A DNA stretch of 64,000 bases from an uncultured Chlamydiae bacterium. GTDB taxonomy: Bacteria > Chlamydiota > Chlamydiia > Chlamydiales > Parachlamydiaceae. A model generated the notes under the pieces. It worked only from the letters and a program-made list of their open reading frames with translations. It had not been told where the DNA came from and made no database searches. This document shows positions 1 to 64,000 of the stretch, one piece after another (position 1 is the first letter of the stretch; each line of letters starts with the position of its first letter). The stretch is from positions 1,792,001-1,856,000 of the forward strand of contig CAVWGN010000001.1 of assembly GCA_963754655.1 (NCBI GenBank), given 5' to 3'. The translations under genes and the position numbers were made by a program.

Positions 1-1148
1 CCATCTTGCCGAACAGCAGCCAAGACAATCTCTCGATCTTTTTTAAGATTTTCATCGGCATAGATAAAAGCTAAACCATCTTGCTGAACAGCAGCTAAGA
101 CAATCTCTCGATCTTTTTTAAAGCTTTCATCCGCATATGCAAGAGCTAAGCCATCTTGCTGAACAGCAGCCAAGACAATCTCTCGATCTTTTTTAAGACT
201 TTCATCCACATATTCAAGAGCTGAGCCATTTTGCTGAACGGCAGCCAAGACAATCTCTCGATCTTTTTTAAGGCTTTCATCTGCATAGTAAAGAGCTCGG
301 CCATCCTGCTGAATGGCAACCAGAACAAGGTCTCGATCTTTTTTAAGGCTTTTATCTACATATTCAAGAGCCCGGCCCTTTTGCTGAACGACAGCCAAGA
401 TAATTTCTCGATCTTTTTTAAAGGTTTCATCTATATCAAAAACAGAATGTCCAAAACAACGAGCAACTTGTATAAAAAATTTTTTCTCGTTAAAAATGGG
501 AAATTTTTTAAATGTGGAGATGACTGATTGTTTTGCCAGCTGCCATATTGGATTTTTTTGACCACCGGGGTAAAGTTTTGCGATAAAATCATTTTTGATC
601 ACCCTTAATCTTTGGTCGTCAGTGCCCCATGCAAGAGAGTTTAAAATAGACAATTGCTCTTTAGCTACTTGCTCCATGTTTTGATTGGCGCTGGTTTTGC
701 AAACTTGAGGATCCCATAGATAGCGATTCAAAAGAGAAAGAAATAAACTATTAGCGCAAAATAAAGTTGAATTAACCATTAACAATTTTCTAAAACTTTC
801 TCCGTAGTGGTTGTGTTGGACTCGATCGATCAACCTAAGTTCCTGAGAGGTAAAAGACTTCTTTTGGCCAGTTGCGATACATTCTCGGGGAGGATTAATA
901 GAGGATTGAGGACTCTTATTAAGTTGAAAAAGGGCCTGCGCCAAGGAGATGCAAGGATTCTTTTCAAAAACTCTTTTCCATCTTGTACAAGTGAGTAAAA
1001 TAGAAGAAATATCACTTAAAAGTGTGCTGTTTTGATTAACAACCCGATCAAAAAAAATTTCTAATACTTCATCAGGAAGGATAGTGTTTAAGCACACTTC
1101 GTTTGAAGTGGTTTGAGTTGCTTGTGAATTAACGAGCGTAAATTGCAT
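1..1148 (-). CDS. F-box-like / DUF4116-repeat protein (partial, runs off the window edge)
   Basis: ATG at 1148. Manual translation MQFTLVNSQATQTTSNEVCLNTILPDEVLEIFFDRV...TCTRWKRVFEKNP reads open into the (KKDREIVLAAVQQDGxAL) repeats. Not in the ORF track because no stop falls in the window. Near-identical to the 3837-4847 copy. Confidence 0.85.
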   Translation of the reverse strand, partial: MQFTLVNSQATQTTSNEVCLNTILPDEVLEIFFDRVVNQNSTLLSDISSILLTCTRWKRVFEKNPCISLAQALFQLNKSPQSSINPPRECIATGQKKSFTSQELRLIDRVQHNHYGESFRKLLMVNSTLFCANSLFLSLLNRYLWDPQVCKTSANQNMEQVAKEQLSILNSLAWGTDDQRLRVIKNDFIAKLYPGGQKNPIWQLAKQSVISTFKKFPIFNEKKFFIQVARCFGHSVFDIDETFKKDREIILAVVQQKGRALEYVDKSLKKDRDLVLVAIQQDGRALYYADESLKKDREIVLAAVQQNGSALEYVDESLKKDREIVLAAVQQDGLALAYADESFKKDREIVLAAVQQDGLAFIYADENLKKDREIVLAAVRQD

Positions 1149-1446
1149 AACTATCCTTTGATTCAATTTATAATTTTAATTTTTATTCATAATTTTATAA
1201 TGTTTAATTTTAGAATTATACAAATACAACATATTGATTTCAACTAGATATTTCAATGTAAATAAAAGCTTAAAAAAATTAGCTTTTTTTCTAATACAAT
1301 TGTAATGCTATAACCTCTTCTTTTAATTTTTTTTGAAAGCACATTTAAAATTTAACGCTATCCCCCAAATCTTATACTCTAAGAGTTGGAATGAGGAATT
1401 ATAAACCAAATAATTTAAGAAAACAGGATTTATTCAATTTGAAGGC

Positions 1447-1696
1447 TTAGAGTTGGAAATTGAACAGCCCGGCCATCTTACTGATAACAGTAGCTAAGAC
1501 AAAGTCTCGATCTTGTTTAAAACTTTCGTCTGCATATTGAAGAGCCATGCCATCTTGCTGAACGGCAGCTAAGACAATCTCTCGATCTTGTTTAAGACTT
1601 GCATCTGCATCTTTAAGATGCATGGCCATCTTGCTGAACAGCAGCCAAGACAATCTCTCAATCTTTTTCAAGGCTTTTATCGGCATAGGCAAGAGC
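1447..1696 (-). pseudogene. Decayed C-terminal repeats of the 1697-3439 gene
   Basis: Repeats continue past the TAG (GGC TAG GCT, probably from TGG), with a further TGA (GAT TGA GAG, from CGA) and a frameshift near 1615-1620. Ends in the family tail RDFVLATVISKMAGLFNFQL*. Confidence 0.75.
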
Positions 1697-3439
1697 CTAG
1701 CCACTTTGCTTAACGATAGCCAAGACAATCTCTCGATCTTGTTTAAAGCTTTTATCTGCATATGCAAGAGCTAAGCCATCTTGCTGAACAGCAGCCAAGA
1801 CAATCTCTTGATCTTTTCTAAGGCTTTTATGTACATATTGAAGAGCCAAGCCATCTTGCTGAACGGCAGCCAAGACAATCTCTCGATCTTTTCTAAAGTT
1901 TAGAGCATATTCAAGAGCTTTGCCATTTTGCTGAACAGCACCCAAGATAATCTCTCGATCTTTTTTAAGGCTATCATCTGCGAATCTAAAAGCATTGCCA
2001 TCTTGCTGAATGGCAGCCAAGACAATCTGTCGATCTTTTTTAAGGCTTTTGTCCGAATGTTTAAGAGCCCGGCCGTCTTGTTGAACGGCAGCCAAGACAA
2101 ACTCTCGATCTTTTTTAAGGCTATCATCTGCGAATCTAAAAGCTTTTCCATCTTGCTGAATGGCAGCCAAGACAATCTCTCGATTTTTTTTAAAGCTTTT
2201 ATCTGCATATTCAAGAGCATCGGCAGTTCGTTTAACGGCCGCTAAGACAATCTCTCGATTTTTTTTAAGGCTTTCATCTGCATATTTAAGAGCCCAGCCA
2301 TTTTGCTGAACGGCAGTCAAGACAATCTCTCGATCTTTTTTAAAGCTTTCGTCTGTATATTTAAGAGCACCGCCTCTTTGCTGAACAACAGCCAAGACAA
2401 ATTCTCGATTCTTTTGAAGGCTTTCATCTGCATATTGAAGAGCATCGCCTCTTTGCTGAACGGCAGCCAAGACAATGTCTCGATCTTTTTTAAAGCTTTC
2501 ATCTGCGAATCTAAAAGCATTGCCATCTTGCTGAACGGCAGCTAAGACAATCTGTCGATCTTTTTTAAAGCTTTCATCTACATAGTCTAGAGCATTGGCA
2601 GTTCGTTTAACGGCCGCTAAGACGATCCCTCGATCTTTTTTAAGGCTTTCATCTACATATTGAAGAGCATGGCCATTTTCCTGAACGGCAGCCAAGACAA
2701 TCTCTCGATTTTTTTTAAAGCTTTCATCTATATCAAAAACAGAAGCTCCAAAACAGCGAGCAACTTGAATAAAAAAAATTTTATTGTTAAGATTGCGAAA
2801 TTTTTTAAGTGTGGAGATGATCGAATCTCTTGTTCGGTCCCATATGTCATAATAGTCTCTACCACCCACGTAAAGTTTTGCGATAAAATCATTTTTGATC
2901 ATCATGAGTCTTTGTTCGTCAGTGCCCCATACAAGAGAGTTTAAAATAGACAATTGCTCTTTGGCCACTTGCTGGATGTTCTTATTGGCGCTAGTTTTGC
3001 AATCTTGAAGATCCCATCGATAGTGATTCAAAAGAGAAAGAAATAAACTGTCAGCGCAAAATAAAGGTGATTGAATCATTAACAATTTTTCAAAAATTTT
3101 TCCATGACTGCTGGCTCGATCAATCAACTTAAGTTCTTGAGATGTAAAAGACTTCTTTTTAGTTGCGAGACATTCTCGGAGAGGATTAATAGAGAATAGA
3201 GGATTCTTTTTAAGTTGAAAAAGAGTCTGCGCCAAGGAAATGCACGGATTTTTTTCAAAAACTCTTTTCCATCTTGTACAAGTAAGTAAAATAGAAACAA
3301 TATCACTTAAAAGTGGGCTTTCTTGATTGACAATCCGATCAAAAAAAATTTCTAATATCTCATCAGGAAGTAAAGTGTTTAAGCAAACTTCGTTTGAAGT
3401 GGTTTGAATTGCTTGTGAATTAACGAGCGTAAATTGCAT
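1697..3439 (-). CDS. F-box-like / DUF4116-repeat protein, 580 aa (prematurely terminated)
   Basis: N-terminal LLPDEILEIFF...ILLTCTRWKRV (F-box-like); about 14 repeats of 25 aa, ADESLKKDREIVLAAVQQNGxAL. Confidence 0.85.
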   Translation of the reverse strand: MQFTLVNSQAIQTTSNEVCLNTLLPDEILEIFFDRIVNQESPLLSDIVSILLTCTRWKRVFEKNPCISLAQTLFQLKKNPLFSINPLRECLATKKKSFTSQELKLIDRASSHGKIFEKLLMIQSPLFCADSLFLSLLNHYRWDLQDCKTSANKNIQQVAKEQLSILNSLVWGTDEQRLMMIKNDFIAKLYVGGRDYYDIWDRTRDSIISTLKKFRNLNNKIFFIQVARCFGASVFDIDESFKKNREIVLAAVQENGHALQYVDESLKKDRGIVLAAVKRTANALDYVDESFKKDRQIVLAAVQQDGNAFRFADESFKKDRDIVLAAVQQRGDALQYADESLQKNREFVLAVVQQRGGALKYTDESFKKDREIVLTAVQQNGWALKYADESLKKNREIVLAAVKRTADALEYADKSFKKNREIVLAAIQQDGKAFRFADDSLKKDREFVLAAVQQDGRALKHSDKSLKKDRQIVLAAIQQDGNAFRFADDSLKKDREIILGAVQQNGKALEYALNFRKDREIVLAAVQQDGLALQYVHKSLRKDQEIVLAAVQQDGLALAYADKSFKQDREIVLAIVKQSG

Positions 3440-3447
3440 AACTATCC

Positions 3448-3769
3448 GGGTGTGATTAAATCTGGGAGTTTATATTTTTTAGCAGATCGATACGAAATGG
3501 TAGGGCGGCGGTAGCCGCTTTCAGTGGGAAGCCCCGTATGAAGCGAGCTTGCGAGCGGAATGCGGGGTGTAGGCAAGATAGCATTGAGCTGCGGAAGCAG
3601 CGTAAGATCACTCACACCGCTTCCGCGGTTTATATTTTATTGATGCCCACCCCGCATTCCACTCGCAAGCTCGCTTCATACGGGGCTTCCCACTGAAAGC
3701 GGCTACCGCCGCCCTACCATTTCGTATCGATCTGCTAAAAAATATAAACTCCCAGATTTAATCACACCC
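3448..3769. mobile_element. 322-bp palindromic MITE/REPIN-like element with 9-bp target duplication
   Basis: About 120-bp near-perfect inverted arms GGGTGTGATTAAATCTGGG...CCCAGATTTAATCACACCC. Flanked by taactatcc (3439-3447) and taattatcc (3770-3778). Absent at the equivalent position upstream of the paralogues starting at 1148 and 4847. Confidence 0.85.
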
Positions 3770-3836
3770 TAATTATCCTTGGATTCGATTTATGATTTTA
3801 TTTTTTGTTGATAATTTTGTAATATTTAATCTTATT

Positions 3837-4847
3837 TTAGATCTGAAAATTGAAAAGCCCAGCCATCTTACTGAAAACATTAGCTAAAACAAATTCTCGA
3901 CCTTTTTTAAAGCTTTCATCTGCATATTCAAGAGCCTCACAATCTTGCTCAACGGCAGCCAAGACAATCTCTCGATCTTTTTTAAGACTTTCATCTGCAT
4001 AGTAAAGAGCTCGACCATCCTGCTGAATGGCAACCAAAACAAGGTCTCGATCTTTTTTAAGGCTTTTATGTACATATTCAAGGGCTTTACCGTCTTGCTG
4101 AAGAGCAGCCAAGATAATTTCTCTCTTTTTTAAAGCTTTCATCTATATCAAAAACAGAATGTCCAAAACAACGAGCAACTTGTATAAAAATTTTTTTCTC
4201 GTTAAAAATGGGAAATTTTTTAAATGTGGAGATGACTGATTGTTGTGCCAGGTGCCATATTGGATTTTTTTGACCACCTGGGTAAAGTTTTGCGATAAAA
4301 TCATTTTTGATCACCCTTAATCTTTGGTCGTCGGTGCCCCATGCAAGAGAGTTTAAAATAGACAACTGCTCTTCAGCCACTTGCCGGATGTTTTGATTGG
4401 CGCTGGTTTTGCAAACTTGAGGATCCCATAGATAGCAATTTAAAAGAGAAAGAAATAAACTGTTAGTGCAAAATAAAGGTGAGTTAACCATTAACAATTT
4501 TCTAAAACTGCCTCTGTAGTAGTGGTTGTGGGCTCGATCGATCAACCTAAGTTCCTGAGAGGTAAAAGACTTCTTTTGGCCAGTTGCGACACATTCTCGG
4601 GGAGGATTAATAGAGGGTTGAGGACTCTTATTAAGTTGAAAAAGGGTCTGCGCCAAGGAGATGCAAGGATTCTTTTCCATCTTGTACAAGTAAGCAAAAT
4701 AGAAGAAATATCACTTAAAAGTGTTCTGTTTTGATTAACAACCCGATCAAAAAAAATTTCTAATACTTCATCAGGAAGGATAGTGTTTAAGCACACTTCG
4801 TTTGAAGTGGTTTGAGTTGCTTGTGAATTAACGAGCGTAAATTGCAT
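3837..4847 (-). pseudogene. F-box-like / DUF4116-repeat pseudogene (two frameshifts)
   Basis: Split over ORFs 4542-4865, 4087-4689 and 3837-4142. Relative to the copy at 1-1148 it has a 13-bp deletion between tcttttc direct repeats near 4672 and a 2-bp deletion near 4123. Confidence 0.85.
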
Positions 4848-5105
4848 AACTATCCTTCGATTCAATTTATAATTTTATTTTTTATCTTTATTCATAATTT
4901 TATATTTTTTAAGTTTAGAATTATACAAATACAAAATATTGATTTCAACTAGACATTTCAATATAAATAAAAAAAAATTTAACAAAACTAGTTTTTTTTC
5001 TAATAAAATTGTAATACTATAACCGCTTCTTTTAATTTTTTTTGAAAGCAACTTTAAAATTTAACGCCACCTCTCGAGTCTTATACTCCAAATTTGGGGA
5101 TAAAG

Positions 5106-5525
5106 CCCACTCCTAGACCAGGAAGATAAGTTTTTTGAATTAGTTAAGAGCTCTGTCGTTAGGCCTGAAGGGCCGTCATGTTACAGCCCAGGTCGAAGCG
5201 AAGCGGAGGCCTGGGTAAAATAAAAAAGAATCGAGTCCTGAAAGGACGGCATACTCAAAGGAGTGATTTCGCTTCGCAAGGGAATGGAGGATTTTTTATC
5301 TCTACATTAGCTCTAGAAGGAGAAAAAAATATTTTGCTTCTCAAAAAGAACACCAAATATTTGTGGGATTAATTTATGCCGTCCTTTCAGGACTCGATTC
5401 TTTTTTTATTTTACCCAGGCCTCCGCTTCGCTTCGACCTGGGCTGTAACATGACGGCCCTTCAGGCCTAACGACAGAGCTCTTAACTAATTCAAAAAACT
5501 TATTCTCCTGGTCTAGGAATGTGGG
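5106..5525. mobile_element. About 420-bp palindromic element with REP-like arms
   Basis: About 140-bp inverted arms containing GGCCTGAAGGGCC...CCCAGGTCGAAGCGAAGCGGAGGCCTGGG...GTCCTGAAAGGAC. Ends CCCAC/GTGGG with ATAAAG duplicated (5100-5105, 5526-5531). The paralogous intergenic region at about 1370-1420 lacks it. Confidence 0.8.
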
Positions 5526-5642
5526 ATAAAGAATGACAAACCAAATGATTTAAGAAAACAAGACTCATTTTGCTTTGAAAAATTAGATCTGCAAATTGAA
5601 AAGCCCCTCCCTCTTACTAGAAGCGATAGCCAAGACAATCTC

Positions 5643-7235
5643 TTAATCTTTTCTAAGGCTTTTATGTGCATATTTAAGAACCCAGCGATTTTGCTGAACG
5701 GCAGCCAAGACAATCTGTGGATCTTTTTTAAGGCTTTTATCTGCATATTCAAGAGCTTTGCCATTTTGCTTAACAGCAGCCAAGACAATCTCTCGATCTT
5801 TTTTAAGGCTTTCCTCTGCATATCGAAGAGTATTGCCATTTTTCTGAACGGCAGCCAAGATAATCTCTCGATCTTTTCTAAAACCTTTATCTGCATGTTT
5901 AAGAGCCTCGCCATCTTGTTGAACAACAGCCAAGACAAACTCTCGATCTTTTTTAAGGCTTTCATCTGCGAATCTAAAAGCTTTGCCATCTTGTTGAACG
6001 ACAGCCCGGACAAACTCTCGATCTTTTTTAAGGCTTTGATCTGCGAATCTAAAAGCTTTGCCATCTTGTTGAACGACAGCCCGAACAAACTCTCGATCTT
6101 TTTTAAGGCTTTGATCTGCATATTCAAAAGCATCGGCAGTTCGTTTAATGGCGGCTAAGACAATCTCTCGATCTTTTTTAAGGCTTTTATCTGCATGTTT
6201 AAGAGCCTGGCCAATTTGCTGAACGGCAGCTAAGACAATCTCTCGATCTTTTTTAAGGCTTTTATCTGCATAGTGAATAGCCCAGCCATTTTGCTTAACA
6301 GCCGCCAAGACAAGGTCTTGATCTTTTTTTAAGCTTTCATCTGCATATAGAAGAGCTCGACCATCTTGCTGAATAGCAGCCAAAACCACCTCTCGATCTT
6401 TTTCGAGGTTTTCATCTGCATATTCAAGAGCTCTACCATTTTGCTGAACGGCAACCAAGACAATCTCTCGATCTTTTTTAAAGCTTTCATTTATATCAAA
6501 AACAGAAGCTCCGAAACAGCGAGCAACTTGAATAAAAATTTTTTTATCGTTAAGCTTGGGAAATTTTTTAAGGGTAGAGATGGCTGATTCTCTTGCCCGG
6601 TCCCATATCACTAGTCGATCATTTACCACTCCTTGACCACCCACGTAAAGTTTTAAGATAAAATCATTTTTGATCATTATTAATCTTTGATCGTCATTAC
6701 CATATACAAGAGAGTTTAACATAGATAGTTGTTCTTCGGCCACTTGCTGGATATTCTTATTGGCACTAGTTTTACAAACTTGTGGATCCCATGAATAGTA
6801 ATCCAAAAGAGAAAGAAATAAACTGTTAGCACAAAATAAACTTGATTGAACCATTAACAATTTTCTAAAACTTTCTCCATAGAAGTAGGGATGGAGTTGG
6901 ACTTGGGCTCGATCGATCAACTGAAGTTCCTGAGAGGTAAAAGACTTCTTTTGATCAGTTATGACACATTCGAGGGGAAACGTAATAGGTGATTGAGGGC
7001 TCTTTGTAAGTTGAAAAAGAGTCTGCGCCACTGAGAGGCAAGGATTCTTTTCAAAAACTCTTTTCCATCTTTTACAAGTGACTAAAATAGAAGAAATATC
7101 ACTTACAAGTGGCCTTTTTTGATTGACAACCCGATCAAAAAAAATTTCTAATATCTCATCAGGAAGGATGGTGTTTAAGCAAACTTCGTTTGAAGTGGTT
7201 TGCATTGCTTGTGAATTAAGGGGCGTAAGTTGCAT
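5643..7235 (-). CDS. F-box-like / DUF4116-repeat protein, 530 aa
   Basis: Same architecture as its neighbours. The stop is a nonsense codon in the last repeat, followed in frame by EIVLAIASSKREGLFNLQI* to 5583. Confidence 0.85.
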   Translation of the reverse strand: MQLTPLNSQAMQTTSNEVCLNTILPDEILEIFFDRVVNQKRPLVSDISSILVTCKRWKRVFEKNPCLSVAQTLFQLTKSPQSPITFPLECVITDQKKSFTSQELQLIDRAQVQLHPYFYGESFRKLLMVQSSLFCANSLFLSLLDYYSWDPQVCKTSANKNIQQVAEEQLSMLNSLVYGNDDQRLIMIKNDFILKLYVGGQGVVNDRLVIWDRARESAISTLKKFPKLNDKKIFIQVARCFGASVFDINESFKKDREIVLVAVQQNGRALEYADENLEKDREVVLAAIQQDGRALLYADESLKKDQDLVLAAVKQNGWAIHYADKSLKKDREIVLAAVQQIGQALKHADKSLKKDREIVLAAIKRTADAFEYADQSLKKDREFVRAVVQQDGKAFRFADQSLKKDREFVRAVVQQDGKAFRFADESLKKDREFVLAVVQQDGEALKHADKGFRKDREIILAAVQKNGNTLRYAEESLKKDREIVLAAVKQNGKALEYADKSLKKDPQIVLAAVQQNRWVLKYAHKSLRKD

Positions 7236-7344
7236 AAATATTCTTTAATTAAATTTATATATTTTAATTTTTATTCGTGATTCTATAATAATAGATCAGA
7301 TTTTTAATCTAAAGGTTGAAATAGACAGAACACCTTTGCAAGAT

Positions 7345-9255
7345 TTAGATCTGCAAATTGAACAGCCCGGCCATCTTACTGATAACAGTAGCTAAGACAA
7401 AGTCTCGATCTTGTTTAAAACTTTCGTCTGCATATTGAAGAGCCATGCTATCTTGCTGAACGGCAGCTAAGACAATCTCTTGATCTTGTTTAAGACTTGC
7501 ATCTGCATATTCAAGAGCACGGCCATTTTGCTGAACGACTGCCAAGACAAACCCTCGATCTTTTTGAAGGCTTTCATCTGCATAGAGAAAAGCAATGCCA
7601 TCTTGCTGAACAGCAGCCAAGACAATCTCTTGATCTTGTTTAAGACTTGCATCTGCATATTCAAGAGCTTTGCCATTTTGCTGAACGGCAGCCAAGACAA
7701 TCTCTCGATCTTGTTTAAAGCTTTTATCTGCATATTGAAGCGCATAGCCATTTTGCTGAACAGCAGCTAAGACAATCTCTCGATCTTTTTTAAGGCTTTC
7801 ATCTACATCTTGAAGAGCCCAACCAGTTTGCTTAACGGCAGTTAAGACAACTTCTCGATCTTTTTTAAAACTTTCATCTGCATATTTAAGAACCCCACCA
7901 CTTTGCTGAACGGCAGCCAAGATAATCTCTCGATCTTTTTTAAAACTTTCATTTGCAAATTTAAGAGCTACGCCATTTTTCTGAATGGCAGCCAAGACAA
8001 TCTCTCGATCTTTTTTAAAACTTTCATCTGCAAATTGAAAAATCTCGACATTTTTCTGAATGGCAGCCAAGAGAATCTTTCGATCTTTTTTAAAGCTTTC
8101 ATCTGCATATTCAGGAGCCCAGTGACTGATAGCCAAGACAAACTCTTGATCTTTTTTAAGACTTTCATCTGCATAGTAAAAAGCATAGCCATTTCGCTGA
8201 ACGGCAGCTAAGACAATCTCTCGATCTTTTTTAAGGCTTTCATCTACATGTTGAAGAGCATAGCCATGCTGAACGGCAGCCAAGACAATCTCTCGATCTT
8301 TTTTAAGGCTTTCATCTGCATTGTAAAGAGCGTTATAGCCATCGTGCTGAACGGCCGCCATGACAATTTCTCGATCTTTTTTAAGACTTTCATCTGCATA
8401 TTGAAGAGCACCTCCTGTTTGCTGAACGGCAGCCAAGACAATCTCTCGATCTTTTTTAAGGCTTTCATCTGCATATTCAAGAGCTTCGCCCTTTTGCTGA
8501 ACGGCAGCTAAAACAATCTCTCGATCTTTTTTAAGACTTTCATCTATAGCAAAAATAAAATGCCCAAAACAGCGAGCCAGTTGTATAAGTTTTTTTTTAT
8601 CTTTAAAGTTGGGAAATTTTTTAAGTGTGGAGATAACCGATCTGATTACCAGCCGCCATATTTGATCTCCACTACATAGGTAAAGTTTTGCAATAAAATC
8701 ATTGTTAATCATCATTAATCTTTGGTCGTCAGTGCCCCATATAAGAGAGCTTAAAATAGACAATTGTTCTTCGGCCACTTGCCGGATGTTTTGATTGGCG
8801 CTGGTTTTGCAATGTTGCGGATTCCATGAATAGTGATTCAAAAGCGAAAGAAATAAACTGTTAGCGCCAAATAAAGGTGAATTAAGCATTAACAATTTTT
8901 TAAAACTTTCCCCATAGGAGCCTTGTTGGGCTCGATCGATTAACTTAAGTTCTTGAGATGTAAAATTCTTCTTTTCAGTCGCGAGAAATTCTCGGAGAGA
9001 ATTAATAGAGGATTGAGGACTCTTTTTAAGTTGAAAAAGACTCTGAGCCAAGGAGACGCAAGGATTCTTCTCAAGAACTCTTTTCCATCTTTTACAGGTG
9101 AATAAAATAGAAGAAATATCACCTAAAAGTGGCTTTTTTTGATTGACAACCCGATCAAAAAAAACTTCTAATACTTCATCAGGAAGTAAATTATTTAGGC
9201 AAACTTCGTTCGAAGTGGTTTGTATTCCTTGTGAATTAACGGGCGTAATGTGCAT
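7345..9255 (-). CDS. F-box-like / DUF4116-repeat protein, 636 aa (intact)
   Basis: LLPDEVLEVFF...TCKRWKRV motif, about 16 repeats, tail ATVISKMAGLFNLQI; AAGGAT RBS upstream. Confidence 0.88.
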   Translation of the reverse strand: MHITPVNSQGIQTTSNEVCLNNLLPDEVLEVFFDRVVNQKKPLLGDISSILFTCKRWKRVLEKNPCVSLAQSLFQLKKSPQSSINSLREFLATEKKNFTSQELKLIDRAQQGSYGESFKKLLMLNSPLFGANSLFLSLLNHYSWNPQHCKTSANQNIRQVAEEQLSILSSLIWGTDDQRLMMINNDFIAKLYLCSGDQIWRLVIRSVISTLKKFPNFKDKKKLIQLARCFGHFIFAIDESLKKDREIVLAAVQQKGEALEYADESLKKDREIVLAAVQQTGGALQYADESLKKDREIVMAAVQHDGYNALYNADESLKKDREIVLAAVQHGYALQHVDESLKKDREIVLAAVQRNGYAFYYADESLKKDQEFVLAISHWAPEYADESFKKDRKILLAAIQKNVEIFQFADESFKKDREIVLAAIQKNGVALKFANESFKKDREIILAAVQQSGGVLKYADESFKKDREVVLTAVKQTGWALQDVDESLKKDREIVLAAVQQNGYALQYADKSFKQDREIVLAAVQQNGKALEYADASLKQDQEIVLAAVQQDGIAFLYADESLQKDRGFVLAVVQQNGRALEYADASLKQDQEIVLAAVQQDSMALQYADESFKQDRDFVLATVISKMAGLFNLQI

Positions 9256-9634
9256 ATCTATCCTTTTTAGCTTTATTATTATAAAAACATAACATCTTAA
9301 TTACAATTACATTTTTAAATTTATTCTATTGTCACTAATAGATTTAACCTAATTTTAGTAATGATTTGAGCCTGAAAAGGGCTCTAAGGTGAAATAGCCA
9401 GCCAGCAGCCTGGGAAAACAGACCTCTATCTTAGTCTGAATAAGTTGCATAAATATGCTTTAATTAAATTAATTATTTTAATAATTAAATCTATATTTTA
9501 ATTTTATTTATAATTGCAACTTCACACATTCTGAATTTATAATTTTTAATATTATAATTCTATAAATACAACATCTTTATTGCAACTTCATATATTCTTG
9601 AGAAGCCAGTTTAAAACTAATCCCTAGCAAGATC

Positions 9635-10861
9635 CTAATAACAGCTTCCCATCGATTGTCCGGCAAGCCATCCTGTTGTCCAAGCATTTTGAAAGTTAAA
9701 TCCTCCCGTTACACCATCGATATTGAGAATTTCTCCAGCAAAATACAACCCGGGTACAATTCGGCTTTCCATTGTTTTAAAATCCACCTCCTCTAATGCC
9801 ACTCCCCCACATGTGACAAATTCTTGCTTATAAGTTGTTTTACCTTGAATATTTAATGAGGTGCAACGCAGCTGCCGGACTAGCGCTTGCAGTTGCTTAT
9901 GGGACAATGCGGACCAGCGCACCTCTTCAGGAATGCCAGCCAGGTTCACTAATCGCTTCCATAATTGCTTTGGCAAAGAAAAGTGAGGCTCTGTTCCAAC
10001 CTGACGAAGAGCAACACCTTGCTTGCTTTCTTGCAATCGCTGACGCACTTCCTCCTCTGCAAGTAAAGGAATCCAATTCACGAGCACCTGCGTCTGATAA
10101 TGTAGAGAATGCAATTCACGAGCTGCCCAAGCAGATAACTTTAGGACGGCAGGCCCACTTAATCCCCAATGGGTAAAAAGCAAGGGTCCCAGTTGTTCAA
10201 ACCCCCATTGAGGAAGTTGCACTAAGACAGGCGACACTGCCACTCCCTGCAAATCAAGAAAAGGAGAATCTGGAATATTAAAAGTAAAAAGAGAAGGAAC
10301 AAGAGGAATCACTGTATGGCCAAGCTGTTCGATTAAGGGATAAATTTTAGGAGAGCTTCCTGTTGCCAGAAGTAAACGATCACATTCTAATTGCTGACCA
10401 TTTGACAGTTCCAAAATAAATCCTTGTGGGTCACGTCGTCTAATTGTCTGAACTCCCTGTTCTAATTGGAGCTCGACCCCAACTCGTTTGGTTTCATTCA
10501 ATAGACATTCAATAATCGTATCTGATCGATCTGTAATGGGAAACATACGTCCATCTTCTTCAGTTTTAAGAATGACACCCCGGCTCTCAAACCATTGAAT
10601 GGTATCTTTTGACTGAAATCGACTAAAAGGACCTCGCAACTCTTTATGGCCCCGTGGATAGTTTTTAACAAGAAGTGCAGGATCAAAACAGGCATGAGTC
10701 ACATTACAGCGTCCTCCACCTGAAATGCGTACTTTAGCCAATACTTGACGCGTTTTTTCAAGTAGAAGAATACGATGCTCTGGATAATGTTGAGCACTGG
10801 TGATGGCCCCAAAGAAGCCTGCAGCCCCTCCCCCAACCACAACGATGGTCAAAGAATTCAT
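9635..10861 (-). CDS. HI0933/YhiN-family flavoprotein (NAD(P)/FAD-dependent oxidoreductase)
   Basis: GGGAAG, KVRISGGGRCNVT, LFTHWGLSGPAVL, VTCGGV, GGFNFQNAWTTG. Likely start MNSLTIVVVGG at 10861 overlaps the upstream TGA (ATGA). Confidence 0.93.
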   Translation of the reverse strand: MNSLTIVVVGGGAAGFFGAITSAQHYPEHRILLLEKTRQVLAKVRISGGGRCNVTHACFDPALLVKNYPRGHKELRGPFSRFQSKDTIQWFESRGVILKTEEDGRMFPITDRSDTIIECLLNETKRVGVELQLEQGVQTIRRRDPQGFILELSNGQQLECDRLLLATGSSPKIYPLIEQLGHTVIPLVPSLFTFNIPDSPFLDLQGVAVSPVLVQLPQWGFEQLGPLLFTHWGLSGPAVLKLSAWAARELHSLHYQTQVLVNWIPLLAEEEVRQRLQESKQGVALRQVGTEPHFSLPKQLWKRLVNLAGIPEEVRWSALSHKQLQALVRQLRCTSLNIQGKTTYKQEFVTCGGVALEEVDFKTMESRIVPGLYFAGEILNIDGVTGGFNFQNAWTTGWLAGQSMGSCY

Positions 10862-12800
10862 GACGCCTCTTCTCCAGCTTGCAAATCCAAGCTCGCTTGT
10901 TCCCACTGTTCCATCGCGTTTAGGAGGTTATTCTCTAATTGAAGTTTATCATTGACTAACTGTTGCTGCTCTTCACGAGAAGTGCGTTGATAAAAACCTT
11001 CATTAGCCATGCGCATATCCAATTCTTGAATTTTCTTTTCTAGCTGGTGGCAGTTTTCTTCCGCTTGAGTCACTCTCTTGCGCAACTGAGCCATTTGACT
11101 TTTTAATTTTTTTTGATGGTTATAAGGATTGGTAGAGAGACTTTTAGGAGAAGTATTTTCATGAGAATAGCGTTGACTTAAGGGAAGATTGGAAGTCAAA
11201 TAATCTTTTTCCTGCTTTTCGAGATAGTCGGCATAAGTTCCCTTAAAATCTTTTACTCCCTGATAGGAAATCTCTATGATGCGATTAGCGAGACGCGAAA
11301 CAAAATAGCGATTATGGCTGACAAGTAAAAGTGTGCCCTCAAAGTTCTCAAGCGCTTTTGCTAATTCCTCAATAGCTTCCATATCTAAGTGGTTGGTAGG
11401 CTCGTCAAAGAGGAGGACATTAGGTTTTTGCAACATCATTTTGGCTAGCAGAAGGCGAGCTGTTTCACCTCCGCTTAACGTGTGGATAGATTGATTAACA
11501 GTCTCTCCGGAGAAGAGCACGCGTCCTAAGAGATCCCTCAAACGCTCTTGTGGAATCTCTCTATCAAATTGACCTAACCATTCTAGAAGGCTTAATGAAC
11601 CTTTAACCTCTCGGGCATGATCTTGAGGAAAATAGGCTAAACGAGCCGCAAATCCCCACTGAAACATCCCTTGATCGGCGGTTTGGTTTTGGGCAAGAAT
11701 TTCTAATAAAGTAGACTTTCCAATCCCGTTAGGACCAATAATGGCAACTTTTTCTCCACGTTCAACTTCAAAGGAAACGCGATCTAAAACCTTTTTAGAG
11801 CCATACGCCTTACTCATTTCTTTCACCGTTAAGACAGTAACACCAGAGGCACGTAAGGGCTCAAAGATTAATTGAGGATAAATACGTGAACTTGGAACGA
11901 GGTCTAAAGACTCCATCTCCTCTTCTAGTTGTTCGACAAGGCGCGCCTTGGATTGGGCTTGGCGTGCTTTGCTCGCTTTGGCACCAAAGCGATCAATAAA
12001 TCCTTGCAAATCAGTGCGCCGCTTGCCATGCTTTTGCAGCATATGCTCTTTAAGTTCACGATCCAAAATTTTTTGTTCTTGGAATCGCTCATAATTGCCT
12101 TTATAAATTTTAATAGTTCCATAATCGACATCGGCAATATGAGTACAAATGCCATTCAAAAATTCGCGATCATGGGAAGTGAGGACCAGTGTACCTGGAA
12201 AATTGCGCAGATAATCTTCCAACCATTTAATAGAATATAAGTCCAAATGGTTGGTCGGTTCATCCAAAACGAGAATATCTGGTTTGCCAAATAACACTTG
12301 AGCCAGCAAAACACGCAATTTATAGCCTCCTGAGAGGACATCAAGAGGTTGACGATGCCACTGTTCACGCACTCCTAATCCTTCCAACAATTTTGCCGCT
12401 TCTCCCTCGGCTACATAGCCCTCCTGTTCCTCTATGACTTTTTCCCATTTCACTAACATATTACAATCTTGGTCGTCAAAGCCTTCTTTTTCTAAAAGAA
12501 TTCTTTTTTTTCTATGGCTTCCCAAAGCTTTTTCTTGCCTTGTAAGACGACATCTAGAATCAACTGTTGTTTATACACATAATGGTCTTGGCTCAATGAT
12601 CCTAAAGCAAGTTGTTGAGGAAGGCTCACTTGACCACTTTCAGACGTCAATTCACCAGTTAAGATTTTGATTAAGGTTGATTTTCCGCAACCATTTGCGC
12701 CCACTAGTCCATAACGATTTCCCGCATTGAATTGCAAAGAAACATTGTGAAACAAAATTTTGGCGCCAAAGCGCATGGAAAGTTGAGTTAGAGTCAGCAT
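10858..12800 (-). CDS. ABC-F family ATPase (YbiT/YheS-like), frameshifted at an A8 tract
   Basis: Walker A GANGCGKST in ORF 12492-12800. LSGG...LDEPTNHLD, second NBD GPNGIGKST and a C-terminal coiled coil in ORF 10858-12525. The frames join if the T8 run at 12504-12511 is read as 9. Confidence 0.85.
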
Positions 12801-13011
12801 ACTGAAATTTTAGTTAAATTATTTTTAATAATTGTATCATATTGATTAATATAAAATAAATTAAAAGAAATTAAAGAAAATTAAAAGGAAGTCAAGATGT
12901 TGCATGCCCTTCAAATTGTAGGGACGTTACTATTCATTGCGATTTTGCTGCAACTTTTTCTAATCAAAAAGCTCTTAGACCGAGATTAAGAGTCATGAAG
13001 TAGGCGTCTTT

Positions 13012-13239
13012 TTAAGGATGCATCGCAGCTGGAGGTTGCCATCCCGTATAAATCAATACTACCCCGATTAAAATGACAATCACTCCCCCTAAGAGAAACC
13101 ATCTCGTTCGTTGCGTATAATGACCTGTTACGCCCTCTACTACCTTATTTGTTAGTGTTTGCGTTTTTCTACCTCCATATCCAATTAAAAAAACTCCTAT
13201 GACTAATAGAATGACTCCAATGAGACTTAAAATTGTCAT
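13012..13239 (-). CDS. Small two-TM membrane protein, DUF3185-like
   Basis: Two hydrophobic helices around VTGHYTQRTRWFLLGG; AGGAGG RBS. Confidence 0.7.
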   Translation of the reverse strand: MTILSLIGVILLVIGVFLIGYGGRKTQTLTNKVVEGVTGHYTQRTRWFLLGGVIVILIGVVLIYTGWQPPAAMHP

Positions 13240-13311
13240 TTTTCCTCCTAATTTTTTTTAACTTGATCCCATTGCCCTTCGTACCAGAAAGTGACCGAAG
13301 GAGCAAAAATT

Positions 13312-14583
13312 TTATTGCTGCTTTTTGCCTTCTTGCAGCAAATCATGTAGATTGAAATGCTCGTAAGGCTGGCTCCATGCCACCTCTCCGAGAGGGCCAG
13401 CATGCGCCACCCAAACATCTAAACTTGTGGGAGCAAAAATGGCAGTGTGAAGATTACTTGAAAGCCCCCCTTCTCCCTTAATGATCTCTTGTAGATCTTT
13501 AATCTCTATCCTTCCATAGGACTTAAGGATACGCTGAATTAAAACAGGGTAACGTTGTGGATGGCAAAAACCTATTAAAATTAAACAATCCTCCGGCTGA
13601 GTATGAATTAATCCCCATAATTGCTTTTTTTCCTGCTCTTTAAATAAAAGAGTTTGATAGGGAGAAATTTGCATTTGAGAGTGATTAAATACTTTCTTGT
13701 CATCGTTTATCCCACTAGTTTCATTGCATAGGTCACCGGCATCAAAGAGAGCATAAGAAGTTCCTGGTTCAATAAATTGCACTTGTTGGCTTGTCGCATA
13801 TACTCCTATTGATTCTCCACTCTTGCCATCTGAAAAGACATAATAGTACTCGCATGTGCGTTGGGTAGTAGCTAAAATCTTTTTCACTTCTGACAAGCTG
13901 TCAGCCTCTTCTAAAATTTTTCGGATTAAAAAAGCCATGGGCATTCCCTCATATTGACCATACCCTTTTCCACCAATTTCTCCAATGGCAATGTGCTGAC
14001 CATTCATTCCAGTAACAGAGCCAATAAAGCCAGCATAAGACACATTTAAAAAAGGAATTTTGCCTTCAGGTTGAACAACCATAAGAACAGCCGTATCTTG
14101 TAAGTTCTTTCCAACAGAATAGTCTAAGACCCTAACATGATAAAGATCTGCGCTTTTTGTCGCTTTTCCTTTCACAGTTAATCCACTACAATGAAACATT
14201 TCGGGAAAAAGATTGAGCAACAAAATTTTCTCATAGGGAAGCCCTGCTCCATCAGCGAGCCCTTGAAGTTCTTGTAAATAATCCTGGGGAATATGTTTGA
14301 GAACCTTTGGAAGTTTTGCAAGAAAAGATTGGATTTGGGGGTGCTCTGAATGAGCAAGGATTTGATGATCAATTAACCGTTTGACATTATAGGCAACAGC
14401 CTCTTTTAATTGCTGACCATGCTGATAGCCTAATTCGTAAGGAGAGCCTTTCAAAAACAATTTAGTAGGAACAAAGGGCTTTTTTTCTATTTTTTGCTCT
14501 AACTCATCCCAAGTAGTTATTCCCATTAGCATTCCACATATCAGGCAGCTAAATAAATAGATGATTAATACTTTTAGCTTCAC
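13312..14583 (-). CDS. Secreted Ntn-hydrolase, peptidase C45 / acyl-CoA:6-APA acyltransferase-like
   Basis: GTG start with AGGAG RBS; signal peptide; GSPYELGYQHG, ELQGLADG, HCSG (putative autocleavage Cys), AGFIGSVTGMN. Confidence 0.8.
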   Translation of the reverse strand: MKLKVLIIYLFSCLICGMLMGITTWDELEQKIEKKPFVPTKLFLKGSPYELGYQHGQQLKEAVAYNVKRLIDHQILAHSEHPQIQSFLAKLPKVLKHIPQDYLQELQGLADGAGLPYEKILLLNLFPEMFHCSGLTVKGKATKSADLYHVRVLDYSVGKNLQDTAVLMVVQPEGKIPFLNVSYAGFIGSVTGMNGQHIAIGEIGGKGYGQYEGMPMAFLIRKILEEADSLSEVKKILATTQRTCEYYYVFSDGKSGESIGVYATSQQVQFIEPGTSYALFDAGDLCNETSGINDDKKVFNHSQMQISPYQTLLFKEQEKKQLWGLIHTQPEDCLILIGFCHPQRYPVLIQRILKSYGRIEIKDLQEIIKGEGGLSSNLHTAIFAPTSLDVWVAHAGPLGEVAWSQPYEHFNLHDLLQEGKKQQ

Positions 14584-14678
14584 AGATTTCTCCTCTTTTC
14601 ACGATCATTCTTTGATTAAATGCAAGCGGATATCTTATCAGAATCAAGAATATCTTAAACAGTCCTTCGTTTTTTTAC

Positions 14679-15183
14679 CTAGTACTCAACCACATTAGTT
14701 TTGTGTATTTAGACTGCTTCAAAGCCCCGGGGTAGGGTGTTCATTTTGTGCAAAAAATGAGCTTTATTTTTCACAATAATTGGCATAGTTGAATAGAAGG
14801 TCGCATGTTTATGCCGTCCTTTCAGGACTCGATGTCTTTTTGATAGAACCCAGGCCTCCGCTTCGCTGCGACCTGGGCTGTAACATGACGGCCCTTCAGG
14901 CCTTAACAAGAGATGTTTAAGTCCCTCTTCTATAGTCCCTAAATCATCTTTTTGTTAAGGCCTGAAGGGCCGTCATGTTACAGCCCAGGTCGCAGCGAAG
15001 CGGAGGCCTGGGTTCTATCAAAAAGACATCGAGTCCTGAAAGGACGGCATAAACATGCGACCTTCTATTCAACTATGCCAATTATTGTGAAAAATAAAGC
15101 TCATTTTTTGCACAAAATGAACACCCTAGCCCAGGGGCTTTGAAGCAGTCTAAATACACAAAACTAATGTGGTTGAGTACTAG
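14679..15183. repeat. 505-bp nested palindrome (shell A enclosing module B with REP-like arms)
   Basis: CTAGTACTCAACCACATTAGTTT...AAACTAATGTGGTTGAGTACTAG; inner GGGTGTTCATTTTGTGC...GCACAAAATGAACACCC at 14735-15126; near-perfect arms of about 230 bp. Confidence 0.92.
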
Positions 15184-16019
15184 GGAGCGTACCTAAAAGA
15201 TTTAAATTAAATAAGTTATGATTTATAATTTTCTCTGATAAAACAAGGAGAAAATTTGAATGAATAGGATAGTATTAACCAATGAAAGATGGATAAAATT
15301 AAAACCTTTATTGCCAAAAGAACGAGGATATTGGGGCAGACCAAGCCGGCCTCATCGTAAGATTTTAGAAGGCATTATTTGGGTTTTAAGAACAGGAGCC
15401 GCTTGGAGGGATCTACCGCCCAAGTATGGTCCTTGGAGCACATGTTATAATCGCTTTAATCGATGGACAAAGGCTGGAATCTGGCAAACGATTTGGCAAG
15501 CTTTAAAAGATGAAATTGACGAAGAAAATTACTCTGTAGACAGCTCAATTGTTGAAGCGCATCAAGATGCTTGTAGGATAAAAAAAAGCCGAAGAAGCCA
15601 TGGGAAAATCAAGGGCCGGAACAACCACAAAAATTCATGCAGTAACAGATGGATTAGGTCGTTGTATTGATTTTATCTTGACAGAAGGTCAAGTACACGA
15701 GAGCACTCAAATGAAGCTTTTACTCAGTGGAAAAAATCCACAAAATGTTATAGCTGATAAAGCTTACGACTCAAATGAAATCAGAGATTTTATAGAAAAG
15801 ATGGGAAGTCAAGCTGTCATACCCAGCAAAGTATCAAGAGCTGAACTAATTGAACATGATAAACATATCTACAGAGAGCGTTGCTTGGTAGAAAATTTTT
15901 TTCAGTTTATAAAACGATTTAGGCGTATTGGAATAAGATACGAAATGAAAACTCAAAATTATGCAGGAATGTTGACAATCACTTGTATTATACAATGGTT
16001 AATCTTTTAGGTACGCTCC
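15184..16019 (+). mobile_element. IS5-family element (IS427-like, two ORFs), apparently intact
   Basis: 17-bp TIR GGAGCGTACCTAAAAGA/TCTTTTAGGTACGCTCC; CTAG on both sides; 836 bp. Confidence 0.9.
15260..16010 (+). CDS. IS5-family transposase, orfA (15260-15670) + orfB (15600-16010) joined by a -1 frameshift
   Basis: orfA has WVLRTGAAWRDLP..YGPWSTCYNRFNRW and VDSS. orfB has TTKIHAVTD, IADKAYDS, YRERCLVENFF..IKRFRRI. A8G slippery run at 15580-15588. Confidence 0.88.
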
Positions 16020-16076
16020 CTAGTACTTCATTGCATTAGTTTGAGATCAGAAAAGATCTAAGAAATGACTAAAGAA

Positions 16077-16104
16077 GAGGTCAATAGGGTTAACTATTGA
16101 CCTC
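16077..16104 (-). terminator. Hairpin terminator for the OMP gene
   Basis: GAGGTCAATAG-6nt-CTATTGACCTC, 13 bp past the stop, followed by TTCTTT on the minus strand. Confidence 0.5.
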
Positions 16105-16117
16105 ATGAAAGGAAAGT

Positions 16118-16837
16118 TTAGAAAGATTGTCTGAGAGCAAGACCCAAACTATGATCTCTTGCATGCTCTCTTGCAACAAAGTAACGATATTCGAGGCCAA
16201 GAGAAGTATCCTGTGTGAGGCGATAGCTAATGCCAGCAATCGCTTGGCCTGCTATTCCATTACCTGTCCCCTTTTTACTCTCGATCAAAAGCCCATCGTG
16301 ATGCACTTTCACATGACCGCCTATGTGAGTATATCCAATTCCTACACCAACATAGGGCACAATGTTAGGACAGTAGCAAGACACACCATCAAAGTCATAA
16401 AGAAAATTAGCCATATAGGACCATGAATAGGTAGAACCAGAAACTTTGTAATTTTCAGCAAAAGTAGTCGATTCCCCATGCTTGATCTGGTTCTTTCTAT
16501 AAGCAACCTCGCCTTCCATGCGAAATCCATTATTAAATTTATAGCCAAGCGATAATGCCGTAGCATATCCTACTCGTGTTTTAAGCTTAACATCATGTGT
16601 GTGGTGAAAATTTAACCAATTTGCTCCTCCAAAAGCACCAACATAAAATCTTCCTCCCTGGGAACAGGGATCACATCGTCCCACACAAGGATCTTCACAG
16701 TATCCTACACATTGATCAGCATATCGATATTGCTGTGGATAATTGCATTGGTTATAAGATGGATTTGCATAAATATTTGCTACTAAAAACAAAGAGATCC
16801 AAAAAGAATAAATCGATAATAATTTCTTCATACTCAC
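16118..16837 (-). CDS. Outer-membrane beta-barrel protein (OmpA-like 8-strand) with Cys-rich N-terminus
   Basis: Signal peptide; FYVGAFGGAN, GFRMEGEVAYRKN, PYVGVGIGY, LGLEYRYF; terminal F. Confidence 0.85.
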   Translation of the reverse strand: MSMKKLLSIYSFWISLFLVANIYANPSYNQCNYPQQYRYADQCVGYCEDPCVGRCDPCSQGGRFYVGAFGGANWLNFHHTHDVKLKTRVGYATALSLGYKFNNGFRMEGEVAYRKNQIKHGESTTFAENYKVSGSTYSWSYMANFLYDFDGVSCYCPNIVPYVGVGIGYTHIGGHVKVHHDGLLIESKKGTGNGIAGQAIAGISYRLTQDTSLGLEYRYFVAREHARDHSLGLALRQSF

Positions 16838-17263
16838 TCCAAATGAAGTTAATTTAAATTTTTATTTGTTTTCAAAAAAAACAAACCTCTATTAATTGAG
16901 CAACTTCCAATTAATAGCCTGACATCTTAGACCTTTATAAGATTTTAAGTAAAGATAGAATAAAAATTTTAAATAATTCAATTAAATCTATTAAGACATA
17001 TCTGTGAGCCATTTACATCTTATTCATTTGATATTCAAGGAAATGAGTTAATTCAAATAAAAAATTTATAACTTTTTATTTTTCATTTGAAATTGAATAC
17101 TCTATGTTTTTAAACTGATGAATATGATAGAATATGTCTTTTGTTAAAAAATTTGATTACTTACTTTTCCTATGTTTATAAAAAATTAATTTATTCTTTA
17201 ATAGAAAAATAATTTTAAATATTAAAATAATTATAGTTTTAATCAAACAAAACAAGGGCACCG

Positions 17264-18226
17264 ATGTTAGCAAAAACAATTATAGCAAGCTTATTTTGCA
17301 TGTTACTTACCTGCGGGAGTGCACTAGATGGATTTGATGTTAAATTTAATAAATTTTCTAATTATTATTTTTTAGATCAGCATATTGATTGGGGAAATTT
17401 ATATCTAGAAGGGGTTGATATTGATTTTAAAGCTGCTGAACTCGCTCAGCAAAAATTAAAGGGCGGCCGATTTGATGAAACGATTCACTCAGTAGTGCCT
17501 AATGATTTTTTTGTAACTGATAGAGAATGGAAGCAAGCGAAGGATTATATTGCGTATGTGATTGGACCTATTCCTAATCTCAATAAAAAAGAAAGCGCTC
17601 GATGGGAGAATAGCTCTAAAAACGTGGATCAACTTTTACAAGATGCCGAGCAAGTATCACCAATTTTTAAGAGAGATTTTCAACAGATTGCTTATCGCAT
17701 CCAAGCAGTCGCTAATTTTGGACCAAATGATCAATTTATTGTGAAATCCAAAAAGAGTTTAACAGAAAAAGTTGATCGAGATGCCAGCTTATTTAAAATG
17801 TCAAAAGAAGAAGCGGTTATAAAAATTGGCGATGCTATAAGAGGAACGATCATTGTAGATCATTTGCAAAAAATCCCGACAGTCATTAGTGCAATCATGC
17901 AATATGCTGATAATAAGGGAGCAAAAGTTGCCTTTAAAAATTTATGGATTGAAGATCGAGAATCGGGATATGTAGGGATACATGCAAAAATTCTTTATCC
18001 TTTACCACATGCGAAAAACGGAACAGAAGACCGTTACATCCTGGCAGAAATGCAAATTCATCTAGCCAATATGGTCGATGGAACTGAAGCGAGTGCTAAG
18101 GAGCGGGCCCACTTCATTTATGAACAAGTTCGCGATGAAGATTTAAATCCAGAAGAGCTCGCTGCAGCGTCCAAGTTGTTCTTTTTAACAGCTATGGAAG
18201 AGGTTCTAGCAAAATTAGAAAAATAA
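17264..18226 (+). CDS. Signal-peptide protein with a RelA/SpoT-like nucleotidyltransferase domain
   Basis: MLAKTIIASLFCMLLTCGSA leader; ordered motifs VKSKKSLTEKVDRD, IGDAIRGTIIV, SGYVGIH, AEMQIH. Confidence 0.65.
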   Translation: MLAKTIIASLFCMLLTCGSALDGFDVKFNKFSNYYFLDQHIDWGNLYLEGVDIDFKAAELAQQKLKGGRFDETIHSVVPNDFFVTDREWKQAKDYIAYVIGPIPNLNKKESARWENSSKNVDQLLQDAEQVSPIFKRDFQQIAYRIQAVANFGPNDQFIVKSKKSLTEKVDRDASLFKMSKEEAVIKIGDAIRGTIIVDHLQKIPTVISAIMQYADNKGAKVAFKNLWIEDRESGYVGIHAKILYPLPHAKNGTEDRYILAEMQIHLANMVDGTEASAKERAHFIYEQVRDEDLNPEELAAASKLFFLTAMEEVLAKLEK

Positions 18227-18382
18227 TATTGCCTTATGATGAATTGAAAATAAGTGTTTTCAAAACTGAAATGATACCAGTTAAAATAGAAGACAAGCGT
18301 GCTTTAAGAGTCGGCGATAGATTGCCTTAAAAGGTTTTTGAGATACACATCCAAACGCAACAGCGGTTGGATGGTGGATTTA

Positions 18383-18841
18383 TTATTGAGGAATAATGCG
18401 AGAGCGACCATAGGGGCTAATTATCACATAAACAGGTTGACCCATATTAAAAGCTTGATCTCGGCCTTGAACAACTGTAATGAAATTGCCATTATAGAGC
18501 TGAACAGTATATTCAAAAGCCATTTGTTGTTTTAAATTTTTTTCAACTAAGGATCCAGCGACAGCACCTGCAATGGCTCCTGCAGCAGTAGGAACAAAAT
18601 TCCCCCTACCCAAAGCATTTCCAACCATACCGCCTGCAACTCCACCGCCAACGATTCCCAGTCCATTATCTTCCAGCTGATCCCCTTGTTCCACACAAAC
18701 ATAACGCACATTTCTGATGACACCTGGATAAGTTGTTGAAACTTCTCCTACTTGTCTAGAAGCGTAAACATTCGAATCAATTTGTTTTGCACAAGATGTA
18801 AATGATATTGCACATAATGCAAGTAATATTATTTTTCTCAT
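18383..18841 (-). CDS. SlyB/Pcp-like glycine-zipper outer-membrane lipoprotein
   Basis: Lipobox FTSC; GIVGGGVAGGMVGNALGRG...AAGAIAGAVAG; ITVVQ. Confidence 0.85.
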   Translation of the reverse strand: MRKIILLALCAISFTSCAKQIDSNVYASRQVGEVSTTYPGVIRNVRYVCVEQGDQLEDNGLGIVGGGVAGGMVGNALGRGNFVPTAAGAIAGAVAGSLVEKNLKQQMAFEYTVQLYNGNFITVVQGRDQAFNMGQPVYVIISPYGRSRIIPQ

Positions 18842-19158
18842 ATTTTATCCTTTTATTTATTTCCATATAAATTGTTTCATAAGGTTAATCAGCTTATCTT
18901 TTCTATGAAAAATGGCTCATATACCTACCTCATCGCATGAAAAGGAGTTGAGTGTAGCAAAATCCCCTATTTTTTGCCCTCAGAAAAAAATGAGTTTAAT
19001 ATTAGGAGTAAATTCAAAAATTTAATTTTATTATTTGATTAAATTCAATTCTGTTTAGAGTGAGGTTGAAAGAACCTGTGAATATCGTTTGTTAAAATGG
19101 TAAAACAAGCCATTTGTACGTTACTGATATGCAATCAAGTTTAATATAGGATGGCCAT

Positions 19159-20742
19159 ATGTCTTTTATTTTCACTCTTGAAAAGTTTGATGTTTTAAAA
19201 AATTTTCCCGATATGAAAATTTTTCAAACAGATTATCAATATGCTGAAAAAAATGATTTAATTAAACGCGTCTCCGCTTTAAAGAATGAATTACCTAAAA
19301 ATCTACGGTCTTTACTAGAAGGGATTTGTCACCCTGATTTTAAAGTTACTATTTATGATAGTGTTCTTTTACACGAGCTTAAAAAAGTTTCTCTTTTTTT
19401 TGCTAAACATGCAAATTTTAGACCCGCTGAAGCAAACCAGCAGGCTTTTTGGCAAACAATTGCTTTCAATTTAGATCGATTAATTCAAGAAAAAGCAGCT
19501 TTTCCATTGCTTAACCTTGATTCAGATATTTTATATGAGCTTTTTTCTTATCTTTCATTGACTGATATTTCCACTTTAATTCAAGTAGCCTATGTGAAAG
19601 ATACTTATCTCAACCCTTTTGTTACATCTACAAGACAAATTCCCCCGAACTTAAAAATAAGAAAGAGTCATGAAGGATGGACGAATCTCGTACAAGAAGT
19701 GCTTATTAACCATCCTTTTTTGATTTCATCAGCACCTAATAGTAGCCATATCCAAAAAGCACGCATCTATCTGAAAGTAAGCAAAGAATGCCAAAAAAAG
19801 CAACCTATTGCTCTTTCCAGTCTTTTTTCCAGTCTTTATGCTCCAACTAATGAAAGGGTCCGCCAACACTATTTGCTTGAATTATCCGATGATCAACTAT
19901 TCAAAAATTTTCTTGGTTATACTTGTCCGACAGGCAAAATTCTTACGCTAGAAATCCCATCCAAAAGGTCTTCTAAATCGCCTTATGCTTGCTCATTATT
20001 GCAGCCTATATCACAATCCATAAATTATTGGAATCAGTTGATTAAAACCTTTTCAGATACTGAAAAATTAAAAATCACAACACTTTTCAATGATGATCTT
20101 CTTATTCTCGAGAAACAAAAACCCATCTTAGAAGTAATTAATCAACTGCCAAATGTTCTCCAATTGGAATTAGAATTTTATCACTTTACGCAATTTGTTC
20201 CTGTCTATTCTGCTACGCGACTTGAATCTTATAACACCTTCATTCACAAATTTCCACAACTCACAAAATTGATTTTAATTGGCAAAGATATTTCTTCAAA
20301 TTCTAAAAATATCGACAATCTTCAGCAACGGTTTCCAGAAGCATTCGAGACTGCTTATCAAAACATCTACCATTTGTCCTTTCCCATCCGAAAGCTTCTT
20401 CATCCCAATTTAGGAATTCAATCAATTCAAATCAATCTCGACTATTTTCCCTATCTTCCATTAGAGCGTTTCGAAGACTACCACAAACAAAAGCGCACCC
20501 TTTATCCAGCTTATTATCTCAAATGTCTAATGAAAGCTATTCTCCACGCATTTAATTTAAAATTTCTTTCAGAAATGCAATTATACATTCCTAAACCACC
20601 CATCGTTAACACATGGGAAGAAATCGCTCCTTTATTAAGTCCACAATTTCAGGCACTGAATCTCCATACTGAGATGAAAATTTTAGATGACCAGATGGTC
20701 TTTACTTTCCAAAAGAATCCAAATCCGATCTCTCTTCAATAA
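19159..20742 (+). CDS. Hypothetical protein with an internal F-box-like motif (putative effector)
   Basis: 527-aa ORF with AGGA RBS; LLNLDSDILYELFSYLSLTDISTLIQV resembles an F-box; weak LRR-like segments downstream. Confidence 0.6.
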   Translation: MSFIFTLEKFDVLKNFPDMKIFQTDYQYAEKNDLIKRVSALKNELPKNLRSLLEGICHPDFKVTIYDSVLLHELKKVSLFFAKHANFRPAEANQQAFWQTIAFNLDRLIQEKAAFPLLNLDSDILYELFSYLSLTDISTLIQVAYVKDTYLNPFVTSTRQIPPNLKIRKSHEGWTNLVQEVLINHPFLISSAPNSSHIQKARIYLKVSKECQKKQPIALSSLFSSLYAPTNERVRQHYLLELSDDQLFKNFLGYTCPTGKILTLEIPSKRSSKSPYACSLLQPISQSINYWNQLIKTFSDTEKLKITTLFNDDLLILEKQKPILEVINQLPNVLQLELEFYHFTQFVPVYSATRLESYNTFIHKFPQLTKLILIGKDISSNSKNIDNLQQRFPEAFETAYQNIYHLSFPIRKLLHPNLGIQSIQINLDYFPYLPLERFEDYHKQKRTLYPAYYLKCLMKAILHAFNLKFLSEMQLYIPKPPIVNTWEEIAPLLSPQFQALNLHTEMKILDDQMVFTFQKNPNPISLQ

Positions 20743-20894
20743 GAGTCTTTGATTGACAGTCTTATTATAAGATTTTACATGCAAATTATTATATAGATAA
20801 TTGTTAAATAATTAGATAAAAAAAATATATTATATTGATTTTATAAAACGAATAAATTAGAATAATTTAAACAAATATTTAAATAAAGGATATT

Positions 20895-22715
20895 ATGTTT
20901 AACTATTATATTAATAACTACAGAGAATTTAGTTCAGATTTGGTTGAAGAAAATTCACTATTAAAACCAAATAATAATACACAAATAGATAATACACAAA
21001 TAGATCAATTATCTAAAGAAGCCTTTTCTCAATTACAAGATTTATCAAGAAAATATCCAGAAAAAGAATTTGCTAAACAGCAGGCATCTTATTATTCAAT
21101 ACCACCTGACTGTAGTAAGCACAATGAAGCTTTAGTGTGTGCTCGAGTATACGGCAAAAGGGTGCGAGATAAAAATGAAGAAATAGAAAGGGCTACAAAA
21201 AGAATTCGTCATCGATACGAAAGCGACGTTGAAGGGAAAGAGAAGACTGATAAACAAGATGAATATGGTAAACTCACTTATTCTAATGGTGATGTATTTG
21301 AAGGAGGATTTAGAGAAGGGAAGCGACATGGTCATGGAAAATTGATTTATTGTAAAGGAGATGTATTCGAAGGAGAATTCAAAGACAACAAGATAGATGG
21401 TCCTGGAAAATTGTATGTTTCTTCTGGAACAATATTTGAAGGTGATTTTAGAGAGGGAAAATGTAACGGGCCTGTCAAAGTGACATTTCCTGATGGAAAA
21501 ATTCTTGAAAGCGAATTCAACGATGGCAAGGGAAGTCATGTCGGAAAGGTAACATTTGTTAACGGAATCATTCTTTATGGCAACTTCAAAAATGGGAAGA
21601 TAAATGGTTCTGGAAAAATCGTTTTTCCAGATGAGAGAATTTTTGAAGGAGAATTAAAAGATAGCGAGGCAAATGGCGCTGGGAAGATTATCTTTCCTGA
21701 TGAAAAAATTTTCCAAGGGGCATTTAAAGATGGTAAAGCAGATGGCGATGGAAAAATGATTTATCCTAATAATAAGACTTTTGAAGGAAAATACAAAGAT
21801 GGCAAGGTAAATGGTCCAGGAAAATGGACCTTTCCTGATGGAAGAATTTTTGAAATTGAATTTAAAGATGGCAATCCACACGGCATGGGAACCACATATT
21901 TTCCTAACAATAGAATTGTTAAGGAAAAATTTAGTCATGGTTGGAAGTATGGCCTCGCGCAACTGATTTTTTCTGATGGAAGAACTTTTGAAGGGGAATG
22001 CAATAATGGCGAAATGCATGGTCATGGAAAGATGACCTATCCTAATGGCAAAATTTTAGAAGGGATATTCATAAATGACAACGCGCATGGCTTAGGAAAA
22101 ATCACTTTTCCTGATGGAAGAATCTTTAAAGGAGAGTTAAAAGATAATCTGGCGAATGGCTTCGGAAAACTCACTTTTCCTAATGGAAAAATCTTTGAAG
22201 GGATGTATAAAGATAATCAGGCGAATGGCTTCGGAAAATTTTTTTTTCCTAATGGAAGAATCTTTGAAGGGGCGTATAAAGATAATCAGGCGAATGGCTT
22301 CGGAAAAATCTTTTTTCCTGATGGAAGAATCTTTGAAGGAGAGTTAAAAGATAATCAAGCGAATGGCTTCGGAAAAATCATTTTTCCTGATGGAAGAATC
22401 TTTGAAGGGGCGTATAAAGATAACCACGCGAATGGCTTCGGAAAAATCTTTTTTCCTGATGGAAGAATCTTTGAAGGAGAGTTAAAAGATAATCAAGCGA
22501 ATGGCTTCGGAAAAGTCATTTTTCCTGATGGAAGAATCTTTGAAGGGGAGTACAAAGATAACCAGGCGAATGGCTTCGGAAAGATCATTTTTCCTGATGG
22601 AAAAATCTTTATTGCAAAACTTGAAAATCAGAAATTGAAAGGCACGGGAAAGCTCATTTCTACTAATGGAAAAGTCTCTAGGATAGAAGAAGAGGATCTT
22701 TATAAAAATGGATAA
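20895..22715 (+). CDS. MORN-repeat protein
   Basis: About 20 repeats of 23 aa (FPDGRIFEGELKDNQANGFGKIF); near-identical 69-bp tandem units at about 22110-22610. Confidence 0.9.
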   Translation: MFNYYINNYREFSSDLVEENSLLKPNNNTQIDNTQIDQLSKEAFSQLQDLSRKYPEKEFAKQQASYYSIPPDCSKHNEALVCARVYGKRVRDKNEEIERATKRIRHRYESDVEGKEKTDKQDEYGKLTYSNGDVFEGGFREGKRHGHGKLIYCKGDVFEGEFKDNKIDGPGKLYVSSGTIFEGDFREGKCNGPVKVTFPDGKILESEFNDGKGSHVGKVTFVNGIILYGNFKNGKINGSGKIVFPDERIFEGELKDSEANGAGKIIFPDEKIFQGAFKDGKADGDGKMIYPNNKTFEGKYKDGKVNGPGKWTFPDGRIFEIEFKDGNPHGMGTTYFPNNRIVKEKFSHGWKYGLAQLIFSDGRTFEGECNNGEMHGHGKMTYPNGKILEGIFINDNAHGLGKITFPDGRIFKGELKDNLANGFGKLTFPNGKIFEGMYKDNQANGFGKFFFPNGRIFEGAYKDNQANGFGKIFFPDGRIFEGELKDNQANGFGKIIFPDGRIFEGAYKDNHANGFGKIFFPDGRIFEGELKDNQANGFGKVIFPDGRIFEGEYKDNQANGFGKIIFPDGKIFIAKLENQKLKGTGKLISTNGKVSRIEEEDLYKNG

Positions 22716-22761
22716 ATGGATGATAGCAAGGTTCAGTAATAAAAATAAATCGTCTTACTAG

Positions 22762-23600
22762 GGAGCGTACCTAAAAGATTTAAAATAATAACTCTTATGA
22801 TTTATAATTTTCTCTGATAAAACAAGGGGGAAATTTGAATGAGTAGGATAGTATTAACTAATGAAAGATGGATAAAAATAAAACCTTTATTGCCAAAAGA
22901 ACGAGGATATTGGGGCAGACCAAGTCGGCCTCATCGTAAGATTTTAGAAGGCATTATTTGAATTTTAAGAACAGGAGCCGCTTGGGAGGGATCTACCACC
23001 CAAGTATGGTCCTTGGAGCACATGTTATAATCGCTTTAATCGATGGACAAAGGCTGGAATCTGGCAAACGATTTGGCAAGCTTTAAAAGATGAAATTGAC
23101 GAAGAAAATTACTCTGTAGACAGCTCAATTGTTGAAGCGCATCAAGATGCTTGTAGGATAAAAAAAAAGCCGAAGAAGCCATGGGAAAATCAAGGGCCGG
23201 AACAACCACAAAAATTCATGCAGTAACAGATGGATTAGGTCGTTGTATTGATTTTATCTTGACAGAAGGTCAAGTACACGAGAGCACTCAAATGAAGCTT
23301 TTACTCAGTGGAAAAAATCCACAAAATGTTATAGCTGATAAAGCTTACGACTCAAATGAAATCAGAAATTTTATAGAAAAGATGGGAAGTCAAGCAGTCA
23401 TACCCAGCAAAGTATCAAGAGCTGAACTAATTGAACATGATAAACATATCTACAGAGAGCGTTGCTTGGTAGAAAATTTTTTTCAGTTTATAAAACGATT
23501 TAGGCGTATTGGAATAAGATACGAAATGAAAGCTCAAAATTATGCAGGAATGTTGACGATCGCTTGTATTATACAATGGTTAATCTTTTAGGTACGCTCC
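22762..23600 (+). mobile_element. Second IS5-family copy with inactivated orfA
   Basis: Same TIRs and CTAG flanks as 15184-16019. orfA has TGG>TGA near 22958, an extra G near 22986 and an A9 run. orfB 23181-23591 is open. Confidence 0.9.
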
Positions 23601-24556
23601 CTAGTACTCCATTACATTAGTTTTAGCCTATTGGGAGTGCTTCAAAGCCCTGGGATTGGAATGAGATGATTCTCTTGTAGTCCTTCAGACTACATGACGA
23701 GGGCTAATCTAACCCAGGGCGATGCCCTGGGCTATTTTTATTTGAATCCTTTCAGGTTCTGAACATTGGACATTTTAGAAGACTTCCTTCTATAACGATT
23801 GTAAGGCCCATGCCTATTAAATGGTACATACTCCACAATCATTTTAGAGATGGTTAACAAAAAGATGTCCGATGTTCAGAGCCTGAAAGGATTCAAATAA
23901 AAATAGCCAGGAGGGCATCGCCCCATACGCATCAAGCTAAGAGATGAGCGTAGGCTACGCGACGCATTCAGTCGCCGCGCCGCTTCGCTCTGGGCTCTAG
24001 GTAAGGGGTTTGAGAACCCACCGTTCGGTCGCCCTCCGGGCTCGGTCACGGTGGGCTATTACCAGTCGTCCTACGGACTCTAGCGGCATTATCAGAACGC
24101 CTTAAATAGCATTCAATGGCTTCTACATTGCCGCTAGAGTCCGTAGGACGACTGATTCTAGCCCACCGTGACCGAGCCCGGGGGGCGACCGAACGGTGGG
24201 TTATTACCAGTCGTCCTACGGACTCTAGCGGCAATGTAGAAGCCATTGAATGCTATTTAAGGCGTTCTGATAATGCCGCTAGAGTCCGTAGGACGACTGG
24301 TAATAGCCCACCGTAACTGAGCCCGGAGGGCGACCGAACGGTGGGTTCTCAAACCCCTTACCTAGAGCCCAGAGCGAAGCGGCGCGGCGACTGAATGCGT
24401 CACCCAACAAAAAGTAGCATTTTCCAAACACGCCCTGGGTTAGATTAGCCCTCGTCATGTAGTCTCTGAAGGACTACAAGAGAATCATTTCATCCCAATC
24501 CCAGGGCTTTGAAGCACTCCCAATAGGCAAAAACTAATGTAATGTAATGGAATACT
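23601..24556. repeat. About 950-bp composite nested palindrome
   Basis: Shell A/F arms (23601-23720 vs 24430-24556) enclose sub-palindromes at about 23717-23923 and 23961-24401. Confidence 0.9.
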
Positions 24557-24826
24557 CTGTCACATGAGCTTTTGCCTATTGAGACTGCTTCAAAGTTTCG
24601 CTTCGGGGTTGAATCGGCATAAGTAGATCCAATATTATATACACACCGCGGTCAAGTTGACCGCCTTTTAAAACAATGTTCGGACATGAAATAAATATTT
24701 ATTTCTTGCTATAGTGCGGAGCGAATGAGTGTATTGACATAAAAAAATTAAATAACCTAAGATCTGAAAATTAAAAAAATAAATTTCATTTAACTATTAT
24801 ATTAATTAATTTAATTAAAAATAATC

Positions 24827-26104
24827 ATGCAACTGACTCCCCTTCATTCGCAAACACTGCAAAACACTTCTAACGAATCTTTCTTAGACTCCTTAATTCC
24901 CAATGAGATATTAGGAATTGTTTTTGATCAAGTTGTCGTCAATCAAAGCCGATCTTCAAGTGACATTTCTTCTATTTTATTCACCTGTAAAAAATGGAAA
25001 AGTATTCTGGAACAGAATCCCTGTATTTTCTTGGTGCAAGCCCTATTTCAACTTAAGCAGAGTCCTCAATCTGCTATTACACGTTTTCAGGATTGTAGAG
25101 CAACTGATCAAAAGAAACATTTCACCTCGCAGGAACTTAAACTGATTGATCGAGGCAGCAGCAATGGAGAAAAATTTGAAAAATTATTAATGGTTGAATC
25201 AGAATTATTTAAATTGAATAGTTTATTTCTTTCTCTTTTGGATCGCTACTCATGGAATCCTGAAATGTGTCAAAACAGCGCCCATAAAAACATCCAGCAT
25301 GTAGCTAAAGAGCAATTGTCTATTTTAAACTCTCTTGCATCAGGCAGTGACGCCCAAAAATTAATGGTGATCAAAAATGACTCTATCGAAAAACTTTATC
25401 GAGGCACACAAGTAAGTCAAACATGGAAGCAGGCAAAAATATCTGTCATCTCTACACTTAAAAAAAATTTTCACAATTTTAATGATAAAAAAATTTTTAT
25501 TAAAGTTGCTCGCTGTTTTGGATATGCTGTTTTTGATATAGATGGAAGCCTTAAAAAAGATCGAGACATTGTCTTAGCTGCCGTTAAGGAAAATGGCTTG
25601 GCTCTTCGATATGCAAATAAATGCCTTAAAAAAGATCGAGAGATTGTCTTGACTGCTGTTCAGCAAGATGGGTGGGCTCTTGAATATGCCGATGAAAGCT
25701 TTAAAAAAAATCGAGAGATTGTCTTGACTGCTGTTCAGCAAGATAGCAGGGCTTTTCATTGTGCCAATGAAACTCTTAAAAAAGATCGAGAGATTGTCTT
25801 GGCTGCCGTTAAGCAAGATGGCTGGCTTCTTAAATATTCAGATGAAAGTCTTAAAAAAGATCGAGAGATTGTCTTGGCGGCCGTTAAGCAACATGGTTGG
25901 GCTCTTCAATATGCAGATGCAAACTTAAAAAAAGATCGGGAAATAGTCTGGACTGCTGTTCAGAAAGCAAGCACCGCTATTGTAGATGCCGATTTAACTC
26001 TTCGAATTAAACTTGCCCTCACTGCACTCCTACAAATGACACAAGATTATATACTCCATGGTATTTATAAGTTTTTTGGTCAGTTGATAGATACAAGTAA
26101 ATAA
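24827..26104 (+). CDS. F-box-like / DUF4116-repeat protein, 425 aa
   Basis: LIPNEILGIVF...ILFTCKKWKSI; about 6 repeats; divergent, partly hydrophobic C-terminus. Confidence 0.85.
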   Translation: MQLTPLHSQTLQNTSNESFLDSLIPNEILGIVFDQVVVNQSRSSSDISSILFTCKKWKSILEQNPCIFLVQALFQLKQSPQSAITRFQDCRATDQKKHFTSQELKLIDRGSSNGEKFEKLLMVESELFKLNSLFLSLLDRYSWNPEMCQNSAHKNIQHVAKEQLSILNSLASGSDAQKLMVIKNDSIEKLYRGTQVSQTWKQAKISVISTLKKNFHNFNDKKIFIKVARCFGYAVFDIDGSLKKDRDIVLAAVKENGLALRYANKCLKKDREIVLTAVQQDGWALEYADESFKKNREIVLTAVQQDSRAFHCANETLKKDREIVLAAVKQDGWLLKYSDESLKKDREIVLAAVKQHGWALQYADANLKKDREIVWTAVQKASTAIVDADLTLRIKLALTALLQMTQDYILHGIYKFFGQLIDTSK

Positions 26105-26637
26105 ACAATATTGACTCTTTAATACTATTGATACAGCAGATCAGTGGCTTTAATCGACAAAACCTTTCTAAATTGTACAACACTCAATTTCCTAAACTAA
26201 TTTAAAAACAAAATACATGTTGATAATAATGTTAAAATGAGTTATCATTGATAACAAGCCGAATAATTAACTTATTCGCACAATAAAATGGAGTTTAATT
26301 ATATGAATAATTTAATATTAACCAACACTTTCCAAAATGGATGTTGGCCCTATCAAATAACTTCGTCTCATTATCGTCCTTCTTTTCTTCTTATTCTTCT
26401 ATCCTTTGTGGGTATTCTACCCATTATTAGTCTTTAATCTTATTTTCTCATTTAATAATTTAATTTGAATCGAAATAAATTTTTAAACTTTTGTTTGTAA
26501 ATAAAAGTTAAAAATTAAAAAATAATTTATAATTTTTTATAATTATTATTTATAATTAAAATTTTAATTTTAATAATTGAAAATCCTACGATTTTCCGTG
26601 TAATAATTTTTTAATCTATTTTAAAAACAAGATTTTT

Positions 26638-27876
26638 ATGAATGAACTAAAACATAATAGACCCAATTTCATGTCCTATAATTTATTGGATCAAAAACTA
26701 AATACAGAATTAAATCAAAAAAAAGTTAATGCTTTTTTAGAAAATTATCAAAACATTATCTCTTTTGGAATAGAGACAATGAATAAGGTAAAGGAAGGCT
26801 ATATTCCCGACCCTACCGTGGGAGAAAATGCTTGTCAAATTCGTGCAGCCATGTTTGGCGAATTTATGAATTCAGCAGATTTTTCCAATACAGTTGAAAC
26901 AACAAAAATCAATTTGGAGAATACTCTACAAGCAATAAAAGAAATCAAACCAAAAATAGATGAAAAGTTTCAAAAAGTAAGAAAAGAAAAAGATGAACAA
27001 TTAAAAACTTCTTATACATGCACATTAGAGAATTTATTAGAGAATTATCGTCTTAATATCACACTAGATGAAAGAATCTGTCAATTAATTGCTGCTGATT
27101 TATTGATGTTTTGTCGAATGCCTAAAAGAAGCTTTGAAAAGCTGGATGGCAAAGTCCAACCATTGGAAAAGATTGAACAAATTGATGCTTTGCGGGCAAG
27201 GAATTTTTCCGCAAACACGGTTACAACTATTGATAAAGCAGCAAGAAAATACTTATCGGAAGCTTCTGTGCAATTTTTGCAAAAAAAGGCAAAAATGATA
27301 ATCGATGAAGACGAGCAAAACAGATTATATTCTTCAGTTAGTGGCCAGAATGTGAAGACCACTAAACTTGGGCTCTCATCTGTCCCCTGTTTCAGTGGTT
27401 CTGAAATTATTTTTGCGCAAGCACATCAGCAAAAAATTCCTTTGGTTGTCAAAGTTCTCAGATTGGATTCGGAAACAGCTTCTCAAGAAGGAGAGGAGAT
27501 TTTTTTCTTCCAATCGGATGGTTCTCGCTATTGTCAGGTCGACAAAGAAAAAATCACTCAAAAAGCAATGTTAGTTTGCGAAGCAGTTAGTATTGCTCAT
27601 CCTGTTTTAAGTAAGGAAGCTTTGCAAGAAGAAATAAAAAAACGAGACATAAAAGAGGCTATCTTAGCTTTTATGGCTACTCATCCCATTTATGGAGGGG
27701 AACTCAAAACAGTAAAAGAGGGGCCCGAAGAAGAAAACGAGAAAAGAAAGGAATATATTGATAAAGCGCTTGAATGGGGCTGTTGTCCGGATAATCAGCG
27801 TATTTGCCGTCTTTATCATATGTATGCAAGTTCTAACATCATAAATAAAAATGAGGAAGCATCATGCAAACTTTAA
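26638..27876 (+). CDS. Hypothetical protein, 412 aa
   Basis: Long ORF overlapping the DUF917 start by 13 nt; no family recognised. Confidence 0.75.
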   Translation: MNELKHNRPNFMSYNLLDQKLNTELNQKKVNAFLENYQNIISFGIETMNKVKEGYIPDPTVGENACQIRAAMFGEFMNSADFSNTVETTKINLENTLQAIKEIKPKIDEKFQKVRKEKDEQLKTSYTCTLENLLENYRLNITLDERICQLIAADLLMFCRMPKRSFEKLDGKVQPLEKIEQIDALRARNFSANTVTTIDKAARKYLSEASVQFLQKKAKMIIDEDEQNRLYSSVSGQNVKTTKLGLSSVPCFSGSEIIFAQAHQQKIPLVVKVLRLDSETASQEGEEIFFFQSDGSRYCQVDKEKITQKAMLVCEAVSIAHPVLSKEALQEEIKKRDIKEAILAFMATHPIYGGELKTVKEGPEEENEKRKEYIDKALEWGCCPDNQRICRLYHMYASSNIINKNEEASCKL

Positions 27877-28928
27877 CAATAAAAGACTTAGAATATTTGG
27901 CCATTGGAACTGCTATTTTAGGTTCAGGAGGTGGGGGGAATCCAGAAAATGAGGTCTTGATGACGAAGCACTCTATGCAACAGCATGGCCCTATCCAATT
28001 GAGAGATCCCAGTTCATTAACCAAGGAAGATTTCATTCTTCCCGTTGCTGTTATGGGTGCCCCTTTAGTAGGACTTGAAAAACTACGCAGCGGACGTGAA
28101 TTTCTTCATTTAATGAAACTCGTTGAAAAGAATCAAGCACGAAAACCCACTCTTTTGATGCCTCTAGAAATTGGAGGAGCAAATGCATTTGCAGCTTTTG
28201 CAATTGCAGGGCAAATGGGCCTTCCCGTGCTCAATGGAGATTTAATGGGCAGGGCCTTTCCTCAATTGCAAATGACTTCATTTACAATCAAGGAGATCAT
28301 CCCTTCACCTTTATTCTTAGCTGATAGTCTTGGAAATACAGCGGTGATTGAATCAAATGATACTATGACTCTGGAAAACATTGCTCGGCATATCACTGTA
28401 TCCATGGGTTCTAGCTGTTGCATTGCTTTTTGTCCAATAAATGGAGAAAAGGCTAAACATGCTGTGGTTCCCCACACAATGACGCAAGCCATCGAGATAG
28501 GCAAAGTCATTGCGCAAGCAAGGGAAAAGGGATTAGATCCAATTGATGCCTTTTTAACAGATTCTCAAGCCGTTTGCTTAGGCAATGGAACAATTACTTC
28601 GATCGAGCAAAGCATCAAACAAGGTTTTTTAGAAGGGAGTGTCTGCATTTTAGGAGAAGAGACTCGTTATGAACTTCTCTATCAAAATGAATACCTACTT
28701 GCTAAAAAAGATGGGTTAACAATGGCTTGTACACCAGATATCTTAATGTTGTTAGAAAGAGAAACTGCAACGCCTATCACATCTGAATCTCTTCGCTATG
28801 GTCTGCAGGTGTGTCTGATAGCAATGCCTGCACCCGCGATTTGGCAGAGCAAACGAGGGCTAGAATTGGCCGGTCCCCAATGTTTTGGGTATCCTATTCA
28901 TTATCAAACTATAAGGAGGAAAAAATGA
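27864..28928 (+). CDS. DUF917-family protein
   Basis: GTAILGSGGGG, MGAP, EIGGAN, DLMGRAFPQLQMT, QNEYL, PDIL, LRYG. Confidence 0.9.
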   Translation: MQTLTIKDLEYLAIGTAILGSGGGGNPENEVLMTKHSMQQHGPIQLRDPSSLTKEDFILPVAVMGAPLVGLEKLRSGREFLHLMKLVEKNQARKPTLLMPLEIGGANAFAAFAIAGQMGLPVLNGDLMGRAFPQLQMTSFTIKEIIPSPLFLADSLGNTAVIESNDTMTLENIARHITVSMGSSCCIAFCPINGEKAKHAVVPHTMTQAIEIGKVIAQAREKGLDPIDAFLTDSQAVCLGNGTITSIEQSIKQGFLEGSVCILGEETRYELLYQNEYLLAKKDGLTMACTPDILMLLERETATPITSESLRYGLQVCLIAMPAPAIWQSKRGLELAGPQCFGYPIHYQTIRRKK

Positions 28929-30487
28929 AACCTTTATATACTATTGGCATAGACATTGGAGGAACAAATACAGACGCGGTTCTTATCAATGCCCAAGACA
29001 AAATTGTAGCAGCAGTTAAAACTATCACAACAAACGACATCACCAGTGGCTTTTCTCAAGCCCTCAAAAGTCTTTTAGCACAAGCAGCTATTGAGGCATC
29101 TGCCATCCGCGCTCTTTTTTTAGGAACGACGCATGCTACAAATGCGATTTTACAGCAAAAAGATCTTTATCAAGTCGGACTCATACGGCTAGCTGGACAT
29201 CATCCTCAATCACTTCCTCCTTGTTTTGACTGGAAAGAAGATTTGAAACAGACTCTTAATATTCGCCATATAACAATCAGTGGAGGATATGAATGCCATG
29301 GCGCTTCTATCACCCCTTTTTCTTTAGAAGAAGTGCGGCAAGCAGTTACTACATTATTGGCAAAAGGCATAGAAAGCTTAGCTGTTGTTGGCGTATTTGC
29401 TCCTCAGAACCGGGAACAAGAACTTGAAGTTAAACGAATTGCACTAGAAATTGCAGGTAAAGATTTTCCTGTTTCTCTTTCGCATGAAATTGGAGGAGTG
29501 GGCTTCATTGAGCGGGAAAACAGCACTATTTTAAATGCTGCTCTTAAGAAGGTCATGGCTCAAGGCTTTTATGCACTTGAAGTCGCGTGCCGCCAGTTGC
29601 AATTAAACTGTCCCTTTTTTATCACCCAAAATAATGGGACTATTCTAGACCTGGCTCGCGCGCTTGAGTATCCTGTCTTGACAATTTCAGCAGGACCCAC
29701 CAATTCTTTTATTGGAGCAAGCCGTCTAACAGGATTGTCCGATGCACTTATTGTTGACATTGGAGGGACATCAACTGATATAGGACTCATCAAACAAGGG
29801 TTTCCACGCAGAAGTTTAAACACTTCCCATATTGGAGGCGTAAAATTGAATTTTTCTATGCCCGATGTTCTTTCAATCGCATTAGGAGGAGGCAGTTATC
29901 TCGATTTATCTCATGAGACACCTAGAATATTGCCGAAAAGCGCAGGCAAAGATATTGTCACCCACGCACGTTGCTTTGGAGGTCAATTTTTGACTTTTAC
30001 TGATGCAGCTGTCGCTTTAGGACTCTCAATTCCAGGTGCTACATCGGAAGGATTAGGTTGTTCTTTTTTTGAAGCGCAGAAAATCATTCAAGAAGCGCTT
30101 AAGAAAATGGAACGTGAAATTAAGGTTCTTGAAGGAGGAAAATGCACACTTCCTATTGTTTTCGTTGGAGGAGGTGCTCAACTTTTCCCAAGAGAATTTT
30201 TGGAAGAAAGAATACTCGTTCCAGAACACGCCAACGTGGCGAATGCTTATGGAGCAGCGTTATCCGAAATTTCACATGTTATTGACCAAGTGGTCAGCTT
30301 AAATCAGCGTGATACAATTCTTCAAAGAATGCAAGAAGAAGCTTTGCAAGGAGCGGTGCGATGCGGAGCGAATCCAAAAAACGTTAAAATCGTTGACATG
30401 CAAATTATTCCTTATCACTACGTTCCTAATCAAATGGCACGCGTGATCATTACAGCAGCTGGCAAACAAATGCCTTTTTATATTTAA
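28925..30487 (+). CDS. Hydantoinase/oxoprolinase family protein (HyuA-like)
   Basis: ATG at 28925 (ATGA overlap, AGGAGG RBS); IGIDIGGTNTDAV, GTTHATNA, ERENSTILNA, VDIGGTSTDIG, ANAYGAA. Confidence 0.92.
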   Translation: MKPLYTIGIDIGGTNTDAVLINAQDKIVAAVKTITTNDITSGFSQALKSLLAQAAIEASAIRALFLGTTHATNAILQQKDLYQVGLIRLAGHHPQSLPPCFDWKEDLKQTLNIRHITISGGYECHGASITPFSLEEVRQAVTTLLAKGIESLAVVGVFAPQNREQELEVKRIALEIAGKDFPVSLSHEIGGVGFIERENSTILNAALKKVMAQGFYALEVACRQLQLNCPFFITQNNGTILDLARALEYPVLTISAGPTNSFIGASRLTGLSDALIVDIGGTSTDIGLIKQGFPRRSLNTSHIGGVKLNFSMPDVLSIALGGGSYLDLSHETPRILPKSAGKDIVTHARCFGGQFLTFTDAAVALGLSIPGATSEGLGCSFFEAQKIIQEALKKMEREIKVLEGGKCTLPIVFVGGGAQLFPREFLEERILVPEHANVANAYGAALSEISHVIDQVVSLNQRDTILQRMQEEALQGAVRCGANPKNVKIVDMQIIPYHYVPNQMARVIITAAGKQMPFYI

Positions 30488-30494
30488 GATAGAG

Positions 30495-30531
30495 AAAAAA
30501 AAAGCCTTAGAAGCAAAGAGCTTCTAAGGCT
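30495..30531 (-). terminator. Intrinsic terminator of the rRNA operon (possibly bidirectional)
   Basis: AGCCTTAGAAGC-5nt-GCTTCTAAGGCT preceded by an A run (U tract on the minus strand), just past 5S. Confidence 0.75.
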
Positions 30532-30541
30532 GAAAGAAAAA

Positions 30542-30658
30542 GCTTGGCGGCGACCTACTCTCCCACACTCTTGTGTGCAGTACCATCGGCGATGAAGGGC
30601 TTGACTTCTGAGTTCGGAATGGGATCAGGTATTTCCCCTTCTCTAATAGCCACCAAGC
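30542..30658 (-). rRNA. rrf: 5S rRNA
   Basis: Reverse complement reads GCTTGGTGGCTATTAGAG...CCATTCCGAACTCAGAAGTCAAGCCC...AGTAGGTCGCCGCCAAGC. Confidence 0.95.
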
Positions 30659-30802
30659 AAAAGTCATATTAGAAATGATCGTTAATCAGTTCACTGATAA
30701 AAAACAGCGCTTGAAGACTCTCTTCACACTCGCTTGATATGTAATTTGCGACCACACTTAGATGTGCTGAAGGGGATGTCTCTTCCTTCAGTAAAAAAAA
30801 GG

Positions 30803-33757
<2,955 letters not shown>

Positions 33758-34053
33758 AAAATTTAGTCTCAAGCAATTAAGTATGAGTACGACTCAACAT
33801 AAGTATGACACTTATGTTATCTATTCTACTTACTTATTTGTGTGAAGATTATCCTCAAGCGTTGATTTTTATCAGTGAATTGTTTTTTTTGATGACGTTT
33901 TAGCATCATCTGTACATTCAAATGATTTATTAAAATAAATCATTCGCTTTTGAGATTAACTTGATTATCTAATATGACTTTCAAAATAACATTCTGCATA
34001 GCAGATCCTACTTAAAGTAGGTTATTATAACACGGATGTTATTTGGTAATAAA

Positions 34054-34130
34054 TGGTGCGGTTACCAAGATTTGAACTTGGGACCTCGACATTATCAGTG
34101 TCGCGCTCTAACCAACTGAGCTATAACCGC
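34054..34130 (-). tRNA. tRNA-Ile(GAT)
   Basis: GCGGTTATAGCTCAGTTGGTTAGAGCG...CTGATAA...GTTCAAATC...ACCGCACCA; CCA encoded. Confidence 0.95.
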
Positions 34131-34141
34131 AAGTGCAAACT

Positions 34142-34214
34142 TGGAGGCTAGGAGATTCGAACTCCTGACCCTCTGAATGCAAATCAGATGCTCTACCAAC
34201 TGAGCTAAACCCCC
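34142..34214 (-). tRNA. tRNA-Ala(TGC)
   Basis: GGGGGTTTAGCTCAGTTGGTAGAGCA...TTTGCAT...GTTCGAATC...GCCTCCA; G3:U70 identity pair; CCA not encoded. Confidence 0.95.
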
Positions 34215-34348
34215 GATTGACTAAAATCGGCTGTCTAAGATTTGCGATCTTATTTTAAGATAGCTATGTTTTCACAGCACAAGGAAGACAATGTACAATT
34301 GATAAAGCTTGCCCAACCTGTTTGCTTACTAAAAAGCAAACTGTCCTT

Positions 34349-35886
<1,538 letters not shown>

Positions 35887-36422
35887 GAAAAAATAAAAAT
35901 CTCGAAAATTTGTGTAGCTTGCCTAATTACTTAGGCCTCTACTATGTGACAGTTAAACCATCACACACAAGCTTTATTATTCATACTTGCACATTGTCTC
36001 TCTTATACTGTCAAAACATCTTGCAGAGGCTCATGGCATCTGCTCTTCTTCTCAGTCACTCTTTCGCTTTTTTTTCGCGATTTCGTTTGTGAGAAGTTCC
36101 TAATTTACACAAAAGGATGGATTTAACGCAACAGCCTTTTTCAAATAAATGTATTTTTTTCAATCTACTCTTATTATAAGAAGTTTAAGATTAAAAATCG
36201 AATACGTTTACGGAGTAAAAAAGACTAGTGATCCTGACTTTTCATGAATTTTAATGATATGTCCAGCTATCCATAAACAATTACTTTCAAGTTGACAGCT
36301 GATATCTTCTATAGATTATACTATTAGAATAATATAAATTAAAAGATGAAATTAAAAAACTATTAATATTAAAAAATTAAAAACTAATATTTTTTGTAAT
36401 AAAAATAATAATTGGAAGTATT

Positions 36423-36989
36423 ATGAATACAGCAGAATTTAACCAAATAAATCTATGCGATGTAGAAGAATTAAATAAATTATTATCGCATTTTCAAATT
36501 AATCCTGCTAAATGGGTTAAAGGCGTAGGTGCTTTATATAAGGAAGTAAAAAATGGAGAATGTGTTCTTGGAGTTAAAAATGGAGAATTGCATTGTCAGG
36601 TGAAAGGTGTTGTAATCAAGTGTTTCTATACAAATAGTCAGCAAGAAAGATTCCAACTTGTTGAGGAGAAGCAAGTCTTCAAAAACGGTCAAACTCGCGA
36701 ACGTGGGCATAGATTTATAGCTGAAAAATTAAAAGCTGGTGAGAGTCCAGAACAAGGTGCATTAAGAGGACTAGCCGAAGAGTTACAAATTTCAGGACCC
36801 GATGTGCATGTCCTCTCTTTGTTTGAAGAAAATAAATGTGACACTATAGAATCTCCCGATTATAGAGGAATTCAAACTACGTATAATACGTGGGTTTTCT
36901 CCTGTGAAATATCCGACTTTCATTATAAAAAGTATTACGTTGAAAATCAGGAAGATAAGCAAATATTTTTTTCATGGATCAAAATTTAA
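36423..36989 (+). CDS. NUDIX-fold hypothetical protein
   Basis: EKLKAGESPEQGALRGLAEELQI resembles a degenerate Nudix box. Confidence 0.55.
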   Translation: MNTAEFNQINLCDVEELNKLLSHFQINPAKWVKGVGALYKEVKNGECVLGVKNGELHCQVKGVVIKCFYTNSQQERFQLVEEKQVFKNGQTRERGHRFIAEKLKAGESPEQGALRGLAEELQISGPDVHVLSLFEENKCDTIESPDYRGIQTTYNTWVFSCEISDFHYKKYYVENQEDKQIFFSWIKI

Positions 36990-37103
36990 ATCCTTAGACT
37001 CCTAAACATGTAGGCGGTTGTAAATCTAGGAACATGCCTTATAATTAAAAACTCTCTTAGAGACAATATTTATTGAATATGGCAAAAAAGAAATCATATT
37101 TAA

Positions 37104-37985
37104 ATGCATTTATCTTTAGGAGGCTTTATGATGTCCATTTTCCCAAAAGCAATCATTCTTTTGACTGCTATTTCTCCTTTGTTTACCAATCACTTGCAAG
37201 CTTATTGTTCTCGTTGTGTTAAAATTGAAGGAGAACGAGCTAAAGAACAGGCAGCTCATCCCAAACCTTTGCAATACTATGATGATCAAATTAGCTTAAA
37301 CTCAAAAGATGACTCGTCGAATCAGATTGGAGGAAAAACAGGTGACGACTCCTCTGGAATAGGTTCAGGAGCATTAAGTGGATCTACTTATCGTTCTTCT
37401 ACGGAACCGGACAAATCTTCAAAATCATCAGAAGCTAATGATCAATCGATTCATTCTTCTAAAACACCATTGACTGCGAACTTGCTTACTGACTATGAAC
37501 AAGCAAAAATTCACAATTTTTTGGCAAAAAATGATCAACCTTTAGAAAAAAGTGGGGAGACTTTATCTCCGAAAAAAGACTCGAGTCCTTATAGTCCCCC
37601 TCTTTCTTCTACGGTTTATTCGACAATTTATACCATTTTCAAAACAAAAAATTTTCTCGAGACTTTAGATGGTGCCTTTACTCTTTTTATTCCAACCAAT
37701 GAAGCCTTAAAGCAGCTTTCGTTCAGAACGTTAACTGAATTAACATTGCCTGAAAATGAAGAAAAACTTGCCACTTTGGTCAGTAACCACTTAGTGGCAC
37801 AAAAACTTCTTAGGCAAGATTTCACTAACAATACGATAGTCAAAACAATTAGTGGAAGAAACTTTACCTTAGAAAACAAAAATGGCAAGCTCCGGATTAA
37901 TAATATTGAAATTTTACGCGCAGAAGCCGCGGGCTATGATGGAGTGATCTATGTGATCGATAAAGTATTAATGCCTCAAAATTAG
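37104..37985 (+). CDS. Secreted fasciclin (FAS1) domain protein
   Basis: Signal peptide (start probably 37128 or 37131), Ser-rich linker, FTLFIPTNEAL, GVIYVIDKVLMP. Confidence 0.85.
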   Translation: MHLSLGGFMMSIFPKAIILLTAISPLFTNHLQAYCSRCVKIEGERAKEQAAHPKPLQYYDDQISLNSKDDSSNQIGGKTGDDSSGIGSGALSGSTYRSSTEPDKSSKSSEANDQSIHSSKTPLTANLLTDYEQAKIHNFLAKNDQPLEKSGETLSPKKDSSPYSPPLSSTVYSTIYTIFKTKNFLETLDGAFTLFIPTNEALKQLSFRTLTELTLPENEEKLATLVSNHLVAQKLLRQDFTNNTIVKTISGRNFTLENKNGKLRINNIEILRAEAAGYDGVIYVIDKVLMPQN

Positions 37986-38429
37986 CAAATCCTATTGATG
38001 ATTAGATCACCCTACACAAGCGAGGTTAAAGAATCAGTGCTATCCCTTAAATAACCAAATAGCTTGATTGTTTAATAGCCTGAAAGGCTTCAAATAAAAT
38101 AGCCCATGGCATCTCCCTGGGCTAGGGTGTTCATTTTGTGCAAAAAATGAGCTTTATTTTTCACAATAATTGGCATAGTTGAATTGAAGGTCGCATGTTA
38201 TGCCGTCCTTTCAGGACTCGATGTCTTTTTGATAGAACCCAGGCCTCCGCTTCGCTGCGACCTGGGCTGTAACATGACGGCCCTTCAGGCCTTAACAAGA
38301 GATGTTTAAGTCCCTCTTCTATAGTCCCTAAATCATCTTTTTGTTAAGGCCTGAAGGGCCGTCATGTTACAGCCAGGTCGCAGCGAAGCGGAGGCCTGGG
38401 TTCTATCAAAAAGACATCGAGTCCTGAAA

Positions 38430-39891
38430 GGGACAATTGCAGAATAAACAATAAATTATTTTAATTTACCACTTTCAAAAAAAGGCTCCTTAATATAGTC
38501 TAGATGTAGAAAAACCGTCTTAAACTATACAAGGAACCGAAAAATGTTCAGAGAAAAATTATCGCAAATGTGGAATAACGTACAGTCTACTCTTTTTCCT
38601 GATTTAATCAAACGAACTCATGAACTCTGCCCTGAGTATAAAAAATTAGTATCAATTCTGGAACTTGTTCGTATTGAAAGTCATATTCCGCGATCCTTCA
38701 AATTAGGAAGGCCACCAAAAGATCGCATCGCAATGGCTAGAAGTTTTATCGCAAAAGTAGTCCTAAAACAACCTTACACTAAACAAATTATTCGCCTGCT
38801 AAACCAGGATGAACAATTGAGGATTATTTGTGGTTGGGAGGCAAATCATAAAATTCCTTCTGAATCTAAATTTTCTAGAGCTTTCAAAGAATTTAGCCAA
38901 ATAACCCTTCCGGATAGGGTTCACCAAGCATTGGTTAAAGAATTTTACAAGGGAGAGATCATAGGACATGTGATAACAGATTCTACACCCTTAGAAGCAC
39001 GTGAAAAATCATTAAAAAAACCATGTGCAAAAACACGTCGAAAAGAAAAAGACAAAGAAAGAAGAAGAATGAAAAGTGCTGGAGAACCAAATCTACGTCA
39101 ACAGCAGTTGAATGAACCAGATCTTCGAAAAATGGTAGAACATCTTCCTATAGCATGTGACAAAGGCATGAAAAGAAATCCTCAGGGATTTCACATTTTT
39201 TGGAAAGGCTATAAGTTGCATACTAATGTTGATGATAATGGAGTCCCTTTGGCTGCAATTGTCACATCTGCATCGTGTAATGACTGTGAAGTTGCAATTC
39301 CTTTATCTCTAAAAACAAGCAAGGTAGTAACTAATTTGTACGAGTTAATGGATGCAGCTTACGATTATCCAGAAATCAAGGAATTTAGCCGATTCCTTAA
39401 TCATATACCAATTATCGATCAGTGTTCGCGAAGTGCAGCTCAAAAAAAGGCAAAAATGGAAGAGAAAAAAAGAAAAACTCTTTTAAATTTTAAAACAGCT
39501 GAAGAAAAGAGGTACGCAGAGCGATTTCCCAAAGAATCCTTTAATGCATTCTTTAAGGACTATTGTGGAGGACATAGGATATATTACAGAGGATATCAGA
39601 AAGTCTCTTGCCATGCATTATTTGGAGTATTAACAGCGGCCGCTATGATGTTATTGAAATTCACTTCCTAAAGATCGATTAAATTTCAAAGATTGACAGT
39701 ATCTTCTTACGTTACCCCCTGCCAAAATTAGATCAATTTTTAAAAAAATTCAAAAAATTCGAATGTTTTGCATAAAAGTGTTTTTTTTTCATTAAAACTT
39801 AGTCGTCTAGAATCGATTCTTTTCGATCTCAGGTACAATTGACAGAAAAAAAATCGCAGTATAACACGCTAAATAATTCTGCAATTGTCCC
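38430..39891 (+). mobile_element. 1462-bp DDE insertion sequence (IS4-superfamily-like; family tentative)
   Basis: TIR GGGACAATTGCAGAAT/ATTCTGCAATTGTCCC; 5-bp duplication TGAAA (38425-38429, 39892-39896), or 7-bp CTGAAAG if the TIRs are one base shorter. Confidence 0.9.
38544..39671 (+). CDS. DDE transposase
   Basis: GRPPKDR, IPSESKFSRAF, TDSTPLEARE, WKGYKLH, LMDAAYD. Confidence 0.88.
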   Translation: MFREKLSQMWNNVQSTLFPDLIKRTHELCPEYKKLVSILELVRIESHIPRSFKLGRPPKDRIAMARSFIAKVVLKQPYTKQIIRLLNQDEQLRIICGWEANHKIPSESKFSRAFKEFSQITLPDRVHQALVKEFYKGEIIGHVITDSTPLEAREKSLKKPCAKTRRKEKDKERRRMKSAGEPNLRQQQLNEPDLRKMVEHLPIACDKGMKRNPQGFHIFWKGYKLHTNVDDNGVPLAAIVTSASCNDCEVAIPLSLKTSKVVTNLYELMDAAYDYPEIKEFSRFLNHIPIIDQCSRSAAQKKAKMEEKKRKTLLNFKTAEEKRYAERFPKESFNAFFKDYCGGHRIYYRGYQKVSCHALFGVLTAAAMMLLKFTS

Positions 39892-40251
39892 TGAAAGGAC
39901 GGCATAACATGCGACCTTCAATTCAACTATGCCAATTATTGTGAAAAATAAAGCTCATTTTTTGCACAAAATGAACACCCTAGCCCAGGGAGATGCCATG
40001 GGTTATTTTATTTGAAGCCTTTCAGGCTATTAAACAATCAAGCTATTTGGTTATTTAAGGGATATCACTGATTCTTTGACCTCGCTTGCGTAAGGTGAAT
40101 TATCTAAGAGAAAGTTATAATCAATTAAGCGTAAGCGCAGCTGTGGAGTCACTGAGAAACGCAATTCGTTGATAGCCAATATGTCAATCTCTTGCCGTTT
40201 GAAGGACGACAAGAGATTGGTGTGTATAAAAAAAACAAGTAGGAGGTGGCG

Positions 40252-43014
40252 TTAATTACAAACGGGACATGCTGTCAAATCCGGTGGAAAAAAAGTAGCA
40301 GAATCAACTAAGCCATCGAACTGATTACCCACCGTAACATTAAAATTAAAAGGAGTATTGACATAGGGCCAATGAGAAGTCTTGTAATAAAGGTTCCCAG
40401 AAGTGGCCGTCATGGATAAAAAGGTCGTACAGAAATTCACCAAAGTATCAAACCCTTGTAAATCTCCAGGATTAAGCGGTGGCGGCATGATTTGGGGAAA
40501 AGCTGCATTAGTCTCTAGAATAGCCTTAGCATAGAATAAGGTGCCCAACCAACAATTAAAATCTTCAGCAAGGCTTTCTTGATTGCGGCCAGCAGCGTAA
40601 AAAACAGGGAGGACTCCACTTGCTGTGCTATGTCCCTCCCAAGGATTTCCCATTCGATGATAGGGAAAGGAAGAATCTTGAGTATCCGGATTGACAGGAT
40701 CTCTCCAAAGGACATCGATAAATGATTTCATTTTAAAAGGCCCGGCTCCTACTCCACTTAAAAAAAGTTGAGCAACCCAAGGTTCGGTTCCATATTGATT
40801 ATCCCAATTAATCACTGCAGCTGCGGCTCCCAACCAATACCCATATTGAAAATGATGGTCGTTATAGTAAGCATTTCCAAAACCATCATTGACATCTCCT
40901 TCAAGATTCATGGCATGAACTGGATAGCATATTCCTCCAATTGTGCTATCTCCAATGAAAAAATTAGGCGCTCCCGAAGGAAACATTGGATTTGTGCGCG
41001 ACGTCGCCTGTTGCTGAAATAACCACTGTTGGAATGCTTGTTTGATTGCATCAACAAAAGGCTTTGTGATTGAAATAATTGTTGCTTTTGGAACGTCTAA
41101 ATAGGCCATTAAAGCGGTCCCATATCTAACACACGAAGCGGCTTTGTAAAGAAGTTTTCCATTAGAATAAGCTTCAGGTCTGAGCGCATTATTTGAAACA
41201 TTTTGGATATCTGTAAGGTTAACAGGATCATTAAAATATAAACTCATCAAACGATTAGCCAAAATGATATCAAATGGGCTCAAACGCCTCCAAAAGTCCA
41301 TGGGATAAAATTGAGCCATTAAAAAATCAGGAAGTGGAGCTTCATCGAATACAATTTGTTTGTTAGTTGCATCTACTGCATAAAGCGGCCCCTTTAAAGG
41401 ATCATTAATTAAAAATCCTTGTACAGGAGGATTAACGGGATTTACTGTTTTATAACCAGGAAAGAGAATAAGAGGATTTTTTATTGCAGAACCAATCGTC
41501 GTATAAGTCCAGGAATATTGATTGAGGGCTACACTAATTTCTGTGTTAATAGGAATGATATTTCGATATTCATCATAAACTGCTTCAACACTTGCTGGAG
41601 TGCCGGTAATCCCATAATTAGGAAAAGGTCGTTGATTGGTTTGGTAACAAGAGATATCGTTCTTATATGCGCGAGCAAAAGCCATATAAAGATAGGTCAG
41701 GAAAGGATTAGTTCCACAATCAAAAAAAACAGAGTTAGGAAGCGTGTAACAATCAAAGCTAGAACTAGGATTCAAAAGTTGCTTACCTACCAATTGAGAA
41801 AAATACTGGTAAGCAGTATAAATATCATTTCGCGCAAGGACAGGAAGCAAAAAGGAGAGAATGGCACAATTAGGAAAATAAATTTGGTTTCTAAGGTTAA
41901 ACTCTATTTTTTCTGTTGCATTTTTCAAAAATTCAACCGGCCACAGCATAAACAGGGCTGCAGGCGACGGAGCTATCGTCTGAATCTCAATTCCCGTAGA
42001 CCAATCAGGGGTTTCCTTAACGGGAGCAGGAGGCTGAGTTTTATTCACCGAGTCCCTTAAAGGAACCGAATCTGTCTGAATAATAGCCGCTCGAATGAAC
42101 CCCGAAAATGATGATTGAGCTGTTAAGGTAGCCGGAGTCTGACCAAAAACAGCCTCAAAAGCAGGCGGTGAGGAATGATCGTTTCCATTTTCGTCTTGTA
42201 AATAAATGACCCATGTTTGATAGACATTGGCTTGTGGAGGAACGCTTGCCGCTGGATTATAAAAGGTCAGCCTTAATTTATTACCAGCAGGCAGCGTCAT
42301 GGTAACAGGCTGACCACTCGGTGGCATCCAGGGCTGAAAAGTCTGTGGCCCGCTGGAAGTAAAAACCGTCACTTCAAATAAATCATCCAGAGGACAACTC
42401 AATAGAGGAGTAAAATTTGTATATTGCATATCATGAAAGACATTGCCAATCACATTATAATCGATAAGAGAGCTAGCTGGCTGCAAAGGAGTTGTATACG
42501 TCAGAATATCTGTTTGAGCAGTTTGTGAAACTGTGGGATTGGAAACGAGATTCACAGTTTGCGGATTTATTGCTGTTCCAAACTCTACCGCACTAAAGAC
42601 GATACGATTACCATTTGTATCAATAGTGATATTGGCTCCCCCACCCAATACTGTACTATTTGATACCACGACGATATCTGGAAAAGTCAACCCAGGACCA
42701 GGGGGATTGTTAGCATAAAAAGCGGGAGACTGTGAGTTTAAAAGAGCTCCCATTCTCAACATTTGCCTATTTGACGAATAAGTTTGATAACGCAATTCTA
42801 AAGGTTGAAAATCGTTAGTCCTAAGAGCGCGAAAAGGGTTAATCCCTAATGTAGCAGTAGCTTGTAACCAAGGAATTTTATTTTCAATTGCTCCATACTG
42901 CTCTAATGTAAGCGTATTGCTAAAGATTTGCGCATTCATTTGAAAAGCAAATGAGAGGAAAAAAAGACAACAAGAATTGAAAATTATCTTAGCAAATTGA
43001 CAACAAGAAAACAT
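40252..43014 (-). CDS. Glycoside hydrolase family 81 (endo-beta-1,3-glucanase)-like secreted protein
   Basis: FGNAYYNDHHFQYGYW, WEGHSTASG and GRNQESLAE match GH81 catalytic motifs; N-terminal signal peptide. Confidence 0.8.
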   Translation of the reverse strand: MFSCCQFAKIIFNSCCLFFLSFAFQMNAQIFSNTLTLEQYGAIENKIPWLQATATLGINPFRALRTNDFQPLELRYQTYSSNRQMLRMGALLNSQSPAFYANNPPGPGLTFPDIVVVSNSTVLGGGANITIDTNGNRIVFSAVEFGTAINPQTVNLVSNPTVSQTAQTDILTYTTPLQPASSLIDYNVIGNVFHDMQYTNFTPLLSCPLDDLFEVTVFTSSGPQTFQPWMPPSGQPVTMTLPAGNKLRLTFYNPAASVPPQANVYQTWVIYLQDENGNDHSSPPAFEAVFGQTPATLTAQSSFSGFIRAAIIQTDSVPLRDSVNKTQPPAPVKETPDWSTGIEIQTIAPSPAALFMLWPVEFLKNATEKIEFNLRNQIYFPNCAILSFLLPVLARNDIYTAYQYFSQLVGKQLLNPSSSFDCYTLPNSVFFDCGTNPFLTYLYMAFARAYKNDISCYQTNQRPFPNYGITGTPASVEAVYDEYRNIIPINTEISVALNQYSWTYTTIGSAIKNPLILFPGYKTVNPVNPPVQGFLINDPLKGPLYAVDATNKQIVFDEAPLPDFLMAQFYPMDFWRRLSPFDIILANRLMSLYFNDPVNLTDIQNVSNNALRPEAYSNGKLLYKAASCVRYGTALMAYLDVPKATIISITKPFVDAIKQAFQQWLFQQQATSRTNPMFPSGAPNFFIGDSTIGGICYPVHAMNLEGDVNDGFGNAYYNDHHFQYGYWLGAAAAVINWDNQYGTEPWVAQLFLSGVGAGPFKMKSFIDVLWRDPVNPDTQDSSFPYHRMGNPWEGHSTASGVLPVFYAAGRNQESLAEDFNCWLGTLFYAKAILETNAAFPQIMPPPLNPGDLQGFDTLVNFCTTFLSMTATSGNLYYKTSHWPYVNTPFNFNVTVGNQFDGLVDSATFFPPDLTACPVCN

Positions 43015-43049
43015 AGAGATCGCTCCTCAATGATTGATTTCTAAGGACA

Positions 43050-45713
43050 TCATTTTTTAAACACAATTTTAGTAGGCAGGCTTTCAATGTTACCGATTAA
43101 CGCAGTGACAGCATAAACGGTACGAGCTCTCTTTTTTCTATTATGATCTTTAAAGACCAATTTCGCATGAGCTGGAATTTTCGCGATTAAGTGTCCGTTT
43201 CGATATAAGTAATAGGCAGTGACTCCTGGAGTGGAGCTTGGAGACCACTTCACGATATTAATAAGATCTGTTTGAGTTGCAAAACGATTTTTTACTTGTG
43301 TGACATGGATGTGTTTAGGTGGCTTCGGCTTGGGAGGAAAGGGAATTGAAAAATAGGTGAATTGGGTGCACGTTTGTTCAGGAGACATGCCTGTTGGCGT
43401 AGTAACTGTTACATAGACTGCCCCTATTCCAGGAGGTGAAATAGCAGTAATTGTGCCATCAGGATTGATCGTAAAAGAGGCAGCAGGAGTTCCGCCAAAA
43501 GAGACTGCAGTGACTCCTGTTAAATCGTCTCCTGCTAAAGTAACGACTGTCCCTCCTTTCTCTGGTCCGTTAGTTGGAGAAAGACAAAAATTGGGAATGG
43601 GTAAAGAAAGATAGGTAAATAAATCGCAAAATTGTATCGGAGAGATTCCGAATGGTGTCATAACTGTTACATAAACTGATCCTGTTCCAGGAGGTGAAAC
43701 AGCAGTAATTGTGCCATCAGAATTGACCGTAAAAGAGGCAGCAGAAGTTCCTCCAAAAGAGACTGCTGTTGCCCCTGTTAAAGAATTCCCAGTTAGGGTG
43801 ACTGTTGTTCCTCCTGCCTCTAGTCCATTATCGGGGAAAATACAAAAATTTGGAATCAGAGGAGGAACATAAGTGAATAGAATGCACGGTTGTTGTAGAG
43901 AAGCTCCAAATGACGTTGTGACTGTTACATAAACTGATCCTATTCCAGGGGGTGAAACAGCAGTAATTGTACCATCAGGATTGACCGTAAAAGAGGCGGC
44001 AGGAATTCCTCCAAAAGAAACTGCTGTTGTTCCTGCTAAATTATCTCCTGTTAAAGTCACTATTGTTCCCCCCACTTCTGGCCCGCTACTTGGGGAAATG
44101 CAAAAATCTGGAACAAAAGGAGGAATATAAGTGAATAAATCGCATATTTGTTTTGGAGAAGTTCCAGCTGATGTGATGACTGTCACATACACGGAACCTG
44201 TTCCAGGAGGCGAAACAGCTTCAATTGAACTATCAGAAAGAACATTAAAAGACGTAGCAAGAGTTCCACCAAAATAGACAGCGGTGGCTCCAGTTAAATG
44301 ACTTCCTGTTAGAATAACTATTGTTCCACCGGCCTCGGGTCCGCTAAATGGAGTGATACAAAACTCAGGAAGGTTATTAGGAAACACCCCTGTAATCGCC
44401 CATATCCGATTATTAAGTCCATCAAAGCCTCTCCAAACCGCTACAACATTTTTGTTGGAACTAATCGCTATTCTTGATTCATCTGCAGGATCAGCCGGCC
44501 CAAAAAGAGTGGCAGTTTGAGCAAGCTGTAAAGTGACAGCGGGAGAATCTGCTTGAATGAGGGGTGAGTTTATACAATTTGCTATTGACCAAATAACCCC
44601 AGCATCAAGTTGATTAATGGCAGCATGCGGACTATAACCATATTCGCTACTTGTTGTAAAATCAGTGGGTTGTGACCAAATATTGGGATCATAGGTACTT
44701 GATTCCGAACTTTGAATAATCGTATTCTCTGAAGGTTCTACATTCAATTGAAGAGACCACGCTGCAATTGCTTGACCATCTAATTCAACTGCAATTTGAG
44801 GTTGATCTGCATCAAAACCTGGAGCAGAAAGATTAATGGGTGGAAACCACATTCCATTTAGTAACGTGGATGCCTGAATAATAAAATTGACGCCATTGGT
44901 TCTTCGCCAAACAGCAATTGCATTTCCTTGTCCGTCAATACCCACTTGAGGGATTGAAGCACTAAGCCCATTTTCTGAAAGTTGAATAGGTGAACTCCAG
45001 CCACTATTTTGATTGAAAGTAGCTCCATAGATGACTCCATTCGAAAGAGAACAACTTCTCCACACAGCTACTGCCTGACCTAATGGATTAACTGCCAGAC
45101 GTGGAGAAACAGATGATACCCCTATTTGTGAAACGGGTACAGGCGAGCTCCACATATTGTTCTTTAATAAGGCACCTTCTATGAAGGTCGAACTTGGATC
45201 ATTAGACAAGGCTTTTTCCCAAATCGCGACTCCATCGCCATTATTATCCACACCAACTTGAGGATATTGAGCATTAAATTCTCCCTTAGAGAGATTGATC
45301 GCAGAAGACCATGTATTTGTAGGCGTTTGAGTCATAGCTGTCTGAATCACGTCATTGTTTCCATTGAATATTGACCAGACTGCAATTGCCTTCCCTGATG
45401 TATTGATAGATAATTGAGGGAGATCCGCGTTTTGGCCTGCTGCCGAAAGATCTACAGAAGGAGACCATGAAGATGTTTGGGAATTAAAAGTAGAGCCTTG
45501 AATGATATAATTTGTTCCGTTAAATCTTGCCCATACAGCCACAGCATTCCCCTCTCCATCTATGGCAACTTGAGGATTTCCTGCGTCCTCTCCTGCATCT
45601 GAAATTGGGATCGCAGGGAAATGCCAAATCACCTCTGCTTCCATGACAGAAAATTTTAGGATTAAAAAAAGAAAAAGAAAATTTAAAATAGATTTAGTAT
45701 TCATATTCCTCAA
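43050..45713 (-). CDS. Secreted IPT/TIG-repeat surface protein with N-terminal propeller-like repeats and a C-terminal FN3-like domain
   Basis: Signal peptide; repeats PQVAIDGEGNAVAVW; four units of about 86 aa (SGPEAGGTxVTLTG..LTGATAVSFGG...ITAVSPPGTGSVYVTV); basic C-terminal domain. Confidence 0.85.
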   Translation of the reverse strand: MRNMNTKSILNFLFLFLILKFSVMEAEVIWHFPAIPISDAGEDAGNPQVAIDGEGNAVAVWARFNGTNYIIQGSTFNSQTSSWSPSVDLSAAGQNADLPQLSINTSGKAIAVWSIFNGNNDVIQTAMTQTPTNTWSSAINLSKGEFNAQYPQVGVDNNGDGVAIWEKALSNDPSSTFIEGALLKNNMWSSPVPVSQIGVSSVSPRLAVNPLGQAVAVWRSCSLSNGVIYGATFNQNSGWSSPIQLSENGLSASIPQVGIDGQGNAIAVWRRTNGVNFIIQASTLLNGMWFPPINLSAPGFDADQPQIAVELDGQAIAAWSLQLNVEPSENTIIQSSESSTYDPNIWSQPTDFTTSSEYGYSPHAAINQLDAGVIWSIANCINSPLIQADSPAVTLQLAQTATLFGPADPADESRIAISSNKNVVAVWRGFDGLNNRIWAITGVFPNNLPEFCITPFSGPEAGGTIVILTGSHLTGATAVYFGGTLATSFNVLSDSSIEAVSPPGTGSVYVTVITSAGTSPKQICDLFTYIPPFVPDFCISPSSGPEVGGTIVTLTGDNLAGTTAVSFGGIPAASFTVNPDGTITAVSPPGIGSVYVTVTTSFGASLQQPCILFTYVPPLIPNFCIFPDNGLEAGGTTVTLTGNSLTGATAVSFGGTSAASFTVNSDGTITAVSPPGTGSVYVTVMTPFGISPIQFCDLFTYLSLPIPNFCLSPTNGPEKGGTVVTLAGDDLTGVTAVSFGGTPAASFTINPDGTITAISPPGIGAVYVTVTTPTGMSPEQTCTQFTYFSIPFPPKPKPPKHIHVTQVKNRFATQTDLINIVKWSPSSTPGVTAYYLYRNGHLIAKIPAHAKLVFKDHNRKKRARTVYAVTALIGNIESLPTKIVFKK

Positions 45714-46037
45714 CGTTAAACGTTTGATTCACTTCTTTTTACAATTTCATTAATAAACCAAAGGCCAGCTGTTCTAAGAGTTGCGAGTGATAGGTTATTT
45801 AAAAACAATCAACATTACATTAAAATATTTTTTATCATATACATTAAATAAACGCACAAATTATTTTTAAATAATGGAAAGATAGGCAATGATCATAATT
45901 TCGAGTCTATGCAATGGTTTCATAGAGAATGAAGATTCTTTGCCCTTATGGAAAAATTTTCTTTATAAAAAAAAATTTTTTAGGCATGAAAAAGTTATTA
46001 AAGTCTTTTTAAGAAAAGGTTACAAAGGAGTGTGAAA

Positions 46038-46976
46038 ATGCATAAACTGACAAGAATCTTTATTCTTACAGCTTTGTCTGTGATGTCTGCTCAATCCATT
46101 TTTGCTGATTATTCTAATTCGGCATATGGACAAGGCCGAAATAGCCCGCAGCAAGGTCAAATGTCTTATAGCCAAAATCGTTATAATGACCCCTATAATT
46201 CTGATATGAGCGGAGAACGTTCTTTTATGATGCGAGCACAGAATCGCTATAATCAGATGAATCAACAAAATCGCTCTATGATGGGACAAGACCAACGAAT
46301 GATGAGAGAAGGTTATGATCCTAATGAAAGATATTATAGTGGCAATCGAAACTCCTATCAAGGGCAATATGATCGAAATAATTCCTATCGCAATCAAGAA
46401 CAGATGATGCGTGGAAATGTTGGATATCAAGATGGCTACAATCAACGTCATGAGATGGGCATGCCTCAAAGCTATCCTCTGAATGAAAATTATAATTATT
46501 CCAATTCCTCTCAAAATTATCGTCAGCAAGGATATCCAACTTCTACTTCTCCTCAAGGATCTCATGACTCAAGAGGTTTTAATTCTTCTTACCCACGAGG
46601 AGCGGTAGACAATGGATATGAGGTAGGATATAATGATTCTAATCAAAACATGGCAAAACCTCAAAGTTATCCATTAAATGACAATTATCCCAATGCCCCT
46701 CGCAATGATAATCAGCAAACACAAAGAAGAGGTTCAAACGCTGATCAATCAAATCAATATACCGCTGACAATTCTCAACCTTCTTCTTATTCCTCGAACA
46801 ATGACAGTGAAGATAATTCAGATAATACGTCTGAATCCCAATCTATGAATCAAGGAACATTGAATTCTGATGCAAATGCAAATGCAAATTGGGATACAAC
46901 AGATGAGCAGACGCTTGAGCAATCAAGCTCGAATACCAGTAGTTCTTCCACTACTAATCCAAACGCGCAGCGTTAA
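46038..46976 (+). CDS. Secreted Q/N/S/Y-rich low-complexity protein
   Basis: AAGGAG RBS; signal peptide MHKLTRIFILTALSVMSAQSIFA; polar disordered body. Confidence 0.8.
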   Translation: MHKLTRIFILTALSVMSAQSIFADYSNSAYGQGRNSPQQGQMSYSQNRYNDPYNSDMSGERSFMMRAQNRYNQMNQQNRSMMGQDQRMMREGYDPNERYYSGNRNSYQGQYDRNNSYRNQEQMMRGNVGYQDGYNQRHEMGMPQSYPLNENYNYSNSSQNYRQQGYPTSTSPQGSHDSRGFNSSYPRGAVDNGYEVGYNDSNQNMAKPQSYPLNDNYPNAPRNDNQQTQRRGSNADQSNQYTADNSQPSSYSSNNDSEDNSDNTSESQSMNQGTLNSDANANANWDTTDEQTLEQSSSNTSSSSTTNPNAQR

Positions 46977-47059
46977 TGTATGTTTGATGGATAGGAAAAT
47001 ATCCATGTTTAACCTTAAAAAAGAATGATGATTTTATTTCACATTAAAAAGGAGTGTCT

Positions 47060-47953
47060 ATGCGTAATTTATCCAAGTTAGTGCTTTCAATATTATCCAC
47101 GTTAGTAGCAAGTAGCGCCTTTGCTCAATGCCCACTCGGAGGGTGTGGTGGTGGCGGTGGCTATTATGGCGGAGGCTATGGTGATAGTGGCTACGGCGGT
47201 GGTGGCTACGGCGGTGGTGGCTACGGCGGGGGCTATTATGATAGCGGCTATGGTAGTGGCTATGGCGGCGGGGGCTATGGCGGAGGAAGCTATGGTGGTG
47301 GCTATGGTGATGGAAGTTATTCTTATAGCTCACCTCATTACTCTAGCGGTCATGAGGGCTATTATCAACAGCCTAGCTATGGATATTCACATGGCGGCTA
47401 CTACTCTATGCCAATGCAAAACCAAGGTTATTCTAATTGGTCTAATCAGGGCTATAGCCAAAGCGAATATCAGGGTGGAGCTAACCAACCTGGCGGATAT
47501 CAAGGCGGATATATGCAAAGCGGATCTAATCAATTTGGTGGATATCAAGGCGGAGCTAATCAATCTGGCGGATATCAAGGCGGCTATCAAGGCGGAGCTA
47601 ACCAATCTAGTGGATATCAAGGTGGAGCTAATCAAGCTGGTGGATATCAAGGCGGTTATCAAGGCGGAGCTAATCAATCTGGTGGCTATCAAGGTGGAGC
47701 TAATCAATCTGGCGGATATCAAGGCGGCTATCAAGGCGGAGCTAACCAATCTAGTGGATATCAAGGTGGAGCTAATCAATCTGGTGGATATCAAGGCGGT
47801 TATCAAGGCGGAGCTAATCAATCTGGCGGATATCAAGGCGAAGCTAACCAATCTGGCGGATATCAAGACGGTTATAGCCAAGAAGGGAGTAATGGCAGCA
47901 CAGGGACAGGCAATAACTCACAAGGCAACCAAGCTAACCAAAGTAATCGCTAA
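47060..47953 (+). CDS. Secreted Gly/Tyr/Gln-rich repeat protein
   Basis: AAGGAG RBS; signal peptide ending SSAFA; GGGGY repeats then GGYQGGANQS repeats. Confidence 0.82.
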   Translation: MRNLSKLVLSILSTLVASSAFAQCPLGGCGGGGGYYGGGYGDSGYGGGGYGGGGYGGGYYDSGYGSGYGGGGYGGGSYGGGYGDGSYSYSSPHYSSGHEGYYQQPSYGYSHGGYYSMPMQNQGYSNWSNQGYSQSEYQGGANQPGGYQGGYMQSGSNQFGGYQGGANQSGGYQGGYQGGANQSSGYQGGANQAGGYQGGYQGGANQSGGYQGGANQSGGYQGGYQGGANQSSGYQGGANQSGGYQGGYQGGANQSGGYQGEANQSGGYQDGYSQEGSNGSTGTGNNSQGNQANQSNR

Positions 47954-47983
47954 TTTTGCCTGATGATCTTGTTGTTAATTTTC

Positions 47984-48018
47984 AGGGCTCCTTGGGTAAC
48001 CAAGAGAGCCCTTTTTTT
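47984..48018 (+). terminator. Intrinsic terminator
   Basis: AGGGCTC-CTTGG...CCAAG-AGAGCCCT followed by a T run. Confidence 0.75.
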
Positions 48019-48054
48019 GGCTGATGAATAGATTATTCACAGGAGAATGAAACA

Positions 48055-48912
48055 ATGGAAAGATATCATCCCCTTTCATTTAATGAAGATTTTATTATTA
48101 ATAAAAAAGGAACGGAGCGACCGGGAAGCGGGCAATATTATCATCATTATGAACCTGGGGTATATATTTGTCGCCGTTGCGACGCTCCTCTTTATCTTTC
48201 AACAGATAAATTTCCTTCTCACTGCGGATGGCCGAGTTTCGATGATGAAATTGATCAAGCAGTTGAGAAAAAACTTGATGCAGATGGAGAAAGAACTGAA
48301 ATTTTATGCAAACACTGTGGCGCTCATCTAGGACATGTTTTTGTAGGTGAAGGATATACTGATAAAAACACCCGCCAATGCGTCAATTCTATCTCACTCT
48401 CATTTGTGCCCGCCAATACTAAAGAAGGTTATCAGCGTGCTATTTTTGCAGGCGGATGTTTTTGGGGAGTTGAGTATTTGATAAAAGAACTTCCCGGAGT
48501 CATTCGAACAAAGGTGGGATATATAGGTGGAACAGCAGTGAAACCCACCTATAAGGAAGTTTGTACAGGGATGACAGGCCACGCAGAAGCGATAGAAATT
48601 ATTTTCGATCCTAAAGTGATCAGTTACCAAAATCTAGCGAAATACTTTTTTGAAATCCATGATCCGACTCAACAAAACAGACAAGGGCCTGATATTGGAA
48701 ATCAATATCGTTCGGCAATTTTTTATCTTACGGAAGAACAGAAGAAAATCGCCTATGATCTCATTCAAATTCTAGAAAAAAAAGATATGCATATAACCAC
48801 CCAGGTTGCACCTGCAAGCTTTTTCTATGAGGCTGAAGAATATCATCAAGACTATTACAACAAGACAGGAAGCCAACCTTATTGCCATCGCAAAGTCAAT
48901 CGATTCTCTTAA
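48055..48912 (+). CDS. msrAB: Methionine sulfoxide reductase MsrB-MsrA fusion
   Basis: GTERP, CGWPSF, HLGHVF, CVNSISL, then [27 protein letters not shown]. Confidence 0.95.
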
Positions 48913-48950
48913 GAGATCCTTTCAATTTGCTAAAACCAAATGAAATGAAC

Positions 48951-50198
48951 TTATTGAAACTCAATGCGATTACTTTCTGGTTGTAAAAGGGTAACGATTA
49001 AAGTCAGATATTCAAGAAGATGCCGTGTAATGAGAAAATTTTCTTTAACAAATTGCTTTGCTATCTCGCCAATCTCTTTTCTCTTCTCTGGATATTGAAG
49101 CAAGTAACGCGTACGATTAGCAGCGCCCTCTGGAGTATCGACAAGAAAGCCAGTATGATGATTGATGACTTGTAACCGAATTCCTCCTGTATTCCCTCCT
49201 ATGACGGGCTTTTGTTTCCACATGGCTTCTGTGACTGTTAAGCCAAAACCTTCCTTGATTGACTTTTGTAAAACAATATCTGCTGCTCGCTGTAAGGCAT
49301 TAATGGTTCGATGAGAATCTGGTGGAAGAAATAAAATGTGGATATCTGGATCAGCCTTACTTGCCGCATGAACTTCATTTAAAATGATATCCCCTTCTGG
49401 ATCATCTGGTGCCCCTCCGCCAGCAAGAACCAGCTGCACATGAGGTTTAAATTTTTTCACGAGTTGATAAGCTTGAATAACTCCCAATGGATCCTTAAAA
49501 CGATCGAATCGCGATACTTGCAACATCATCGGACGAAGAGGATCAATATTAAATCGTGGGTAAATGAGAGCAATTTCTTCAGGGGAAAGATCCATATTTT
49601 TTTCACTTAAAGGATCAATACTAGGTGGTATAAGGTAAATGGGATGGGGAAGTTTACGAGCAAATTCATTTAAAGAAAAGATGCTTGCATCATATTTTAC
49701 AATAAACTCTCGAAGATATCTCCAAACATGTCTGTCTGGATTAGAGACATCGATATGACATCGCCAAATCCATTTTCCTTTGCGCTTAGGAAAATGATTA
49801 ATAAGTGCAGCTGGCTGCGGATCATGAATGAACACAATTTCAGCCTCTTCTAAAACAGATCTTAATTCTTCGGCATTGCTTGCGTTGATTTCTTCATATT
49901 TTTGAAGATAGGAAGCAGGTATAATGGATTTTTTGCCTTGTAACGCATTATGAAAAGCCTTTGTGCACTGAAAAAATTCTTGATCTCCTCTCATCACCAA
50001 CCATCTAGCATTTAATCCTAATGCTTTGCTCAATGGAATCAATTTTTCTAATATCTCAGCGACTCCTCCTCCCTGAGCAGTGGAATTGACATGAACAATG
50101 CGCATATTCTTTAGAGCCTTGGCTATTTGAGTCAGCTGGTTGATAACGGCCTCGCCTACTATAGGCCGATACGCTTGTATCTGATCACTCATGTTCAT
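48951..50198 (-). CDS. treT: TreT-like trehalose synthase / GT4 glycosyltransferase
   Basis: HVNSTAQGGGVAEIL, TKAFHNALQG, HDPQP, WRCHID, VSRFDRFKDP, EGFGLTVTEAMWK. Confidence 0.85.
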   Translation of the reverse strand: MNMSDQIQAYRPIVGEAVINQLTQIAKALKNMRIVHVNSTAQGGGVAEILEKLIPLSKALGLNARWLVMRGDQEFFQCTKAFHNALQGKKSIIPASYLQKYEEINASNAEELRSVLEEAEIVFIHDPQPAALINHFPKRKGKWIWRCHIDVSNPDRHVWRYLREFIVKYDASIFSLNEFARKLPHPIYLIPPSIDPLSEKNMDLSPEEIALIYPRFNIDPLRPMMLQVSRFDRFKDPLGVIQAYQLVKKFKPHVQLVLAGGGAPDDPEGDIILNEVHAASKADPDIHILFLPPDSHRTINALQRAADIVLQKSIKEGFGLTVTEAMWKQKPVIGGNTGGIRLQVINHHTGFLVDTPEGAANRTRYLLQYPEKRKEIGEIAKQFVKENFLITRHLLEYLTLIVTLLQPESNRIEFQ

Positions 50199-50890
50199 TC
50201 CTTAATAAAATAATCTTGTACTTCTTTTAATAATTGCCTTCTAAGTTCCTGTAATGAAAAGAAATAAGGATCGATGGATTGAATACGATGAATTAACTCA
50301 TGGTATTCATCTCCAAATGAGTTTAACCAAACGCTAAAGTCATCCCACCCCTCATTAGAGCGTCTTTTCGCATCAATAAAATGGTAAAAAACACTATGCG
50401 TGCTCATTTGTGGAATAATTTTTAACAAATCTGCAGGATTAGCAATTTGTAAAGGAGTCGAAAAAATAATAATTTTTGAAGAGACAAAGTGAAAAGACTC
50501 TTGCTTTTTAGACCAGTAAAAAGATTGTTTTTCATCTAAACGATCTTCTACTATATCCAGGAGAACTTGACGCAGATCTTCTAAATCCTTATAGTCTGAA
50601 GGATCGATAATTGATAATCGTTCGGCTAGGATATGATCATGCAAAGTATGATAGATCCAAACTGCAAAGTCATTGTGATATTCGCGATCAACGAATGTAG
50701 GGCGTAAGTGATTTCCCCAGAAATGATGATAAATACATCCTTGATGAACAGTTGCCAGTTTATCTCGAAATTCAATCAATGTTCCGGCAGACTCTCCTGT
50801 GGAAATAGTTGAGAGAAGGCAATCTTTTACTAAAAATAGCGGTTGAGGACTTTTAGAATCTATATTTTGAGGAGAAACCATAATGTTCAC
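50195..50890 (-). CDS. DUF5752-like protein
   Basis: Duplicated YHHF..NDFAVW / FYHF..DDFSVW motifs; ATGA-coupled to treT. Confidence 0.75.
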   Translation of the reverse strand: MNIMVSPQNIDSKSPQPLFLVKDCLLSTISTGESAGTLIEFRDKLATVHQGCIYHHFWGNHLRPTFVDREYHNDFAVWIYHTLHDHILAERLSIIDPSDYKDLEDLRQVLLDIVEDRLDEKQSFYWSKKQESFHFVSSKIIIFSTPLQIANPADLLKIIPQMSTHSVFYHFIDAKRRSNEGWDDFSVWLNSFGDEYHELIHRIQSIDPYFFSLQELRRQLLKEVQDYFIKE

Positions 50891-50936
50891 CTTGGCATTT
50901 TAGCTTATCTTTATTTTTCCTAATATACGAGTCAAT

Positions 50937-53813
50937 CTAATTTATTTTCTCTAAGATGGCAATTGGAAGCTTAGAAAAAACTTGTTGGGCTTGGAAATTT
51001 CGATCTTGCGTAGAAGAAAGGATCAAACCACTAAGAAGATCTCGAAAACGTCCTTCTATCTGTGTAGGAAGAACAAGAACAGTATCTTTCCAAACTTCTC
51101 CAATAGGATTTATCATGGGCACATTTCCCAACAATGTGTAGAAGCGTCCTACAGCAACAATGATTTGTTTTTGTTCTTTTATTCTACTGAATGCAACGAT
51201 ATGTCTAGATTTTTCTCCCTTGACTTCAAGAGGCACATAATCTCCATCTTTAAATAACGAAGGAAATTGAAGGCGAAAATTAAGAATTTGGGCAGTCAAA
51301 TAAAGCTTAATTCGTCCATCTTCGGGCGTTTCCATTAAATGAGCGACCAAAGAACCTGGATCTTCTTGAGCCTTGTGCTTAAGCATAGAGAGAAGATACT
51401 GGCGATTAGAGTAATCAACTGGGCGGCGATTATCGGGATCGACAAGATTAAATTCCCATAACTCGCTTCCTTGATAAAAATCTGGAATACCAGGAATCGT
51501 CATTTTAAGAAGCGTTTGAGAGAGGGAATTGAACATTCCAGCACGAATAATGGGAAAAATAAATTTTTCAAAATCTTTTAAGAAATGATTATCAGGTTCT
51601 AAATCCAGTATGCGGAGAATAAATTCTTGAACCGCTTTTTCATATTCTTCATTGGGATTGATCCAGCTTGTATGAATTTTAGCCTCTTTAAGAGCTTTAA
51701 GCATGTATTTTTGAATGCGATCAATATACTGTGCTCGAGCAGTTGCATCCATTGGATAAAGCGGCCATGTTCCAACTAAAGTTTGGTAAAGTAAAAATTC
51801 TTCGTTGTGATTGGGAACTTCACGATTATCGATCAAGATTTTGCGCGAATGATTCAGCTGACTCCATTGGTGTAAGGCTTTTTTCCACTCTTCTAGATTC
51901 TCAGATAGAACATTGATACGTGCTCTAACATCCTCACTGCGTTTTGTATCATGTGTAGAAGTTGCCACTAGGGTATAAGGCCAAGTTTGTAGCCTTTCTT
52001 GATTTTCCTTATGAAAAAGTTCAACCTTAGTCCCGAAATGGAGTGGATTCATCCCAACTTCATTCAGGGAAGCCAAAGGATAATAGCGATAAAATGCAGT
52101 ATCTTCTACCCCTTTTGCTGTCACAGGACCTGTAAGTTGCTGGAAACGCATGACAAAATCTCGGCGAGCAAGAACCTGCTCTTCCGTTAATTCGGGCGGA
52201 TCTTCTAAAAGCAAGACACTCTCGATAAAATCAAAAATAGAAGGATCGCTAGCAGGATTCAGACGTTTAGCTTGTTGAATAGCTTTGACGATGTATTCTC
52301 GATCTTCTATCTGAACGTGAGTATCTTCAATTCGAATATAACTACGATAAACGGGAAAGCAAGCGATCACATCCCTTAAAGCTGAGCGTAGCGCCTCAAG
52401 AGTAAAATCTCTTGACCAGCGGTGTTGCTCACACACCTTTTCCAATTGTCTAGCTAAAATATGAAGTTCGCTTGACATCGCAAGAATTAAGATCTGCTTC
52501 TTGCAAATAGTCGTCACATTTGTCATATCATCGTGATGTTCAACAAAATGATCATAAATTTGCTTAATGATAGCCTGGTGTTCAGTCATGACGAATAAAC
52601 CATTAAGAAGATTTAAAGCATCATAGCCTGTTGTTCCAAAAACTTGCCATTGAGGACGAAGCTGTTCGTTTCCCACAAGAATTTTTTCGACTACGACATA
52701 AAAATGACGATCGATTTGGTTATGCGACTCATTTAAAGCCAATGCACAAGCCCGCTGTAAGCGTACAAAATATTGCTGTGGATCAAATAATCCATCAATG
52801 TGATCTATACGTAAACCTGTGATCCATCCTTGCTGAATATATTTAAGAATCAGCTCATGCATAGCTTCGAAAACGATTTCGTTCTCCGCATGCATACTCA
52901 CAAGGCTATTGATATCAAAGAAACGTCGATAGTTAATCTCATCATTGGTGACCCGCCAAAAACTCAGTCGGTAAGCCTGTTCTTTCAATAATGCTTCTAA
53001 CCCATCAAAACTATGAGGATCTCCTTTTTGACCATTGAAATAAGTCATTGAATTTTGAAGAGCCTCGGCTATCAAGGGGGCTTCTTCAACCACTGATGCT
53101 AGCCGTTTTTTAATAATTTCTTTCTCCCTCGCCCTTTCTTTGCGTTTTTCCAAATCGGTTTCCGCCGGCAAATGCTCGAGCGCCGTGATAACACTTTGTA
53201 ATTCCAACAAATTGGAATCTTCTTCTCCTAATCTTGGCAACAATTCTTCAACAACCGGTTGTAAAATCGTGGGCCATGTTCGAGGATTCACAGGAAAACG
53301 CTGCATTTTATATTCAATAAAAAAAGCACCAGTATCATACATCAACTTAAGTTCTTGATTTTCGATGACTTTTCCATATTGTTGATCAAGAACTGCTAAG
53401 AGAACTTTATTTTTAAGCTCAGCTTTAGGTGGATCCCAAATAATATTGAAATAATTGGCATATAGGGAACTTGGACCATTCTCTAAAACATCTTGCCACC
53501 ATTTATTGCCCGATCCAGCGATGCTCATGTGGTTAGGAACCCAATCGAGGAGAAATCCCATTCCCAATTTTTGTAAAGATTCGATCAGTTGGATGAATTC
53601 TTGTTCAGTACCTATTTCAGGATTGAGCTGGCAGGTATCCAAGACATCATACCCATGTAAACTCCCTAGAGATGACTTCATAATAGGAGAAGCATAAAAA
53701 TCCGAAACCCCTAAGTCTCGTAAATAAGAGACAACGTTAAGAGCTTCTTTAAAAGTGAAATGGTGATTAAATTGTAATCGATAAGTGGAAGAGGGGATGC
53801 GAAGAGTCGACAT
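50937..53813 (-). CDS. treY: Malto-oligosyltrehalose synthase
   Basis: PSSTYRLQF, SLHGYDV, DWVPNHM, NYRRFFDI, GLRIDHIDGL, AKGVEDTAFYRY, STHDTKRSED. Start placed at MSTLRIP (53813). Confidence 0.95.
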   Translation of the reverse strand: MSTLRIPSSTYRLQFNHHFTFKEALNVVSYLRDLGVSDFYASPIMKSSLGSLHGYDVLDTCQLNPEIGTEQEFIQLIESLQKLGMGFLLDWVPNHMSIAGSGNKWWQDVLENGPSSLYANYFNIIWDPPKAELKNKVLLAVLDQQYGKVIENQELKLMYDTGAFFIEYKMQRFPVNPRTWPTILQPVVEELLPRLGEEDSNLLELQSVITALEHLPAETDLEKRKERAREKEIIKKRLASVVEEAPLIAEALQNSMTYFNGQKGDPHSFDGLEALLKEQAYRLSFWRVTNDEINYRRFFDINSLVSMHAENEIVFEAMHELILKYIQQGWITGLRIDHIDGLFDPQQYFVRLQRACALALNESHNQIDRHFYVVVEKILVGNEQLRPQWQVFGTTGYDALNLLNGLFVMTEHQAIIKQIYDHFVEHHDDMTNVTTICKKQILILAMSSELHILARQLEKVCEQHRWSRDFTLEALRSALRDVIACFPVYRSYIRIEDTHVQIEDREYIVKAIQQAKRLNPASDPSIFDFIESVLLLEDPPELTEEQVLARRDFVMRFQQLTGPVTAKGVEDTAFYRYYPLASLNEVGMNPLHFGTKVELFHKENQERLQTWPYTLVATSTHDTKRSEDVRARINVLSENLEEWKKALHQWSQLNHSRKILIDNREVPNHNEEFLLYQTLVGTWPLYPMDATARAQYIDRIQKYMLKALKEAKIHTSWINPNEEYEKAVQEFILRILDLEPDNHFLKDFEKFIFPIIRAGMFNSLSQTLLKMTIPGIPDFYQGSELWEFNLVDPDNRRPVDYSNRQYLLSMLKHKAQEDPGSLVAHLMETPEDGRIKLYLTAQILNFRLQFPSLFKDGDYVPLEVKGEKSRHIVAFSRIKEQKQIIVAVGRFYTLLGNVPMINPIGEVWKDTVLVLPTQIEGRFRDLLSGLILSSTQDRNFQAQQVFSKLPIAILEKIN

Positions 53814-53885
53814 AAGTGTTTTCCAAAATAATTTATAGGGATTTTTAAACCATCTCAATAGGCTAAAACTCATGTAATGGAGTAT

Positions 53886-54379
53886 TAGTACTCAACCACA
53901 TTAGTTTTTGCCTATTGAGATGTTTTTAAATTCCTAGGTGTTAAGGTAAGAGATGAGCGTAGGCTAAGCGACGCATTCAGTCGCCCGCCGCTTCGCTCTG
54001 GGCTCTAGGTAAGGGGGATATGGACCCACCGTTCGGTCGCCCTCCGGGCTCGGTCACGGTGGGCTAGGATCAGTCGTCCTCCGGACTCTAGCGGCATTAT
54101 CAAAACGCCTTGACTAGCATTCTAACAGTATTACCAAGCACCTTACCTAACATTCAATGGCTTCTACATTGCTGCTAGAGTCCGTAGGACGACTGATCCT
54201 AGCCCACCGTGACCGAGCCCGGAGGGCGACCGAACGGTGGGTCCATATCCCCCTTACCTAGAGCCAGAGCGAAGCGGCGGGCGACTGAATGCGTCGCTTA
54301 GCCTACGCTCATCTCTTACCTTAACACCTAGGAATTTAAAACCATCTCAATAGGCAAAAACTAATGTGGTTGAGTACTA
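53886..54379. repeat. 494-bp nested palindrome (shell A enclosing module D)
   Basis: TAGTACTCAACCACATTAGTTT...AAACTAATGTGGTTGAGTACTA with arms of about 210 bp. Inner sequence is shared with 23939-24401. A solo shell-A end abuts it at 53841-53887. Confidence 0.92.
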
Positions 54380-54521
54380 CGCGTAATTATACCAGAGCAA
54401 ATTAAAAAATTTAAATTTTTTAATTCATTTTTTAAAGAAAGGGCCACATTTGATCTTAATAATGGAGGATATTTGCGTTAGAGGCTGTCCCAACATGACC
54501 TATTTAAATGTCGAGCTAACT

Positions 54522-55559
54522 TTACTTTAAATTCTCTATAATAATTTGGCGCAATGCCTCTATCCAAGCGGGATGAGAATTAAGTCCTTCAACTAATTGC
54601 AATTCTTCTCCTCCCATTTTTTTAAATTCACGTCCATATTCCTGAGCAATCTCATAAGTCGTTTCCAAACAGTCGCAAACAAAGGAAGGGCTAAAAACAA
54701 GAAGACGTTTATATCCTTTCTGTGCGCAATCATGGATCACTTTACTTGTATATGGTTGAATCCAAGGTTCCTTACCCAAACGAGATTGAAAACAAATCTT
54801 ATAATTTTTTTCAGACAATTGCAATTGTTTCGCTATTCCATGCGCTGTTGCATAACATTGCGCTTTATAGCAGAAGCGATTTTCTTGACATAATCTTTGA
54901 CAACAAGAATCTGATAAACAACCTCCATTCGGATTAGCTTTGCGAATTTGCCTTTCAGGTAATCCATGGAAACTAAATAAAATATGATCATATGAAGAAA
55001 TATCATATTGCCTCCCACGTGTGCAAAAAGCTTCAATCAAGGCAGGATGATCAAAATAATGATTCATAAAAATCAATTTTGGAAAAACGGTCCAGTATTG
55101 AAGGTATTGCATGATCTTTTGATACACAGAGCCAGTTGTTGCTGAAGCGTATTGAGGAAAAAGAGGAAGAATCATTAACTCTTCCACTTGCTCGCTTTTA
55201 AGCTTTTCTAATCCTTCTACAATGGATGGAAGCTGATAACGCATGGCCAGAACAACTTGGTAGGTAGGTCCTAGAGCTTGCTGCAGCTTTTCTTGAACAT
55301 GCTGTCCATGAATCAAAAGAGGAGAGCCCTCCGCTGTCCATAAACGGCTATATTGCTCGGCCGATTGCTTATAGCGGAAAGGAACAATTGCCCCTCTTAC
55401 CAAGAGCTGTCTCTTAATCCAAGAACGATCAATCACTCGACCATCTGTTAAAAATTCGGTGAGATAGCGAAAGACGTCTTTTGGGTGTGGAGAAATGGGA
55501 GTTCCTAAATTAACAATTAAAACTCCCCTCTTATGTCCTTTAGTCTTGCTTATCTTCAT
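54522..55559 (-). CDS. hemH: Ferrochelatase
   Basis: [61 protein letters not shown]. Confidence 0.96.
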
Positions 55560-57534
55560 CTAAGTCATCCACTTCTATTTTTAATAAGTCTTCACCTTGT
55601 TCTTCTATCTGTTTCGCATCTTTTTCTTCGTTGACTCCATCACTGTTTTCCAACTCTCTTATCTCTTCATACACACGGTAAATAAGATCTCTATTGACTT
55701 GTAGAGGAATTTCAGAATTTACTTTCTTCATTTCGCGATCTAACATTTTCTCTATTGCCTTCCTAGTATAAAAACAATACCACAGGTAAAGAATTTGATC
55801 TTTTTCACTGATTGATTCTTTAGGAATAGGAGATTGGATGAATTGTTTCTGATCTAAAAGATCTGGATCATCCAGAATATCTAATTCTTCTAAACAATCC
55901 ATTCTAATGACACAATCCTCTAAGTCATCTGGAGCTTCTTTCACGATAGAATTAGAAAATAGATACGTTAGGTGACAATAATCCTGATTCATTTTTTGCT
56001 GATGCGCAAGAATCTTCTTCACTTTGTGAATCAACTTTTGATTCATTTTTAATTCATTTTCATTGAGTTCCAGAGCACCATAATGATAATGATAGGCAGC
56101 ACGGCATAACCCGATAGCTGTTTTAAAGATTTCTTCAGCTTTAGCTGCTCTTCCAATTTTAGGCAAATAATTTTCTATTGTAGAAATTTCAACCAGTGCT
56201 TCAATTGCATCCTCAGTGACAGGGACATCTTGTGCAAAATGAAGATGAATGTTTTTCATGATATTTCGAACTTGATCATCGCTAGGAGAATTAATTTTCA
56301 TTCTGCATATTCTTCTTCTAAATGAATAGTCAATATCAAGTTTTTTTAATTCTTCCCATTCTTCAATGGTGACCGTTAAAACACATTTACAATGTGGCTT
56401 ATCTTCCAAAAATCTTTTTTTAAAAGCAAGAAAGGCAGCCTTATTATTTGCTATTTGATAAAATTCATCAAAAAACAAAAGAATCTTGTCCTCACTTCCC
56501 TCGATTTGATCCCTAATTTGATTAATAAGTTCTGAATGGCCAAAACTTACGCTAGAAATCATTAACCCACAATCGACTTCAAAAACATTCAGTTCTTGGA
56601 GTTCCTTAGGCAGCTTGCCTTCGTGTTTCAACTGAATAAAATGATGAATAAGCGCTGTTTTGCCTTCGCCCGAAAGAGCTCTTAATATGACACTGTCATG
56701 CACTTCCAATGCTGCAATTAACCGATCCAGTTCCTCTACTTGACCCACTTTTGGATCCAAGTATCCTTTTTCCATCTGCTTGTCAAGATTCGTACAGTTG
56801 ACAATTTCATCTGGCAAAGGTCTAAACCAACGCTGGTAGCAGCTAATTAAAATTCCTGTCGTTACGATAATGATAGCAGTAACGAGATAGACTTTAGCTG
56901 TCACAACAAGCATTGGCTGCAAAATATTTATGAGACAATAAGGAATAATAAAAAATTTATAAACGATTTCTACAAGAAGATACTTTTCCCAAAGACTGGT
57001 AAATTTTTTATTCGTATCTAAAAAATTAAATGCTCCTAAAAAAATGTTAATAAGATTAGGAATAAAATAAACAACAATTGGACGACATCTCTTCCATTCT
57101 GAATACATGCGTCCTTTCAAAGAAATATCAGTCGGTTTGAGACAATGAGAAGTATTTTTAGCAGCCAGCTCAAAAATATTATTAAATGGAGCATCAGAAT
57201 CTTCCTGTTTAAAGCTGACCACATTTGTCAGAATATCTAAACTCACGATTTCGACAAGAAAAGCCATTGTTTTTTGAGGGTTTCTTTCCATTCCATATTC
57301 AGTAATCGTTTGAAAAAATTCATTTAACTCCTCCAAATCTTCCGAACGTTCTGAAATAAAATCTTTGATTTCATTTTTCCATTTTATCCATTCATCAAAA
57401 GCACAATCATCCGAAGTTAATGTGCGAGTTAAATCTGTTAAATCATGGAGTTGTTCAAAAGGTGAAGGTTTTTTTGTTTGCCACTCAAAATAAGGCAAAA
57501 AATTGATAGGAAGCCAATGGGTATTAGTTAGCAT
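55540..57534 (-). CDS. Membrane-anchored AAA+ ATPase with a ClpA/B NBD1-like domain
   Basis: [11 protein letters not shown], Walker A ALSGEGKT, Walker B LLFFDE, SFRRR; two or three TM segments ahead of the ATPase domain. Confidence 0.7.
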
Positions 57535-57752
57535 AATGATTTCTCATCCAAAAGAATCGATTAATTAAAAATGAATAGGAGAATCTAAAAAACTCAGTTC
57601 TTTAGAAAAAATTACATCCAAGATGGGCTGGAATAACAAAAAAATGAATAGCAATGTCGCTTGATATCGACAAATACCTTAATAAAATGATTTCCCATTC
57701 CGTCTTTATGGAGACAGTTATTGCTATCTTGCAATATTAAAATAGGATAAGA

Positions 57753-57918
57753 AAAGCAGGTCTTCTGACTTCAAGATCTTTCTACACGCTTGGCCTTCCC
57801 GCAATATTTTGCAGTGGCTAAAATTTTAAGCGCTCGTCCCTTGTTACAGCGGCCTAACCGTACAGGATTTCCACCTGTTTCCCTATTCTCCCTTTGCCAT
57901 GGCGAAGGGCACTTTTCT
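57753..57918 (-). promoter_or_regulatory. Cobalamin (B12) riboswitch
   Basis: Minus strand reads AATAGGGAAACAGGTGGAAATCCTGTACGGTTAGGCCGCTGTAA...GCCACTG...GGGAAGGC...AAGTCAGAAGACCTGC, i.e. the conserved B12-element blocks in order, including the B12 box. Confidence 0.9.
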
Positions 57919-58217
57919 ATCACATGCTTCTTATGAAAGCTGCCCAAATTTATAAACTGCTTTTATAAAATAATCAAGATGAACTTTGGGTTTCCTAAAC
58001 CAAAATGTGCAAATAAAATTTTTTAATTACTTCATATCAATCCCCTTACATTTTTTGATAAAGAGAATAAATTTAAAAAATCAATTTAATATAGTCTTTT
58101 ATTAAACATCAATTTTATTGACTTATAAAACTAAAAATTATAATATTATACGATTTAAAAATAATAAAAGAATTATATTTAATAAATAATTAAAATAATA
58201 AATTAAAAAAAACAATC

Positions 58218-59954
58218 ATGCAAATCACAAATAATTTACAAACATCACAACATATTTCAAAAGAAGCTTACCTAGATCTATTATTTCCTAATGAACTCTT
58301 AGGAATTATTTTTGATCAAGCTGTCAATCAAAACCAACCTTTACATGACATTTCTTCTCTTTTACTCACCTGTAAAAAATGGAAAAGCATTCTTGAAGAG
58401 AACCCTTGCATCGCATTAGTGCAGGCCCTTTTTCAACTTAAAGAGCATCATCAATCGACTATTACTTATCCTCAGGAGTATCTAACAAATGGACAAAAGA
58501 AGCATTTTACATCTCAAGAACTTAAACTTATCGATCGAGTCTACAGTGAAGAAAGGTTTAAAAATTTATTAATGGTCGACTCAAAATTATTTCATCCAAA
58601 AAGTTTGTTTCTTTCTCTTTTGAATCGCTATTCCTGGGATCCTGAAGTTTGCAAAAATAGCGCTAATGAAAACATCCAGCAGGTAGCTAAAGAGCAGTTA
58701 TTTATTTTAAACTCTCTTGTATCAGGTACGGATGCTCAACGATTAACCGTTATCGAAAATGACTTTATTGAAAAGCTTTACCCTAACGCTTTAGGTAAAA
58801 CATGGAAGCAGGTAGAAAAATCTGCCATCTCTACACTAAAAAAATTTTCTAATTTTCACGATAAAAAAATTTTTATTAAATTTGCTCGCTGTTTTGGATA
58901 TGCTGTTTTTGATATAGATGAAAACCTTAAAAAAGATCGAGTCGTTGTGTTGTCTGTCGTTCAGGAAGATGGCTCGGCTCTTCGATTTGCAGATGACAGC
59001 CTTAAAAAAGAGCGAGAGATTGTCTTGGCTGCCGTTAAGCAAAATGGCGAGGCTCTGCGATTTGCAGATGAAAGTATTAAAAAAGATCGAGAGATTGTCT
59101 TGGCTGCCATTAAGCAAGATGGCTGGGCCCTTGACTATGCAGATGAAAGCCTTAAAAAAGATCGAGAAATTGTCTTAACTGCTATTCAGCAAGATGGTGG
59201 AGCTCTTCAATTTGCCGATGAAAGCTTTAAAAAAGATCGAGAGATTGTCTTAGCTGCCGTTAAACAAGAAAGCTGGCCTCTTGCATATGCAAATGAAAGC
59301 CTTAAACAAGCAAATGTCTGGGGTCTTGCCTTTGCACATGAAAGCCTTAAAAAAGATCAAGCATTTGTATTGGCTACCGTTAAGCAAAATGGCCGGGCTC
59401 TTGAATATGCAAATGAAAGTCTTAAAAAAGATCGAGAAATTGTCATGGCCGCCGTTAAGCAAAATGGCTGGGCTCTTCAATTTGCAGATGAAAGTCTTAA
59501 AAAAGATCATCATATGTGGGCGCTTGCCTTTACACATGCGATCCTTAAAGGAAATCATCTGTTCGTCTGGACTGCCGTTAAACAAGATGGCTGGGCTCTT
59601 CAATATGCAGATGACAGCCTTAAAAAAGATCGAGAGATTGTCTTGGCTGCCGTTAAACAAAATATCTGGGCTCTTGTCTTTGCAGATGCAAGCCTTAAAA
59701 AAGATCAAGACTTTGTCTTGACTATCGTTAAGCAAAATATATGGGCTTTTGCCTTTATAGATGAAAGCCTTAAAAAAGATCGAGAGTTTATCTTAACTGT
59801 CGTTAAGCAAAATGGCTGGGCCCTTGCCTTTGCAGATGCAAGCCTTAAAAAAGATCGAGAAATTGTCTTGGCTGCCATTCAGCAAAATAGCGGAGCTATT
59901 GCCTTTGCAGATGAAAGTCTTGAAAAAGATCAAGAATTATCTTGGCAGCCTTGA
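58218..59954 (+). CDS. F-box-like / DUF4116-repeat protein, 578 aa
   Basis: LFPNELLGIIF...LLLTCKKWKSI; about 13 repeats, two of them shortened. Confidence 0.85.
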   Translation: MQITNNLQTSQHISKEAYLDLLFPNELLGIIFDQAVNQNQPLHDISSLLLTCKKWKSILEENPCIALVQALFQLKEHHQSTITYPQEYLTNGQKKHFTSQELKLIDRVYSEERFKNLLMVDSKLFHPKSLFLSLLNRYSWDPEVCKNSANENIQQVAKEQLFILNSLVSGTDAQRLTVIENDFIEKLYPNALGKTWKQVEKSAISTLKKFSNFHDKKIFIKFARCFGYAVFDIDENLKKDRVVVLSVVQEDGSALRFADDSLKKEREIVLAAVKQNGEALRFADESIKKDREIVLAAIKQDGWALDYADESLKKDREIVLTAIQQDGGALQFADESFKKDREIVLAAVKQESWPLAYANESLKQANVWGLAFAHESLKKDQAFVLATVKQNGRALEYANESLKKDREIVMAAVKQNGWALQFADESLKKDHHMWALAFTHAILKGNHLFVWTAVKQDGWALQYADDSLKKDREIVLAAVKQNIWALVFADASLKKDQDFVLTIVKQNIWAFAFIDESLKKDREFILTVVKQNGWALAFADASLKKDREIVLAAIQQNSGAIAFADESLEKDQELSWQP

Positions 59955-60020
59955 ATGCATTGAAAATACTGCGGATTTCTAAAAATATGAAGTTACGTTT
60001 GATGAAAACATGTTTGGGAT

Positions 60021-60345
60021 AGATGATTCTCTTGTAGTCCTTCAGACTACATGAGGAGGGACAATCTAACCCAGGGGCTAGGGTGTTCATTTTGTGCAAA
60101 AAATGAGCTTTATTTTTCACAATAATTGGCATAGTTGAATTGAAGGTCGCATGTTTATGCCGTCCTTTCAGGACTCGATGTCTTTTTGATAGAACCCAGG
60201 CCTCCGCTTCGCTGCGACCTGGGCTGTAACATGACGGCCCTTCATGCCTTAACAAGAGATGTTTAAGTCCCTCTTCTATAGTCCCTAAATCATCTTTTTG
60301 TTAAGGCCTGAAGGGCCGTCATGTTACAGCCCAGGTCGCAGCGAA
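60021..60345. repeat. Truncated nested palindrome (module F + module B)
   Basis: 60021-60077 matches 23665-23719. 60081-60345 matches 14735-14999 and breaks off at CGCAGCGAA in the right arm. Confidence 0.88.
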
Positions 60346-60432
60346 TTTGAGATCTCTACGATGCAAGCGTTTCGCTCAAACACATTTAATTTTGAGTTCC
60401 CTGCAGATAGAGACCGCTTTCATAAAATGATA

Positions 60433-61896
60433 TCAATCAACTCTTTTCTTGCTGTCATTAGTATTCTTTTTAGAAAAAAATGGCTTAGATGATTGAAAAT
60501 TGCTTTTTTTGAACGGTTTGGAAGAGCGATGCTTTCCTGTTTTCGATGGAGCATGAGACGTTTGTTTGAATTGATCTCCTCCTGGCTTGTGTTCTAAACC
60601 AATACGTTCGGGTCCTATGACAATTTGTTGACCAAGAAACATAGAAATGAGTTTAGAAACAACAGCTGTTGTATCCGTATCTTGCATAAGTTGTAAAAGA
60701 TGTTGGGTTTCTGCATGGATTTCTTGTTTCAATATCTGAGCAACTAAAACTTGTCTTTTAGATATTTTGACTTCGCTTAAAGTTGGAAGGCTCTTTTGTT
60801 GAATTTTAGTTCCTAAAACTTTTTCAAAGCGTTGAAAATCCCGCCATTCGCGTGTTGTCAAAAAAGTACTGGCAATTCCTTTATTCCCTGCTCGACCTGT
60901 CCTGCCAATACGATGAACGTACTGAGTAGGATCAAAAGGTAAATGATAGTTAAAAACATGCGACACATTAGAGACACTCAATCCTCTTGCAGCAACATCA
61001 GTTGCAACTAAAAGCTGTAGATGCTCTGACCGAAAACTTCGAATGACTTCTTCTCTTTGAGGCTGCTCCATATCTCCATGCAATCCTCTAGCCTGATATC
61101 CCGCATCTAGCAAAAATCGCGTTAAGCGGTCCACATCTCTTTTTGTGCGGCAAAAGATAATGGCTTTTTCAGGATTTTCATAATCAATAAGCCGAATCAC
61201 AGCGTAATCGCGCTCTTCTTCATGGATCATGTAATAAAATTGCTCAATATCTTGATTGACCTTTTCTTTTTGCTTAATACTCACAAACAAGGGATTGTTT
61301 AAAATCTTTTCTGCAAGTTTTTGAATGGGAAAAGGCATAGTGGCTGAAAATAAAAGCGTTTGACGCTTTTGCGGAAGAAATTTAAAAATATTTGTGATGT
61401 CTTCTAGAAATCCCATATCCAACATTTCATCAGCTTCATCCAAAACAACAATAGAAGGCTGAAACTGAGAGAGTCTTTGAGATGCCAGAAGATCTAATAA
61501 ACGCCCTGGAGTCGCAACAAGCACCCGAACTCCCTTTTGAAGAGACTCCATTTGCCCTTTAAAAGATTTTCCTCCGCAAATAATTGCTGTTTTAATTCCA
61601 AGATGTTGGCTAAAGCGATAAATTTCATCGCTGACTTGTTTTGCCAATTCTCGTGTAGGAACCATAATCAGCATTTGTGCTGTGGGATTTTCTTGAAGAA
61701 TGTGCAGAGCCGGCAAACCGAAAGCCCCTGTTTTTCCAGTTCCAGTCTGAGCCTGTCCAATCAAATCTCTTCCTGCCAAAATATCAGGAATGACTTCTTG
61801 TTGAATAGAGCTGGGAACTTTAAAGTTAGCCTCTTTCAAAGCTTGTAGAATTCCTTCATGTAAACCAAAGGAATCAAAGGTCAATTGTTCTTTCAT
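60433..61896 (-). CDS. DEAD-box RNA helicase
   Basis: AQTGTGKT, PTRELA, TPGR, LDEADEMLDMGF, FSAT, ARGL, HRIGRTGRAG; basic tail. Confidence 0.96.
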   Translation of the reverse strand: MKEQLTFDSFGLHEGILQALKEANFKVPSSIQQEVIPDILAGRDLIGQAQTGTGKTGAFGLPALHILQENPTAQMLIMVPTRELAKQVSDEIYRFSQHLGIKTAIICGGKSFKGQMESLQKGVRVLVATPGRLLDLLASQRLSQFQPSIVVLDEADEMLDMGFLEDITNIFKFLPQKRQTLLFSATMPFPIQKLAEKILNNPLFVSIKQKEKVNQDIEQFYYMIHEEERDYAVIRLIDYENPEKAIIFCRTKRDVDRLTRFLLDAGYQARGLHGDMEQPQREEVIRSFRSEHLQLLVATDVAARGLSVSNVSHVFNYHLPFDPTQYVHRIGRTGRAGNKGIASTFLTTREWRDFQRFEKVLGTKIQQKSLPTLSEVKISKRQVLVAQILKQEIHAETQHLLQLMQDTDTTAVVSKLISMFLGQQIVIGPERIGLEHKPGGDQFKQTSHAPSKTGKHRSSKPFKKSNFQSSKPFFSKKNTNDSKKRVD

Positions 61897-62274
61897 ATTT
61901 TTTTCTTTTGTTGTAATAACGTCGCTTGCCTATCAGCCAAACAAAAGAGGAAGAATAATGATTGATGAAGAGAAAGATGCACTAGCACAAGTGGAAAATA
62001 CAACTATACTTATCAACGTATTAGAGAATCATTGCCGAATTGACTTCGGAATTTTCTAGATCGCCTCTCGATCGTGGAAATAAGGCAACACAAATTATTG
62101 AATTAATAAAATTATAACAAATATTAGCTTTAAATTAAACAATTATTTAAAAAATGTAAAATTTAGGAGGTCATTTAGGAAGAATAGACTCAAATTTCTA
62201 AGGCCTTGCTTTAAGATCAAGTACTTAACTAGCCTTTATCAATTTGAGTCTATTCTTTCCCTTTTCCCAATGAC

Positions 62275-62565
62275 TTAACGGGAATGGGGAAGATGAAAGA
62301 TGTCGCGATCTTCATCACGATCAATTTCTTCTTCATCTTCAACTTCGCTATCATCAAAAGGAATCGCTAAGGTATTAGTAGAATCAATTTGATCTCTTTC
62401 TAATATATCATATTCATCATCTTCTTCAGTAGCAGTTGAAGTTGTATCTCTTGCAGTTGAATGAGCTGTCTGTTTACTCGCTGAATCATTAGAAGCTGCT
62501 TCTAATGAAAACGATAACATACTCAACATTAAACTCATTAACATGTAAATATTGACTTTTTTCAT
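62275..62565 (-). CDS. Small secreted acidic hypothetical protein
   Basis: AAGGAG RBS; signal peptide ending SLEA; D/E-rich body. Confidence 0.7.
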   Translation of the reverse strand: MKKVNIYMLMSLMLSMLSFSLEAASNDSASKQTAHSTARDTTSTATEEDDEYDILERDQIDSTNTLAIPFDDSEVEDEEEIDRDEDRDIFHLPHSR

Positions 62566-62675
62566 TGCAATACTCCTTTAAAAGTCTCTTGGTAAAGCAT
62601 ATAGCAAAAATCCAGTTGAAAAGTCAATAGGATTTTGGATAAGTCTCTAATTCATAAACTTACTAATGATTAAAC

Positions 62676-63419
62676 TTATTCAGCCGGTGGCAGTTTTTTT
62701 TGTTCAACATGTGCATTTAATTGACTCCAAGTAGGGTGTTGAACTAATAAGTGGAGCACATCCTTGAGACGAAATTGAGGATGAGAGGGATAAAGATTTT
62801 CTAAAATCAAGCGAATTAAAGCAAAATCTTCTGGAGTATCGACCGTCCAGCGATAATGAGCTAAAGAAGGAAGATGAGCGACGTTTTTCAACTGAAAACG
62901 CTCAGGATGACGATAAAGATAAACAGTGACATGTTCTCGCTCTTCAGGTCGAATGGCATGCTTGAAAGCTTGTTGAAGAGCATTGAAAGAAAAGACCTCG
63001 ACATCTAGACCGCGAGGAAAAGTTCTTTCTAAAGAATTCGAGACATAATCGATCTTAGGCAAACCTTCCCGGAAAGTTTTAACAACTTGATCCACAACAT
63101 CCGGGTCAATTAAAGGGCAATCGGAGGTAATGCGCACAATTCCCTCTGGCCGGCGTTCTAATGCTGCTTGATAATAACGATCTAAAACATCTTCTTCTGA
63201 ACCGCGAAAAAAAGAAATCTTTTTCTCTTGGCAAAATGTTACGATGGCATCATCAGCTGCCAAATTGCTTGTCAAGATGACAATATCATCGATTTCTTTA
63301 GAGGCCGACAGACGCTCGACAAGAAAATGCAAAAGAGGCTTCCCCAACACTTTTTTAAGCACTTTTCCGGGAAGACGTGTGGATCCCATCCTAGCTTGAA
63401 CATAGGCTTCAATGCGCAT
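62676..63419 (-). CDS. SpsF-type cytidylyltransferase (nonulosonic acid activation)
   Basis: VQARMGSTRLPGKVL, RGSEEDVLDRY, RITSDCPLIDP, REHVT, RWTVDTPED; start MRIEAY at 63419. Confidence 0.9.
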   Translation of the reverse strand: MRIEAYVQARMGSTRLPGKVLKKVLGKPLLHFLVERLSASKEIDDIVILTSNLAADDAIVTFCQEKKISFFRGSEEDVLDRYYQAALERRPEGIVRITSDCPLIDPDVVDQVVKTFREGLPKIDYVSNSLERTFPRGLDVEVFSFNALQQAFKHAIRPEEREHVTVYLYRHPERFQLKNVAHLPSLAHYRWTVDTPEDFALIRLILENLYPSHPQFRLKDVLHLLVQHPTWSQLNAHVEQKKLPPAE

Positions 63420-64000
63420 GATTTGCCTTAAATACTTCCCAGCTGACAGGGGTTCCCTTTTGTACACTTTGACTCAAAGTCAACCCTAAAAGATGAGGAA
63501 GCTCCTTAGGTGGAAGGCCTTTGCCCGGCCTTACCGTACGTACATGTTGAGGTTTAAGAATTGATCCCTTAGCCAAATCTTCAACAAAATAGAGAGAAGG
63601 GCGATGCGATAAAGTGACCTTTTCGGCATCGAGAGGAGCATAATGAATCTCACCTAGCGCCTCCCAAGCTTTTTTTGACTCTTGAACCAATGCTTGACAT
63701 TCGAGTGGTTCCATGGAAAAGGCACTGTCTACTCCCCCATCTTGACGTGATAGCGTAAAATGCTTTTCTATTAAGCAAGCTCCTAAAGCCACGCTCGCAA
63801 GAGCGACGCCGATTCCCAATGTGTGATCGGATAAACCCACAAGTGTATCGAAGCTAGCAGACAAATGAGGAATTGTACGCAGATGAATATCTTTAGGCTG
63901 AGAAGGATAAGCAGCGGTACATTTTAACAAGATCATCTGATCGCATCCCGCTTGTCTTGCAACAGCTACAGCCTCGCCTATTTCCATTAAAGTAGCGGCA
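63409..64000 (-). CDS. pseI: Pseudaminic/sialic acid synthase (PseI/NeuB family), partial
   Basis: LLKCTAAYP, GLSDHTLG, IEKHFTLSR, DSAFSMEP, C-terminal SAF domain VRPGKGLPP; 5' end outside the window. Confidence 0.85.
   Translation of the reverse strand, partial: AATLMEIGEAVAVARQAGCDQMILLKCTAAYPSQPKDIHLRTIPHLSASFDTLVGLSDHTLGIGVALASVALGACLIEKHFTLSRQDGGVDSAFSMEPLECQALVQESKKAWEALGEIHYAPLDAEKVTLSHRPSLYFVEDLAKGSILKPQHVRTVRPGKGLPPKELPHLLGLTLSQSVQKGTPVSWEVFKANHAH

Follow-up and report, generated by a model that had tools for sequence, protein, structure and literature searches.

Bacterial MITEs and BIME-like mosaics are short, non-coding, high-copy elements with terminal inverted repeats (TIRs) and target duplications. 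A literature search found no description of MITEs in chlamydiae, and a search on nested MITEs in bacteria returned only plant and fungal papers. IS200/IS605- or RAYT-type single-strand transposition is not known to leave target-site duplications (TSDs), and no staggered-cut duplication mode is known for Y1 transposases. TnpA-Y1 subclass 1.2 is characterised in Table 1 of the survey by Quentin, Siguier, Chandler and Fichant (2018, PMC6006769) by the motifs DH[IV]H, WQ and Y...Q..HH; in the survey's passages on this subclass it is entered as 'REP: no', without typical IS200 end hairpins, and placed mainly in Cyanobacteria and Bacteroidetes. Our literature search found no further treatment of repeats belonging to it. 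In REPtrons and REPINs, as outlined in the relevant parts of Di Nocera et al. (2013, PMC3733652), a Y1 gene lies between inverted hairpin repeats, gene-less inverted doublets are dispersed, and several gene-repeat pairs occur per genome. The Acido-Lenti-1 RNA motif (RF01687; Weinberg et al. 2010, PMC2864571, as far as its entry on this motif goes) is filed in Rfam as an sRNA gene; the family is still called 'of unknown function' in the consulted portion of a 2026 preprint (10.64898/2026.10.21.760802), and our literature search found no paper connecting it with a transposase.

Long palindromes in the window and across the genome

The window, a stretch of 64,000 nucleotides from a chlamydia-like genome of 3.16 Mb, had been described in a first-pass annotation as holding six palindromes built from reused modules. 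All six were recovered by a repeat search, which returned 20 inverted pairs of at least 30 nt with arms within 3 kb and added a seventh palindrome, absent from that list, at 3448-3769 (arms 3448-3569/3648-3769, 122 nt, 99%). The window contains 952 20-mers whose reverse complement lies no more than 3 kb away, against none in each of 20 dinucleotide shuffles. A BLAST module map upheld the proposed architectures A[B[C]], A[F,E,D], x[E[B[C+IS]]], A[D], F[B..] and x[C] and the view that the elements are non-autonomous, modular and inserted one into another is supported. The suggested genome-wide tabulation showed dispersal far beyond the window, to about 200 loci; pieces of the 14679-15183 element alone occur at 208 genome loci. 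On contig 1, 12.2% of the sequence lies within 16-mers occurring at least eight times, a figure to which insertion sequences and genes for repeat proteins also contribute. As stacks of gene-less mobile DNA, the long palindromes are genuine and spread throughout the genome. We give almost no credence to their being assembly artefacts, given a two-contig assembly in which 44 full-length B[C] copies stand in different flanks and independently assembled relatives that carry 90-113-nt inverted arms around the same Y1 gene.

The element at 3448..3769 is a 322-bp palindromic MITE, a member of the 3448 family, with ends GGGTGTGATTAAATC and flanks TAACTATCC / TAATTATCC; compared by eye, its inner arms look like the hairpin flank of the Y1 gene Y1b. 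The palindrome at 5106..5525 (dyad arms 5108-5227/5402-5521, 120 nt, 98%) has the layout x[C' - Y1d remnant - C] and is a gene-less derivative of a Y1d-bearing unit, with x TIRs at 5106-5151(+) and 5478-5518(-) in the module map, C modules at 5162-5247(-) and 5381-5467(+) and a centre at 5254-5372. A tblastn search with Y1d found a Y1d-type 3' remnant at 5217-5372(+) (E 0.031), which ends in ..KYLWD* directly before hairpin h1, as the intact Y1d gene does.

The element at 14679..15183 reads A[B[h0[C loop C']]] and has dyad arms of 185 nt (14725-14909/14952-15136, 99%) within outer arms at 14678-14732/15130-15184. From outside inwards it consists of A (14683-14732 / 15130-15179), B (14733-14781 / 15080-15128), h0 (14782-14815 / 15046-15079) and C (14816-14902(+) / 14959-15045(-)) around an asymmetric loop of 56 nt. 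An IS5-like insertion sequence on the plus strand at 15185..16020, with ORFs 15260-15670 and 15600-16010 matching DUF4096 and DDE_Tnp_1 (Pfam), lies at the CTAG bounding A. A second full-length copy (22763..23601, plus strand, 97.5% identity) adjoins the A-variant end of the palindrome at 23601..24556, whose layout is A2[F-E centre E' / D doublets / F'] and which contains the inverted pairs 23610-23689/24465-24544 and 23961-24169/24193-24401. Here A2 occupies 23605-23654 / 24500-24544, the E/F module 23678-23760(+), E' 23878-23923(-) and F' 24431-24476(-), and the D arms (23938-24103(+) / 24259-24401(-)) are inserted in the right h2 hairpin.

The longest nest, x2[E[B[h0[C C' + IS]]]] at 38007..40098, has dyad arms of 209 nt (38007-38215/39890-40098, 98%), an outer shell at 38007-38078 / 40027-40098, E at 38079-38125 / 39980-40026, B at 38123-38171 / 39934-39982, h0 at 38172-38204 / 39901-39933 and C at 38205-38291(+) / 38348-38431(-). 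A DDE insertion sequence with 10 genome copies (38432..39889, plus strand; ORF 38544-39671, DDE_Tnp_1 and DUF772) sits in hairpin h1 of the right C module, and its duplication is 3 bp (GAA) or 9 bp (CCTGAAAGG), the two being indistinguishable. The A-variant[D doublet] at 53886..54379 (inverted arms 53886-54001/54264-54379) has outer arms at 53886-53942 / 54323-54379 and D arms at 53946-54112(+) / 54170-54319(-). At 60021..60345 lies a truncated half element, F[B[h0[C.., with F at 60035-60076, B at 60079-60127, h0 at 60128-60161, C at 60162-60248(+) and a partial inverted C at 60298-60345 (inverted arms 60208-60255/60298-60345).

Y1 genes and their hairpin modules

Each of the inner modules (C, E/F and D) comprises three hairpins in about 90 nt; the E/F module forms three hairpins when folded as DNA (z -4.6). 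The first-pass annotation had proposed a search for Y1 genes flanked by modules, and such genes were found elsewhere in the genome. The PF01797 profile has 10 genome matches, 8 of which were examined as open frames (Y1a-Y1h), and five or six intact IS200-like Y1/HUH genes flanked by module types lie outside the window. Y1d is located between inverted C modules and Y1c/e have E 5' and F 3' of the gene, so that in these cases an inverted dispersed repeat surrounds a Y1 gene as in a REPtron. Y1g has D 3' of the gene, a one-sided association, and Y1b and Y1f each have repeats of their own. In contrast to REPtrons and REPINs as described in the cited parts of Di Nocera et al., the repeats here are modules of three hairpins rather than REPs of 20-40 nt, the doublets are mostly embedded in shells with target duplications, and there is no class-2 RAYT.

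At the protein level, D54, H55, H57, W95, Q96, Y115, Q119 and H123 are invariant and H122 nearly so among 11 aligned sequences. The motifs D-H-x-H, WQ and Y...Q..HH are invariant in the five intact paralogues and their relatives; the corresponding residues are DHLH in Y1g and ..EYH in Y1f. The Y1 proteins score 63-73 bits with the IS200 model NF033573 (cut-off 55) and only 22-25 bits with the NCBIfam RAYT model NF047646 (cut-off 80), and thus lack the class 2 RAYT signature. Y1/RAYT transposases had been put forward as the mobilising enzymes, but judged by their motifs these genes are not classical RAYTs and fit TnpA-Y1 subclass 1.2, whose signatures they carry. They resemble that subclass, as its entries in the survey describe it, in being roughly 150 aa long, in having a conserved tail at the C-terminus and in the low identity of the copies within one genome. 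They differ from those entries in belonging to a chlamydia-like genome and in having three-hairpin modules, present in tens to hundreds of copies, at each gene. The absence of REPs and end hairpins given for the subclass does not hold here or in other phyla, where inverted hairpin modules flank the genes. Inverted flank matches of at least 30 bits occur at 56 of 77 Y1 loci and direct matches at 30 of 77, the latter control being high because hairpins match themselves in both orientations. In this one genome a subclass 1.2 Y1 gene and its hairpin module are matched in five or six cases; the survey's entries for this subclass list no partner DNA.

Module C corresponds by covariance match to the Acido-Lenti-1 motif, with which it shares a two-hairpin consensus of CCCAGG..CCTGGG, a linker and a hairpin of the GGCC-loop-GGCC type. 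The four matches in the window (5161-5215(-), 5414-5468(+), 14849-14903(+) and 14958-15012(-)) each score 36.4 bits, 0.6 bit under the gathering score of 37. Of 1077 candidates in the genome 150 were scored; all 150 match with E of at most 0.01, and 11 of these 150 exceed the gathering score (37.1-38.7 bits). Flanks of orthologous Y1 genes score 37-50 bits. Among relatives RF01687 matches at 6 of 19 loci, and in L012, L019 and L010 both flanks of the gene match; in other phyla it matches at 12 of 20 loci, with upstream matches on the '-' strand and downstream ones on the '+' strand, and all 21 matches with E of at most 0.01 in the other-phyla search were RF01687. If the inner modules were structured small RNA genes, as the Rfam filing and the preprint's 'of unknown function' (in the portion cited above) would allow, the palindromes would be arrays of such genes. 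We regard this as very improbable, since the modules occur in hundreds of copies, in both orientations and as mirror pairs, and keep a fixed geometry around Y1 genes across phyla. In contrast to an sRNA gene, module C behaves in a DNA-like manner, in mirror pairs around a transposase-like gene. An abundant orphan Rfam motif is thereby tied to Y1 genes, and in annotation such loci should be masked as repeats rather than called as sRNA genes or terminators.

Shells, target duplications and landing sites

The shells around these cores carry duplications, and for the cores no boundary of their own could be defined. CTAG lies outside A at 83 of 109 left and 68 of 123 right termini, and on both sides in 43 of 83 pairs; at two loci A is inserted in the single CTAG of D, and uninterrupted paralogues of both are present in the window. 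The 3448 family has 30 left and 30 right termini and 26 full-length copies in the genome, and among its 21 paired copies 11 have exact 8-9-bp direct repeats, 5 have one mismatch and 5 have none. C-long, a C-carrying unit of 298 bp, has 8-9-bp duplications at unique sites. Read by eye, the flanks of 6 of 8 paired copies of x include a direct repeat of 5-7 bp next to the x ends, and G has exact 8-bp flanks in just 5 of 23 pairs. TIRs, target duplication, non-coding sequence and many copies, as in MITEs, are found together in A, in the 3448 family and in C-long at unique sites. These results come from end-by-end inspection; an automated attempt to pick out filled and empty sites from split BLAST hits was unusable because palindromes align to themselves in both orientations, and among its 648 candidate insertions no clean duplication length emerged.

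Two resident insertion sequences have landing sites like those of the shells. CTAG lies on both sides of the IS5-like element in 20 of 23 paired copies, and 17 of the 23 adjoin an A terminus (counted by hand). In 9 of 10 copies of a 1.85-kb IS the two 9-bp flanks are identical; all of these flanks resemble GCCCWGGGC, and the h2 stem of C is among the sites. The outer end of the E/F unit corresponds in sequence to the left terminus of this IS, the two having terminal TGGGATGAGA.. and ACGAGGGCTAA in common; for the E/F unit alone was an autonomous partner with matching ends found. B, G, C-long and the 3448 family have no ends in common with the 1.85-kb IS, and the genome has no resident transposase gene between matching ends of A, B, C-long, x or the 3448 family. 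Three candidate partners were rejected: a 1.6-kb stretch with A-like ends (contig 1, 1956343-1957941) is A[F[..]] with an IS5-like insertion and not an autonomous A, a 1.7-kb stretch between x ends is an IS481-type insertion, and the ends of an IS256-like element do not match those of the 3448 family.

These duplications bear on the earlier suggestion of one Y1/RAYT mechanism for all layers, under which a Y1/HUH enzyme would excise and insert every layer in trans, shells included, as single-stranded hairpin DNA. Such a mechanism would account for the Y1 genes flanked by modules and for the x and 3448-family shells, which hold Y1-derived material only and for which a search for a DDE partner sharing their ends found none, and 'TIRtrons', Y1 genes with long TIRs that form repeat families, are mentioned in the cited parts of Di Nocera et al. 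(PMC3733652). Nevertheless, direct repeats flank A (4 bp, CTAG), x (about 6 bp), C-long and the 3448 family (8-9 bp), and 192 of 296 C modules are enclosed by the h0 shell instead of forming free doublets, and we therefore consider a single mechanism unlikely. The duplications imply at least two enzyme classes, the shells being most likely moved by DDE-type transposases. It is conceivable, if doubtful, that subclass 1.2 Y1/HUH proteins mobilise DNA with hairpin ends in a way that produces staggered-cut duplications, since the x and 3448-family shells combine Y1-derived contents with TIRs and 6-9-bp duplications. In a milder form of this idea, extruded MITE hairpin tips would be the preferred landing sites of Y1-moved doublets, so that 'onions' would assemble themselves.

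Nesting, copying and persistence of the composites

On balance, we think it probable that the palindromes are composite gene-less elements in which Y1-module cores and TSD-making shells are nested via palindromic targets. From the observed anatomy, copy numbers, duplications, gene-module adjacency and target motifs, we infer which enzymes serve which layers, as well as an action of the Y1 proteins on the hairpins. The cores would be inverted pairs of three-hairpin modules (C, E/F, D and the inner type of the 3448 family), and these modules would be the end modules of small units whose sole gene is an IS200-like Y1/HUH gene, each of the five or six genes being paired with its own module type. 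The shells (A, B, h0/'C-long', x, G and the 3448 family) would be miniature inverted-repeat elements with a target preference like that of the resident ISs, namely CTAG for the IS5-like element and GCCCWGGGC (9 bp) for the 1.85-kb IS. Palindromic targets are supplied by the elements themselves: in the h2 stems (CCCAGGG/CCCTGGG), at the centre of A (CCCCGGGG) and wherever CTAG occurs in D or at an A end. A palindromic insert entering such a target at the dyad centre would yield a larger palindrome, and the composite would then be copied as one unit via its outermost ends. Targets that are short palindromes in hairpin stems and dyad centres would explain much of the nesting and the retained symmetry, and in this way short palindromic target sites could stack mobile elements into long near-perfect palindromes. 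In contrast to known MITEs and BIME-like mosaics, nesting reaches four or five concentric layers and two mechanistic kinds appear to be combined.

The composites are copied whole: besides the 44 B[C] copies, full-length copies number 55 for C-long, 6 for A[B[C]] (94-100% identity) and 12 for the A-variant[D doublet] of 53886..54379 (83-100% identity). Common subfamily variants are present in both arms in 88 of 140 cases. Since 192 of 296 C modules adjoin h0, it appears that C spread mostly as part of composites bounded by TSDs; arrays in alternating orientation and in tandem also occur, as in BIME-like mosaics.

Symmetry could alternatively stem from replication or repair, if template switching or snap-back at a hairpin copied the flank inverted, the palindrome grew outwards and it later spread by recombination or as a unit. 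Mirror rather than direct flanks (..AATT | AATT..) at the B|h0 and H|h0 junctions, mirrored flanks in 20 of 27 pairs of D units, the CCCWGGG flanks of B (9 direct, 9 inverted) and three private variants mirrored in both arms of one copy are consistent with this. However, 24 singleton variants are unmirrored, duplications at unique sites are clear and many near-identical dispersed copies have unrelated flanks, and we consider such an origin unlikely. Homogenisation from arm to arm was rejected, the 24 unmirrored against 3 mirrored variants indicating no strong templating between arms.

SbcD, a check proposed with the original description, had no match in the genome; for the control, 13 of 14 genomes gave a match. 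Long palindromes may be able to persist because SbcD is lacking, and the genome offers a natural case in which many palindromes of 300-2000 bp are retained where SbcD was not found. In three genomes of the same genus the flanking genes are 69-78% identical and the modules are hardly shared. Of the words sampled, a fraction of 0.46 was found in one public run, from a soil metagenome, and 0.27 in a second public run.

Palindromes of the window and their modules across the genome

A repeat search of the window returned 20 inverted pairs of at least 30 nt, among them all six palindromic sites reported in the first-pass annotation (5106-5525, 14679-15183, 23601-24556, 38007-40098, 53886-54379 and 60021-60345). 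A seventh palindrome, outside that list, lies at 3448-3769. The window holds 952 20-mers with a reverse complement at most 3 kb away, versus 0 in every one of 20 dinucleotide shuffles, and every one of its palindromic elements is intergenic. These elements had been described as different nestings of a few shared modules, and the same architectures were recovered by a BLAST map with modules drawn from the window.

The modules are also found throughout the genome (3.16 Mb in 2 contigs, G+C 38.8%), where pieces of element 14679-15183 are present at 208 loci. Counted genome-wide as BLAST matches at ≥80% of module length, arms of the three-hairpin core modules number 265 for C, 75 for D and 35 full plus 96 partial for E/F. 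Among the MITE-like shells, there are 201 arms of h0, 179 of B, 115 of A and 71 of its variant A2, the last two cross-matching each other. The 3448-type module accounts for 66 arms. Whole copies were found of the composites A[B[C]] (6, with 94-100% identity), B[C] (44) and A-variant[D] (12), and of C-long (55), the x element (5) and the 3448 family (26). On contig 1 (CAVWGN010000001.1), of which the window is bases 1792001-1856000, 16-mers occurring at least 8 times cover 12.2% of the sequence, insertion sequences and repeat-protein genes included. Five window ORFs (1697-3439, 3837-4142, 5643-7235, 24827-26104 and 58218-59954) carry 2 to 11 DUF4116 repeats each and belong to a large paralogous family that contributes to repeat content. 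The window also contains a complete rRNA operon at 30542-35889 (-), whose spacer carries tRNA-Ile and tRNA-Ala, and a cobalamin riboswitch at 57738-57931 (-; 105 bits); four TLC nucleotide-transporter genes are present in the genome (control positive in 0 of 14 genomes).

With regard to the tolerance of palindromes, for which the first-pass annotation had pointed to sbcCD, no match to SbcD (TIGR00619) was obtained genome-wide (control positive in 13 of 14 genomes), and matches to SbcC reach only 21-22 bits, the cut-off being 478. Of the 41 genomes in the order, 4 have an SbcD match above the cut-off; of the 4 in the genus, none does.

Y1 genes and their hairpin modules

Pfam finds 10 matches to PF01797 (Y1_Tnp) in the genome, of which we inspected eight as open frames (Y1a-Y1h). 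Six are intact genes of ~150 aa, Y1c and Y1e being near-identical, and one is a fragment; one, a classical IS200 transposase gene scoring 144.7 bits, is present as a single copy and free of adjoining repeats. An alignment including five relatives shows no or almost no variation at the D-H-x-H, WQ and Y...Q..HH positions. This signature matches the one reported for TnpA-Y1 subclass 1.2 by Quentin et al. (PMC6006769), whose Table 1 gives the subclass as 'REP: no' and assigns it to Cyanobacteria and Bacteroidetes. The Y1 proteins are not classical RAYTs, since the NCBIfam RAYT model gives them 22-25 bits and has a cut-off of 80.

Y1 genes flanked by modules, which had been proposed as a search target, do occur in the genome. 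Inverted C modules bracket Y1d, the flanks of which give ~300 BLAST matches. Y1c and Y1e have an E-type hairpin pair 5' of the gene and the F hairpin immediately 3' of the stop codon, and Y1g has a D-type hairpin and a D palindrome on its 3' side, its 5' side being free of any module. Y1b and Y1f have flank repeats of their own type, and comparison by eye places the Y1b-type repeat within the 3448 family as well. Folding as single-stranded DNA gives three hairpins for the modules E/F (z -4.6) and Y1f (z -3.5) and is less distinct for C (z -1.4) and D (z -1.9). Element 5106-5525 has the Y1d layout with the gene shrunk to a remnant (..DFA.Q..LEG..KYLWD*, 5217-5372; a weak tblastn match, E 0.031), which ends precisely where the intact gene does, just before hairpin h1. 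Fragments of Y1c type occur at 10 additional loci.

The C core matches the Rfam motif Acido-Lenti-1 (RF01687) at four places in the window, with 36.4 bits against a gathering score of 37. Genome-wide there are at least 150 matches at E ≤ 0.01 (all 150 scored of 1077 candidates), and 11 of the 150 scored exceed the gathering score. Of the 41 genomes of the order, the present one included, 20 have a homologue of Y1d, and RF01687 is matched at 6 of the 19 homologue loci tested there; at L012, L019 and L010 the matches flank the gene on either side. A scan of one genome per species gave >600 homologues in many phyla. RF01687 was found at 12 of the first 20 of these other-phyla loci tested, on the '-' strand 40-100 nt upstream of the gene and on the '+' strand downstream, and all 21 Rfam matches at E ≤ 0.01 at those 20 loci are to this motif. 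Inverted flank-to-flank matches of at least 30 bits occur at 56 of 77 loci, against 30 of 77 in the direct control, which is inflated because hairpins match themselves. The inverted arms around the gene in the five relatives inspected measure 41 to 113 nt (91-113 nt in four of them). We found no published link between Acido-Lenti-1 and Y1 transposase-like genes in the literature searched; Di Nocera et al. (PMC3733652) describe 'TIRtrons' of Acidobacteria, and the Rfam motif is not named in the available part of that paper.

Shells, insertion sequences and shared targets

The shells differ in kind from the hairpin cores. A CTAG borders A externally at 83 of 109 left termini and 68 of 123 right ones, and 43 of 83 pairs have it at both ends; two A copies are inserted in a CTAG of D that occurs once in the window's uninterrupted D arms. 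Of 21 pairs in the 3448 family, 11 are bounded by 8-9-bp direct repeats that are exact and of unrelated sequence, and 5 more by repeats with one mismatch; the x shell has 5-7-bp repeats in 6 of 8 pairs. C-long, a 298-bp unit h0[C loop C'], has 8-9-bp repeats at unique sites (e.g. AAAATAGA, AAAATTTTT, ATCAGTCA and CTGCTTTA). At the centre of A, CCCCGGGG-like octamers flank the 57-bp palindrome G, but the two flanks match each other exactly in only 5 of 23 pairs. No autonomous partner for A, B, C-long, x or the 3448 family was found in the genome.

Resident insertion sequences use the same targets. Of the 23 copies of an 838-bp IS5-like element, 20 are bordered by CTAG at either end and 17 adjoin an A end; two copies lie in the window (15185-16020 and 22763-23601). 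A ends make up only ~150 of the ~5400 CTAG sites in the genome, versus these 17 of 23 copies, and CTAG itself occurs at half its expected frequency (1.74 versus 3.52 per kb). A 1.85-kb IS is present in 10 copies of 98-100% identity (e.g. contig 1, 88094-89940), and its 470-aa ORF has no Pfam match. Identical 9-bp flanks, all GCCCWGGGC-like, mark a target duplication in nine of the 10 copies, and many of the target sites are h2 hairpin stems, those of C, E/F and D among them. The E/F unit has at its outer end TTGGAATGAGA, the F hairpin and then ACGAGGGCTAA, and the left end of the 1.85-kb IS reads TGGGATGAGAAAACGAGGGCTAA; from this likeness, the E/F unit looks like a derivative of the IS with a Y1c-type hairpin inside.

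Another family at those targets, the stem of module D among them, is 'K', a hairpin unit of 144 bp with 76 left and 70 right termini (e.g. contig 1, 146170-146823), which is arranged in pairs around a ~370-bp centre with flanks of GCCCWGGGC or GCCCACCGT. The genome further contains 15 TnpB (OrfB_IS605) and 11 serine-recombinase ORFs, which suggests an IS607-type family, and IS256-like (8 copies), IS481-like and second IS5-type elements.

Nesting, symmetry and copying

The targets CTAG, CCCCGGGG and GCCCWGGGC are themselves palindromes located in hairpin stems or dyad centres of other elements, so that a palindromic insert flanked by its duplicated palindromic target would leave the host symmetric. 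Asymmetric insertions also occur and break the symmetry, as do the D doublets that 23601-24556 has in its right arm and the IS in 38007-40098.

Some observations do not fit this scheme. The B|h0 and H|h0 junctions (H being a further shell) show mirror images rather than direct repeats, as do the D-unit flanks; the CCCWGGG flanks of B divide evenly into 9 direct and 9 inverted cases; and the shells lack the autonomous partners looked for above. Template switching during replication, or recombination among palindromic copies, may contribute. A bolder and less likely reading, suggested by the x and 3448 elements, is that the Y1 proteins themselves move them. The arm variants fit a history in which palindromes were copied whole and then decayed independently: 88 of 140 common subfamily variants are present in both arms of a copy, and 24 singleton variants are unmirrored, with 3 private variants mirrored.

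Of 296 C modules, 192 adjoin h0 and 17 an x end, and neighbouring C pairs include 78 head-to-head at 50-59 nt and 24 direct repeats at 70-89 nt. C therefore appears to have spread mostly inside shells, and in part in tandem arrays. Tandem direct arrays of C, of one arm only and up to 6 or 7 copies, lie on contig 1 at 1766751-1768402, 989631-990379 and 1026610-1027475, and RF01687 matches are 124 bp apart in the latter two. The H shell surrounds C-long at contig 1, 1081524-1081915 and at five other loci; its flanks are mirror-symmetric past the defined part (aaaattaatt and aattaatttt), and the palindrome is thus larger than mapped.
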